In this document: piece by piece, positions 1 through 64,000 of the stretch | Layout of the letters: every line of letters begins with the position of its first letter | Position numbering within the stretch: position 1 is the first letter of the stretch | From: Octopus vulgaris | Taxonomy: Eukaryota | Direction: 5' to 3' | Assembly: GCA_951406725.2 (NCBI GenBank) | Contig: OX597815.1 | Coordinates: 158,472,001 to 158,536,000, forward strand | DNA: 64,000 bases | Made by a program: the position numbers and the translations under genes | The notes under the pieces: model-generated | Told to the model about the DNA's origin: nothing | Database searches by the model: none | What the model saw: only the letters and a program-made list of their open reading frames with translations

Positions 1-7
1 GAAAGAC

Positions 8-165
8 ATACATACGTGCATACATACATGCATACATAGATACATACATACATGCATACGTACATACATACATACATACATACATACATACATACATACA
101 TACATACATACATACATGCATACATAGATACATACATACACACATATATATATATATATGAATAT
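8..165. repeat. (ACAT)n and (AT)n microsatellite
   Basis: Directly visible tetranucleotide then dinucleotide repeat. Confidence 0.95.
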
Positions 166-999
166 ACTTATACAAGTATATATATGTGTGTGTGAGTGCA
201 CGCATGTATGTATGTATACATGTATGTATGCTTGCTTATATTTGCTAATATTTATGTATTATGTATGCTTGTATGTGTCTCTGTTTGTGTGCGTGTTTAT
301 ATAAAATAAATGTTATTAGACATTATATACGTTAGTCTTTGAAGTATTTACAATTTCGAAGACTCCCAAGAAGGAATGAATAAATGCACACGCGCGCCCA
401 TCCCACCCCAGTCACACACAACTTACAGACATCTCTCTCTCTCTCCTCTTGTCTGTCTGTTTCTCTGTACACACACACACACACACACACACATACACAG
501 ACATGTGTGCCTGTGTACACAAACATATAGACACGTGTGTGTGTGTATAGATATATGTGTGTGTGTGTATAGATATGTGTATGTGTGTAGAAAGAGAGTA
601 AGTGAAAGACAGAATGTGAGAGAAAGATAAAGAAAAGTGGGAAGTGAGAAGAAAGAAATGAGGGATAAAAAATATATATAAATGGAAAAGAGAAAATGAG
701 AAAAACAAATGAAATTTGCATTAAGTTAAAACGAAAACTAAAGAGAAAAGTTCTATAATTCTCCTGTAAATGTAAACAGTAAAAAAACTGTGATAGACAC
801 GATATTCTTGTTCCTGATCATATGTTAACATTTATTTGGTTTTTAAGCTGAAACAAATTTCATAGTAAGACTAAGTATGTTTACATACTCAGTGTAGATT
901 AAATCTAATACCAAAGGTGGTAAACATTATAATCAAATAATCACCTTACTGTGTGCGTCATATAATGTACCATAAACATTGTGTTGTGGTAAGAATTAG

Positions 1000-1900
1000 G
1001 GGCGGGCTGGGATTTTTTGGATTGTTATAAATAGAATGCTTCTGAGGATCTATGTAAGTATGCCTTGTATGTAGACTAATTATGTAACACATCATACGGG
1101 ATATGAAATAATTTTATTAATTAAATATTTAGTAAAGAATTTTTCAGATATTATCTTTCAAGGTACCCATTCGTCATGTCCGGCTGTATAGGGGTATCCG
1201 ACTGGGTTGGGATTTATTTGATTGCTATAAATAAAATGCTTCCGAGGATCTATATAAGTATGCCTTGCATGTAGACTAATTAAGTAACACACCATACAGG
1301 CTATGAAATAATTTTGATAATTAGATATTTAGTAAAGAATTTCTCAGATTTTTTTCTTTCGGCATATCCGTTCATGTCCGGCTGTATAGGGGTACCAGGG
1401 TGGGTTGCAATTTATTTGATTGTAATAAATAGAATGGTTCCGAGGATCTAACTTACTATACGGGCTATGGAGTCATTAATTAATTAAGTCCTTAGTAAAG
1501 AATTTCTCACACATTTTCTTTCCGCGTACCCGTTCGTCATGTCCGGCTGTAGTGGGGTACTTCTTGTGAAGGATATATTGTATAATGGTACCGTGCCTGA
1601 AAACGTATACGGGTTGATATATGAGACATACATACCATAAAGCAATATGCGCTCAAGGATCTATGTAAGTATGGCGTGTGTGTAGACTAATTATATGACA
1701 CACCATACGGTCTATGGAGTAATTAATTAATAGATTAATTAAATATTTAGTAAAGAATTTCTCAAACTTTTTCTTTCAGCGTACCAGTTCGTCATGTCAG
1801 GTTGTATTGGGGTACCCCTTGTGAAGAGTGTATTGTAAAATGATACCGTACCTTAAAACGTATACTGGTTGATACCATATAAAGGATACCATAAAGCAAT
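1000..1900. repeat. Diverged ~200-bp tandem repeat, 4 units
   Basis: Units start with ATTG.TATAA-like sequence at 1021, 1221 and 1419. The core GGATCTA...TAGTAAAGAATTT...TCATGTC(C/A)GG.TGTA.GGGGTA recurs four times, the fourth from ~1657. Confidence 0.85.
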
Positions 1901-1944
1901 GTATAATCTGTTATTAATTGATTTCTGATTAGTTATAAATTAAG

Positions 1945-2152
1945 GTACGAAGCCAACAATGTTAAAGGCGGTGGGGTTAATAAAGTACCAGTCAATACTT
2001 GACTGCTACTATACTTTATCGACCACGGAGGGATGAAAGGCAAGATTGAACTCGGCGGAATTTGAACTCAAACCATAAAGATAAAAAGCCAGAACAAATA
2101 CTGTAAGAGCATTGTTTTCCGCCCCTCCAGCGGTTCTGCTGACTCGTTGCCT
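1945..2152 (-). mobile_element. tRNA-SINE family B, diverged copy
   Basis: Reverse complement of the 15395 copy (TTTATCGAC..GGATGAAAGGCAA...GGCGGAATTTGAACTCA). Confidence 0.7.
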
Positions 2153-2714
2153 TCAGTTCCGTTTAGAAGTCAAGATTTTCCAACACTATATTTGACAAAG
2201 TTTCTCTTTTTTTAATATTCTTTTATGAATACTGTTTGATAAATGTGAGGGTCTACCATTGAAAAGTAGTTGGTTTTGATTAAAATTCCAGTGTTTATAT
2301 AAGTTTCGCATATCTTCGTAATTTCTCTTCCCCATTTCAAGTGGAATGTGTACTTTGGTTTAAAAATGCATAGAAGAACATACATTTAATTTTACTATAG
2401 AATATTTATTGTGTTTATAATCAGCTGATAAACCCAAATACTGATAACCGGGTCGGCTGCTCTAATCCCTGGTTAATACCCAAGAATCCAAAACGCCAGT
2501 GGCTTTAACTTTCAAGAATATTCAGAGCAAGTTTAAGTATGATTACCGGAACAAATATAGATAAGATATGCATTGATTAACCCACAGAGTACTACTACGT
2601 GGTTGCTCGATCTGCTACGAATAACAACCAACTTTTCCTCAAGTCACATCCTACTTTTTATAAAACTAATGGATGCATTTGATAAGAAATGTAGTTTTAG
2701 ATAAACTGTGTTTA

Positions 2715-2854
2715 TCCGTCTACCAAATCCACTCACAAGGCTTTCATCGGCCCGAGGCTATAGTGGAAGACACTTGCCCAAGGTACCACGCAGTGGGAGT
2801 GAACCCGGAACCATGTGGTTCATAAGCAAGCTACTTACCACACAGCCACGCCTG
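2715..2854 (-). mobile_element. tRNA-SINE family A (CORE-like), 5' half
   Basis: Matches the reverse complement of the head of the 7433 and 49418 copies. Confidence 0.85.
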
Positions 2855-3602
2855 GGTCCATATGTAGATGAAATATTCATATATACCCTGCCGATATCTA
2901 CAGTTAAAGAAACAACAGTAAAACAGGATTACTTGTTTAATACACGCTTATGTTGCCCTAAATCTGAACCGATATCTTATGAAAGTAGCCGAAGCGTTGC
3001 GACAGCACAATACATTTTCTCTGTATGTAGCTCTTAATTTAAAAGTATTCGATCTTCGGAATTTCACATCAAAAATTTAAATTTAAAAAGGAAATATTTA
3101 TAACAATAGCAGGAGTGAATACTTATTTCATCGACTGCGAAGGGGACGAAAGTAAAAACGTACGAAATGCTATTAAGTACTCTGTCCGGGGTGTTAACGA
3201 TTCTGCCAGATCGATGCCTAATTTTGAGTGATAATATAATAGTGAAAATGACTTAAACAATTATTCTCTTGAAAAATAAAGCAACGCTAATACATACGCA
3301 CATATATAAACATGTTAATTTATATGCATATATATGCGTATGTGCATGTGAGTTATATATATATAAAGGCAATGGAGAGTATGAATACAGCAAAATCGAT
3401 TAATTTACATAACTGTCGATTACATGAGGCCTACGATCGTTTCAATATCCACCTTCATTCATTTTACAATTAAAAATTGCATTATGGATACAAAAGGTAG
3501 AGATATCTTCAGGGCCGGGAGGGCAACTTGGAAAGAGCAGTCTCTTTCTTTACAAAACCTCATTATTAACACTCGTTGTATGTATGTATATATACATACA
3601 TA

Positions 3603-3705
<103 letters not shown>

Positions 3706-4547
3706 AAATGCTTTAACCGAGGAAGCTCTGCGTAGTTGATGCATATCCTGAAAAGTGCGTATTAAATGAATTCAATGGAACTACCAAACGTATATACTTA
3801 TCATTCTGATCCTTCCTTCGTATCTCGACGAAATGGAAAGCACTAGTATCCTTGAAGATATTCTTCATTTCTATATTTTCTACTTCTCTCTCTTTCTCCC
3901 CGCCCCACAACACCCTATAGATGGGTCCATGCTGCTAACGTAGATATAGAGGTAAATTAGGTATACACATCCACAGTAGGCAGAGATACAGCAGTGGGAG
4001 TAGATTATGGATTTTATATACGTCACAGTTGCCTCGAACTCGAATTCAAATCTATCGGAACCAGCTGAAACATCGTAAAACTTAAGTAATTTCTCTCTGT
4101 ATGTAAATATTTCCATTTATAAACTCTTTATGGTGTTTTGCGTGATCTGAGTAGCTTTTGGTTCAACTTATGGGCAATACTAACGTGTATAAAATAAATA
4201 ACCCTCTCTATAGGTCTTCTCTATCAAGGTTGATCTGGGATTAAAAATCGCCACAACTGCTGCAATGATTAATTAGAAATAAAGATAAAGACAGTGATGG
4301 CACAGTGTTTTAGGTAATACTCAGAAAAAAAAAAGTAAGAGAGGAATTCATGCAAAGAATTTCTACAACTGATTTTTATAGAAATTGGTAGAAGCAGTGT
4401 GATCTGCAACGTCTTTACAAAGAAAATTTAAGTAGCTACAAAAGTGGATCGAAGCCTTATCGGAGACTCATCTTTTGTTTCCTGTATTAAAATCCCAATT
4501 AAATTTCTAGTATTAGCATCATATCAAATATTTTAGCATTAGTATTA

Positions 4548-4745
4548 AGTCGGTGAGCTGGCAGAATTGTCAGAAGGTCGAGTAAAGTCCAAGTAAAATA
4601 AAATACCAACCTGTATTAAATACAGCTCTTTTCAGCTTTGCCTTTCATCCTTTCGAGGTCGAAATAAAGTATCAGTCAAATATTGAGGTCGGTGGTGTCG
4701 ACTATCCTTTACGCCTTACAACTGATGGCCTTGGACCTAAATCAG
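4548..4745 (+). mobile_element. tRNA-SINE family B, diverged copy
   Basis: GGTGAGCTGGCAGAAT head and TTTGCCTTTCATCCTTTCGAGGTCGA core shared with 15395. Confidence 0.7.
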
Positions 4746-5908
4746 TAGGCATTCCAGCATTAGCATGTCTATCCTTTTATCATCATATGAACAAGATTTT
4801 TTCCAAGGTTTACCGTATATTATGAATATTTGCTTTTAAAACAACTAACGTACAAATAATCAAATGTAATGATATGATCAAAGAACGAGATAAAATATGA
4901 AAGGTTTTCTGTTTTTATAGAGTAACTTTTCTACTATTACTGATTAGGAACAATCAAAAAAGCTACGTTAAGCATGAGTTTATGACTCATGATTATGCTT
5001 ATGGTTTCAACCTTACTTTAGCCAAGTAAATGGTGTATGTAAATCCTAGCATAAAATCTTTCCAACTTGATACTAACTGCTTTGTTATGCACAATATTAT
5101 TTTCGTAAAATCTAATGTTATATATTATTGGTGTTTTGCATATCGATCCTGGATGAATAGAGATATTATTGAAGGGAAGAATATTTATGAAATCACAAAC
5201 TGTCATTGACGGACTGAATGAATCATAGAAATTGACATGTATTTTCTAGAATGATTCTTATACAAGAATATTTACTTTCCTTGATGGATTGTATTTAAAA
5301 GAATGCTGTATTAAAAACCGTGTTTAGTTTGCCTTCTTACAAAACTAAACACGTTGTTAGTTATTGGTGACGGAAGCCGTATTAGTAACGAATAGCAATC
5401 TCAATATCCAACTTCACGTTGACATACATAAAAAAAAACATTATAAAACTGCAGCATTCGTTCTGAGAAATCATCTCTAATAAGAGTATAGTGTTAAAAA
5501 GCACACGATATCAGCAGCGGACAAAAATGCCCAGCACTTCCCTGATTTCAGTATGTTTCCGCTTCATCAACAAGAGGCGTCCACAATCACTGTATTCTAG
5601 TCGAATTTCGTACCGATATATAGAAAAACAGTGGAATTCTATCACATTCTCATATTTAGAAACCAAATTCTGAACTGAAACTATGAATTTAAGATATTTC
5701 ATAAGAATATTTTTTTTTTTTAAATTTTATAAGAATAGATTTTTAAACATAAAAATAACTCACCTACGCCTTCATGATGAACTATTCCCAAAATATACAT
5801 AAGCACTTACACAGCAGCATTTCACTAAGCAAGTGAAATAGAAAGTATCTAAAAGATCCCAAACTTTCAACCAAAATACCCACGGAAAATGTTCATAAGT
5901 ACATATAC

Positions 5909-5981
<73 letters not shown>

Positions 5982-6174
5982 TGTGTGAGTGTGTGTGTGA
6001 AGGCTCATGGATCAGTGGTTAGAGCGTATGTTATAATGTTAGCCATCTCGGTTTCCTGATATGGCTTACATTATAACATAGTTTCCTTTCATTGTTCTTG
6101 TGGAATCTTAATTCCTGGTTCGTGATGGTTTCAGATTTGATCTAATCTTTCCGTTATTATTATTATTTTTGTTG

Positions 6175-6221
<47 letters not shown>

Positions 6222-7432
6222 AACAACAACAACAACAATAATAATAAATTTATTCTATTTATTTATCTTTTTTTTTTAATTTCGTTACATAATTATATGC
6301 ACACATTTGCATATGTTCATAGGTCGAAAATCATATCTTATTAAAATACCTAAGCTTGAAATCAAATAGAAGAAATATTTATGAAAAACATAGCCTACAA
6401 ACTTTTTCTCCCTACAGATATGTTGAATTTTTGAAATAGTAATTAAATAAGAACAATTAATTACTGCTGACCAACCAACATTTTCACCTAACTATATCCT
6501 TTTGTGAGCCTTAAAGCACAAAATAAACAAATTTCTAAACTAACAACACACGCTAAAGTTGACACACCTAAATCAAAGCACATAATCACAGTCTTGCATG
6601 CTGAACTGTAATTGAAGTGTTATTAGAAGGTGGAGGCTGTAAAAACATTAAATCTCCTATTTGGAGCCAAATGTAATCAACTATAAGATGTAGGGACATT
6701 TCTGCTTATCAACTAACCTTTTAACCTTGTTACATTCTTTTGTGAATTCCTAAAAACAGCTCCAAAACCTGAAGCTGAGACACCTAAATAGACACACCTG
6801 ACAACAAAAGTCCTACATGCATGAGTGAGTTCTGGAAAATAACACAACTTCAATTGTAATCAATAAAAAATATTTCTTTGGATCACAACCCTACAACCTA
6901 ATTATTTAACAGAGCTCCACCTGCTCTAAAAAAATGCTAACTTAACAAAGACTATATAAAGCCAAGGTGAACTCAATAGGATAATAATGTGTTTTTTTTC
7001 TATTTAGTTTGGTTTCATGTTCGGTTTTGTAATGCAACACATTGTTTTCTTGTTGTAAATACATAGTCAACCGGTGGGAAAGTGTCATACATGTGTGATC
7101 AATTTAGCAACCTGAGCTGCGAGGTTTACAATTTTCATGTTTACATTGAAATGTTATATAACATGTTACAAGAAATACGCATTGTGGTTTGCACATTCGT
7201 AGTTTCGTTTCTTGTTGAGAAATTTCTGATTCTGACTGATTTACGTGTATCCATGTCTGCATATATACATGAGTGCATAAACACACACGCGCGCACACAC
7301 ACATGCATACATACGTACATACATACATACATACATACATACATACATACATACATACATACATACATACATACACACACATACATAGCCATACAAACAT
7401 AGACATACTTACTCATACATACATACATACAT

Positions 7433-7598
7433 GAGTGGCCGTGTGGTAAGTAGCTTGCTTACCAACCACATGGTTCCGGTTTCAGTCCCACTGCGTGACA
7501 CCTTGGGCAAGTGTCTTCTACTATAGTCTCGGGCCGACCAAAGCCTTGTGAGTGGATTTGGTAGACGGAAGCTGAAAGAAGCTCGTCGTATATATATG

Positions 7599-7652
<54 letters not shown>

Positions 7653-7851
7653 TGTGTCTGTGTTTGTCCCACCAACATTGCTTGACAACCGATGCTGGTG
7701 TGTTTACAACCCCGTAACTTAGCGATTCGGCAAAAGAGACCGATAGAATAAGTACTAGGCTTACAAAAAATAAGTCCTGGAGTCGATTTGCTCGACTAAA
7801 GGCGGTGCTCCAGCATGCCCGCAGTCAAATGACTGAAAGAAGAGCAAAAGA
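7433..7851 (+). mobile_element. tRNA-SINE family A (CORE-like, resembling octopus OR-type SINEs), near full length, internal (TA)n(TG)n
   Basis: A-box-like TGGCCGTGTGG, B-box-like GTTTCAGTCCC, CORE-like CCTTGGGCAAGTG, internal microsatellite and conserved 3' end GGCGGTGCTCCAGCATG..CGCAGTCAAATGACTGAAA. At least 10 copies in the window. The family name is from recollection. Confidence 0.85.
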
Positions 7852-8324
7852 CATACATACATGCATGCATACGTACATACATACAACTGTATGAGTCAGT
7901 GTGTATATTCACATACATGCACATATAGCAAGACACCTGCATACGTACACACATAAAAAAAAGAAGAGAAGAGAAAAAGTCTCTCTTTCACGCCTTCACA
8001 CAAGCGCGCGCGCGCAGACAGACACGTGAGCTGTGTGACTGATATTGTCTTTGTTCTCTCAGTTCGGAAATAATACAATTTCCTGTTTGAATTCGGATTC
8101 CCCTCTCAAACAGAAAATGGAGGGTTTTAGTCGCAACAATGGTAAAGAATAATTCTGAAAGAATACAACAATAATAAAGACAGGAACAACCACATTTTCT
8201 GGGGGATATATGGGACTAACAGCTTATTGTGTTACCAGTGCTGCACACCGAGAAAAAAAAATTGTTTGGCGACTAATTTAATTCTAGATGCTAGTAATAG
8301 TACAAGGTAGAGGTAATGGTTAGC

Positions 8325-8325
8325 T

Positions 8326-8364
<39 letters not shown>

Positions 8365-8469
8365 GTGATGGTTGTGATGATGATGATTGTGATGATTGTG
8401 ATGATGATGATGATTGTGATGATGATGATGATGATGATGACGACGACGACGACGACGACGACGATGATG

Positions 8470-8501
<32 letters not shown>

Positions 8502-8569
8502 GTTGACGATGATGATGATGGTGATGGTGATGATGATGATGATGATGTTGACGATGATGATGATGATTG

Positions 8570-8601
<32 letters not shown>

Positions 8602-8790
8602 GTGATGATGATGATGATGATGATGATGATGCTGCTGTCGTGGGTGTTGGCAAGGGTGACGACGAAGAAGATGATGACGAGAACGATGGTTCTGATAATG
8701 ATGGTGATAATGACGACGGTGATGCCATTGATGCTGATGCTGCTACTGCTGTTGCTGCTGATGACAGTATGATGATGACAGTCGGCAATG
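8325..8790. repeat. (GAT)n/(GAC)n trinucleotide microsatellite, degenerate 3' part
   Basis: Directly visible; explains the poly-D, M, S and I ORFs. Confidence 0.95.
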
Positions 8791-9086
8791 TTGACAGCAG
8801 CAGTTGAGGTAGGATGGGGCGGGTCGGAGGTTACTGTTTGGCATTGAGCTGTCAGAAACATCCGGCAAAGTATGAAAGGACGTTGGGAGCTTAAAACATA
8901 ATCAGTTGTTATATGGTGTATTGTTTTTTTTTTGTTGTTGTTTTTTTGGCGGGTGAAAACTTGTTTTGACTGACTTGCTGTGCTGTCAAATACCACCGTA
9001 CTCGTGACGGTTTCCATATGGACATGACTCACGGAAGAGAGAGAGAAATAACCTAAGAGAGAAAGTTGGGAGAGAGAGGAGAAAAA

Positions 9087-9121
<35 letters not shown>

Positions 9122-9274
9122 GTGCGCGCGTGTTGGTGTGTAGGGATATGCGTGTACGTTCGTGTCCTAGTGGAAGACATATTGGCTGGATCAGAAAGGA
9201 AACGTTCGAATGATTGACATTTACCTACATATTATCACTTGTATTGATTGGTGTTGCTTGTATTAATATCATGA

Positions 9275-9585
<311 letters not shown>

Positions 9586-9990
9586 GGCGTGGATGTGTGG
9601 TAAGAAGCTTGCTTCTCAACCACATGGTTTCCGGGTTGAGTTCCACTGCCTGACACTTCGGCAAAGTGTCTTCTACTACAGCCTCGGGTCCACCAAACCC
9701 TCGGGAGTGGATTTGGTTGTCGAAAAGTGAAAGAAACCCGTCGTATATATATGTATATACATACATGAGCGTGTGTATCCTTGTGTCTGTATTGGTCCCC
9801 ATAACCGCTTGACGACCGTTCTTGGTGTTTTTACGTCCCCGTAACTTAGCGGTTCAACAAAAGAGGCTGATAGAATAAGAACTAAGCTTAAAAAATAAGT
9901 CCTGGGTTCGATTTGTTCGACTAAAACCCTTCAAAGCGGTACTCCTGCATAGCTGCAGTCAAAGGACTGAAACAAGTAAGAGAGTAAAAG
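9586..9990 (+). mobile_element. tRNA-SINE family A, older copy
   Basis: Collinear with 7433-7851 from head to the GACTGAAACAAGTAA tail. Confidence 0.85.
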
Positions 9991-10224
9991 AATATACATA
10001 AAGTCCCACGTAAGATGAAGAATAAATAAATAACACAAATGGGTTGAGGTTTACTAGAGTTGTTGAGGAACAAAAGTGTTACATCATGGGAAAAATAATT
10101 CTGTAGAGCAAAATTTAACACTTAATATTTATCACAAAATAGAACATAGTGAAATATGAACCTACCAAGTAGGGTACCGCTGGGTTACACTTCCAACCAT
10201 AACCTGATTAGTAGGGTCATATAT

Positions 10225-10600
10225 GTATATATAAATCCCCCAAAAAATGAAACAAGAAAGCAACAGACGACAATAAAACATCCGGACAGATAGACAATAC
10301 AAAGAAGGACAATAAAAAAGAAAAGACGGACATGAAAAGACAAGGACGGGTCATTCGCAGCCTTCTCTCATCAGTCAAGTTTCCAGATTATCCTTACAGT
10401 TTCTGCAGTTACACTTAAATCTGTTCAAATCTGGATAGCCCCAAAACTCTAAGCTAAGAGCATTAAATGTTTTAGGAGAAAGCAAGCGAATGTGTATGAC
10501 AACAAAGACAAAAAAAAGAAAGAAAACGGGGAAAATGTTACACAGTTACACATACAAACAACAAGAAAATAACAACAGATGTCTTTCGACAAATAAAGAC
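10225..10600. mobile_element. Unclassified microsatellite-flanked repeat, related to 38690-38782
   Basis: Shares TCATTCG.AGCCTTC..TC.TCAGTCA with ~38735-38762; both lie next to microsatellites. Confidence 0.4.
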
Positions 10601-10603
10601 AAA

Positions 10604-10672
<69 letters not shown>

Positions 10673-10681
10673 GTCTGTCTA

Positions 10682-10714
<33 letters not shown>

Positions 10715-11118
10715 ATGTCTGTCCGTCTGTCCGTCCGTCTGTCTGTCTCTCTCTCTCTAAATATATATATATATATCTAGAGAGAGAGGGCGAGAGATAG
10801 ATGGATGTCTGTGTGAGTATACATGTATGTATTTATGCATATGTCTAAAGGTGTGTGAAGACACACATATACAATATATGTATTGTTGGAAGCTGAATCA
10901 GTAACAATCGCTACTCTGCATTTCTTGTTGCGGATTCGGATGCTACTTAAGGACAGAAGATATCAGAGATTGAATGGCAATATTTGTATAACTAGCCAAG
11001 CTCTGACTGAATACATAATATATGAGGTGAAAGATACATTTTGGTTCACAATAAAACCATTGCACATTAAAATAAAGGGGAGAAGAAGCAAGCAGGGGTG
11101 GGATCCTACCGGTTAGGC

Positions 11119-11495
11119 CAGGGGTTCTCAACCATTTTTTTATCTACGGACCCCTATGATTACTATTTTATTCTGATGGACCCCTTTGATTTTAGTATTA
11201 TACTGGTGGATCCCTACAACCATTCGATTCCGAAAAACTAGTTTCAAAGATACTTCTTTCAAAATTCCCATTTTGTTTTTCACATATTAACTGTAGATTG
11301 GACTATGTAAAATGTTAGAGAAAGAAACCTAATCGTTTCTTGCAATACATACCAATGCATACATCTAAAGTAAAAAATTTTCAGGGTCCCTTAAAATACT
11401 ATTGTGGATCCTCATTTTACTATTTTGTTGCGTGGACCCCCAAAGATCTTATATGGACTCTCATGGGCCATATGGACCACGGTTGAGATCCACTG
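11119..11495. mobile_element. hAT (Charlie-like) MITE
   Basis: TIRs CAGGGGTTCTCAACC / GGTTGAGATCCACTG; perfect 8-bp TSD GGTTAGGC (11111-11118 and 11496-11503); repeated internal GGACCCC motifs. Confidence 0.9.
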
Positions 11496-11702
11496 GGTTA
11501 GGCAAAGGAATAAATGAAAAGATAATAAAGGAAGAAGAGAGAGCGGGAAAAGATGTGTAAACTGAACAATGAATAATGAAAATGAAAAACCATGCGTAAA
11601 GAGTTAATGAAAGACAATGTTCAAAAATTTACGTATAATAAAGATGGAAATAAAAGAGTTGGATTAAAAAATCATGCGAATGTGGGGGTAAAGAATTTTT
11701 TA

Positions 11703-11830
11703 AAATGAGTAACGCTGCGATGGACTGGCGTCCCATCCAGCTGGGGGACACATACACCATGGAAACTGGGAAACTGGGCCCATGAGCCTGGCTAGGCTTT
11801 AAAGGGTGCATTTATTTATTTATTATTTAC
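11703..11830 (+). mobile_element. tRNA-SINE family C, 3' portion
   Basis: CTGCGATGGACTGGCGTCCCATCCAG...GGGCCCATGAGCCTGGCTAGGCTTT plus (TTTA)n tail; matches 62571-62808. Confidence 0.8.
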
Positions 11831-12646
11831 TTTTCAATAGTGAAACAAATTTGAGTTTGATGGAATGGGTAGTGCTTATTCCTTTACGCACTAGATTTTT
11901 TAAAAATTTTAACTGTTGAGGATTTTATCCTTATACAGTCCTTAATACACTTAATATACTTAATATCTCGACCTACTTGAGTCTCATCAGTACAAAACTG
12001 ATAAGGGATGTATAGTGTAATTAATTATATTTTTTCGCTCTCCACGCATGTTATTACTAATTCGCTGCTTGTATTTCATGCAGAAGTCATCCCTAGGTAA
12101 TTCCACCTCCTTCCCTCTGTTTTATCCATTTAATTTTTCTCTAATCGTCTTTTCTCTTTCTCCCTGCCCGGGATTCGCTGCCTTGCACCAATGTTAGAAA
12201 TCATATTTATTTGTTGAAAAGATGATTATATACGCCCAGCGTTCCAATCGACTGCATTGAAATCAATCACTAACTCTAGTGAAAAGATCGATTATATTTC
12301 GTATATGTGGTTTTACAAATCATAATAGGAGTCATATATTTACGAATACGCATAACATAACATATATATTGTTTGTATGCAACGTAAAATGTCTCTGCGA
12401 GACGGTGGAAACGTTTCGGAGTGTGTGAGCGTGTTAATATTTATTTGAGTATGTGTGTATATTCGTAAGTATAATATGTAATCGTATGTTTGTATATATG
12501 TTCGTGTGTAGGTATTGTGAGAATGTTCACTTCAATAGAAATGGCGACATATTTGTGCATGGGTATGTATGCATGTGTGTATATGAATGTAGCTATATGT
12601 AAATTTATACGTCTAACGACGTATACATATTTGCATACATACATGC

Positions 12647-12696
<50 letters not shown>

Positions 12697-12748
12697 GTGT
12701 GTGTGGGTAAGCGCGAGTGTGTATTGCGTATGAATGTATGTATGTATG

Positions 12749-13254
<506 letters not shown>

Positions 13255-14074
13255 GAGAAAGAAGCAACAAGAATGGATTAGTATATATATATATATACAC
13301 ACGTACGTGTTCATACACTTAAAATACACTCATAAAAATATGTATACATATTACACTATTCATGTGTATGTTTGTAAAGGAGGGGGAGAAAGAGAAAGAG
13401 AGAAAGAGAGATAGAGTAAGGGAAAGAGAAAAATAGAAAGAGAGAGAGAGAGAAAGAGAAAGAGAGAGAGAGAGTATAGTGAAGTTAATCTTAACAAGCT
13501 GCTGACAACAGTCATTCAAGAAGGCATTCGCTACTCGTAAACAATTTCATCTCCAAATACAGAATATAAAAGGCGTCAGTGAATAGTGAACGTTGTTTGG
13601 GGCGGCAACAAAGCGAAACCGATTGGTTCCTAAATCTCAGCGACATGTCTGCCACTCAACGGACCAACAACCATCTATTTAGCAGACCGGCAGTAGAATG
13701 GCGACGATTTGGCTGCTAAGTTGGTGGCGGCGGCGACAGATTGACTAAAGAAGAACAAAGGGGTAAAGGAACCGCAGCATTGCAGTTTGATTTGATTTCA
13801 GTATTCAAGCTGCCAAAAAGGAGGTGGTTTGGCTGAAATAGCAAGTGCAGTGGTTGAAGAATCTTGAGGTATTTATCTATGACCCCCTTATGTTCCAAGT
13901 TCAAAATCAGCTGCGTGCAATTTTTTTCCTTTTATCGTTTCGGGCTTAAAAGAGTAAGTACCAAAGATATCTTGAGGTCGATCTTATCGTTCGTACAACT
14001 TCCTATATGTTTGTGCCGAGCTAGCAAAGTTTTTAATATTTCTATTCTTATGTATTAAGAATGCACATGCAAAT

Positions 14075-14108
<34 letters not shown>

Positions 14109-14112
<4 letters not shown>

Positions 14113-14397
14113 TGACGCATATTTGCCATTTGAATATGGCTAACCACTAAGGGTGGATGCTACTGTAGTTTGTAGCCCCAGGAAGATATCTCCTCCAGCT
14201 GGCTATAGACACACTATCTGTGCCCTATCAGTATAGTGTGTATATAGTGTGTCTATAGCCAGCTGGAGGAGATATCTTCCTGGGGCTACAAACTACAGTA
14301 GCATCCACCCTTAGTGGTTAGCCATATTCAAATGGCAAATATGCGTCACGATGTGTTACCGCTACTGTTTATAACTCACTCTGAGATTTATCATTGT
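14109..14397. repeat. Fold-back element: 109-bp inverted arms, 26-nt loop and unpaired tail, in (TA)n
   Basis: 14109-14217 is the reverse complement of 14244-14352 except AGGA vs GAGA. Confidence 0.9.
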
Positions 14398-15205
14398 TAT
14401 ATATATATATATAAATATGTGTGTGCATGTGTGCATATGTGTGTGTGTGTAAATATATATGTGTGTGTGAATGTATGCTTGTGAACTCAGATATTATAGC
14501 AGTGTATTTCCCTGAGGTGTTTTCTTTTCCATCTACCATTTGTAAATTATATATAACCAATTCAAATTCTGTGTATGATTTCCCATATCTAAATTTGATA
14601 CTTCTCTGTTAAGAAAAAATAACTGGAAGCGAATATGATTCGCTAACAAGATCTAAGAAGATGGAAACTTGTTGGAAGTTCATAATTATAAATTGCTAAA
14701 CTTAAGATTTGAAAGAATTAAGATCATATTTATCTTGAAAAAGAGAAGAGAGTTGTGTAAGACGAATTTTCGAGGCAAGAAAACTACTGAAAAACTACTG
14801 TGGGGAAACACTTCTTAGAAGTGGGGACAATAACTGTAAAATAATGAGATTTAATTGGAAGATAAGTCATTAGCTTAATAAGCTTTATCTTCAGAGGGTT
14901 ACATGAAACAATGTTTTGTAGAATAACGACCATGGGAATAATTATCGAATAGTTACAAAGAAGCAATGCTCTGATGATGAGAAAAGGGTTGTAGTTTAGC
15001 TGCCAAAACAGGACCAGATAATATTAGAAACTTACATATAATCTCAATCAAGGAGAGAATGAACAGCGGCATGGATACCAATCTATATGTGACACTAGCT
15101 GCAGTTCAATGATACACACATGAAAAAGTAGAAAGAAGTTATATATATTCGTTGATAAATCCTATATTCATGACCAGTTGGTTTGATTACGAAACTAATC
15201 TCTGT

Positions 15206-15248
<43 letters not shown>

Positions 15249-15322
15249 GACCTTTAATAAATTTCCATTCAATTAGCTTTTCATTCTTCCCATATGAATT
15301 CGTTTTATATTCTGACATTCTC

Positions 15323-15394
<72 letters not shown>

Positions 15395-15777
15395 GGCGGT
15401 GAGCTGGAAGAATCGTTAGCACGCCGGACGAAATGCTTAGCGGTATTTCGTCTGCGTTACGTTGTGAGTTCAAATTCCGCCGAGGTCGACTTTGCCTTTC
15501 ATCCTTTCGGGGTCGATAAATTAAGTACCAGTTACACACTGGGGTCGATGTAATCGACTTAATACCTATGTCTGCCCTTGTTTGTCCTTTCTGTGTTTAG
15601 CCCCTTGTGGGTAATAAAGAAATAGGTATTTCGTCAGGCTTCGCGTTCTGAGTCCAATGCCGGCGGGGTCGAATTTACCTTTCATCCTTTCGGGATCAAT
15701 AAATTAAGTACCAGTTACGCACTGAGGTCAATGTAATCGACTCATCCCCTCCCCTAAAATTTCCTATTGCAGAAAGA

Positions 15778-15778
<1 letters not shown>
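15395..15778 (+). mobile_element. tRNA-SINE family B with duplicated core (Meta/MESC-domain-like), between (TTA)n tracts
   Basis: A-box-like GAGCTGGAAGAATCG, B box GAGTTCAAATTC, and core CCTTTCATCCTTTCGGG.TC.ATAAATTAAGTACCAG present twice (~15495 and ~15678). Domain assignment is from recollection. Confidence 0.8.
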
Positions 15779-15819
<41 letters not shown>

Positions 15820-15867
15820 GTTATTAATATTATTATCATTATTATCATTATTATCATTATCATCATT

Positions 15868-15918
<51 letters not shown>

Positions 15919-16379
15919 GAGTGAGAGAGCAGTTCATGCCATCAAAGTGACACTGGGGTAAAATATACGAAGCCCAATATACCCATCATGACTACCCGTC
16001 TGATAAAGGTACAACAGGCACATGCATCACAACCATATGTGCGCGACATGGTGATCTCATATCAAGATAAACAGCACATGACCTTGCAGGTGGGGCCCAG
16101 TTAGAATTTTCTTCAGGTTGAGTAGCCCATCCCGCTCAAACGGTCCCTGAATAAGGGTGGTTTAAGGATGTTGAAAGAACCACCCATGTTTCCAGAGGTG
16201 AACTATTCAAACCCCAAAGAATCCCTCTCAACACATGGCTATGATACTCCCCCACTACTTCTGCTCGTGATCAGAGATGCACATATCGTCAGCCACTAAG
16301 GGACATGCTCAACTGGTTAAGGTCAAACAACTGACAAGCAAATCTGTGGTATTGAGCAGAATATTTGCTGTAGCCCATC

Positions 16380-16383
<4 letters not shown>
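15919..16383. mobile_element. Unclassified non-coding insert between (TTA)n tracts
   Basis: Sharply bounded, more GC-rich 465-bp block flanked on both sides by (TTA)n; no credible ORF. Confidence 0.5.
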
Positions 16384-16439
<56 letters not shown>

Positions 16440-16485
16440 CATCATTATTATCATTATTATTATTATCATCATCATTATTATCATT

Positions 16486-16517
<32 letters not shown>

Positions 16518-16531
16518 CATCATCATTATTA

Positions 16532-16619
<88 letters not shown>

Positions 16620-16656
16620 CATCATCATTATTATCATCATCATTATTATCATTATT

Positions 16657-16707
<51 letters not shown>
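16384..16707. repeat. (TTA)n/(TCA)n microsatellite
   Basis: Directly visible. Confidence 0.95.
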
Positions 16708-18056
16708 GCCTTTGCACAACATCTAATGCTGGAGATGTACTACGGTGTCAGCTGCTCACTTCCAGTGAGCCACTAACCCAAGGGGATGTAAATAAACCAA
16801 CACTACTTGTTAAACAGTGATAAGGAGAAAACATAAACAAATACACACTCACTCATACGCACACAAACGCAGATGTTCTGTTAGAACAAACTACAAGTCA
16901 ATATGAGAGTTTCTCTCGTGGTGTCTACAGCAGTATAGTTTGTTCTAACAGAACACCCACGTTTAAGTGGGGATAAATATCATCTATCAAGTTGTAAAAT
17001 GAAAACGGGACCTAGCTCGATGATATTTGAACTCAGAATGTAAAAGATTTTACTTAAATATAATGCAAGTATTTTGTTCGTCGTTCTCAAAGACATTGCC
17101 AATCCGCAGCTCAGTAGCATACTCATAGCTAGTTATGCTGTGACAAGACCATAAATTTGTTGGAGAAAGATATGTGCCTTTGAGTCGATCTCAGCGAATG
17201 ATTTGTACCCTTTTAATCAAACTTCTTTGAATCGTAATCCCTTGCAGAGTTCGAACCTCCTGGACCATATCCCTGCTCACTACTGTTCGGGCAGAGATTG
17301 TTGTCCGCAAGTACGAGACCCGTGAGTCTGAGTGACTGTTCCACCGCATCTCTCTCTCTCTATCCTCCGGGGCAAAACCTTTTCTATTTTGTTTGCTGGT
17401 ACCATGAGAAATGTTGAATTATGATAGAAGAATGTGGCCTTTACTTCGGACATATAGTATCGTTATAGTTAAGTGACTAGAAGTGGGGTTTTTTCCCAGT
17501 GCTTGCTTTATACACACGCACTTATTTATATAAACATACATGCATCCATATACGTCTTTTGACACCTTAAAGATATCTCTGAATACAAACACTTATTTTA
17601 ACATATCCCCACGCCTTCACTAACTTAAACCATAACAAGAATGGTTTTAATTTCTACAACATGTTGCAGTAAATTATAAATATATTCATTATTTTATCAA
17701 ACAAACTTTGTAGAGCACTTTGTGGCGAGGATGAATTCCTTTGCACTTAGCTACATGTACAATATTAAAATAGGGTCAACGAAGATATTTGTAGTGAAGT
17801 GTATTCACAGTTGGAAACTGGGGTCGTTGAATACATGATTTTTGTGTGTTTTTTTGTTTTGTTTCGTTCATGAAGAAAAGGGGAAATGTGTAGATGTTAA
17901 CAGCACACCTGTCAAGCAATGCGTACTCTAGCAGCGATGCATAACATCCTTTAGGTATTAAAGTACATTTCGAATATTTAAGATAAGATGTGTGCGCATG
18001 TGTGTCTGTATGTATGTATGTGTGTATGTATGTATGTATGTATGTATGTATGTATG

Positions 18057-18090
<34 letters not shown>

Positions 18091-18309
18091 TGTATGTATG
18101 TATGTATGTATGTGTGTATGTATGTATATATGTATGTATGTATCTATGAATGAATATATATATATATATATATATGTATATAAAGAGAGAGAAATACATT
18201 CATAAATATGTACATATATACAAGCGTTTATTTAAACATATATGTATGCAGTTATACGTGTGTGCGTGTAAGCAAGTATATGTGCATACATATACGTGTA
18301 CGCTTATGC

Positions 18310-18358
<49 letters not shown>

Positions 18359-18367
18359 ATATATATC

Positions 18368-18557
18368 CAGTAATCTCTCGACTATCACGGGTGTTGCGTT
18401 CCAAAACTTCCCTCAGAAGTAATTAAAATATAAAAAAATATGAATAGCTATCGGGCGCAGAAACCCGCGATATACTAAGTGAATTAAGTGCATGATAGGT
18501 GAGCCACGATGTACTGAGTGCGCGATAAGAGAACCGCGATATGACGAGGGATTACTG
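18368..18557. mobile_element. Tc1/mariner (pogo/Tigger-like) MITE
   Basis: TIRs CAGTAATCTCTCG / CGAGGGATTACTG followed by TA; lies in (TA)n context. Confidence 0.75.
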
Positions 18558-18579
18558 TATATGCATATATATATATATA

Positions 18580-19612
18580 CTCGCATTAAAGACCCGTCGT
18601 TGCCGGGTCATAGTGCTAGTGCATGTATATATGTGTATATATATGTGTACATATTACATGTACATCTATATATATATATATACATCTACACATAAAATGC
18701 AAAATACAAAGTTATATCTTGATATCGCTAGTGATAACATTACTCAAAATATATAACAGACTGGAATTGTTAGCCCATCTCTTGTAATTTCGATCAATTG
18801 TATCTTGCCCCCCCCTCTTGTATAGAAGTGTGGCTACAATCCAGCCTACCTCTACTTCGGGGGGGGGGGGGTCATTAAAAATTTTTTTCCGGGACGTTCT
18901 ATGTCCCAGATATAAAGGTAAAAATAAAATATTTCCACTTTTACAAGTTCGAGTCGAGTACTCCCTTGCACGCCCCGTTGACTCGAACCTTCCTTCTATT
19001 GTGGCGAATTTACCGCCTCTGATTAGATACCTTTCATAGTCGCACCAAGACACTTTTCGAAGGTGTTCAAATCTTTTTTTTTCTCTACATTGTATACTTT
19101 ATAGACAATAGTCTTTTCTTTAATTTAATTTTTTTTTATCCATCTGGACTATTCCATTTCTGCACGCTAATTTTATTTTTAATTTATTCCCATTCATGTG
19201 AAACCACTTATTCAAGTTCAAGTCATTGATTCAATTTTATACCAATTGCTATTTTTACTTTTGTTATGTTACGATTATATTATACTTTAGTTTGATTTTA
19301 ATTATTTCTTACTACATATAATTCAATTGTTATTATTTTTATTGTTAAAGTGAAAGTATCTGACATAAAATAAAGAAACGTTTTTGTTTCACTTTTTAAC
19401 ACGTAATACTGAAATAGTGGAGAAGATATGATATTGCTATGGGCTCGCTCTAGGCAAGAAGTTGAACATATTTGTTTTGCCTATGAAACTATGACACTCC
19501 CCAGACCCTAAGTAAGGCATGTGTAAAATTTGAATGAAATTGGCTGTATAGTTCTCAAGTTTTAGGGAAACACACAGACAGACAGACACACATTCTCAGT
19601 TTTATATATATA
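18580..19612 (-). mobile_element. Non-autonomous Helitron-like element
   Basis: Minus-strand 5' end TATATATAAAACTGAGAATGTGTGTCTGTCTG resembles the other Helitron heads here; hairpin GACCCGGCAACGACGGGTC near 18591-18609. Confidence 0.6.
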
Positions 19613-19635
19613 AAAAAAAAAATATATATATATAT

Positions 19636-19827
19636 AGGGGGAGATTTAAAAAAAAACAAATGACGAGGACAGGTGGTATGGACAACAAACAGATGTATTA
19701 GTATAACGCTCGGGATGTGAAAAAGTATTTAACGTTTCGAGCCTACGCTCTTCTACAGAAAGGAACACAGAAAGAAACAAGGAGAGAAAATAAAGAATAT
19801 GTAGTGGCTAGCGATCTATCATGGCGC
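19636..19827 (-). mobile_element. Short (TA)n-adjacent element with minimal hammerhead-like motif (putative PLE pLTR relic)
   Basis: Minus strand 19762-19728 reads CUUU-CUGUAGA-A-GAGC-GUAG-GCUC-GAAAC-GUU-AAA; collinear with 36856-37068. Confidence 0.55.
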
Positions 19828-20234
19828 ACTGCTGGCGTATACCATTTATAGTCATGTAGTCTGCAGTATGCTTCCATGCTGAATCTACTACTCTTTTATA
19901 ACTACTACTCAAAATTACACATACAAACCTTAGATAATTTTTGATATTTTAAACACTGTTATTTCCAGATTATCTCAGAACACTGCAAGAACCGAATTAT
20001 GAAAACGAAAGCCAGTGTCAGTTAATTATTAATCTTTAATCTATCTCTATATAAAATTCTTTGTCTGTCTGTCTGTTCCCCATGCATTCTCAAACGGCTC
20101 CATCAAATCAAATCAAATTTTAAAAGGCAATAGTATTACACCCTGCGAGTATCGACATGTAATTTTTTTCATTTGCATTTTTTAAAACGATATAACATTT
20201 TCTCGGAAATAACTTTTCTATAGTCGACTATAAA

Positions 20235-20620
20235 GCAGGATATTTTATATAACGACGACGACGCTACATTTTGTATATGAGTGTGTATCTGTCTGTGACT
20301 GTGTGTTTGCGCGTTCGTTACGTAGGAGATAGTAAAGGACATTTTATACGACGACGACACATTTTGTATATAAGTGTGTATGTATCCGTCTGTGTGTGTT
20401 GCTTAAACCTTCATGATGTACGACATAGCAAATGACATTTTATATCACGATAATGACAATACATTTTGTATATGAGTGTATATGTGTCTGAGAGTGTGTG
20501 TGTGTTTGCTCGTTCTTTACGTACCACATATTAAAGGATATTTTATACCATGACGACGACGGCACATTTTGTATATGTGTATGTATCTGTGAGTGTGTGT
20601 TTGCGCGTTCGTTACGTAAA
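20235..20620. repeat. ~100-bp tandem repeat (4 units) inside the Helitron
   Basis: GA(T/C)ATTTTATA..ACGACGAC..ACATTTTGTATAT..GTGT recurs near 20237, 20336, 20433 and 20536. Confidence 0.8.
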
Positions 20621-20719
20621 TGTATGTCTGTGTGTGTCTGTCTTAGTATATGTATGTGAATGCATATGAGAGAGTATGTGTGTGTCAATGTATGTGTGTG
20701 AGTGTATGTGTGACTGTCA

Positions 20720-21353
20720 ATTACACTGACATAAACTGGCTACGTGAAAGTGCTATACTGGTTCCAACAAATGAAATGGTTGATAAACTCAATCATGAAT
20801 TTCAAAAGTTAACAGATACATTAGAAATGACTTTTCTATCAATTCTCACAGCAGCCGATCAAGATCAGGCTGTTCGATACTCTGCTGAATTTCTGAATAC
20901 GCTTAAACTCACTGGGATACCACCGCATAACTTGACACTAAGCTGGATGCTCCCATTATGCTGCATAGGAATCTTGACCCACATCATCTGTGTAATGGAA
21001 CTTGTTAAATTGTTTCTTCCATGAAATCCCATATCCTACAAGTAACAATCATAATAGGTAGTCACAAAGGAAAACTGTCTTTATTCCAAAAATTTTCTCT
21101 CGTACCTATAGTTGTTCCATTTGAATTTAAGAAGCCTCAGTTTCCAGTCAAACTAAGTTATGGTATTTCAATTAACAAATCTCAGAGTCAATCCCTCAAG
21201 GTAGTTGGACTTCATCTCTCTGCTACATGCTTCTCCCGTGGCCAACTCTATGTTGGTTGCTCACGAGTTGGAAACCGCAACAGTTTATTCATTTAGACAC
21301 CAACAAATAATTAGACAATGAATATTGTTTACCCTGTGGTGCTTCAAGATTGA
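20720..21353 (+). pseudogene. Helitron PIF1-like helicase C-terminus, frameshifted
   Basis: WLRESAILVPTN, YSAEFLNTLKLTGIPPHNLTL, QFPVKLSYGISINKSQSQSL and CFSRGQLYVGCSRVG in ORFs 20650 and 21021. Confidence 0.9.
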
Positions 21354-21665
21354 CAGACTTTTCATTTCTAAATTCTATTATCATTACAATTTGGATATTT
21401 TTCTATAAAATATAGATATTTTGAAATAATTATGAGAGAGAAAAATATATCTTCATATTTATTGTTTACTAATTTGAATAAGAACAGCAATATCTCGAGC
21501 AACGCCGGGTGATTTAGCTAGTTTTGAATAAATTTATGCATACAGCTTCTCACTTTAAAACGTACGCAGGATGAGCGCTAATATAATGCTACTTGCCTTT
21601 CACACAGTATTTTTGTCTCCCTTTATCTCGCCTCTCGGTTGTAGAACATGTAATGTTATGTCAGA

Positions 21666-21927
21666 TTATTTATTTATTTATGCGCCCTTTTCAAGCCTAG
21701 CCAGGCTCATGGACCCGTTTTCCCAGTTTCTGTGGCGTTTGTGCCCCCCCTCCCAGCCAGTCCATCGCAGCGTTACTCAAGAAACAGGAAGAAAGTTGGG
21801 GCGAAAGCGTTAAACAGGGGTCGCCACCACCCACTGCGGAGCCTCGTGGAGCTTTTAGGTGTTTTCGCTCAATAAACACACACAACGCGAGTTCGCTGTC
21901 CTAACCAGTGCGCCACTGCGCCTCCAC
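21666..21927 (-). mobile_element. tRNA-SINE family C variant with 14-bp TSD
   Basis: Head GTGGAGGCGCAGTGGC; 3' end shared with the 62571 copy; TSD AATGTTATGTCAGA at 21652-21665 and 21928-21941. Confidence 0.85.
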
Positions 21928-23100
21928 AATGTTATGTCAGAACAATTACTATAATATTTCATAAGAAAATGACCGGATAACTTTATACATTAGGATTCAT
22001 AATTGTATTAATGAAAACATTTGCAATGATTTCTATTCAGAGATTTGGAAGTAAAACAAACAACAACAAAGTTACTAAAATCGAATTAATACTAAATAAT
22101 TTTATTTTCTTCTCTCAGTCTTTTAACATTGAAACTGGTTATATCTGTTCCAAAGATTCTACTTGTTTTATGTTCAAATGTCCAGGTCTGGTCTCTCGCA
22201 CCTTCACTATCATGTCATTGTAAAAAAAAAAAAAATAAAATATACGATTACATCATCGAAATCTCGATGCTGCAACATAACGAACGACCATTTGAAAACA
22301 ATGTGAATAATAATCGTTACACATGGCAGAGTAATTTGAATGTTAAAGAGTTAAATTTTCAATCTCAAATCACTCTTTTCGAACAGGAAGTTAGCGGGAC
22401 ATAGGTAAACAGAAAGAGATAGAAAACAAAACTGAAGTGGACAACTGCCAATTGAGAAAGCCCGACAGCTGAGCTACTATTTGACATCCGCCTCCGAAAG
22501 AGGCAGTCGAAATATAGCCACTTCATTATACTCTCCTTCACTTTCTACCTTTCTGTCTCTCTCTTAACCCCTCACTTTGTCTATATTCCTTTGATTTCAC
22601 ATCTAAAATGTGTCATAAAAATAAAAAAAAGTTCGTCAACAATCATGCTATGTTTATTAAATCACATCGTTGCGTTTTCGAATGTGTTAAAATTTTAAGT
22701 GATATAATCTTTTAAATTCACCTCAAATTATAGTGGTCCACGTGCCTCAAATAAGTAGTAGACTGTGATACATTTCACATAATTCATCTTAACTAATCCA
22801 CAAAATGAAGCTTTTATTGCAAACGTGCCCAGCAAATAATTCAAACATAAAATCAAAGCTATAGCAACTATATGGGAAAAGTGGTACAGAAATTGACGAA
22901 TTGCAAAAGTAAAAAAAACAAACAAATATTTTGATATATATATATATATATACTACTAATGTAGGCTAAAATTTTTTCCACATTTCAGCACAACGTGTAT
23001 TTATAGAGAATGTGTAATTAAATGTGGAAATTGACGATTAAAAGTCTGTTATCAGCATATTGGCATAGAAATAATTTTTTCTTTTGCCCTTGCAAATACG

Positions 23101-23144
<44 letters not shown>

Positions 23145-24617
23145 ATATGTGTATATGTATATACATATAATACAGTTTCGTAATCTATGAACTATCAAAG
23201 GCATTACCGTGATATCAATCGTTATTGTGGGGTGAAATTTAAATTCCATGCTCCCTATGTTACCTAACGAATTGAGAAAACGATGTCGATATTTCTCCTG
23301 TCTTTGATCTAAATGAGTGAATATGTTGTTTGTAAATGTCACTTCAAAGTGTTTATATATCGCTTGAGATGCTTGATACACAACCGTTTCATAGAGACCG
23401 TTTCATATGGTCACATCTGAAACACGTTTATTCATAGTTCTGATAAGTCCGAACTGATTTGAGATTAAATAATAACTCGCGATGATGTTTTGCAAACGAC
23501 TTGCACATGCAAGTTCTCCCAGTCGAGAGCTCCGCATACCGGAAGGCAACAAGTGTATGGGGTCATCAGGAGAGAATGTGCGTCGTTTCGAGGCTTACCT
23601 CTCGACGGCATCAATGTGCACCGGCCCCCTCACTGATATGAGGCCCCGCTTGCTATATCAGCTGGTTATCAAATAAAGCTCAAAATTCTTTTAGCCATCG
23701 CTCATCGTCTCTTTTTACCCAAATCCAGCGGCTAGTCTTTACCACTGTAGTTTGGATATTGGTCATGGTGGTATTTACTTTACGATTAGTTAGGCCTAAC
23801 ATTAACAACAGTCGTATCTATTTAAAAAGGTCAATTTTAATCTCTAATCTTTTGTTAATGAACTTCTATTTTAATCTTTTTTTAATGAACATCTATTTTA
23901 ATTTTTTTTTTTAACAATGACACAAACTAGATAAATACATCGAAGGAGTTCAGAAAATATTTCTTTATACATTTTCTCTGGTAAAACTAACAAAAATAAA
24001 AAAAATTTTAACATTTTCACGTTAAAATAGGAAATGCTAGTTTTGCAAATGGCGCTGACGCTACACTATTTAAGAAATAACGTTCAATTGTAATTTGATA
24101 GGTACGTCAGTGTAACAGAAGATAATTGAGAGAGATTTTATCATCTCTGCTATAATGATAGTTTAATGCTCTCTGATATTTAGAGATTAACTCTCTCTTT
24201 AACTTAAATCCAACGATTTCATGGTTTGTGAGCGAATAATTCTCATTAACTTCACGCTGTTGTGTTTGAGACGAAGTAGTGTGGTCAGGCAACGAAATTT
24301 GCAGTTTTTAAGTCACATTTAGAGAGTTTAGAACCTAAAGAAGAGCTAAAGCTAAAAAAACGAAATATTTTTTTAAAATATATTATGCTAACAAATTGTA
24401 ATTTAAATCTAAGCATAATTTGTGAAAAACTATCTAGCACATTTAAACCCGGGTGCAAATTTTTTAAAACAGACACGATAATAAAATGACTGTTAAATGC
24501 TGAAATAGGATTATTTTCCCACTTCCTCACACTCAATCTGCTCGTCTGCCATTCTGATTGTCTCGCGATATGTTCACTGCTGTACTCACTATGTGTATGT
24601 ATGTATATATGCATGTG

Positions 24618-24679
<62 letters not shown>

Positions 24680-24710
24680 CAATTCCTAATAATATATCTT
24701 TTATCTTCTT

Positions 24711-24949
24711 TCTTTTACTTGTTTCAGTCATTTGACAATGGCCACACTAAGGCACCGGCTTGAAAGGTTTTACTCGAATAAGTCACCCACAGGGCTTAAT
24801 TTTATTAAGCCTAGTACTTATTCTATCAGTTTATTTTGCTGAACCGCTAAGTTACAGGAACATGAACACACCAACACCGATTGTCAAGTGTTGATGAGGG
24901 ACAAACACAGACACAATGACATACACGCACATAGATATATACATACACG

Positions 24950-24988
<39 letters not shown>

Positions 24989-25150
24989 GACAGGCTTCTT
25001 TCAGTTTTCGTCTACGAAATCCAATCACAAGGCTTTGGTTGGCCCGAGGCTAAAGCAGAAAACACCTGCCAAAAATGCCACGCAGTGGGACTGAACCCGG
25101 AACCTTGTGGTCGGGAAGCAAACTTCTTAGCACACAGCCACGCATGCGCC
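24711..25150 (-). mobile_element. tRNA-SINE family A
   Basis: Full-length reverse-complement match with internal (CA)n(TA)n. Confidence 0.85.
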
Positions 25151-26588
25151 TATAATAGTTAATTATAAAAATTATATAATATTTTTTAAACATCGAATGA
25201 CAACGAGGATCTATCTAAACAGAACAGGAATCAAAGTGGATCTATAGGTAAAAATTGGTTGAGAACCACTGGTTTAAATAAGCAAAGATGTTTGTTCTGC
25301 TTTCATTAGATTCCTCTTTAAAAATGATTCATTTTCGGAGATTATGTATATGACAGATTTCTTTATCAAATTCTAGCTTCCCAATATGCCCTAATGCGGG
25401 CATATACATGTGCCATAAAGTGCCATAAAGTTTCTACGCTCAAATACTGTTCATTGTTTTAGGTAAGGTACGAAACATATGAATATATGCAAACATGTTT
25501 TTAGATAAATTTATTTAAAACTAAAGTATACAAATACATGTATAAGAATACGCATAAATATACATCAGGCAATACACACATAAATTAACATATGTTGCAC
25601 ATGTTTATTTTGGTATAAGCGCTCATGTAAGAATGAAATTTAATGCTGATTAAGGTAATGTTTTAACTAATTACTAAGATTACACTATAATCTATTTCTC
25701 TGCTAAAATCCTAATATTGCTTCTGTTCAACAATTTTGATTATATTTTTTATTTATTGTAGAGTATGGACGCCTTTCACCTTCTAACTGGAAATTAAGAT
25801 TGAAAATTAGAAAACTCGTAAATACGGTTTTTTATCATATCGTTTTCACTATACAAGAAAACCAGATGCTTTCTATAAAATATTAATTTTCAAGGATGGC
25901 ATGAAAAGTCGATTGTAATGAACGTATTCATATTTGCTATTTGAATGACAAAAAGACAGAGCCTAAAGAAAATACCTTGTTGACAATGCTGATATCTGAT
26001 TAACAATTTCAATGATAATATTTGAAATTATAATGTTTTGATAAAAATAGATATGCTAGCCAAAATTTTAGGATAACAGATATCAAAATGTGCCATTTTA
26101 TTTGATGAGTGAAAATGGTAATTTTGAATACTGAAAAAAAAAATATCTGAGATTGGTTCACTTGGAATAATACAGACAGGGGTGAAGCAAAAAAAGAAAT
26201 GAAGAAAAACTGGAAGTTTTAAGGGGGAAAGACTATTAGTGTGCAGTACAGAAACACAGTCAGTTTGTTATGTCAAGCTATTTTGTTTCACCTTCATTCT
26301 TTCATGAATCAATCTCTCTCCCCTCCTCACACGCATATTCTCATTCACATATATTGCTTTACATTTATTAAAACTCAATATTTAAATGTCATGTCTTCAA
26401 AAACCAAGTACTAAGTTATTGAAGATACCGTGGAAAATAAAAGATTATCCTTTCATGATTTCACGTTCAAACTTGTTTATATATATATTTATAGTTAATC
26501 TAAACATGAACAAAGAGAAAAAACAACAACGTGAGGACGTGAAACAAGTACAGTGTTATTGGACGCTCAGCAAAGGAAAGAAAGAAGG

Positions 26589-26627
26589 AGGATTCAACGT
26601 TTCAAGCGGAGCTCTTCGTCAGAAACA
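26589..26627 (-). ncRNA. Minimal type I hammerhead ribozyme motif
   Basis: Minus strand GUUU-CUGACGA-A-GAGC-UCC-GCUU-GAAAC-GUU-GAAU. Canonical core, 4-bp stem II, wobble-containing stem I, loopless stem III. Lies in a ~200-bp element (26492-26700) between TA-rich flanks. Confidence 0.6.
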
Positions 26628-26730
26628 TAGAAAAAGGAAAGGTCCAAGGAAGGGAAGACGGAGAAGGAAAATAGCCAACGATACACACGCGGTCACATAC
26701 GTATATTACATATATATGTATGTATATATA

Positions 26731-26811
<81 letters not shown>

Positions 26812-27399
26812 GTGTGTGTGTTCTTGTTTGTAAAATATTTAGGTAATTGCTCCATAAATCAGGTGTAAATTTTATAGGAATATACATTAAGGTTTATAAA
26901 AATTACAGTTCTCGTTCCCGAACATAACACCTGCAGATTTTAGAACCGTAAACAAATGTAGATGTAAAAAAAAAGTAAGAATAAATTATTTTCTATATTT
27001 CATGAATTTCAAAACCGCATACGAACTTTTTGAGGATATTTTGTTTTTAAGTTAAGAGATATTAGAAACGGCTACGCTAAGTATTATTGTCTCCCGGTAT
27101 TATTATAAACATCCACAGGGATGGCTTCTATGGTTGTGTAATCAGCTAATAAAAGATTCACTATATCTCAATTTCCTAATTCAAATCCATAATGATGGAA
27201 TTAGATGGTGACAGAGAGTCATGAGGGTCCGCGAAAGCAACAGAAAAAATTATTATAGAAAGTACTAGATCATTTTGAATAAACATGATTCATATAAATC
27301 TATAAAAATTTAGATATGAAACAATGGCCAAATAAATTATTTTCTATGGTATGGTCTCCTCTTATTCCAAGACCTCAAAACAATTGCTTGTTAGTTTGT

Positions 27400-29426
27400 C
27401 CAACATACCGTAAGTTTGCTAGAAAAGTTTCCTCTTGGAAGATGATGCAAACTGGAACAATATTTTGGAAGAAGCTGCTGTGTCGCATTCTTTATATAAG
27501 ATGATAAAGCTTTTTGCTATCAGTTCCTGTACCCATTCCCCATCTAATTCTCAGCATCTTTGAAAAAACATGCCAGGACAGCATAACAGAAGACACTTCA
27601 TGGAGTACAAAACGTGTAGAAAATAAAACTGACGTGTAGAGTTTTACCTGTGACAAGTACAACCAATCTCTGATTACCATAGAAAGTAGTGTACAATCCA
27701 CGAATCGCAAGGATCATGAACAATGTGGGCTGCCAATTCCTGTACGAACTGCAGCTGCAATTCTCCGTTTAGAGATTCTTTAGGTAACCAGTTAGGACAT
27801 TGAACAAATAAAACAATATTTCCATCAAAATGAATCCAAATTTTCTTCCAGTTTAAAAAAGAATCTAATGCAAATATCAATCAATCGGTGAGATCTGACT
27901 TGGGACGAATACTTTTCTTCGATTATTCTGTTGAAATAGGCAAAACCCTTTTCTCTCAACCCAATTCTGGCAAAAAGTCTGTTCACACAAAGAGATTGCT
28001 ATTGCAGAGACATCATCTGGAATTGCTGCAAATTTACACATCGCAAGCCTGCTTATTCTGCTTTTAAGCTGGCGCTTAATCTTGCACACGATACTCAGGT
28101 CTGCAATATTGGTAAAAGATCTGAACACGAAGAATTTACAAAGCAACCCATGCTGAAAAATATGACAGACTGCATTTGATGCTCTCCCTGTATCCTAAAA
28201 GAACTCAGAGGTAACACTAAAACGTATAGATTTGAAGTCATTCTATGTGTTGATTTCAAACAAACACTGATTGTCATCGCAAAAGTTACACCTACTGATG
28301 CGATGAAAGCATGCCTCAAAGAAACTAATATTGTTAGAGACAAGGGAAGGCTTCATTTTTCGATTTTGTACTGATATGCTAGTTACACCTACTATTAACA
28401 GGGATGTCTCATCAGCCCAGTTTTCAAACGTTTAATTAAAACAATGTTCAGTCATCAGTTAAAACTGTGAGTGGAGTCATCAAAATACATCTTTAAAAAA
28501 TGTGGAACGATTATCAACGCACACCAAGAAATGCTACAAAAAAATCTATCCTTGTCTAGCGGAATTATAGAACCATTAATAGCTTTCTGAACATGCCATC
28601 TTTACTCCCCAAAAGGACACTGATAATATCAACATGCTGTCAACTATACAACAGTGTTTCTACCTTCTTTTAAACTTATTGTTGTTCTACCTTATTATCT
28701 ACAGCTGAAAGTAGGAATGGCTATTTTGTTAGTTCGAAATTTGGATGGACCAAAACCCTAGCGTTAAATATTTAGCTCTCATAACCGTTGCATGTGCCTT
28801 ATTATTGAAACTAGTTTTATATATAGTTATTCTAAGTGAGAAGATGCTGTCATTCCACAAATTTTCGCATCCCATCAACAAGCTGTTTCAGTTCAAGCAT
28901 CGTCAGTTTCCTGTGTCTTTTTCTTTGATCGTCAACATGTATCAAAGACAATCCCTGAGAATTGCTGCAATAAAACTTGACTAGACCATGTTTTTCCTCA
29001 TAATGTGCTCTGTGCTACAAGCTGTCATGATGGACCAAGTATACGAAGTATACATCATTTTACGAAGGCACTGAATCACCAAAGCAAGGAACCTTTACTC
29101 CTCCCAGAGCTCTTGCTGAATAAAACATTTATTATTAGAATTGTTCCTGTTTTATATATATATATAAGTTTAGAAATAACGTAAACCATACAGAGAATAT
29201 TATCTAATGTCACAAATTATCAACAAACACAGTAAGAAAGCCTCATACATTATAGAAACCGGAAAATAATTCTTTAGACATGTCACTGAATTACAAGAAA
29301 ATATATACAAATGTAATTGCATAGAAAAAGAAAATCATTGCATAAAAACATACTAACAATGATTTAAGTTTCAGGAAAACGTTTCTATATATTCGACATC
29401 CGGGTAAAGCCGGGCATCCCTGCTAG
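27400..29426 (+). mobile_element. Degenerate Helitron (RepHel helicase relic with 3' terminus)
   Basis: Broken motifs DDANWNNILEEAA, SSGIAA, DFKQTL...MKACLK, LKVGMAILLVRNLD and FQFKHRQFPV; 3' hairpin CCGGGTAAAGCCGGG followed by CTAG|T at 29423-29427. The 5' limit is uncertain. Confidence 0.85.
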
Positions 29427-30214
29427 TTTAATATACACTATCAATAGTTTCTCGCCAATATTTCAAGTTCACTCTCTGGTTCATCAAAAAGTAAGCCTTG
29501 AATGACTCATATAAGTGGTATAGGAAGAGCATGTTAAATTACAGACTACTCAAAATTCTTTACACAGAACAGTAAAATGCATTGTTTCCTTACAAATTAC
29601 TGTCACAATAAAACTTCTCTGCACATACGCGACGAATAATTCAATGGATCGATAAATATAATGATATTTATATGATACCTCATATCAGCTCTACATTCTA
29701 TTCCTAAAAATTTATGATTGTAAATAAGCGTGTATATTGAACGTTCCGTTTTTTTTCTTTGCAAATGTATATAAATGATAATTTAACTACTATTCCTTCA
29801 GCAATAGCAGGGAGGTAACATATGCCGATGGCATTCATCTGTATCAAAAGGAAATTACCATGAATTCTAAAGCAGAAGAAATTGGTATCTTTTAGTCATT
29901 TTATGGTAAATATCTACGCGATAATGACATAACAGAATGCAATTTGCTCCTGTTTAAGCGGGTAATTCAAGTAAAACACTATTTTTGATACGTGCCAATA
30001 GCATATATCTAGTACAGCCGATACTTATGAATACATAAATATAAAACAGTATGAACATTCATGCACAGGGAGTCTCAAATTTCAAAGATGAATGACTTTG
30101 AAAATGTTTCACTTTACTCAATTGTCAGAATATGAAATAAGACACTCTATATTGACGCCTTTTACACAATCGCACACAATCTTGAGCAACCATCTACGCA
30201 GTGTATCCGTTTTA

Positions 30215-30298
<84 letters not shown>

Positions 30299-30405
30299 GC
30301 AGGCGTGGCTGTGTGGTAAGAAGCTTGCTTCCAACCACATGGTTCTATGTTCACTCCCACTTGGGCAAGTGTCTTCTGCTATCGCCTCGGATCGACCAAA
30401 GCCTT
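30299..30405 (+). mobile_element. tRNA-SINE family A, 5' fragment
   Basis: Head and CORE-like segment, truncated at CAAAGCCTT. Confidence 0.8.
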
Positions 30406-30434
30406 AGATGTTTACTTAACCGCAAACTCATACA

Positions 30435-30514
<80 letters not shown>

Positions 30515-30620
30515 TGTCACAATAAAGTAAGCACTTGGTTATAAATACGTAGGCATACATCCAGTAGTATATCGGATATTTAATATCCCTTAGATGGTTA
30601 CTTAACCTCAAACTCATACA

Positions 30621-30665
<45 letters not shown>

Positions 30666-30693
30666 AACTCATACAGACATATATATATATATA

Positions 30694-31330
30694 CTAGCAG
30701 TATCGCCCGGCGTTGCTCGAGTTTGTAAGGGAAATAACTATATAAGCATTTTTAGAGAGTTATAGCCCAAAAATAGCAAAAAATGCATTAAAAATGGAAC
30801 AAATATGATGGTAAATTTTTTGAAAAATCGTTGACTCATCGTAGACATTTTTAGAGAGTTACTTCCCTTATATAATAGCGAAAAAATGCATTAAAATGGG
30901 AAAAAAACGATGGTAATTTTTTTTTTAAATCGTAGACTCATGTAGACGCTTTCTTAGCCATTTCTGTTTTGGTGTCTTCAAGCCATGAAGTCGTTGTTCT
31001 AAAAGAACGCTGGTCTCCTTGACAACGCATTACGACGTTGATTTCCTTGCACTCCCTTCCCCACAGGTGCAGGTGTGAGCGTGGATGCCAACTCCGCCGC
31101 CATCGACACACGAAAAATTATGCATTAAAATGGAATAAAAAATGATGTTAAATTATTTTTAAAATCGTAGACTCATCGTAGACGCGCGCTAATACTCAGA
31201 CGGGCTTGATATGAATCACGACTATAAGCTACCCGAATTTGGTTAAACTGCACCGCAAAATGTGGGAGTAGTTAGGAATCTAAATCGAAGGGGACAGACA
31301 CTCACACAACTACAGTTTTATATATATAGA
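30694..31330 (-). mobile_element. Non-autonomous Helitron
   Basis: Minus strand 5' TCTATATATATAAAA; 3' CTCGAGCAACGCCGGGCGATACTG-CTAG|T; three internal ATGCATTAAAATGG...ATCGT.GACTCAT repeats. Confidence 0.85.
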
Positions 31331-31404
31331 TATACATAGCGCAGTAGTGGTGAGATGTGACAGCAAAGAAAAGCATACATTCACTCTCTGCATGCAATTA
31401 GACT

Positions 31405-31620
31405 CGGAAAGTTCGTGAGGAACCCTTTGACCCAATTTGCTGACTTTTCCGATAGCACACAGGTCTCAATGAATGGTTGAATGACCAAATCCAAGCTTCT
31501 CTGCTAGTTCCTCAACAGTTACGATGAGATTTTGTTCCACCAGGGTTTTCAGGATGTCCTTGTCGAGTTCTACAGATCTTTCAGGATGAGGCTCGTCTTC
31601 TAGGCTGTTCCAATATAGCT
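31405..31620 (-). pseudogene. Mariner transposase N-terminal relic
   Basis: Minus translation SLEDEPHPERSVELDKDILKTLVEQNLIVTVEELAEKLGFGHSTIH*DLCAIGKVSKLGQRVPHEL (HTH plus WVPHEL-like motif). Confidence 0.8.
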
Positions 31621-31801
31621 TTGAAAAAAATAGCTGTTAAAATCGAAATGCACTCTTCAAAACTTGCACTGTGAATAAGGACAAGATAAAATTACTACCT
31701 GCTTTTATAGCAAGTTAATATAAGTAGTTTATCCCATTCCCCTCTGACTTTTAGTTCAAGCTGTTGAAAAAACCGCATTATTATATATATATATACATAC
31801 A

Positions 31802-31833
<32 letters not shown>

Positions 31834-32139
31834 CACACACACTCTCTCACATTTATATTCTGTTATTCTTTTATATGTTTCAGCCTTGAGGTTGTGGCCA
31901 TGCTGGATCATGTGTGTGTGTGTGTCTATCTGTCTGTCTGTCTGTATGTATATATGTATATGTATGTGTGTGAACAATAATATTTTCAACAGATGTGTTG
32001 CAAATGTATCTGATTGTTCTCAAGCTTCAATACTGTGTGTGTGTGTGTATGTGTGTGTGTGTATGTATGTATGTATATGTATGTATGTATATGTATGTAT
32101 GTATGTATGTGTGTATGTATGTGTGTGTGTATGTATGTA

Positions 32140-32170
<31 letters not shown>

Positions 32171-32209
32171 ATGTATGTATGTATGTATGAGTGTATGTTT
32201 ACTTTATTA

Positions 32210-32644
32210 CTAACACAAGCCAGTACGGTTATTTAATGTAAAGTCTTCCTCAAATCACTATCTCTGGCTATTTACTCTCTTCCAAGAACATTTTCACTCA
32301 CACTTATGTGTTAGCTTCCCATACATTTTACTCGTGTATCTATCAGCGTGATAGAGAGAAACAAATATTACATCTAGTTTCACTTTATTCGTTGCCCACT
32401 GTGTGTGTGCGTTTGCGTGTGGTGTAAACCAGACTAAGAAAAGCATTTGACACACACACCAGAATGTGAGTTTTCTGTAAATTTTGCTTAATTGGAGTTT
32501 AAATTTTAAAAACTGGACCTGGCATGACGCGATGCATTGTACTCTCAAAAATGGTAGGTAAATTGTAATTGAAGAAATCCTATATTGTAGATTTGTATAA
32601 CTCCCAAAGGGAGGCAGATAAAATCTGCCTTTTATAATAAGAGA
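32210..32644 (-). mobile_element. Probable non-autonomous Helitron
   Basis: Minus 5' end TCTCTTATTATAAAAGGCAG resembles the head at 32959; the 3' end is degenerate (TTAG). Confidence 0.45.
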
Positions 32645-33712
32645 TATGTCTGTATGAGTTTGAGGTTAAGTAACCATCTAAGGGATATTAAATATCCGAT
32701 ATACTACTGGATGTATACCTACGTATTTATAACCAAGTGCTTACTGTTGCAGGCCAATATCACAATTGAATACGGTATGGGTGGGGATAAATTAGAAATT
32801 TACCCAGGATTTATAAGGCGAATGAGAAAATGGAGAGGATAGACAATTGACAAACATCAGCCTGTAAACATTCAATAATATCTATTAATTGATTACAATC
32901 ATATGTGTAAAGTGATCCAAGTAAGCGAATGGAATAAGCCAATAAATACGTAAATAAATCTCTCTCTATATATAAACGGCAGTTTGTCTGTCTGTGTGTC
33001 TGTGTGTCTGTCAGGTTGTACCCTCACCCTGACCACGGCTTTCAACCGATTCTGATGAAACTTAACACACACATAGCCCAATGTCATAATTCAAAACTAA
33101 CGCAGCGAAAATTTTGAAAAGTTCCCCCAGTTCTGAAAAAATCGATAAATTCGACATGGGGTCGAGAATCTAAGCTTTTTATATGCAACACATTTTCTGG
33201 GCTGTACGTGGGCTGTTCACGCGTTGGGAGGCGCAATGATGTTTTCATGTTTTCGCCCAAAGGGACAGCTAGGAACATCGTGTACACAGAAGTATTCGAG
33301 TGAAGAGAAGACATTGCAACCTACACATGCGCCTTCGTTCCCTAGAGGGAAAGGACTAGATTGGGATTAGTCGTTGCCTACTAGGGTCTCTTACATACCC
33401 GGGCAACGCCGGGCTATGCTGCTAGTATATAGATAAAAATAAACAAATAAGAATAGATGAGTGTACAAATAGTAAATTCTTACAGCTGCTTCTACCATGG
33501 GACTGTCAAATCTTCCAAGTTATCCTCATCACGCCAGTGATATACAGAGATGAACAAACATTGAACAGGGGTTGGACAATGGTTGAGCCCCAAGGCTTCA
33601 TCAGAGAGACCAAATGTTCGGAAACTATTTCTATTCTTATTATATTTTTTATTTCATTTTATTCTATTATTTTAACTTACTTTCCCACATGTTAGTTTCC
33701 TAACATTTGGTC
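32644..33712 (-). mobile_element. Putative Penelope-like pLTR relic interrupted by a Helitron
   Basis: 20-bp inverted repeat at one end (33608-33627 / 33693-33712), hammerhead-like motif 33478-33607, and terminal 102 bp duplicated in inverted orientation at 30526-30627. Confidence 0.45.
32959..33425 (+). mobile_element. Mini-Helitron (467 bp) retaining the last helicase codons
   Basis: A|TC 5' end; 33202-33303 encodes LYVGCSRVGRRNDVFMFSPKGTARNIVYTEVFE*; 3' CCCGGGCAACGCCGGG hairpin followed by CTAG|T. Confidence 0.9.
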
Positions 33713-34535
33713 TTACTGAAACACATATGGCCTTCCATTGCATACACTGTCTATCCAGAGCTTAACAATTATTTACAGGACCTCAATGTAGGCGGCAGAA
33801 TTAACTCTAAGGCCTTGTGGAATGAAGTAAGGCAGCATCACATGTTCTTCATTGCTGACAAGCCCATAAAACCATGACAGTTACAGGAAAGTTTGCATGC
33901 ATAACACTTGGAACTTCAGAAGTGTCTGCACATAACCATCTCGCATTTCTCCTCTTAACTTTTTGATCTTGGTCGACGTTTTTCTCGTTTGAGAAAAACC
34001 AAATCAAATCTTCTGCAGGATTTTTTAGTTTGTTTAAGGAACCTTTTAGATCTGATGTAGTTATTTTATTTTGCTTTTTCTGACAAATTGACCTTTCCTC
34101 ATAATATAAGACTTATATCTGATGTCTTCGTGGACAACATTTCTGACTGTTTCTTTTGACACATGGAGATCTTTTGCAATTGACCGCATGGGATTTCTGG
34201 TATTGTAATCAATGGTCTGTTGAACTTGCCTGATAAATTCAGGTGTTCTGATGATTTCAGAGCGTTTAGAATGCTTTTTATGCTTTAATATTGGTGATAC
34301 GCTTCCATCTTCAGTCTCTCACTCTAGCGAAAGATCTGGAAACTTTAAAAAATCGAGATATTTCGAAATCACTATGCTCAGCCTTTATAATCACAACATC
34401 GTGCCTCTTCATTTCTTGAGAAAGCTGAGGGTCTGCCATTATTATTTTGTGAATCAAAGATTATACAAAGTTAGCAAAAAAGGCAGCAATAACCCCAAAA
34501 AGGTATGTCCTCAAATACCTTACGCACCCTATGTG
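33710..34535 (-). mobile_element. Tc1/mariner superfamily (maT/DD37D-like) transposase relic, 3'-truncated
   Basis: Minus translation from ATG 34439, with frameshifts: MADPQLSQEMKRH..., RTPEFIRQVQ..MRSIAKDLHVSKETVRNVVHEDIRYKSY, IWFFSNEKN.DQDQKV..RWLC, GLRVNSAAYIEVL, GRPYVFQ*D. Confidence 0.8.
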
Positions 34536-35543
34536 TATGCGAGTGTATATATATATATATATACACACATATACATATGGATCTGCATACATATATACAT
34601 GTCCGTGTTTGTGTGTGTGTACATGTGTATGTATAAGACGAGTCACCCCCCCCCCCTTCAGTCCCTTATATATCGCGTATGTCTGTGTGTAGCTCATGAG
34701 AAGCCTGAAGTTGAAGTAGGGCAGCCTAGAAGTGAAAATATTTAGGTAGGGATTCCATTGGTGAATTCAAACCATACTTTGAAATTGAGAGTGCAGCAAA
34801 AGCACCATTTCTCATTTATTTTTCAAGTAGCTTAATGCGAGATTCTAGCGATGCCAGTTGTTATGACACCAACAAAATTCGACCAGTTTACGACATCAGA
34901 TGAAAGTGCACTTGCTACTTCCGATGCACACGAAGAGGTTAACAATATTGTAATATCAGGCTGGTTATAAGTGTTTTAAGCAACATCATCTGATAGAAGC
35001 ATATGCCAACTGCCAAAGTTTACTTGACTGTATGTCGTGAGAAACATTGTTTCTTGGTGTTTGTTCTATAAACAAGTAGTAGTTGTCTTCCCTGCAAATA
35101 CGTATAGGCTATATAAAATTAAAACGGTATTTTAAGAAATAGTTTTGAATGTTCATTAACCTGGTGGCAAAAATACGATAAATAGGTTTTTCCATTTTTA
35201 TATACAACAGTCTGTTCCAGCATATAGTGTTTCATAGATGCTATTAGAAATTACGTATTCCGGATGAATAAAGAGGAGTTGTGTCAACCATACTCCATGT
35301 GCTGTTGGGAAAGTAGTTTTATTAATCCCGCAGTTTGCAGATGATATGGGGTGAGGAAGTGAGATAGTTGGTGTGATTTCAACTGTTAGAGACTCGGAGT
35401 TTGAGTGAGGTTTGTGAGCGTCCGTGATTTTCTGTTGCAGCATTGAAAATTGAAAGCTATTTTACGGAGACATGATATATAACCTTGACAGTATTGTTAT
35501 TAAAATGTCTGTAGTACTTATGGGTATCTCTACATGATATATA

Positions 35544-36794
35544 CGAGAGTAGGCTGAAAATGTCATAGGCTGACCAAGATACTCTCATAGAATGTGACCT
35601 AATGAAGTTTATTTATCAACATAGTGCCTCTTGTGGTCCACACACTTCTTCCATCAGTGTTGCAGTACTTGGATGCCATGGGTGAAGAAGCTTTGATCGT
35701 GTTGGACAAAAAATCATCAACAGCAGATATGACGTCACCATCACTGCGATACTGGTTCCCAGTCAGGTGTTTCTTCATGTTGAGAAACAGATGATAGTCA
35801 AGTAGGGCCAAATCAAGAGAATAAGTAGGGATCAAGCAGTTCGAACCCAGTAGCCATTGAAACCCCAGACTTGTGTGCTGATGAAACAAGACTCCTTTCA
35901 TCAATTTTCCTAGTCATTTAGTCTTGATAGCCTTTTGTAACTGCCTCAGCTTACTGGCACAGTACTTTCCATTAATGCTGTGGAACTTTTGAATAATAAA
36001 CACAATGCCATTTGCCACCCCAAAAACTGAGCCATCAACTTCCCTGCTGATGAAACGCACTTGGCCTACTTTGGAGTTAGTGAGGAAGGCTGTTTATACT
36101 GCATGGATTGTTTCTTTGTCTCTGGTTCAAAGTAATCAAGCCAACACTCATCCTGGGCTAGGAAATAACCAAGGAAACCAGTTGGACCTACCTCAAACTA
36201 TGGCAGATTCTCCGTGGTGTGATCAACAACTTGGTGCGCTTTTGATCAGGTTTAGAAGACATGGCACCTACCGAGCAGACGCCTTCGTCATGCAAAGTGC
36301 AAAATATTCTCAAATCTCTCACAGGATATGCTAATAGCATTGGCTATTTGATTTATTCAGTTGCCTGCCATCCATCACTATATGGTAAATAATGTTTTCT
36401 TCGATGGTAGCATTGCAGGACGTCCAGACCTTGGGTCATCTTCAAGACTCTCCGTTCCACTACAAAATCCAGCTGCCGACTTTTGCACTGTTGATAAAGC
36501 TGGAGTGTCACCCCACCTAATGTGATAATTATTTTAGCGTGTATATCCTCGGGGGCTAAAACCTTCTCCGCAGGTACTAAATAAATAACGATGCGAAATT
36601 TTGTTCACTTTCAAGAGAAGTCGCTACTAGTTACTTTTGGAGTATTCTTTAAACTGTCAGATGTCAGTTTATTCAGGAAAAAAAAAACGCAATGAAGTTA
36701 TTAATAACAAGAGATGAAATTGATGGATGCAAAATTTCACAGTGTTAGCATCACTCCTTAATAGTCAGCCTACGAACTTTTCAGCCCACTCTCG
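35544..36794 (-). mobile_element. Full-length degenerate mariner (DD34D)
   Basis: ~30-bp TIRs CGAGAGT(A/G)GGCTGAAAA...C(A/G)TAGGCTGAC at both ends, 1.25 kb long, TA at left; ORF 35599-35904 carries YSLDLALLDYHLF (YSPDLAPSD motif). Confidence 0.9.
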
Positions 36795-36855
36795 TGTGTG
36801 TATGTATGTAAGTATATATATATATATATATATGCCGCGCACGCGCGCGTGTGTG

Positions 36856-37068
36856 TAGTTCAAATTTACAAAAAACAAAAGATAAAGACAGGTGTAGGAA
36901 CAACAAGCAGGTATATTAGTTTAACGCTCGGGTAAAATGGAAAGGTCTTTTACGTTTCAAATCTACGCTCTCCGATAGCAAGCAATAAAAGGGGAAAATG
37001 AAGAGAGAACGAAAAAAAAAAAACGGAGAGAGAAAAACTGTGTAGTGTTCAGCGGTCCAACATGGCGG
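36856..37068 (-). mobile_element. Second, decayed copy of the 19636 short element
   Basis: Shares GACAGGTG..ACAACAA..TATTAGT.TAACGCTCGGG...ACGTTTC...CTACGCTCT and the terminal GTAGTG...AGCG...CATGGCG. Confidence 0.65.
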
Positions 37069-37217
37069 TATGACTACATAAATATAAAATTCTGTTTTGG
37101 AACGATGGATCTTGAAGCAGACAAAGCTATAAACAATAGCGTGTAAATATTAAGTTCAATACCCTTGTATTGAATATGTTGAAGTCTTACAAATTTTGCA
37201 TGCAAGTAATTCAGTAG

Positions 37218-38107
37218 TATTTTTACTAGTTATAGATTGCATTATGAAGGAAACTACGATTGAAAGCCAAACAGGCATTGAATGGACGGATGCAGAAGCT
37301 CTAGAAGATCTCGACTTTGCAGATGATATAGCGCTACTTTCACAAACATATAGCCAAATGCAAAATAAAACGTCAAAATTAGAAGCAATTGCTGCCAAAC
37401 TGGGATTGAAAGTCAACCGCGACAAATCAAAAATTATGTGCGTTAATGAAGAAAACAGCGAACGTATTAAACTAGAAACTGGTGAACTAGAGGATGTAGC
37501 CGAGTGTACGTATTTAGGTAGTAAGATAACGTTTTCAGGCGGCACCGACGAAGATATTGAGACGAGAATAAGTAAGGCAAGGACCGCTTTTCACCTGTTA
37601 AAAAAAAGTATGGAGTGCAAGTGTAATTTCAATAAAGAACAAAATAAGAATTTTTAACGCTAACGTAAAAGCGGTGTTATTGTTTGGGGCTGAGACATGG
37701 CGAACAACAGTTAAATTAAATAAGCAAATACAATCATTCATCAACAGATGCTTGCGTAGTATACTTAAAATTAGATGTCTCGAATACATAAGCAATATGG
37801 AGCTATGGCAAAGAACAAATCAAGTTTCGATTAGGGAGCAAATATTTAAGAAAATGTGGAAGTGGATTGGTAGCACAATTAGAAAAGACACACCAAATGT
37901 AGCGAAAAGTGCCTTACAGTGGAATCCGGATGGATACAGAAAGAAAGGTAGGCCTAAGAACTCGTGGCGGAGATCAACACAAAAGGAACTAGAGAAAGGG
38001 GGACATTCATGGCAGAGTATAAGTACTGAAGTGAAAAATTATGCGACATGGAATTCATTTATAAGTGGCCTATACCCCGTGCTGGAGGGTTAAAGACAAA
38101 AAAAAAA
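37218..38107 (+). mobile_element. 5'-truncated RTE-clade LINE with frameshift
   Basis: LEDLDFADDIALLS, YLGSKI, LLFGAETW, WKWIG and ALQWNPDGYRKKGRPKNSWRR; frameshift in the A-run near 37600; A-tail; probable TSD TCAGTAG (37211-37217 and 38108-38114). Confidence 0.92.
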
Positions 38108-38779
38108 TCAGTAGATGGTTCAATAAAATAATAGACAAATTTTGAATGTTGTATAAAATTTAGATCTTACTGGTAAACATACTTATATTCAAAATATTGT
38201 ACTGATTTTATTTAATTAACCCCAATTAATTATTTTTTTAATTTTGAAAATCCGGAACTAATATTTTTCATTATCAATAAGTTTAAGATTTTTTAATTAA
38301 GAATATATAATTACTTTAATAAAATCAGAAAAGGTCACTTAACGTATCACATTCCCCCTGAAAAGCTAGCTTTAGATTTTCTTGTATATGTTGAAGTGTT
38401 TCATCTGTTGAAGATAATTGCTGAATTGTTGATTCCTATTGAAGCAGAGTCAAATGTTCACCGCTCTCCTCTTGTCTAGAGAAAAAAATGTCTTTTCTTT
38501 AATGGTATATCAATTTTGGAGAAGTCTTGATTTTTGAGTTGATGCCTGTTGCAAGCTCTTGCTCTACTCTCTCGGGAAACGGAGATAATTTCAAAAAAAT
38601 AAAATAAAATAAAAAGAATTTATCTTACATGCTATTTGATATACTTCATCATTGTGTATATATATATAAGAATGAATGTTTTTATATATAATGAACGTGA
38701 AATACAGGAAGGGACGAACACGGAACACAGACAAATCATTCGAAGCCTTCAATCTTCAGTCAGACACCGAATCATCATA

Positions 38780-38873
<94 letters not shown>

Positions 38874-39269
38874 CGCTCATATGTGTGTGCGCGCGTGCGT
38901 GTGTGTGTGAGTGTGTATGTATGTATCTGTATATAAGTAAACATGCACATATTACAACCATGTAATAGTGTACTTATGCGTGTGTGTGTGTGTGTGTGTG
39001 TGTGTGAGTGAATGTTTGTATAAAGGTAATTATATGAGACTAGATACCTTGTCTATGTAATCGTATTTTTTTCCTTTCATAATATGAAAACAAATGTAGT
39101 GAGCACCAAGAAACCAGGACAAAAGTTAGATCTACACATACTATAGCCATAAGTGGCTTGTCTTTATGACCTTAGCATCTAGCATTTATTTACCTTCCGA
39201 GTCGATATAAATGTAAGTCTATTTTACGGGTAGTCTAAAATGCCCGTTGTGAGAAATAACTGAGCTTAT

Positions 39270-39670
39270 TTTAGTTTCTCCCACTCCTCGTGGAACATCC
39301 TAGTGTTGAGACATCCCCTCCCGGTATGGCTCCAATCCCTTTCACAAGCCTATTGCCTCGTTACACCAGGTCAAGCCAGGCCTGACCTATCTGTAGTAGA
39401 TCCTCATCAACAGTCCTCAACCAGATTTTGACAGGTCTATCTTGCTTCCTATGAGTTTCTTCTCTGGCTTCCACACGAAAAAAGGCTCTCACTTTTCCCT
39501 TCGTTGTCATGTATAGCATACAGCGACCATCTTCTGCAGAGAAGTAATAGTGTTGTAGAAATCATAGAGGATTTATTCGCTGATGCCACCATGTTCAAAT
39601 ATTTCCTCGGCAATATCGAACGTGAACCTAACTTCTAAACCATTGCTCTGCAGCGCCTTCGAGTTCATTA
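39270..39670 (-). mobile_element. Highly decayed RTE-like LINE 3' relic
   Basis: Minus translation WKPEKKL..RKQDRPVKIWLRTVDEDL resembles the RTE C-terminal GRPxxxW motif. Confidence 0.45.
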
Positions 39671-42600
39671 TATGTTATTAATGTGTTATAGTAAAGCACG
39701 TATCATCTTTCACTCATTAATTGTGCGATACTAAAAGGATGATGGGAAATTGAAAGGTTAGTACACTCTGGGTGTACAAAGTGCATGACTTGTTAACGTA
39801 GAACAGCAAAAATTTGCTTCTGAATCACAATAGAAAACTTAATATTTAAGAAGTAATCATAGCTGACAACTCTTTGGTTAAGAAGTAAGAGAACGTCTGG
39901 TTAAGTATAAACGCATTTAAAAACAAATACATATTATTAAGAAATTTAATAACTGAGTTAAAACGTAGCCCGATATTTTAAAAGCAAAATGCTGAATTAT
40001 TTTTGTTTTAAAAAAGCTGCTCCACTCCTTTTTCTCTTTCTTAAATTTCAAATAAGCAATGGTTTGTATACATTAAAAAAATCTGCATTATTCAATTATT
40101 TTTGTCAACATACGTTGACTGTGATAAATTATCTTAGAATGCATCATTACCAAACCAAACATTGTGGTATTTCTTGAGAAAGCAGTTCATGTACACGAAA
40201 ACAGACCCAAAACTAAGTCCACATGCAATTCTGGTACATATTAACATCAGTTCTTGAAGTTGCGTTTGTAAATAAAACTATGAAATTCCATTCAGTTTTA
40301 CTGCTATAGCATATAAATAAAACAAGCAGTGCATTTAAAGTTGGAACAATAATGATAAACATAAATCATTTTTAAAAATACAGAACTCTATCAAAGTTTT
40401 TAACAGAACAGCTGACTCTTAGCATGATTCTAATACAGCATAAGTCTACTGTTGGAGTGATTCATGGCTATTTCTATAAACAACGATACAGGTAAATTTC
40501 CTAGATCAGACCTCCCTCCCACGTCCTATTTCCTGTTTATTTCTTTTCATTATCGGCTGTAGGAGCTTTCTCAAGTTAGTTTACTCCACGTGGGAGTTGT
40601 GAATCAGCAAGGAGATATATATCTAGTCTCGAGGAAAACTTTATGTGGTTACATAACATTCATGTTTTCCCTGCTAAAACTAGCAAAATGTTATCAAGCT
40701 AGTTGAATATTTGGGCATAATCTGATAGCCGCGAATTTGATGACAATTGATGAGAGGCTGTGAATCATGTATTATGCAATGGAGATCTATTTTCTACTTG
40801 TATGGGCAACTGACACGCTTGGTCACTTTCCTCAGTCTCAGCCTACATGCTTCCGACGTCAACCGGTAGAATCCTACGGTTGTAGTAGTGGGCTAGCTAT
40901 TTATACAGTACCTCTTATCCGGCTTCCAGAAATTCGGAAATACTGTGCAATATATTACATCCTGTATTGAGTTAACAGGCTCTGCTTTTGAAGTGGTTAA
41001 TTAGCATACGGTGTGTTAAAATAGTTTTGTTCTTTATGTTTTTAAAGTGTTATGATAGAGATTAAACGTACTCTATTTTAGTAGCGTATTAACTGGTACC
41101 GCTATCTATTAATTAAAATAATATTCCTTACTTTTCTTCATTTAATTTTCATTCTATAAACATCATACTGTATATGATGTATTTTAAGTAGATTAATATA
41201 TATCAGACAGAGCTTACTTAAGACATTTATTAATTTAGTTGTTTACATTCTAAAGTTAATTTTATATTTTAAGTATATATTTGTCTCCAGAAAGCTGAAA
41301 AAATACAGAAATCCGACACACTTCCGGACCCAAGCTTGCTGGATATCCAACTTTATTAATTATTTCAAACGCCAAGGTCTTTATGGTTATCATAATTTTG
41401 AAGAAAGCGTCCAGCATACTACATTCAAAAAGTATTTCAATTTTCACATGTAGCATGTCCTTCTGTGATTAAAGCTTTTGATAAAAACATGGACATCACA
41501 CAATCAAATTTCCCCTTATTCTTAGGTATTGCAATATATGAGAAGTATATTTTTAATACAAAACATATGATGCAAATTTCTTAACGTCATTAAGAGAAAC
41601 ATGATTGATGTGTTGCTGACAGAGAATCAAAAATTGACGACAGAACTTGGCCATAGGTTTCTTTTCTGTTGCTGTAATTTATGAATTTTTTGTTGACTAG
41701 ATTAAGCGGATTAAATTTATTACATATTTCAAGTTGTATTTCAGTGTCAAACTCAGACATAAAGATTAATATTAGTGTGATTAGATTTTTGGAATGTTCA
41801 TATAGCTTTAACTGGAAAGCGAATTAACAGAACGAATTGAAGTCTTACGTACCAACTGGAAGCGAACTCCTGATTTCGGCTCATGAATGCTGTATTTCGC
41901 CAAATAGGTTATGCTATCACCGCGCATGTCTAGAGTATTTATAAGAGAATGGTATGAAATTAAATGAAAACACAACACAGTACTTTATTAATTTTTTTTC
42001 TTTTGATATTTGCCGAAAGTCCGACAAGGAAGACAATGAAAGAAGCTGTAGTTTATTTATAAAACACTTCCACCCTAACATAATTGAATATCACTTGTAA
42101 TTGTCACATTGTTTATTTTGTTTCATTTCTTTTCTAGTTTCGAATATCTGCTTCAGTTGATACTCAAATGTAATTTTCTCTAACTGCTTTATATGAGTCC
42201 ACCCCTTCAAAGCTGCGGGCCTCATTTCAGCCCCTTCTATTATAACACGCACACACACAAAACTACCGTCTGAGGCCCTGGTCGTATGGGCGTGTTAGTT
42301 ATCTGTTAACACTTAAAACAACACCGTCCGCTCACATGCGTCTCTAAGACTATGAATAAATCCCATTTATTTTCATCTGGCTTTTTGTTTATTATATTTA
42401 GTTTATATTTCTTTTAGCTTACTTGCCTCATCGTTGCATTTTGACTACATCACGTTTTCACCATTAATTCTGGATTCTAGTTTTCATAAACTTGTAGTAG
42501 GAGTTGGAAGAACTCTCTGTTCCAGATCATCCCCTCCCCACCTTCCGTTTATTTTTCTTATTTAGTAGCTCCATTCATTTGGTGCTATCTTTTATTCTTT

Positions 42601-42909
42601 CTAAACACTTTCTGAAAGGTTTATTCTACTATTTAAAACTAGACTCATTGTCTTATCATTCATATATTTTCGCATTTTTTTATCTACTTCAGTATTTATT
42701 TATTTATTTGATCATTGTTATTATTCCAATATATATTAATATACATTCATGCAAATGATGGCTCTAAAGAAAAGATGTTTGTATATCTAAATCATGAATT
42801 ATTTGTTTGTTTGCTTTCTAAACTATTTAAAATATTAGCAAATATAGATATACTCAAAATACAAATAAATATAAAGGCGAATATATCGAAAAATAAAGTT
42901 CTCTATCTC

Positions 42910-43707
42910 CATAATAACACAGGCTTTCTATATAGCGCATTAAAGAATAGTGGATTCTCGGAGAAGATCCAGTTCAACCAGCTTAATGCTAATAATAATG
43001 CTGCACGAAGAACTAGGACTAGGAAAGTTTTGTGGTTCAACCCGGCTTTCAATTTGGCCGTAAAGACTAATATAGGTAAGGAATTTTTGAGATTAGTCTC
43101 TAAGCATTTTAGGCAGGGTCATAAATTCTACAGAATATTTAATAGAAGAACCCTGAAGGTTAGCTATTCTTGTTGCAGAAATTTCGCCTCTTACATTAGC
43201 CAACATAATAGGAAGCTAATTGAGATTAGACATGGTGCCGAGCCCATTAAGAAATGTAATTTCAAAAACGAAAGCTCCTGTCCGTTAGAAGGGAAATGTC
43301 TAGTGAAAGGAGTAGTTTATAGAGCCAAGGTGCAAGTGGAAGGCTCATCGGAATACAAGACATACACAGGGGCTTCAGAAAATTCATTTAAAACAAGATT
43401 TTATTCTCATAAGAATTCTTTTAAATACCCAGAGAATAGAAAGAAAACCAGCCTAGCAAAATATGTCTGGGAACTAAAAGAAAAGGAAGCCCCACCTTTC
43501 AACGTGACATGGAGCATTCTGGACAGGGCGGCACCATACAGGCATGGAGCTTACAAATATAATTTCAAGTGCAGGCTTTGCTTATTAGAAAAAATGCATA
43601 TATTATTCAAAGACAATAATTCTTTGAATCAAAGAAGTGAATTAATGAACTTATGTAGGCACAAGGCTAAATTTAAAATGTCGAATATAAATATACCATA
43701 TGGATAG
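42910..43707 (+). CDS. Penelope-like retroelement C-terminus with GIY-YIG endonuclease (Naiad-like), 5'-truncated, RT absent
   Basis: RKVLWFNPAF, IFNRRTLKVSYSC, CPLEGKC, GVVY...YTG, FKTRFYSHKNSF, CRLCLLEK and LNQRSEL..LCRH in one uninterrupted frame. The first ~65 aa of the 42715 ORF look like non-homologous AT-rich flank. Clade assignment is from motif recollection. Confidence 0.9.
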   Translation, partial: HNNTGFLYSALKNSGFSEKIQFNQLNANNNAARRTRTRKVLWFNPAFNLAVKTNIGKEFLRLVSKHFRQGHKFYRIFNRRTLKVSYSCCRNFASYISQHNRKLIEIRHGAEPIKKCNFKNESSCPLEGKCLVKGVVYRAKVQVEGSSEYKTYTGASENSFKTRFYSHKNSFKYPENRKKTSLAKYVWELKEKEAPPFNVTWSILDRAAPYRHGAYKYNFKCRLCLLEKMHILFKDNNSLNQRSELMNLCRHKAKFKMSNINIPYG

Positions 43708-44710
43708 AGTATATATTTTGTATTTTGATTTTTTGATTTTGATTTTGACTCTTGAGCGCTACAACGGACCTATAGCAAAGTCTTATTGTTTCTACATATA
43801 TATTAGGAAAAACCTACAAACTTTGTTTTCATGTTATTGTATTGCATAAGATTACCTTGATTATTTATATTACCTTGATTATTTATAAATGACCCAAAAT
43901 AGGATGTTATATTTTATTTTATAGGTCTTTCGTATATATTTTTATTAATGCACCCATTTTTTAAAAGCAATGTTTTTTTATAAAAAAAGCAATGTTGTCA
44001 AATTTAGAATGTTTATATAAGTTTGTGTACAGCAAAGCATATGTATTTGTAAGCATGCGCATCTGTGTATGTGTGAGTGAAAGTATGCTTGTGCTTAAGC
44101 ACACATATACACGACGGTATGTATATGTATCAATTCAAACTTGTGTATGTATACAGGCCTCTATAGATGCCAAATAACATCGCTACAATTTTTTTCCCCA
44201 CCCCTCCTCCGTTCCTTTTTCTCTCTTTCCCTTTCTTTCGTTCCCCCTCCTTGCTCAGTATATGAGAATTGCTACATAGATGAATTTTAGCTTGCGTGCG
44301 AGACGGTTTGCGTGAATATATGTACACATGCTTTTATGTGTATAATTTAGATTCATATTCATACGTCTGTATATGTATGTATGGCGTTTACGCGCATCCT
44401 TTTGTGTATGTTGATATATATATGTGGATTTTAATATAAATATGTATTGCAGTATTTATAACAGGTTTAATTTCTATGCATTAATTTGTACTGTCTTCAT
44501 TAACGGCAACAGGTTTTTTCCTCGGTATTTTCCTCGGATTTTATAATTTTTATAAGTTTTTATATATATATACATATATTTTTGACCTTTTTGTTTATCG
44601 CTCGAAGATTGACCGTTTTTTTCTAAAGGGCCAATCAAACAAGTCCATTTCTTTTTAAAGGTGTAGCGTTTGTAAGAGTATAAATTGAATTAATATATAT
44701 GTTCCATTCT

Positions 44711-44764
44711 AGCAAAAACTGTCTGATGAACGGCAACGAGAAACTCAGAGTAACAGATTTTGTT
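44711..44764 (+). ncRNA. Type I hammerhead ribozyme in the PLE 3' region
   Basis: Stem I AGCAAAA-A-CUGU / ACAG-A-UUUUGUU; CUGAUGA at 44723-44729; stem II A-CG-GCAA-CG-A; GAAA at 44740-44743; stem III CUC-A-GAG; GUA cleavage triplet with cut after 44752. Confidence 0.8.
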
Positions 44765-44789
44765 GATTTTTCTGCTGCTTAAAATAAAG

Positions 44790-45035
44790 TATATATATAT
44801 ATATATATATATATACATACATATGTATATATATACACACATATGTATGTATGTATATATACATACATATGTATGTATGTATATATATATATACATATGT
44901 ATGTATGTATATATATATATACATATGTATGTATGTATATATATATACATATGTATGTATGTATATATATATACATATGTATGTATGTATATATATATAC
45001 ATATGTATGTATGTATATATATATACATATGTATG

Positions 45036-45074
<39 letters not shown>

Positions 45075-45089
45075 ATATATATATATATG

Positions 45090-45145
<56 letters not shown>
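44790..45145. repeat. (TA)n with ~24-bp higher-order (TA)n-CATATGTATGTATG units
   Basis: Directly visible. Confidence 0.9.
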
Positions 45146-45149
<4 letters not shown>

Positions 45150-45321
45150 ACTGTGGCACCTATTCCCTCTACCAGCCAGCATAGCTGTGTATTATACAAT
45201 ATAATGTGCAAATCATTTGGACCGGGCTCAAGAGTCATACAAGGGCTTCACACTGCATCATCAACGACTCATTTCAATGATTCTTTCTAGTAATGGTTTT
45301 GCTCGTATACGAGAAAGCAGC

Positions 45322-45377
<56 letters not shown>

Positions 45378-46224
45378 GTAAACTGACATAGTTTTCTGTT
45401 AGGGAAATAAGTCTCGTAGCTCGTAGGCATGTAGATCCAACCGAAATTAATACTCTGTGGAATTATGTAGCAATGATCCTCGAGTATCAGTTGTACTTTA
45501 GTGACGTTGAATTTGCAGTGTATTGCTACTGTGGTAAACCCTAAACGGATTTCGTGTGTGTTCTGCTACTTCTTTATGGATACTTAGCTCTATACATTTA
45601 ATACACATGCACAAACCTAAGTACAGTAGTACTAACGTACATCCTTGAGTATTCGCTCGCTTATAAGAATCCTTTACAAACAACAAATAAACGTCGAAGT
45701 TGTTGCTATGGAGTACTAACCATGCCGCACGGAGACATTTGACGACGCTAAGTCTCGGTCAAAAACACCTGCGAAGGGCTATCAGTTACTTAAAATTGTT
45801 GAATGTATGTACCTTATCACATAACAAACAAACTGAAAGGTATCTCAATAACACTGGACATTTGAGATAACGTTAAGCTTTTGTGCACATATGTATGTCA
45901 AGTGAATTTCAACAAGATCTTATCGCATAAAGGAATTTTAGAAATGATAACAGCAACAGCTAGTTGATTTGTTCAGTGGAAATAATATGGAATTAACGTA
46001 AATTTAAGCATTTTATTTCTTCATTCACTCGATGGTAAAGGAGGCTTGTTTACCTGTGATAATTCAGAACAGGTCTTTGGTTTAAAAGGCGTTATTGGAT
46101 CGTTAAGAAAATGTAAAGTAATCTCAAAACGCAGTGATCGTTATATGTATATAGTTACCTGACAATGTGCGTGTGAGTGTGTGTTTGTTTATTTGTTTGT
46201 TTGTTTGTGTGTGTGTGTGTGTGT

Positions 46225-46284
<60 letters not shown>

Positions 46285-46388
46285 ATGTGTGATCGTGTAG
46301 TTTCGAAGTTCGCTTCGTAATCATAGGATCCCGAATTCGATCCCGGTGCATTGCATACTGAGCCTGAGTAATTTGCTACATACAAACA

Positions 46389-46709
46389 GGCGCTGGTACG
46401 GCTGTGTGGTAAGAAGTTTGCTTCTCAACCACATGGTTTCAGGTTCAGTCTCAATGCGTGGCGTTTTGAGGGAGTGTCTTCAACTATCGTCTTGGGTCGA
46501 CCAGAACCTTGTGAGTGGATCTGGTAGACGCACACGCACACACACACACGTTGGGATTTTTTCAGTTTCTGTCTACCAAATTCACTCAAAAAGCCTTGAT
46601 CGTCCCGAGACTATAGTAGAAAGCACTTGACCAAGATATCATATAGTTGGACTGAGCCTGGAACCACGTGGCTGAGAAGCAAACTTTTTACAACACAGCT
46701 ACACCAGTG
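46389..46709. mobile_element. Inverted pair of SINE family A 5' halves
   Basis: 46389-46530 on +, ~46561-46709 on -, separated by a short (CA)n spacer. Confidence 0.85.
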
Positions 46710-47140
46710 GGAAGATACGGAGATTGATTGTGTGGTTTTAAATGTATCTGGGTTTTAAAATGAATTTTTATTTTCATTAAAAAAGATTTTTTTTTAACTT
46801 ATCAAAATATCATAACGATTTCAACATATTATCATAATCGTTTTTTTCTTTTTTGCTTCGCAATGGTAAATAAAGAAAAAAATTTATAGGAAAATTTAAA
46901 AGAAAGAAAAAGTTTCATAGCGATAAAAACATGTTCAACAATAGGTTTTACAGAAAATTACGCAATGAAAATTGAAGTGTTTGCTAAGTTTCACACAATG
47001 ACACTTTAAGCCTTCGATAAATTTCGTAGCAATTAATTTGCGAGTCCAGTGAGTTTCATAGCAATAAATAATAGCAATTAGATACGATGAAGATTTTAAA
47101 GTATAAAGAAATTTGTTTCATAAGCTCTGTCGTGTTACTG

Positions 47141-47291
47141 ATCTATCTATCCGCTCAGTCGAAGTCAACTCTCGGTTACTCGATGTATCAGTGTCCTCCA
47201 GCCAGTTCTATCCTGGGTCGTTTCTTTCAGATTGGCTATGTCCATTCCCGTGTCATTCTTGATGGTGTCAAGCCAGCGGGTTCTTGGTCGG
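47141..47291 (-). mobile_element. RTE (BovB-like) LINE extreme 3' end
   Basis: Minus translation RPRTRWLDTIKNDTGMDIANLKETTQDRTGWRTLIHRVTES, then a short (GATA)n tail. Confidence 0.75.
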
Positions 47292-47900
47292 TGTTACTGA
47301 TACATTGGTATAAAGGGAAAATTTGTTATTTGCAATGTTTGTTGCACAGGGAACCAGATGTTTACTACTTGGTATTTTTCTGGTATTGTTATCACGTAGC
47401 TGTTGAAGGTGGACTGTTATTGTGTCGTATAAATGACTTTAAAATGTTGGGGTAAATGTTTGTTCTAATTTAAATTCATAAGTAAATTCACAATAAGGTT
47501 GACGGAGATTCCGTAATCAAGGTAGTTACATTTTTGATTATTGTAGTTGTGTTTTTGGTGGGTAATCTATGCTAGTAAATAATTTTTTAAAAGACTTTGG
47601 TTGGTTTTTACTTTCAAATATTTTGTGTGTTCCGAGTGTCCTCTTCCTTTTCGTGGGTCATTCATCAAAAATGGAATATCTTGATGAATGGTGTATGCAT
47701 CACTACTTCTTGGAATGCGTGTTGATTTATTAGGGTAACTATTGAGTGTATCAGGATGTTTCATGCTTTTCGTATTTCTTGGCTGTCTCATTTTTGCGCA
47801 TTCTATTGCATTATTGATTCAAGTTAGTGGGAATTGGCTTTCGACTGACATATTCTTAAGTTCTTGTAATCCTTTCTCCCGGGTTTCGGGACTGGATAGA
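47290..47900 (-). mobile_element. Decayed Penelope-like element (post-RT linker and GIY-YIG C-terminal part)
   Basis: Broken minus-strand motifs REKGLQELK..INNAIECAK, SKNQPKSFKKLFT and ITVHLQQLRDNNTRKIPSSKHLVPCA. Confidence 0.55.
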
Positions 47901-47917
47901 GTTATCTTTTATATATT

Positions 47918-48142
47918 TATCTTTTATTTGTTTCAGTCATTAGATTACAGCCAGGCTGGGGTTTCATCTTGAAGGACTTTTAGTCAAATGAATCAACACG
48001 AGTACTTATTTTCCTTTTAAGCCTGGTACTTATTCCATCGGTCTTTTGCCGAACCACTAAGTTACGGAGACGTAAGCACACCAACACCGGTTGTCAAGAT
48101 GTGGTGGGAGACAAACAGGCACAAAGACACACATAATATTAC

Positions 48143-48190
<48 letters not shown>

Positions 48191-48366
48191 ACACATACAT
48201 ACATATACCAGCTTCTTTCAGTTTCCGCCTACCAAATCCACTCACAAAGCTTTGGTCGACCCAAGGCTATAGTAGAAGGCACTTGCCCAAGATGCCACGC
48301 AGTAGAATCGAACCAGGAGCCATGTTGTTGGGAAGCAAATTTCTTACTATACAGCTATGCCTGCAC
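47918..48366 (-). mobile_element. tRNA-SINE family A
   Basis: Full-length reverse-complement match with internal (TA)n. Confidence 0.85.
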
Positions 48367-49417
48367 TTATACAGTTGTACAGATTATTCTTGACAGGTTA
48401 AACAGATTACTTGCCTTCGTATGCTTTGGATGACAGGAAGGAAATAACTGGTATCGTTTGAGCCTGTTGATTTGAAGTGAATATCAGTTTTAATGCTCGT
48501 ATCTCATTTTAGGTTTAAGATGATCAAAAAAGTAGTTGTTTGTAACTACATTCCATAGTAAATGAGACATTACGGTCTAGGTGAGTCCTCAGGATAAAAC
48601 AATCATCCAAGTAACACCGAAAAACGGTACTCTTCAAACTTGTTACCTAAACAAATAGAGTTTAATAAGAAAAGTGCCAAACTTTAAAATAAGTACAGGA
48701 TGGCTATGATCGATTAAAGTTCTTTTATATGATCATTAAAGCCCTTTCATATTTTAATACCGGTATGAAAATATAAAGGAAGAAAAGAATATTTACTTAA
48801 AGCATGTTCTAGAAATTCCATTTTTGTTTTGTCAATACATCTTTAACTTATATATCTTTTCTTTCCTTTGTAAACCTCTACGTTATACTGGGTTTCAGAT
48901 ATTTTTCCTTTTGAAGCATACACGTACAAATAAATACTCATAAACATATACACTACACGTAGACTGCCTACCACACCACGCATACACATACGCAAGCAGA
49001 CACTAGGGAGCAACCCCACTTTTTATTTATTTATCATGACTACTTTTTTTTTTCAAACTGTCTATTTTCCTTCTTTGTTCAGGGTTGCCCCTCTTTTCTC
49101 TTGCCTATGTCTCCCTTCTCATGTACAACTGCGGTTGTTATTGTTTGAAAACATCTTCGTTGTTGTCATCTTACAAGGAGAAAGTTACAAGCAAAACAAA
49201 TAACTCCGACTCGTTTGACAAAGAACCTTGTATACGAAAACAACAACGATTACAAAAATAACATCCACGTACACCAAACAATATCATCATCTTGTTGTTC
49301 TTCTTTTTGTTTTCTCCTCTTCCTTTTTCTCCTTCTTTTTCTCTTCCTCCGCTTACTTTTTCTTCAAGATAACAATAATATAAAACAACAAAAACGAAAA
49401 GGATTTCAACAACAACA

Positions 49418-49978
49418 GGCGCAGGAGTAGCTCTGTGGTAAGTAGCTTGCTTAACGACCACATCGTTCCGGGTTCAGTCCCACTGTGTGGTACCTTGGGC
49501 AAGTGTCTTCTACTATAGCTTCTGGCCAACCAAAGCCTTCTGAGTGGATTTGGTAGACGGAAACTGATATATTGATATATATATATTTATATATATATAT
49601 ATATTGATATATATATATATTTATATATATTGATATATATATATATATATTGATATATATTGATATATATATTGATATATATATATTTATATATATATAT
49701 TGATATATATATATTGATATATATATATTGATATATATATATTGATATATATATATTGATATATATATATTTATATATATATATATATAATTTATAAGTG
49801 AGGGCAAAAGAAAAAATTTCTAATGCCAAAATATGCCGAAAATAGACACAACTATTTTCGGCATATTTTGGCATTAGAAATTTTTCTTTTGCCCTCACTT
49901 ATAAATTGTTTATAAATTTAACCTTTAAAGCATATTAAAAAATATTTTAATATTTTCGAAAAATTTTATCCTACATTA

Positions 49979-50042
<64 letters not shown>

Positions 50043-50250
50043 TGTGTGTCTGTGTGTCTGTGTTTGTCCCCTCAACATCACTTGACAACCGATGCTGGTG
50101 TGTTTACGTCCCCGCCCATTAGCGGTTCGGCAAGAGAGAACCGATAGAATAAGTATTAGGCTTACAAAGATTAAGTCCTGGGGTCGATTTGCTCGACTAA
50201 AGGCGGTGCTCCAGCATGGCCGCAGTCAAATGACTGAAACAAATGAAAAA
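49418..50250 (+). mobile_element. tRNA-SINE family A with expanded microsatellite and nested fold-back insert
   Basis: Head 49418-49567, tail ~50055-50250, insert at 49789-49982. Confidence 0.85.
49789..49982. repeat. Fold-back element: 57/56-bp arms, 6-nt loop, ~75-nt tail, in (TA)n
   Basis: 49789-49845 is the reverse complement of 49852-49907 except one A-run indel. Confidence 0.9.
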
Positions 50251-50266
50251 AAAATAAGAAAAAAAA

Positions 50267-50325
<59 letters not shown>

Positions 50326-50386
50326 CAACAATAACAATAACAACAGCAGCAACAACAACAACAACAACAATAATGATAATTATAAT

Positions 50387-50520
50387 CATTTCTACTATAG
50401 GCACAAGGCCTGAAATTTGGGGCAAGGGATAGCCAATTATATCGACTCCAGTACTCAACTGGACTTAATTTACTAATCCCAAAAGGATGAAATGTAAGGA
50501 TGAAATTTGAACTCAGAACA
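50387..50520 (-). mobile_element. SINE family B 3' portion next to (TAA)n
   Basis: TTTCTACTATAGGCACAAGGCCTGAAATTT end shared with the 53648 copy. Confidence 0.7.
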
Positions 50521-51769
50521 TATCTATCATTAACTAAAATGAATTTGACCTATCGCTTCCCTTGCCCATCCCTTTCTCCCATGTTACGTGCAGATATTCT
50601 TTTTACTGAAAATGGAAAACGTGTTCGCGTCATCTCATGTTAGTCTTCATGTTATCCCTGGTTGCTTCGACACTCCGATTGAGAAATTATGCAATGAGTT
50701 TATTTTTTTACTATACGGTCATCAATATTTTTGCTGTTGTTTTTGTTCCTTAACCTCTGAATCAGTCATGACTGGGCAGGCCTGCTTTCAAAGACAATGA
50801 AACCCAAACAATACTGTATTTTATTTTTTACCCCGGGTCACATAATCCAATGTATCCTTCTTTTGTAAGCAGTGTTTATTTGTTGTTAATTTGGTTGCTG
50901 CATCTAACAGGTAAAGTGTTTAATGCTGTGAACACTTTTAGTTACAAAGTTTTAATTTCAAGTGTAAATGAACTTGTGAGTTCGCATATTGGTACCAAGG
51001 AAAATAATACATCATTAATTTTATAAATTCATAGGTTTGAAGCTTAAATTACTGATTTGGTCTTAAGACTTACCATTTAACGAATTCTTTTATTTGGGTT
51101 TTAGAAACTTTGCAAGAACATGGTTTCAAATATGAAAATGGACAAATACTATATACAATACAGCGTATTTCGAAAAATACGACAATAATCTAATAACCAA
51201 TTTCCTTTGATCAGAAGCATTATTCTATATAATTAAATGAAACTAATTATTTTTCACGGCATACGTGTACTAGTTTGGGTCAATTCTTTTCTGTGTTTGA
51301 AATTTATTACTTAATTTTTCTCTTGCTAAGAATGTTTGGTAACTTAGTTTCTGTACTATATGAAATATAAAGTTAGTATTGATGCATTTAAAAAAGAAAA
51401 TTCTTCTGCAGTCAGAACATATCAAGCCTGCTTTATACGTACCTATCTAAGCGCTTCGATTGCTCCAAGTCTCACTTTGAAAAGCACTCGATAAAAAATG
51501 ACTACGGTATATTGAAGTGTTGTTTATGAATCCTTATACCTTTTTACCCTTTATTGATTTAGATTTTACACTGTAATTCTTTTTTATCAGTGAGCTTCAT
51601 ATTTTACCCCAAGAACCGTCTATTTGTCGGTTGCGCTTGACTTTTTCAACAAATGATTAAGATTGCAATAAGAAATCCATCATAACCATATCGATTAAAA
51701 AGAGAATGAAATAAGTTTAGATAATAATTGTCTGGTTCATGAATATTATCAAAGTTTAGCATGAAATAA

Positions 51770-52540
51770 AACTTTAGAGATGAAGTTGATGAAAATCGAG
51801 AAGAAAAGAAAATATTTGCCCCGATAGATATAGTAGATGGCAATTAAATCCAATAAAGAAAAGTAAAATGGATAGGGAGAAGACTAAACTATAGGGACAT
51901 ATTCCATTTAGAAATTTAAAAAAATAATTAAAATGTAATAATCTGAAGAGAAACAGTGAATAAATCATATACAGAAACAATGGAGAGTGAATGACGGTAA
52001 TAAAGAAAAAAAAGTAAGAGCAGAAGGAAGGAATAATGAGAGAAATGGACAAATAAAATAAGGAAAGAATGAGAGAAAGGATGCTGGAAGACATTTAATG
52101 AAAGTACAAAATATTGTGAAAATAAAAAGAAATGGGGGTAGGTGTTGAGAGGAAAGCGAGAGAGAGAGAGAGAGAGGGGGGGGGCAGAGGAATGAGAGGA
52201 GAGAGAGAGAAGGGAGAAGGAAAAGATGGAGAGCAAGCAGAGGAAAAGGTAAAATGGAGATAATGTTAAAAAAGAGAGATAGGAATGATTAAAATAAAAA
52301 AGAGAGTAGCTAAAAAAAACACAGTAAAAAATAAAGAAAGGAAAGAGGAATGAAAACGGAAAGAGAAGAAAGAGGAAAGAAAAATAAGAAAAATTCATGA
52401 TTTAAATAAAGGGAAAAAGTAAACGAGGGAAAAAGAAAACACAAAGAGAGAGAGAAGGAGAGGGAGTGAGGGTGTGAGGGAGAGAGCAATAAAAAAACAA
52501 ACAAACGAATGAATGACAAAAGAGGGAATATGAGAGTAAT
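51770..52540. repeat. Purine-rich (GA/A) low-complexity tract
   Basis: Strong strand asymmetry; explains the F/L/S-rich minus ORFs. Confidence 0.8.
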
Positions 52541-52855
52541 GCCGAGCGTGTTCATGAGTGAAAATCATTCCAAGACGAAGTTAATTACAGTTGTAATGAT
52601 GTTATTTGTAATTCGCCTGGCGGCTGTAAATGTACACCGTAATTGGGAAGATATTTTGACTCTTTAACGGAAATGCTCAGTTTCCTCTCAAACAAATAGT
52701 CAAGTACGCACGCAGACACATATTCGCGCGCGCATGCGCACACAGCCTCATCCTCAATCGAACACACACACACACACATATATATATAAAGATATATATT
52801 TATATATATATAGATATGTATGCCCTTACACATAAACACATCTCACGCAAAGTCA

Positions 52856-52886
<31 letters not shown>

Positions 52887-52940
52887 TCTAAATTTATATA
52901 TATACACATGTAGATATACGTCTCTTTATATGCATAAATG

Positions 52941-52977
<37 letters not shown>

Positions 52978-53647
52978 ATGTGCGTGTATGTGTGTGTATG
53001 TGTGTATACGTTTATTACGCACACAAACACGCAAGTACGTGCACATACACATACTCACACGATTCACACACGCGCAACCCCACACATTTTTTCTGTCTCG
53101 CGCACGCAAACACACACACACACACCACACACACATCCTAAAGGGTGTAGCGGCAATATATCATGTGAATGATTTCAACCAAACGTCGAAAATGACTTTA
53201 GCAAAATGGGAGACAGTGACTGCGGTGTTTCCGTTTTGAACGTGTCCACCCGCAACGGCTCATGATGATAATACACATAGCTTTATTCATTACGCATCTC
53301 AGCTAGCCTGTAATTGACCGTTGCTGCCTAAATGATCAGCGACTGTAAAGGGACAGCTTGCAGCTTGTTTTGAGGCGAATTTTTATTATAAAAATTACTT
53401 ACGAAACACATGTAATATCTCCGTATTATTTCTTAATTGTCTCTATTTCTTTGTCTCGAGTGTTTGTGCGTTTGTTTCCATAGCTTTTGTTTTCATTGTG
53501 CTCTCTTTCTTGCGTCAATCAGATAGCAAAATAAATAAGATTTTAATGATGATTACAACGATGGCGATGATGACGACAACAGCAAACAGCATCATCATCA
53601 TCATCGTCATCATCAGCAGCAGCAGCAACAACAACACTAATAATAAT

Positions 53648-53903
53648 CCTTTCAACTAAAGGCACAAGGCCTGACATTTTAGGCGAGGGAACTAGTCGAT
53701 TGCATCGACCTCACTGTTTCACTGGTACTTAGTTTATCGACCAAGAAAGGATGAAAGGCGATGCTGAACTTGGCGGAATTTGAACTCAGAACGTAAAGAC
53801 GGACGAAATGCCGCTAAGCATTTTGTCCAGCGTACTAACGATTCTGTCAGCTCGCCGCCCTAATAATAATAATAATAATAATAATAAACGTAAGGCTGGA
53901 AGA

Positions 53904-53966
<63 letters not shown>

Positions 53967-54162
53967 CCCTTCTACTGTATATACAATACCTGAAATTCCG
54001 GGGAAGGGGGCTAGTCGATTACATCGACCCGAATGCTTTACTGGTATTTATTTTATCGGCGGCAGAAGGATGAAAGGCAAAGTCAACCTCGGTTGAATTT
54101 AAGCTCACAACGTAAAGACGGACAAAATGCCGCTAAGCATTTTTCCGGCGAGCTAACGATTT
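53648..54162 (-). mobile_element. Two tandem SINE family B copies separated by (TAA)n
   Basis: 53648-53860 and ~53967-54162 are collinear and match the reverse complement of 15395. Confidence 0.85.
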
Positions 54163-54763
54163 CACAAAAGCCCAAAAAATATAATATAAAACGTGTCATA
54201 CAAATCAAGTTATAACCCACCCCCTACACACACATTTACGTGCGTGCGCACAGAAACGCGTATTTAACTGTCGTTGGTGGTGGCGGTGGTGGAATGAGAG
54301 GGAAAAACAATGCGTTAGAACAGGTTAAATATTTTGTATATAATACAAACCAAGACACCTTACAAAGTAGTGAAAATCAGCCACCCTCGTAACTCGTACC
54401 AACTTCCGATCATTTTCTCCAAAGGTTCTCTAAATTCTATCTGAGCCTTTTCTCTGAAGAGTGAAAGGAAAAGTCGGCCACTGTAGTATTCGAACCTAGA
54501 ACGTAAAGGGCCGTAACTAAATACTACAATTCATCTTATCTATTGTATTTACGATTCTGCCAATCAACCAAATAATTTTCTTGAATGGTTTATCAGAAAA
54601 GAAGGTGGCGTAGACGGTCTACACAATCCCCCCTTTACATACAGATATATGACAGGCATGGGGGAAAAAAGGGGGGGGTTATGACGGTGTATGTGTATCG
54701 CATGTTTATGTGCGAGTGTGTGTATGGATGAATGTATATGTATGTGTGAGTATGTGTATATAT

Positions 54764-55139
54764 ACTCTTTTACTTGTTTCAGTCATTTGACTGCGGCCAT
54801 GCTGGAGCACCGCTTTTAGTCGAGCAAATCGACCCCGGGACTTATTCTTTGTAAGCCCAGTACTTATTCTATCGGTCTCTTTTGCCGAACCGCTAAGTGA
54901 CGGGGTCAAGCAATGCTAGGGGGACAAACACAGACACACAAATACACACACACATACATATATATATACATATATACGACAGGCTTCTTTCAGTTTCCGT
55001 CTACCAAATCCACTCACAAGGCATTGGTCGGCCAGGGGCTATAGCAGAAGACATTTGCCCAAGATGCCACGCAGTGGGACTGAACCCGGAACCATGTGGT
55101 TGGTTAGCAAGCTACTTACCACACAGCCACTCCTGTGCC
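54764..55139 (-). mobile_element. tRNA-SINE family A, young subfamily
   Basis: Nearly identical to 56383-56809 apart from a ~24-bp deletion near 54906. Confidence 0.9.
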
Positions 55140-55793
55140 TTTGAACATATATATATATGTTATTGAAAAAACATGTTATTGAAAAAAATAATCTGTGCTC
55201 CCGTTTCAGCACTTTTTGTTCGGATTATTGTTACGTTCTTACTGCTCCCTATGTGTTCGAAGTGGAACAATACATTTCCTAGGGCATTCAATATTTGAAG
55301 AATTTCCAAATATCATTTACTGGAAGAAGTTATTGCAGTGGTAGTTATAATATTCATTCTTATTGAAGATGAGAATAATGGAAACAATGTGGTATCTGTC
55401 TTTCATTCATTAAATCTTTTGACCATTAACAAAAGATTTCATTCGCTTTAGAGTTGTGTGTGATGTTATTTTGTCTTTAGGAGGTGCTTTATATTTTTGG
55501 AGTTTTGCATTATATTTGCTAACATAATTTCCATGTTATTTCCTTCCTAGATTATTGGGTATTCTATGTAAGACAGTTTTTCTATGAAATTTTGATTTTG
55601 TGCGATGTGATGTAGCGTTTCGTCATTGTTTCCTGCTGTCGATACATAACCTATTGGCGATAATATCTATTACTGATATGTCCATTGTAACATTCAGAGT
55701 AAGGAAGTTTTCAGCTTTCGATTATTTGAAATTTGATACCTGAAATTTAATTACTGGCTATTTAATTACTTGTTTTGTTGTTAAAAATATTTA

Positions 55794-56233
55794 GGATCTT
55801 TTCGGTTTGAACGGCAATTTTTTCTAGCGGTGTCATATGAAATTGTCACCCATAATTATGACCCTAGTATCGTTCTATTGCATTTCAATCTGTTTTAGGG
55901 TTAGGGTTAGTTAGGGTTAGTTAGTGTTAGGGGTGGGGAGAAGGGTATCTTTTTTCTTCAGAAATGTAAATAAACTCAATCTGTTTCTTAAACGAGGGAC
56001 ATATTCATACGACACAGAATGTTTTTCACCTCAATAGACGTCATTGATTGGTTGAAATCGCAGAAATTGAAGAAAAAAAACAACAACAAATATCTTACAA
56101 ACTATAGAATTTTCTCAATAAAGCCAAGAGAAAAAGATGTTTTATAAACACATTCTACCAGTATACGAAGTTTAAAAGTGTTTAGTTACGTGGATATTAT
56201 TTTTAAAAACTGCCGTTCAAACCGAAAAGATCC
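55794..56233. mobile_element. MITE with 23-bp perfect TIRs (Merlin-like) carrying TTAGGG-like repeats
   Basis: GGATCTTTTCGGTTTGAACGGCA / TGCCGTTCAAACCGAAAAGATCC; 8-bp near-TSD AATATTTA / ATTATTTA; GG termini. Confidence 0.85.
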
Positions 56234-56382
56234 ATTATTTAAAATTCTCTGGTTATTATCAGTGCTGGTTGTTAGTCTTGATAGGTAATTGGACCCAAAG
56301 AATTTAGGATTACAAATATAAGTTAAAAAGATTTGAATATAGCCGTCTCAATAACACGTGTTGAGAAAAAAATTTTCCCTAT

Positions 56383-56605
56383 ACTCTTTACTCTTTTACT
56401 CTTTTACTTGTTTCAGTCATTTGACTGCGGCCATGCTGGAGCACCGCCTTTAGTCAAGAAAATCGACCCCGGGACTTATTCTTTGTAAGCTCAGTACTTA
56501 TTCTATCGGTCTCTTTTGCCGAACCGCTAAGTGACGGGGGCGTAAACACACCAGCATCGGTTGTCAAGCAATGCTAGGGGGACAAACACAGACACACTAA
56601 CACAT

Positions 56606-56638
<33 letters not shown>

Positions 56639-56809
56639 CATATATACGACAGGCTTCTTTCAGTTTCCGTCTACCAAATCCACTCACAAGGCATTGGTCG
56701 GCCCGGGGCTATAACAGAAGACACTTGTCCAAGATGCCCCGCAGTGGGACTGAACCCGGAACCATGTGGTTGGTTAGCAAGCTACGTACCACACAGCCAC
56801 TCCTGCACC
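56383..56809 (-). mobile_element. tRNA-SINE family A, young subfamily
   Basis: Full length with (AGTAAAAG)n-type tail repeats. Confidence 0.9.
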
Positions 56810-57348
56810 ACACAGCCACACAGCCACACTACCACACAGCCACACTGCCACACTGCCACTATGCATACATACGCGCATAATCCCAATCACACACAGAATG
56901 CATACACATGGTTATATATGCATTGGACCCATCAGGATACTTTCTCCTTTTGTCCTGTATGTCAATAGTTAGAATGAAGGCGTATAAATTCTTATTTATT
57001 TTACAGCGAAGCATTATAATTAAATTTACTTTAGTTCTTCTGTCTTAAAACAATAAATATTGTTTAATTTATGCCGAGCCATCAAAAGTACAAATGTGCA
57101 AATTAGACTATCCACCAGGGTGCTGACCTAATTTATGACTACTTTATGAGCGGCTGATCTATGCTGTTTGATTAGGAAAGAGAGCCGGGTACTTCTCTGA
57201 GGAGTGGTCAACAAATCATAAAATGGTCTATCAGGGGACACGCTCCCGCTTTTTTTTCAACAAGCCGCTAATATAGAAAGAATGTGTTTTACATTCTTAT
57301 TTAAGTTGCAGTGTGGTTTGTAATTTATATATACATACTAGCGCGCGT

Positions 57349-57388
<40 letters not shown>

Positions 57389-57759
57389 GCATACACTCGC
57401 ACTCACATATATATACGACGGCCTTCTTTCAGTTTCTTTTTACTAAATGCACTCACAATATATATATATATATGCTTGTATATATGTGTGTGTGTGTGTG
57501 TGTGTGCATGTGTCTTTGCTATTGTTTCTACCCCACCTCCTTTGTCAATCGTGTTTGTCCTATGTTCCCGTAACTTAGCGGTAGAATAAATTTCAGATTA
57601 AAACCTTTCAAAGTTGTGCCCCAGTATGACTGCAGTCTAATGAATGAAACATGTAAAATATGTACGATATAATGTATGCATGTAAGTATGTATGCATATA
57701 TTAAATTACTGAGGAAAAGAGAAAACAACAGATAATTAAATGAGCCGACCCATATATTC

Positions 57760-57800
<41 letters not shown>

Positions 57801-57835
57801 CATACATACATACATACATACACATATATACATAC

Positions 57836-57888
<53 letters not shown>

Positions 57889-58611
57889 AGATAAACAGCT
57901 AGATAATAGAGCTCGATTCATATACAAACAAGTGAATAGATACATAATTCTATTACAAGGGCGTTTCATATTCTCTTTAGTTAAGGGACCTAATATTATT
58001 GCTTTATAGTAAAGACCATTACATTAAAGAATCTAAAAGTGGATATATCTGGCGCCTAGGCAGGCATGTATCTCTTTAACAACTTGACTATATATTAGCA
58101 GAGGGGTAAATACCATACTCGAACCAGACAGTCACATTGAAGGTCATTACATATTTAAATATATATGGAGCTAGAGATGTAGCATGAATTATATAGGACT
58201 CGAGGAAGGAGATTATAGTATCTAGTTTTGGGTATCATCTCGACTATAATGTTCTAATTTCGAGCAGATGAAAATTTGATGTCTATATATCTCAGGATCA
58301 ATACAATGAAACCATTAATTCAACTGCAGTTAAATCATTCAAAAATCTATCGATTATAAGATGGATTTACAATCAGATGTGGAGAGATACACATAAACGA
58401 AAGTATATTTGTATATTTTACATATAAAGACACGCATTAAAATATGTGTGTTTCAGCTTGTGTGTAATTAAATTTACAAATAGGCATATCCATATTTGTT
58501 TTAATCTTGGATTTCCGCCATGCTGGTGCACCATACTCACGTGTTTAGTAAATCAAACTGAGCTTGTTGCTCACTTTCTCGTTTCCACACCCTGCTTCTT
58601 TAAGTTTGTTC

Positions 58612-59000
58612 TACGAAGGGGTGCTAAAAAGTTCCTGGCTTTAAACCTTAGATGACAGGGCCAATCTATCGTCCGAAAAATCAAATGACGAAGAAAGACT
58701 GTGTTAGTTTCATTCAATTTCCTACAAGGATATATATAGTTTTATATATGTAAAGTCATGACTTTATTTTAAATGTAAAAAAAAAAAAAATGTGTATTCC
58801 ATCTGTAGGTCTTTTTGGCGCTGAAACTCCAAATGAGGCTCCGTCTGCAAAGGATTAAACACATCATGAAAGGCCTGGTTAGAAGCCCAGCCTTCCGAGT
58901 TCCTTTACAAAGGTCAGGAAAACTGAAGTGCCGCTACAATAAGTGTGTAAATCTGGGAGGGGAATATGCTGAATAAAATCATAATTAATTGATTTTCTTT
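58612..59000 (+). mobile_element. Mariner deletion relic
   Basis: TA-CGAAGGGGTGCTAAAAAGTTCCTGGC TIR-like start; C-terminal KAWLEAQPSEF...KLKCRYNKCVNLGGEYAE*. Confidence 0.65.
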
Positions 59001-59005
59001 CACTC

Positions 59006-61357
59006 TGTTATAATCCTTAAAATACTGGATGTTTATAACCCCCACTTCAGTATACGGTATACGTAGTAAAACCAATAAAGACACCACTAACTCTGACTAC
59101 CTACTATGTACTCCCGTACTTCACGTACTTCTCTTTACTTATAGTGACTATGTCTTTCCATTTGTCACATGGGAGGGGTGTACCAATATTACTAATTCCT
59201 TACAAAATCTCCCCTTTTAAGTTTTTTTTTAGGAAGTGTCATTTTATTTAGCATGAATTTTTTATTCATTCCACCTCTCTTTCTGAGTTTTTTTTCGTAC
59301 AATTTAATATTTTTTGCACTTGGCATCTCTTTTCAGGAACTCTATATGTTTTCGTTTCCTCTCCCTTGTACGCTTGGGTTCAATCATTTGCAGTGACGTT
59401 GGTACTTGGATAGTATCGAACAATCATTCTATTGGTCCCTCCAACTTCTTAGGTTTGCTTTCCGCAAATCTCTTTTTCAGTTGGTTCTTGCATCACTTTT
59501 GTCTTCCTTTTCTACTTTTTACCTAATACATCATTTTACCTATGCATTTTGTAATTATGCTATCTTACCAATTCTGCTTTCCATTCTTGTATGCCATCAT
59601 ATATACCTTTTCACCAACTTTAAAGAATCTTTCTATGTTTTCCCTGACACTTTTTCTTTTCTTGCCAGGAAGCAATTTATCAAAGACTGATTTTACTTTC
59701 CTTGCAAACATCAGCTCCGCTAGTGATCTATTCGGATTTGGTGTCACACGGTACGCTCTTAAGAATTGTTGAGGAAGAGCTGTCTCATCCGTGACTTCCT
59801 TATTCGATTTTCTAAGGGTTCTTTTGAAATTATCGACAAAGCGTTTTTGCCTGTCCATTAGATTTGGAATGGTGTGGCGCCGTAGTCATATGTTCTACAG
59901 CGAACGTTTCACAAATTTTTTTAAATTCGCTAGACACAATTTGAGTTCCTTTGACAGACACTATCTTGTTTGGGATGCCAAAGCTTGCAAACAAGTCTTG
60001 TAAAGAATTTATCACAGTTGAGGAGGTTGGTTTTTTACAATTGCAAATTTCAAGCCATTTCGAAAACTATCAACTACCGCTAAGTAGTAAAAACTATTTA
60101 AAGGACCAGCGAAATCGATGTGTAATCTCGACCACGGAACATCTACTTTTGGCCAAGCTTCACTTTTTATCGTGTGAAAATTTTAATTTTGTTTTGGCTT
60201 ACATACAGGTGTTCCACTCTATTTTACTGCAATTTTTATTTCAGTCCCTCAGCCGCATTCGAACCTTCGACTGAAGCAACTGTATTTCCACACAAAACAC
60301 CTATGGGCGTATACCACAATTTGAACAATTCCGTTCACTCTGTGCCGATTAAATTAAGTGAACTTTTTAACACATATATCTTTGCCTTTTTCGTTTGACC
60401 TCGAAATGTTACATTACATACGAATTCACTGAAAAAATATATTTTTCCCGTCACACTATGTGCTACCTTTTTCGATTTAATTAGTTTCAGCTTACCGACA
60501 CATTTCCAAGACTTTTTCGTGTATAATGGTGATATTACTAGCAGTGTCCAACTGCATTTTAACACATGTATTTCTGATTGTCTCCTTCACGAATTTCCTC
60601 ATCGTTATGTTATCAATTTCTTCCGATGATATACTGTTTATTTTTTTCCTTTGTTCTGACGTTTTGTCATCTTCGTTCTACTGTGCATCTTTATATGTCC
60701 TGTATTTCCGCAACGAAAACACTCCGATATTCTAAATAAACAATTTTTCCTCAGGTGCTTACCGCCATATGCAAAACATGGGTTTGTTTCCTGATTTTTG
60801 TCATGTTTGTTAGAAAACACTTAATCTCTATTCTGATTATTTCGCACTTACTTTACTTGGAAATAATCTTTACGTTCAATTTCCTCAGAACACACTCAAA
60901 GCGAGGAGATATTCAGTAACTCCGCGTGTCTCTTTCTTTGCTTTTTAAAGGTTCTCAGAGTATGAAGCCCTGAAGCTGCTTTTTTCTGCCGCAAATATTG
61001 TAGTTGAAATTCTTATAATACCATTGAATACCACTGACTAGATATTTTAAGAACTTCTTAATCAAAAAGATATTTTAAGAACTTCTTAATCAGAAAGAAA
61101 ATGAAAATTTTACTTTGTCTATTCTAAGCACCTTTTTCCTTATTCCTTAATTTCAAATTCAAATTTTTAATCTCGACAGACTTTATGAAGAAACGATTAC
61201 CTCCCTTACCCGCTCGGGGACAAGATAATAACTATGTCAGCTTTCTCATTTCTTTTTAGGAGAAAATCATAGGCAAAAGAAAGGGTTTTTGTAAAGCAGT
61301 ATTGTCAAACTTGCAACAGGAACCTGCTAAAATCCACACTATCCTTGTTTGCCGCGA
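59006..61357 (-). mobile_element. Decayed Ty3/Gypsy LTR retrotransposon (gag knuckle, protease, integrase, 3' LTR; RT/RNase H missing)
   Basis: Zinc knuckles CFRCGNTGH (60638-60820); protease VKMQLDTAS near 60540-60565; integrase HIDFAGPL...DLFASFGIPNKIVS...PHHSKSNGQA; PPT AAAAGGGGAGA then TG...CA LTR at 59204-59006. The 5' limit is uncertain. Confidence 0.85.
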
Positions 61358-61689
61358 TGTTTGCAATCATGAATGTGGGAAACAGTAATGCTATTCTTAT
61401 TGTTATTGATGTATGTGTCTTCATATATATTCGTAGTCATGTTAGAATCACCAGATACATAACTATTATAAAAAAAAGTTCGTATTTTCATTTATAATTA
61501 TTTTCTGCTTTTGTGCGTTGTTTGGGAAAAATCTTTTGCTCGGTAAGAGAGCGTGTCTGGTGGATATTTTCTATTGATTGTAGCTAGCGAAGAATATATT
61601 TTCATAATAACGATTTTTCTTAAATTTGACACAACAAAGGATAAATGAAAACTTCTCGCCTCCTTGACTATTACTTCCGTGGAATAAAA

Positions 61690-62160
61690 TACAATAGCAA
61701 TCCAATTTTTGCGAATACATACAGGAAGGGCGAGAACAGAGAGCAGATTCTAAAGCAAGAAAGGACTGAACATAATGGCTTGTGCTCTCTTCGCACAGCA
61801 ACGCCTGGGATGGCTTTGTTATGTTAGCAGAATGGAAGACGGACGAATCCCAAAAGTCTTCTGCACTAGCCTTAATAGAAGATCACTTCTACATTAAAAA
61901 GATATCTGCAAAATAAGACAAGTTAGAAAGAATTTATTGCAGACAGCAGTAACTTGTAAACATGATGTGAAGATAGACATGCAGAGGAAAGATCAGAGAA
62001 GCATTGAACAGTGACAGAAGAAAAAAAAAATAAATAAAACGTAGACAAAAGAAATCTACATCAACATCACTGCAGCTAAGTACAATTATTTTCCTACAAA
62101 AACTAACACAAAGAATGCCAGTCAGATTGAGCTATACACTTCAGAAGGCATTGCAGCTCA
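61690..62160 (+). mobile_element. Decayed RTE-like LINE 3' relic
   Basis: QQRLGWLCYVSRMEDGRIPKVF (RLRWLGHVxRMEDGRIPK motif). Confidence 0.65.
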
Positions 62161-62213
62161 AATCTTAACTGAGCGACTGGCTCGAACATATACACACACG
62201 TACACAGACACAG

Positions 62214-62274
<61 letters not shown>

Positions 62275-62276
62275 TG

Positions 62277-62308
<32 letters not shown>

Positions 62309-62311
<3 letters not shown>

Positions 62312-62533
62312 TAAAATTATAAATAAGGGTATCTAAAAGACACCATCATGCTAGAGATAGCAGTCAAAACTTGACTTTAAAACCACATCAAGTTTTGACT
62401 GCTATCTCTTGCATGAGGGTATCTTTTAGATACCCTTAATTATGATTTTAATAATAATTATAACCTATGAGGTTTTAATTCCCATGCTAGCCACTTGATA
62501 TGATCGGTATTTTAAATAACGATCTTATCCTTA
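62309..62533. repeat. Fold-back element: 66-bp arms, 13-nt loop, ~80-nt tail, in (TA)n
   Basis: 62309-62374 is the reverse complement of 62388-62453 with a few mismatches. Confidence 0.88.
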
Positions 62534-62570
62534 TATATATATATATTTAAAAAAAAAGATGCGTCCTTTT

Positions 62571-62808
62571 AAAGCCTAGCCAGGCTCATGGGCCCGGTTT
62601 CGCGGTTTCAATGGCGTATGTGTTCCCCAGCTGAATGGGACGCCAGTCCATCGCAGCATTACTCATTTTTTGCCAGCGGAGTGGACTGGAGCAACGTGAA
62701 ATGAAGTGTTTTGCTCAAGAACACAACGCGTCGTCCGGTCCAGGAATCGGAACCACAATCTTACGATCATGATGCTGACACCCTAACCACTAAGCCACGC
62801 GCCTCCAC
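62571..62808 (-). mobile_element. tRNA-SINE family C, full length
   Basis: Minus: A box TGGCTTAGTGG, B-box-like GGTTCCGATTCC, GTGTTCTTGAGCAAAACACTT and CTGCGATGGACTGGCGTCCC. Confidence 0.85.
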
Positions 62809-62821
62809 ATATAATATATAT

Positions 62822-62918
<97 letters not shown>

Positions 62919-62938
62919 TATACATATAGTGAATATGC

Positions 62939-63430
62939 GTGTACTCCATCCCATGACGCTGTGGTAGGTTATACAAAGGGGAAACATGTCGCCCCTCAAA
63001 ATAAGAGTATAGGAAACATCGCAAAGCTGTGCCACGGGGAAATATTGATATATCGGGTATAGCTGATCATGTATGCAAAAATGGAGACTACCTCCTCCTA
63101 TGGGATTAAGTTAAAATAATAGACACAGAACACCACTGGAAAATACGAAAACTAAAAAAAGCAGCATGTAGGAACCGGTATTAAGGAAGGATAGGAGAAT
63201 ATTAGATTTATAAGCCCTAAAATTCACTGCATATACCACGGGCATATAGTATAGTGATTAAGAGCGCGGGCTACTAACCACAAGATTCTCAGTTCGATTC
63301 CAGGCAGTGATAAAAAATTACCTTAGGAATGAGAACCCAGTTTCGAAATTTCCCCAAGAAGGCTGGAGGGTATATTATCCGAAACAACAAACAAGATGAG
63401 GACAAATATCCGTCAATTGTAAATAATGTA
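62939..63430 (+). mobile_element. Penelope (Poseidon-like) 3' end: GIY-YIG relic, tRNA-like segment and hammerhead remnant
   Basis: VYSIP*RCGRLYKGETCRP/KIRV*/HRKAVPRGNIDISGIADHVCKNGDYLLLWD*VKIIDTEHHWKIRKLKKAA (62939-63166); tRNA-like 63240-63305. Confidence 0.75.
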
Positions 63431-64000
63431 GAAGAAACAAAATACCCTGTTGTTGATGCTGAAATTCCACTTGAATTTCTTAACCGAAATTCAAGTGGAA
63501 TTTCTGGTTCTTTATTGACTAGAAATCTTGAAATAAAACTGAACAATGACGTACGCACACACATACATATACATATACATACATACATACATACATACAT
63601 ACATACATACATACATACATACATACATACATACATACATACTAATGCAGAACTTACAGCTCTTGTACTCTGACTATGAATTTTCATTTGCACCTATCAT
63701 CATAGGTGCATAAGATTATGTACCAACAAATATAAAAAAAATCCCCCAAAACTTAGAAATACTCGGTCTCCCGGAGAAAGTTCAAAAGAAATTGATACGG
63801 ATTCTCCAAATCCAATCTATCAGTGGCACAGTGAAAATTTGCACGACATTCCAAAGATTCTCCATCTGAGATTTTTATGTGAATAGACGCACACACATGG
63901 GTGTGTGAATGGACAGTTCAACCAACACACCAACTCAACTACATATTTAAAAACACCGGGAACTCTCTTAACTCAAAAGGCTTTGTTGCTTTGTTAGCAA
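63431..64000 (+). mobile_element. Decayed RLE-type (R4/Dong/NeSL-like) non-LTR retrotransposon 3' end interrupted by (ACAT)n
   Basis: MQNLQLLYSDYEFSFAPIIIGA*DYVP...LEILGL...KKLIRILQIQSISGTVKICTTFQRF (~63643-63870) resembles the restriction-like endonuclease C-terminus (PIIIGALG). Confidence 0.65.

What the first reader, a model, noticed from the sequence alone, without database searches (positions are those of the whole stretch)
14109..63430. Synthesis: a microsatellite-targeting Penelope/hammerhead system with non-coding derivatives
Seen in one window: three PLE coding relics of different type (42.9, 47.3 and 62.9 kb), six hammerhead-like motifs in varied states of decay (19.7, 26.6, 33.5, 36.9, 44.7 and 63.4 kb), and three sequence-unrelated hairpin-plus-tail inserts (14.1, 49.8 and 62.3 kb), nearly all abutting (TA)n. 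Established: PLE pLTRs encode minimal hammerheads and Naiad/Chlamys PLEs insert in microsatellites. Inference: this genome hosts many short ribozyme-bearing or fold-back PLE derivatives, some possibly mobile on their own like retrozymes. I cannot establish novelty without a search.
Basis: partly seen in the sequence, partly recalled or inferred. Interest (0 to 1): 0.7.

Follow-up and report, generated by a model that had tools for sequence, protein, structure and literature searches.

The report
Hammerhead retrozymes riding Penelope retrotransposons
Most of the self-cutting-RNA motifs here are the ordinary tail ends of broken Penelope-type jumping genes, but the three hairpins are stubs of small protein-free repeats that carry a predicted self-cutting RNA and were likely pasted into TA repeats by a Penelope-type enzyme, a route proposed before and visible here in the shape of the insertions.

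Summary
(1) Known: the coding pieces are Hydra (42.9 kb), Neptune (47.3 kb) and Poseidon (62.9 kb) Penelope-like elements (PLEs), not Naiad/Chlamys. The motifs at 19.7, 36.9, 44.7, 63.4 and probably 26.6 kb are 3' ends of 5'-truncated PLEs. Only 2 of 6 fit a strict hammerhead descriptor; 33.5 kb is unresolved. The Hydra piece belongs to a very young family (150 of 150 scored hits 99-100% identical, many with intact ORFs). (2) The hairpins at 14.1, 49.8 and 62.3 kb are short copies of three non-coding units (352, ~478, ~483 bp) that wrap round on themselves and carry a type I hammerhead: non-LTR retrozymes. Their insertions copy the Hydra footprint: back-to-back arms in (TA)n, one ending at a tailed site and one at a tail-less site (84 of 107 two-arm loci; Hydra 20 of 20). 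This supports PLE mobilisation of retrozymes, proposed in print but not, in my searches, shown from insertion ends. Cleavage, circular RNA and the exact partner enzyme are untested. This scan noted the same pattern for other families in this genome and in one other genome.

The parts
14109..14397 (.). Two-armed insertion of retrozyme family 14 (352-bp unit): inverted tail-less arm 14109-14234, direct arm 14244-14397 with ~45-bp tail; (TA)n on both sides; hammerhead not included in this short copy
19636..19826 (-). 3' end of a 5'-truncated Neptune-type PLE; hammerhead-like motif about 19725-19762 with T at core position 6; 3' end at (TA)n
   Evidence: (L034 and L059 extend into a CX2-5CxxC + GIY-YIG frame)
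26492..26700 (-). 3' end of a long element with an intact minimal hammerhead (core starts at 26622); homologous to the Neptune 3' end; no ORF reached within 1.5 kb upstream
33426..33716 (-). Internal fragment (with a short fold-back) of an old AT-rich repeat of at least 1.6 kb; CTGATGA plus stem II but no GAAA; parent not identified; not at (TA)n
36858..37070 (-). Decayed sister of the 19.7-kb Neptune 3' end
   Evidence: score 197; maximum of 300 shuffles 107
42932..44790 (+). 5'-truncated copy of a young Hydra-clade PLE: RT thumb, linker and GIY-YIG to 43707, then 3' UTR/pLTR ending at the tail-less site in (TA)n
44719..44756 (+). Type I hammerhead of the Hydra pLTR (near-palindromic stem III, short stem II)
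47337..47930 (-). Old Neptune-type PLE coding relic (RT thumb, linker, start of endonuclease), next to the 3' end of a LINE
   Evidence: 47% over 108 aa to relative L366, E 3e-21
49790..49982 (.). Two-armed insertion of retrozyme family 49 (~476-478-bp unit) with a partly deleted tail; in (TA)n
62312..62531 (.). Two-armed insertion of retrozyme family 62 (~482-483-bp unit) with ~80-bp tail; in (TA)n
62936..63430 (+). 5'-truncated Poseidon-type PLE: GIY-YIG relic, 3' UTR with a tRNA-like A/B-box piece (about 63243-63310) and the deleted remnant of its hammerhead (about 63355-63395); one element, not two

Best explanation
The three hairpins are the shortest insertions of three non-coding, hammerhead-bearing repeat units (non-LTR retrozymes) that are likely copied into (TA)n by a Penelope-type RT-endonuclease, most likely of the Hydra clade, while most isolated hammerhead motifs are 3' ends of 5'-truncated autonomous PLEs. 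Shown: the units are 352-483 bp, non-coding, wrap head-to-tail and hold a type I hammerhead; insertions end at two fixed sites per family; back-to-back arms pair one tailed with one tail-less end; a young intact Hydra family leaves the same footprint at kilobase scale. Inferred mechanism: the enzyme cuts both strands of (TA)n. Each cut end primes reverse transcription at one of two internal sites on the same RNA or on RNAs of the same source copy. Each cDNA stops at its own point and the two are joined, often over a few shared bases. Short stops give a hairpin with a one-sided tail; long runs pass the ribozyme and go round the unit again. The template is inferred to be a circle or an uncut multimer.
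For: Units: self-repeat periods of 352 bp (12 of 30 loci exactly, 15 with any period), 460-518 bp (13 of 30) and 426-574 bp (5 of 30). Upstream sequence re-enters the family's own tail. Longest ATG ORF is 42-56 aa and GC is 32-43%. CTGANGA..GAAA is present in 14 of 15, 25 of 28 and 25 of 31 distinct copies; all three majority units pass the strict descriptor. Ends: tailed + tail-less in 27 of 31, 28 of 37 and 29 of 39 two-arm loci; only 2 of 107 had the same site twice. Among family-14 loci found with an internal query, 10 of 13 (my count). 3' ends followed by a TA run in 55 of 70, 57 of 79 and 31 of 71 cases, against 2-4% background. Arms longer than one unit: 12 of 74, 14 of 88, 5 of 108. 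Hydra: 150 of 150 scored hits at 99-100%; intact 727-codon frame; 20 of 20 chosen head-to-head pairs have exactly one tailed end, and 8 arms in 7 insertions run back past the hammerhead (my reading). Arms within one insertion differ less than arms of different insertions: Hydra 0.15% vs 0.95%; family 14 2.0 vs 3.1%; family 62 8.9 vs 15.5%; family 49 8.0 vs 9.0%. Junction overlap of 1-5 bases in 10 of 19 Hydra junctions. Frangieh 2024 (PMC11167929, parts 1-2 of 4) shows in vitro that a PLE protein cuts and extends both strands and starts at two internal RNA sites that delimit the tail.
Against: No sequence homology links the three units to the UTRs of this Hydra, the Poseidon or the Neptune (best E about 0.01-0.03, AT-rich), so the partner is named by footprint only. 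The families are older than the young Hydra (arm divergence 2-9% vs 0.15%), and Naiads also target (TA)n and leave tails. Each genome search scored only the best 40 candidates (150 for the protein), and the first query per family was the hairpin itself, which enriches two-arm loci. De-duplication was by flank and imperfect. 21 of 107 two-arm loci have an end at neither site. The arm-similarity gap is small in family 49, and gene conversion between arms could also produce it. Junction overlap in family 14 is present in only 9 of 25. The family-62 hammerhead has an unpaired A before GAAA. Rfam found no hammerhead at its gathering score in 8 loci. Self-cleavage and circular RNA were not tested.
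Confidence: 0.8

Rival explanations
1. The hairpins are only truncated 3' ends of autonomous PLEs whose ORF-bearing copies were not sampled; the tandems are stacked pLTRs.
For: Inverted 5'-truncated copies with a one-sided tail are standard PLE products (PMC8557442 section 6). An older Hydra-like short hairpin exists in L327. Only the best 40 hits per search were scored.
Against: Upstream extension returned to the family's own tail wherever it was long enough, with a fixed period. tblastn with Hydra, Neptune and Poseidon seeds found nothing linked in 60 loci of families 49 and 62. Two family-14 loci hold Hydra-like pieces: in L347 it lies beyond a microsatellite on the other strand; L338 was not examined.
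Confidence: 0.08
2. Same elements, but the second arm is made by snap-back: the first cDNA folds on itself and is copied back, stopping short of the tail.
For: Arms of one insertion share variants; short overlaps at some junctions.
Against: Snap-back needs the tailed arm to reach furthest inward. Instead the tail-less arm is the longer in 57 of 84 retrozyme pairs (tailed 18, equal 9), and either arm can be longer in Hydra pairs.
Confidence: 0.07
3. The hairpins are MITEs (non-autonomous DNA transposons inserting at TA).
For: Short, inverted-repeat, TA-flanked, with about 1,700-2,700 first-look candidates each.
Against: One-sided tail, variable centre and arm length, single-arm copies, head-to-tail wrap and an internal hammerhead.
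Confidence: 0.02
4. The palindromes are long-read fold-back assembly artefacts.
For: Arms of the youngest insertions are 99.3-99.95% identical in most pairs.
Against: Ends fall at two fixed element positions, flanks differ on the two sides, and arm divergence rises with family age.
Confidence: 0.02

Closest known systems
Animal non-LTR retrozymes (Cervera and de la Pena 2020, PMC7229834: passages and sections 14, 17 read; Li, Clavereau and Pollet 2026, 10.64898/2026.07.22.740005: parts 1-3 of 5 read)
   Same: Non-coding, low-GC units of a few hundred bases with one type I hammerhead and palindromic or short stem III; head-to-tail copies; co-occur with PLEs; predicted to be well self-paired (64-67% of bases as circles).
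   Different: Described as tandem repeats, with large target duplications when present; PLE mobilisation argued from co-occurrence and pLTR homology. Here the copies are dispersed, partial, two-armed insertions in (TA)n with PLE-type tail ends, and no pLTR homologue was found.
Hydra-clade PLEs (Craig et al. 2021, PMC8557442: sections 6, 11, passages and supplement passages read, including Hydra-1_Obim)
   Same: C-terminal GIY-YIG, RWK and DKT motifs, CxxC and CxH around the E and N residues, no CCHH, canonical hammerhead, (TA)n target, inverted copies with tail.
   Different: Unit about 3.36 kb (paper: generally under 3 kb); linker CxC is CxF in this family; tail 70 bp (paper: 30-40 for Naiads and other PLEs); very young with many intact ORFs. 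By eye it is a different family from Hydra-1_Obim.
PAc Poseidon element in vitro (Frangieh et al. 2024, PMC11167929, parts 1-2 of 4 read)
   Same: Both strands cut and extended; two internal RT start sites delimit the tail; hammerhead cleavage not needed for insertion.
   Different: They saw no difference in start site between strands. Here one arm uses each site in 20 of 20 Hydra pairs and 84 of 107 retrozyme pairs.
Non-autonomous Chlamys PLEs such as MRC1 (passage in PMC8557442)
   Same: Non-coding PLE parasites with head-to-tail copies.
   Different: Those resemble their autonomous partners at the 3' end and the clade mostly lacks hammerheads.

Membership tests
Non-LTR retrozyme (families 14, 49, 62) | Short head-to-tail repeat unit of a few hundred bp | tested here: met
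   Periods 352, ~478, ~483 bp; mostly partial tandems. Two consecutive hammerheads in L331 and L350.
Non-LTR retrozyme (families 14, 49, 62) | One type I hammerhead per unit | tested here: met
   Family 62 has an unpaired A before GAAA. No Rfam gathering hit.
Non-LTR retrozyme (families 14, 49, 62) | No protein coding, low GC | tested here: met
   ORF at most 56 aa, GC 32-43%
Non-LTR retrozyme (families 14, 49, 62) | Self-cleavage of the RNA | not testable with these tools
   needs in vitro transcription
Non-LTR retrozyme (families 14, 49, 62) | Accumulates as circular RNA | tested here: inconclusive
   No holder on record as RNA, contigs only
Non-LTR retrozyme (families 14, 49, 62) | Target-site duplication when present | tested here: inconclusive
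   Cannot be read in (TA)n
Hydra PLE (42.9-44.8 kb) | Single ORF, RT then C-terminal GIY-YIG, RWK and DKT motifs | tested here: met
   L244 ORF
Hydra PLE (42.9-44.8 kb) | No CCHH; CxxC and CxH around E and N | tested here: met
Hydra PLE (42.9-44.8 kb) | CxCX5C linker | tested here: inconclusive
   Second Cys is Phe in this family; the motif is present in 114 of 120 listed homologues
Hydra PLE (42.9-44.8 kb) | Canonical hammerhead and (TA)n target | tested here: met
Hydra PLE (42.9-44.8 kb) | Placement in the clade on an RT tree | not tested
   Compared by eye only with the supplement alignment
Neptune PLE (19.7, 36.9, 47.3 kb) | CX2-5CxxC linker before a C-terminal GIY-YIG | tested here: met
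   In longer relatives L034, L059 and L366, L375, L376; no tree built
Penelope/Poseidon PLE (62.9 kb) | C-terminal GIY-YIG without the linker Zn finger, hammerhead in the pLTR | tested here: inconclusive
   EN and hammerhead seen; the clade label rests on recalled motif likeness; no tree built
Naiad/Chlamys PLE | N-terminal endonuclease, no canonical hammerhead | tested here: not met
   All three coding pieces have the endonuclease after the RT or directly before the 3' UTR, and two carry hammerheads
MITE | Symmetric terminal inverted repeats, fixed length | tested here: not met

The most novel reading that the evidence does not exclude
Animal retrozymes are written into the genome by a Hydra-type PLE through strand-asymmetric twin priming on one circular RNA: each cut strand starts at its own fixed site, set by a conserved RNA junction, and runs round the circle past the ribozyme. 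The young intact Hydra protein found here would then mobilise several sequence-unrelated ribozyme RNAs in trans, giving a direct in vitro test of the retrozyme life cycle.
Probability: 0.4. Interest if true: 0.72.

Novelty: new member of a known kind. Interest (0 to 1): 0.5.

Why it matters
How animal retrozymes get back into the genome is stated as open in both papers read (PMC7229834 section 17; 10.64898/2026.07.22.740005 discussion). Here three retrozyme families and an intact, very young Hydra element share one insertion footprint with mapped start sites. That names an enzyme, templates and expected products for a direct assay. It also adds an in vivo rule (one arm per start site) to the in vitro PLE mechanism. 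For annotation, such hairpins could be mistaken for MITEs or miRNA precursors. The kinds of element are known, so the gain is mechanistic evidence, not a new system.

Tried and rejected
Rfam: no hammerhead among the 150 best of 299 window matches listed (149 not shown); none at gathering score in 8 loci. Pfam misses the PLE pieces and the full Hydra ORF. RNA: no RNA holder listed. Four contig sets, three only guessed to be RNA, cover all 30 bins of the family-14 unit and join its end to its start. Genomic tandems explain that too, so it is no evidence on expression or circles. Partner search: no homology of the units to the Hydra, Poseidon or Neptune UTRs; four older Hydra-like endonuclease pieces were printed with their downstream DNA and showed no unit by eye. 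33.5 kb: two searches and six-frame reading gave no ORF and no wrap. 26.6 kb: no ORF in 20 longer copies. ARAGORN: no tRNA in 8 Poseidon loci. Shared start signal: a predicted multi-branch junction spans the tail-less site in all three units. Across 7 family-14 relatives 87% of cells pair and 3 of 17 pairs change on both sides, but this does not beat the shuffle control (27-235 of 500), and the modules were picked by a stem pattern, so it is only a lead. Literature: 7 searches listed no paper describing retrozyme insertion ends; the library lacks most subscription papers, and the supplements of the bioRxiv preprint could not be seen. Rejected: Naiad/Chlamys, MITE, snap-back, assembly artefact.
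Full report
Setting. The window lies in a 2.8-Gb animal genome (G000:C2:158472001-158536000) and is dense in microsatellites. The repeats look cephalopod-like to me; that is recalled, not tested. I traced each of the 12 features into the genome. Each DNA search scored only the best 40 candidates, so counts are samples, not copy numbers.

Coding pieces. 42.9 kb: the endonuclease query gave 150 of 150 scored hits at 99-100% identity, many in 727-codon frames. A full copy (L244) encodes RT plus C-terminal GIY-YIG with RWK, DKT, CxxC and CxH and no CCHH. These are the Hydra features of Craig 2021 (PMC8557442 section 11), except that the linker CxC is CxF. The window copy spans 42932-44790, is 98.5% identical to L244, is 5'-truncated and ends in (TA)n. 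The 44.7-kb hammerhead is its pLTR ribozyme. 47.3 kb is an old relic whose relatives (69-71%) show a CxxC linker and GIY-YIG of Neptune type. 62.9 kb is a Poseidon-type endonuclease that runs into the 63.25-63.43-kb UTR in many of the loci printed, so the 63.4-kb motif belongs to it. The Poseidon label rests on recalled motifs; no tree was built.

Hammerhead motifs. A strict descriptor finds 2 in the window against 0.017 in 60 shuffles. The 19.7-kb family has a fixed 3' end and variable 5' ends; 2 of 30 loci reach a Neptune endonuclease; its core has T at position 6 in the majority and 0 of 30 copies have CTGANGA. 36.9 kb is a decayed sister and 26.6 kb a more distant homologue. 26.6 kb has an intact core in 23 of 29 copies, but no ORF was reached in 20 longer copies. 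33.5 kb lacks GAAA in 29 of 29 copies and sits inside an old repeat of at least 1.6 kb with no ORF seen; it stays unexplained. Single minimal hammerheads from truncated PLEs are described in Cervera 2014 (PMC4209133, parts 1-2 of 4). This part is ordinary.

Hairpins. All three are real and belong to families with about 1,700-2,700 first-look candidates. Outer ends are fixed, centres vary, and the tail is usually on one side. Searching with the inner extension showed that upstream sequence passes a type I hammerhead and then re-enters the family's own tail. Periods are 352, about 478 and about 483 bp. The units are non-coding and low in GC. Core boxes are present in 14 of 15, 25 of 28 and 25 of 31 distinct copies. 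They meet the sequence-testable features of non-LTR retrozymes (PMC7229834). The 49 and 62 units share a 68-nt module at the tail start. A sister of family 14 has 355-358-bp periods in 6 of 20 loci.

Shared footprint. Mapped on the units, 3' ends fall at two sites per family, about 45-100 bp apart. Of 107 two-arm loci, 84 pair one tailed with one tail-less end, 2 use the same site twice, and 21 have an end elsewhere; 5 complex loci were set aside. The first query per family favoured such pairs; with an internal query family 14 still gave 10 of 13 (my count). 3' ends are followed by TA runs in 55 of 70, 57 of 79 and 31 of 71 cases against 2-4% background. In the young Hydra family, 20 head-to-head pairs that I picked from the hit list all have exactly one 70-bp tail; the tail equals the first bases after the pLTR in full copies. 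Eight Hydra arms, and 31 of 270 retrozyme arms, are longer than one unit and so cross the ribozyme site.

Mechanism. Frangieh 2024 shows that a PLE protein cuts and extends both strands and starts inside the RNA at two sites that bound the tail. I infer that each cut strand of (TA)n primes at one site, the two cDNAs stop independently, and they are joined. Snap-back is unlikely because the tail-less arm is the longer in 57 of 84 pairs. Arms of one insertion are more alike than arms of different insertions (clear for Hydra and family 62, slight for family 49). That fits one RNA or one source copy, though conversion between arms could add to it. More-than-unit arms need a circle or an uncut multimer; DNA cannot tell which. 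The partner is named by footprint alone: no homology to the three PLE UTRs, the retrozyme families are older than this Hydra, and Naiads also target (TA)n and leave tails.

Known and new. Retrozymes, PLE hammerheads, Hydra targeting of (TA)n and inverted copies with tails are in print. PLE mobilisation of retrozymes was proposed (PMC7229834; PMC8557442) and supported in vertebrates by co-occurrence and pLTR homology, with the mechanism left open (10.64898/2026.07.22.740005). Seven searches listed nothing on retrozyme insertion ends. A 2026 octopus repeat annotation (PMC13282606, parts 1-2 of 3) counts 336 recently active PLE insertions but does not discuss clades or ribozymes in the text I read. 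Earlier notes of this scan report the same footprint for other families in this genome (8 shown of 249 matching) and in another genome; I had reached my reading before opening them, and they are not independent support.

Verdict. New members of known kinds, with good genomic evidence for a proposed mobilisation route and a ready test system. Interest 0.5.

Noticed in passing
window 63243-63310; L062-L080: The Poseidon 3' UTR holds a tRNA-like piece with A- and B-box-like motifs (recalled consensus) about 100 bp upstream of the hammerhead; ARAGORN calls no tRNA in 8 loci. It could be an internal pol III promoter.
   Followed up: partly
G000, one search hits; L241-L260: Very young Hydra PLE family with many intact ORFs and kilobase palindromic insertions whose arms are up to 99.95% identical; possibly still active.
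   Followed up: yes
tails of Hydra (L244), family 49 and family 62; L327: An ACC-loop-GGT hairpin starts about 11-13 nt after the tail-less site in Hydra, an older Hydra-like copy, and families 49 and 62, but not in family 14 (read by eye). Post hoc; candidate recognition signal.
   Followed up: partly
alignment A1 (window 14291-14370 and 6 relatives): Family 14 has at least five diverged relatives with a conserved closing stem and a GCCA-loop-TGGC hairpin; 3 of 17 pairs change on both sides, not above the shuffle control.
   Followed up: partly
L408-L427: Sister retrozyme-like family (355-358-bp period; 3166 first-look candidates) with a variant first core box in L063.
   Followed up: partly
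window 33426-33716; L388-L407: Old AT-rich repeat of at least 1.6 kb with a half-core hammerhead-like motif and no ORF; unclassified.
   Followed up: partly
window 37154-38093 and 47155-47290: LINE pieces: RVT_1 plus DUF6451, and a near-identical 3' end of a second, younger LINE; RTE type by recall.
   Followed up: no
window 20647-21296; 33849-34318; 35599-35913; 36353-36604; 59565-59885: Pif1-like helicase fragment (Helitron-like), Tc1/mariner-like relics and an integrase-like fragment; weak or no Pfam hits; labels partly recalled.
   Followed up: no
The Hydra ORF has 1042 relatives at E<=1e-30 among 7995 scored, nearly all unnamed and mostly on short contigs, best 58% identical; Pfam has no hit for the query.
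   Followed up: no
window 14168-14294, 62342-62420: The hairpins score weakly as miRNA precursors in Rfam, far below gathering; a likely source of false miRNA calls.
   Followed up: no

What the first reader, a model, noticed from the sequence alone, without database searches (positions are those of the whole stretch)
42910..44790. Open Naiad-like GIY-YIG ORF followed by a well-formed hammerhead ending at (TA)n
Seen: about 265 uninterrupted codons of PLE endonuclease with CxxCxxE and CRH motifs, ~1 kb of 3' region, then a same-strand type I hammerhead. It has a 12-position stem I with one mismatch, a GCAA tetraloop on a 2-bp stem II closed by A-A, CUC-A-GAG stem III and a GUA site, about 25 nt before a long TA tract. 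This is the best ribozyme candidate here and ties the motif class to a coding PLE. The open frame suggests a young family.
Basis: partly seen in the sequence, partly recalled or inferred. Interest (0 to 1): 0.75.

Follow-up and report, generated by a model that had tools for sequence, protein, structure and literature searches.

The report
Truncated Hydra-clade Penelope retrotransposon with hammerhead
This is a clipped copy of a young, abundant jumping gene of a known kind (Hydra-type Penelope, not Naiad) that ends in its usual self-cutting RNA motif, predicted to cut only as a pair; the one oddity is a single base change, seen in two-thirds of the copies checked, that appears to arise again and again as new copies are made and removes a nearly invariant cysteine.

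Summary
The ORF, hammerhead and (TA)n end are real; the Naiad label is wrong. Window 42932-44789 is a 5'-truncated copy of a 3,356-bp Penelope-like element whose full copies encode 711 aa: telomerase-like RT, then a C-terminal GIY-YIG nuclease, with the RWK, DKT, CxCx5C, CxxC and CxH motifs of the Hydra clade (Craig 2021), whose members are already known to carry hammerheads and to target (TA)n, including one in Octopus. The family is young: 53 of 63 best hits are intact ORFs, and 3,754 exact ribozyme cores exist. The hammerhead folds inactive as a monomer and into a double hammerhead as a dimer (predicted); cleavage is untested, and copy ends are not concentrated at the cut site. The scan has noted this system before on other DNA of this genome. 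New here: base 43262 (Cys564 to Phe; Cys in 119 of 120 homologs) is T in 67 of 100 listed copies, on all 7 larger haplotypes, unlinked to the copy tree, so it likely recurs at insertion; cause unknown.

The parts
42932..44789 (+). 5'-truncated Hydra-clade PLE copy (unit positions 1500-3356 of a 3,356-bp element), single arm, short 3' end (no tail)
   Evidence: 99.1% to full-length unit of L031; family match starts at 42932 in all 29 loci
42934..43707 (+). C-terminal 257 codons of the 711-aa RT-EN ORF plus stop (end of RT thumb region, linker, GIY-YIG EN)
   Evidence: one amino-acid difference from L031 ORF; EN model of L031 residues matches I-TevI catalytic domain, Z 8.9, rmsd 2.3, 89 aligned
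43255..43281 (+). Hydra linker motif CxCx5C, here CNFKNESSC
   Evidence: Cys562, 564, 570, 576 in 120, 119, 120, 120 of 120 homologs
43262..43262 (+). recurrent G>T site (TGC>TTC, Cys564Phe); this copy has T
43309..43398 (+). GIY-YIG core (GVVY, YTG, catalytic-type Arg609); no Cys between the two motifs
43570..43662 (+). CxxC-xx-E, N and CxH motifs
   Evidence: Hydra features in PMC8557442 section 11
43708..44710 (+). 3' untranslated region (about 1.0 kb; forms the pseudo-LTR in tandem copies)
44711..44764 (+). minimal type I hammerhead; predicted cut after 44752
44783..44789 (+). AATAAAG, the short 3' end of the family; the long end adds a 72-nt tail absent here
44790..45145 (.). (TA)n-rich microsatellite target
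   Evidence: 141 of 154 distinct family 3' ends run straight into TA, 6 more read into a tandem unit
42712..42931 (+). unique flank, not element; happens to be in frame; ends in CTAT before the ATA junction
   Evidence: (no match to the family profile)

Best explanation
This is a 5'-truncated, RT-less copy of a young Hydra-clade Penelope-like retrotransposon that sits at the edge of a TA microsatellite, likely pasted there by target-primed reverse transcription, and its hammerhead is the family's standard pseudo-LTR ribozyme, predicted to cut only as a dimer or with protein help. Shown: full copies are 3,356-bp units in partial tandems with a hammerhead at each junction and a 711-aa RT plus C-terminal GIY-YIG ORF; ends run into (TA)n at one of two positions 72 nt apart; inverted two-armed insertions carry the tail on exactly one arm. 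Inferred: a read-through RNA from a tandem source is copied by the element's protein after it nicks (TA)n, starting at either of two internal sites, and copying usually stops early (here after 1,858 nt). Inferred: uncut RNA is the main template, so the ribozyme trims precursor RNA or is dispensable for insertion. Inferred: G at 43262 is converted to T in about half or more of insertion events, before the two arms diverge in most cases, which would leave most new copies with a damaged linker zinc site.
For: Full-length ORFs and tandems; 53 of the 63 best protein hits span residues 1-711 without a stop; 1,074 homologs at E<=1e-20 with the Hydra motifs conserved in the 120 listed; RT model (pLDDT 93.7) hits TERT first, E 1e-9; EN model hits four GIY-YIG-type nucleases first. 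Hydra definition, an Octopus member and a near-identical stem I/III hammerhead (Hydra-2_aMil) in PMC8557442. Monomer MFE (-10.9) pairs the core with stem III, active monomer -6.2; two-copy MFE is exactly the double hammerhead, -24.0 against -21.8 for two monomers. Tail on one arm in 24 of 24 inverted insertions with both ends in view. Junctions within 2 nt of the cut: about 79 (18 of 30 sampled from 132 hits) against about 38 at a control site 9 nt upstream (22 of 30 from 52), beside 3,754 copies with the core intact. In PMC11167929 a PLE hammerhead needed protein and was not needed for insertion. Recurrence of G>T: 26 changes on the tree of 94 insertions, shuffled mean 27.3, other 41 sites 1-6; both alleles on 7 of 7 haplotypes with 5 or more insertions; 5 of 32 inverted pairs differ there against 0.14% per site elsewhere; T in 15 of 29 arms with no private change; A or C only 5 times against 404 G/T; T also seen in 3 of 4 other runs laid.
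Against: No cleavage, RNA end or expression was measured. Stem II has only 2 pairs and no 10.1-11.1 pair; related hammerheads in this genome show conservation but no covariation (1 cell with a two-sided change, 404 of 500 shuffles as high), and 2,681 sister copies carry U4C, so activity may be weak or lost. The roughly twofold excess of junctions at the cut site could be a trace of cleavage. The unit (3,356 bp) is longer than the 'generally <3 kb' of Hydra, and no tree with reference Hydra sequences was built. For the G>T site: T rises with age (35 of 68 arms with 0-1 private changes, 46 of 58 with 2 or more, p=0.002), which fits re-mobilised T copies or later change; the copy tree is star-like within subfamilies, so inheritance is hard to see; direction rests on homolog conservation; 29 of the loci were picked by likeness to the window.
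Confidence: 0.85

Rival explanations
1. The hammerhead is an active, required processing step: it cuts tandem transcripts into unit-length RNAs that are the templates.
For: Canonical core in the youngest subfamily; double-hammerhead MFE; about twofold more junctions at the cut site than at one control; variation among relatives falls mostly at positions 7, loop 2, 11.1 and the centre of loop 3; model proposed in PMC4209133.
Against: Only about 2% as many junctions at the cut as intact cores; tandem copies read through the ribozyme; fold-back microhomology explains 7 of the 18 junctions; U4C lineages reached thousands of copies; PAc mutants still insert.
Confidence: 0.25
2. The hammerhead is a decayed passenger in this lineage and no longer cuts.
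For: 2-bp stem II with A-A closure; inactive monomer fold; U4C in 2,681 sister copies; no covariation.
Against: Core, stem I and palindromic stem III are conserved across subfamilies and resemble published Hydra hammerheads, several of which have a U-U at 10.1/11.1; the youngest subfamily has the canonical U4.
Confidence: 0.2
3. Phe564 is a tolerated or trans-mobilised allele inherited from a few source copies, not a change made at each insertion.
For: 27 of 32 inverted pairs agree at the site; T share differs somewhat between haplotypes (p=0.07) and rises with age.
Against: Both alleles on every larger haplotype across about 3% divergence; label no more clustered than shuffled (243 of 1000 shuffles as low); 3 pairs differ at this site and at no more than one other ORF site that is private. 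Inheritance may add to recurrence but cannot replace it.
Confidence: 0.2
4. It is a Naiad element.
For: (TA)n target and a Cys-rich motif upstream of GIY-YIG are shared with Naiads.
Against: EN is C-terminal, DKT not DKA, no CCHH cysteines, hammerhead present.
Confidence: 0.01

Closest known systems
Hydra clade of C-terminal EN+ Penelope-like elements, incl. Hydra-1_Obim (Craig et al. 2021, PMC8557442; read: part 2 of 10 of the text, section 11, passages, supplement part 2 and passages)
   Same: RT then GIY-YIG; RWK, DKT, CxCx5C, CxxC/CxH, no CCHH; hammerhead near the 3' end; (TA)n target; partial tandems, inverted arms, tail on one end. By eye the RT matches the Hydra rows printed.
   Different: A different family from Hydra-1_Obim (different hammerhead, 3,356 vs 2,507 bp); 1-kb 3' UTR; 72-nt tail (30-40 bp described for PLEs); 2-bp stem II, shorter than the 3-7 bp listed for Hydra; clear pseudo-LTR tandems; recurrent Cys564Phe.
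Minimal PLE hammerheads (Cervera and de la Pena 2014, PMC4209133; read parts 1-2 of 4)
   Same: Type I, palindromic unstable stem III, dimer architecture, in the pseudo-LTR, mostly found as single motifs on truncated copies.
   Different: Long stem I, very short stem II, no G10.1-C11.1 pair; thousands of identical copies.
PAc Poseidon element (Frangieh et al. 2024, PMC11167929; read parts 1-2 of 4)
   Same: Two 3' ends defining a tail, AT-rich targets, hammerhead at the pLTR-ORF junction.
   Different: Other clade; here the ribozyme and tail lie upstream of the start codon rather than inside the ORF.
Naiad PLEs (PMC8557442)
   Same: (TA)n preference, Cys motif before the EN core.
   Different: Opposite domain order, DKA, CCHH present, no canonical hammerhead.
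Animal non-LTR retrozymes (PMC7229834, passages; bioRxiv 10.64898/2026.07.22.740005, part 1 of 5)
   Same: Type I hammerhead of PLE origin.
   Different: This copy is coding-derived and single, not a short non-coding tandem repeat.

Membership tests
Hydra-clade PLE | single ORF, RT then C-terminal GIY-YIG EN | tested here: met
Hydra-clade PLE | RWK motif | tested here: met
   residues 37-39
Hydra-clade PLE | DKT instead of DKG | tested here: met
   residues 113-115
Hydra-clade PLE | CCHH cysteines absent between GIY and YIG | tested here: met
   no Cys between GVVY 580-583 and YTG 598-600
Hydra-clade PLE | CxCx5C linker | tested here: met
   CNCKNESSC in L031 and 33 of 100 listed copies; Phe at the second Cys in the window copy and 67 of 100
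Hydra-clade PLE | CxxC and CxH either side of E and N | tested here: met
   residues 667-673, 686-697
Hydra-clade PLE | hammerhead near 3' end and (TA)n insertion | tested here: met
Hydra-clade PLE | no IFD in RT | tested here: inconclusive
   only compared by eye with supplement rows
Hydra-clade PLE | generally under 3 kb (descriptive) | tested here: not met
   unit 3,356 bp because of a 1-kb 3' UTR; a tendency in the paper, not a diagnostic
Hydra-clade PLE | placement in the RT phylogeny | not tested
Naiad | N-terminal EN | tested here: not met
Naiad | DKA motif; no canonical hammerhead | tested here: not met
Penelope/Poseidon, Neptune, Nematis | CCHH in EN and DKG | tested here: not met
Type I hammerhead ribozyme | CUGANGA, GAAA, NUH core with three stems | tested here: met
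   stem II 2 bp, 10.1-11.1 unpaired
Type I hammerhead ribozyme | covariation of stems | tested here: inconclusive
   19 close relatives: 86.7% paired, no excess over shuffles
Type I hammerhead ribozyme | self-cleavage | not testable with these tools
   needs in vitro assay or end-mapping
Non-LTR retrozyme | short non-coding tandem units each with a hammerhead | tested here: not met
   one motif in the window, attached to a coding element

The most novel reading that the evidence does not exclude
A site-specific RNA mark or edit (host-made or self-imposed) at one guanine makes the element's RT write T in half or more of new copies, turning a nearly invariant zinc-finger cysteine into phenylalanine: a built-in brake that disarms daughter copies of an active retrotransposon, recorded in hundreds of genomic copies.
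Probability: 0.15. Interest if true: 0.8.

Novelty: new member of a known kind. Interest (0 to 1): 0.38.

Why it matters
The finding itself is ordinary: Hydra PLEs with hammerheads are published, one from Octopus. Two things have value. The family is a clean, recently active Hydra element with dozens of intact ORFs and thousands of near-identical ends, so it makes two open PLE questions testable: what the hammerhead does and how two-armed insertions form. And the recurrent G>T at a nearly invariant cysteine is unexplained; whether it is an RT hotspot, an RNA mark or tolerance of the linker loss, it bears on copy-number control and on the untested idea that this linker directs (TA)n targeting.

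Tried and rejected
Rfam found no hammerhead; Pfam found no RT or GIY-YIG in the element and GIY-YIG in 1 of 10 homologs; PDB sequence search empty; Foldseek on the EN model had no hit at E<=0.001, the wide search did. No RNA holder listed; contigs of 7 guessed-RNA runs cover the unit and cross the cut site but cannot show ends; no splice joint near the CTAAC...AG in the 5' UTR was listed; two single contigs with adapter-like loose ends (adapter identity recalled) lay at L031 4220 and 4282, not at the cut (4245). The in-frame flank 42712-42931 is not an older element; an open 73 codons has chance 0.007 in shuffles, and I leave it as chance. Second loose core at 28877-28906 lacks stems I and II. 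For the G>T site: no stop hotspot there (3 hits); no stable local RNA structure; only 9-nt repeats or a 5-bp hairpin could template it; assembly error is unlikely as arms agree and other runs show both letters; general recombination is unlikely as other mid-frequency sites are tree-like. Searches were superseded: one search counted overlapping loci twice; one search removed duplicates by coordinate. Literature: searches found no report of such a hotspot in PLEs or of this family; most subscription papers are not searched, and only parts of the Craig supplement were read.

Full report
Observation. The described features are at the stated places. The frame is open from 42712 to 43707. A genome search with 42900-43710 gave 1,164 candidates, 40 scored; the full-length hits all begin at window 42932, and the 29 fetched copies continue upstream with shared sequence that the window lacks. 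So the element part is 42932-44789, with 257 codons. The flank is unique and unrelated to the family profile.

What it is. Four of ten larger loci hold a 727-codon frame (711 aa from Met) inside a 3,356-bp unit with a hammerhead at each tandem junction. 53 of the 63 best protein hits are complete and stop-free. The model of the protein hits telomerase RT first, and the last 163 residues match I-TevI, T4 EndoII and UvrC GIY-YIG domains (Z 8.9, 6.8, 5.9). Order is RT then EN. RWK, DKT, CxCx5C, CxxC before E, CxH after N and the lack of CCHH cysteines are the features that define the Hydra clade in PMC8557442 section 11 and hold in nearly all of 120 listed homologs. That paper lists Hydra-1_Obim from Octopus and a table of Hydra hammerheads, one with the same CUGU/ACAG stem I and ACUC-N-GAGU stem III. 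Naiads have the opposite order and no canonical hammerhead. The host looks octopus-like; that is inference from the repeats and from earlier notes.

Anatomy of insertions. Of 154 distinct 3' ends, 85 stop at AATAAAG and 56 after a further 72-nt tail, both followed by TA; 6 read into a tandem unit; 7 are irregular. Among the first 100 cores listed on contig C1 there are 32 back-to-back pairs, 14 with 45 nt or less between the cores; all 14 have the tail, whole or clipped, on one arm only, as do 24 of 24 longer inverted insertions. A tail at one end is described in PMC8557442, and two RT start sites that define it in PMC11167929. The window copy is a single arm with the short end and a 3-nt ATA overlap at its 5' junction. 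Arms share 44 private changes and differ at 70 over 54,527 sites; one insertion (L033) has arms of different haplotype, so some arms are copied separately.

The ribozyme. As a monomer the core pairs with stem III (MFE -10.9; active form -6.2). Two copies fold by MFE into exactly the double hammerhead (-24.0 vs -21.8), the architecture reported for metazoan PLE hammerheads, which cut weakly in vitro (PMC4209133). Nineteen relatives from this genome keep the stems but show no covariation, and 2,681 sister copies have U4C. If cut RNA were the usual template, copies should start at 44753. About 79 junctions lie within 2 nt of it, against about 38 at a control site and 3,754 intact cores; 7 of the 18 sampled are fold-backs with microhomology. 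So uncut RNA is likely the main template, as for PAc; a small trace of cleavage is not excluded. Contigs of other runs cannot show ends.

The unexpected site. The only amino-acid difference between the window copy and L031 is Cys564Phe, G>T at 43262; Cys is in 119 of 120 homologs. Of 404 copies with the 30-mer, 67 of the first 100 listed have T; A or C occur 5 times. In 135 distinct arms from 101 insertions both letters occur on all 7 haplotypes with 5 or more insertions, and the site is incompatible with 26 of 44 other sites. On a tree of 94 insertions (7 left out: mixed at the site, or too short) it needs 26 changes, like shuffled labels (mean 27.3), while the 41 other sites need 1-6. Inverted arms differ there in 5 of 32 pairs, a hundred times the 0.14% background but fewer than independent draws predict (p=0.0004). 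T is in 15 of 29 arms with no private change, and its share rises with age. T also appears in 3 of 4 other runs laid. The simplest reading is a change made at or just before reverse transcription in half or more of events and usually passed to both arms, perhaps with some re-mobilisation of T copies. An RT slippage hotspot at UUG, a modified base misread by RT (recalled idea; no stop signature) or editing are all untested.

Comparison and verdict. Member of the Hydra clade by every motif tested, phylogeny not run; a new family in it. Earlier notes of this scan describe the same system on other DNA of this genome; none matched this sequence or the cysteine change. Literature searches gave no report of the hotspot. 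New member of a known kind; interest 0.38, mostly for the recurrent site.

Noticed in passing
window 43262; L024, L033, L128, L135, L139: Recurrent G>T (Cys564Phe) unlinked to the copy tree; these five insertions have arms that differ at the site.
   Followed up: yes
L041-L054: Tiny head-to-head insertions of two 3' ends; 6 of 14 fold back at the CTAG 12 nt upstream of the core; one arm tailed, the other not.
   Followed up: partly
L093-L118: Older sister subfamilies share the 72-nt tail (7,408 exact tail heads) and many have a CCGA core (U4C; 2,681 copies) with an A-U pair closing stem II.
   Followed up: partly
L031 4274-4400: AATAAA just before the short end, U-rich tail, then CTAAC and AG before the start codon: possible poly(A) signal and 3' splice site; no joint seen in contigs.
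   Followed up: partly
window 42908-42934: Flank shares TCCATAAT with the element in register 16 nt upstream of the junction, which may record annealing of the cDNA end; flank frame is open for 73 codons with an ATG at 42775.
   Followed up: partly
L032 80-1525 (minus strand); L079 about 1929-2351: Other, distant Hydra-like EN fragments (32-36% identity); in L032 one lies directly beside this family's insertion and has a long low-complexity linker.
   Followed up: no
L089, L090: Both arms carry the same internal deletion joining mid-ORF CTAGCAAA to the first base after the predicted cut site.
   Followed up: no
window 14151-14310: Near-perfect 160-nt palindrome, probably a small fold-back insertion.
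   Followed up: no
window 37602-38093: 163-aa frame that resembles the C-terminus of an RTE-type LINE (recalled, not tested).
   Followed up: no
G000:C30:3967318-3988567: Five evenly spaced family 3' ends with the same junction, a local tandem duplication.
   Followed up: no
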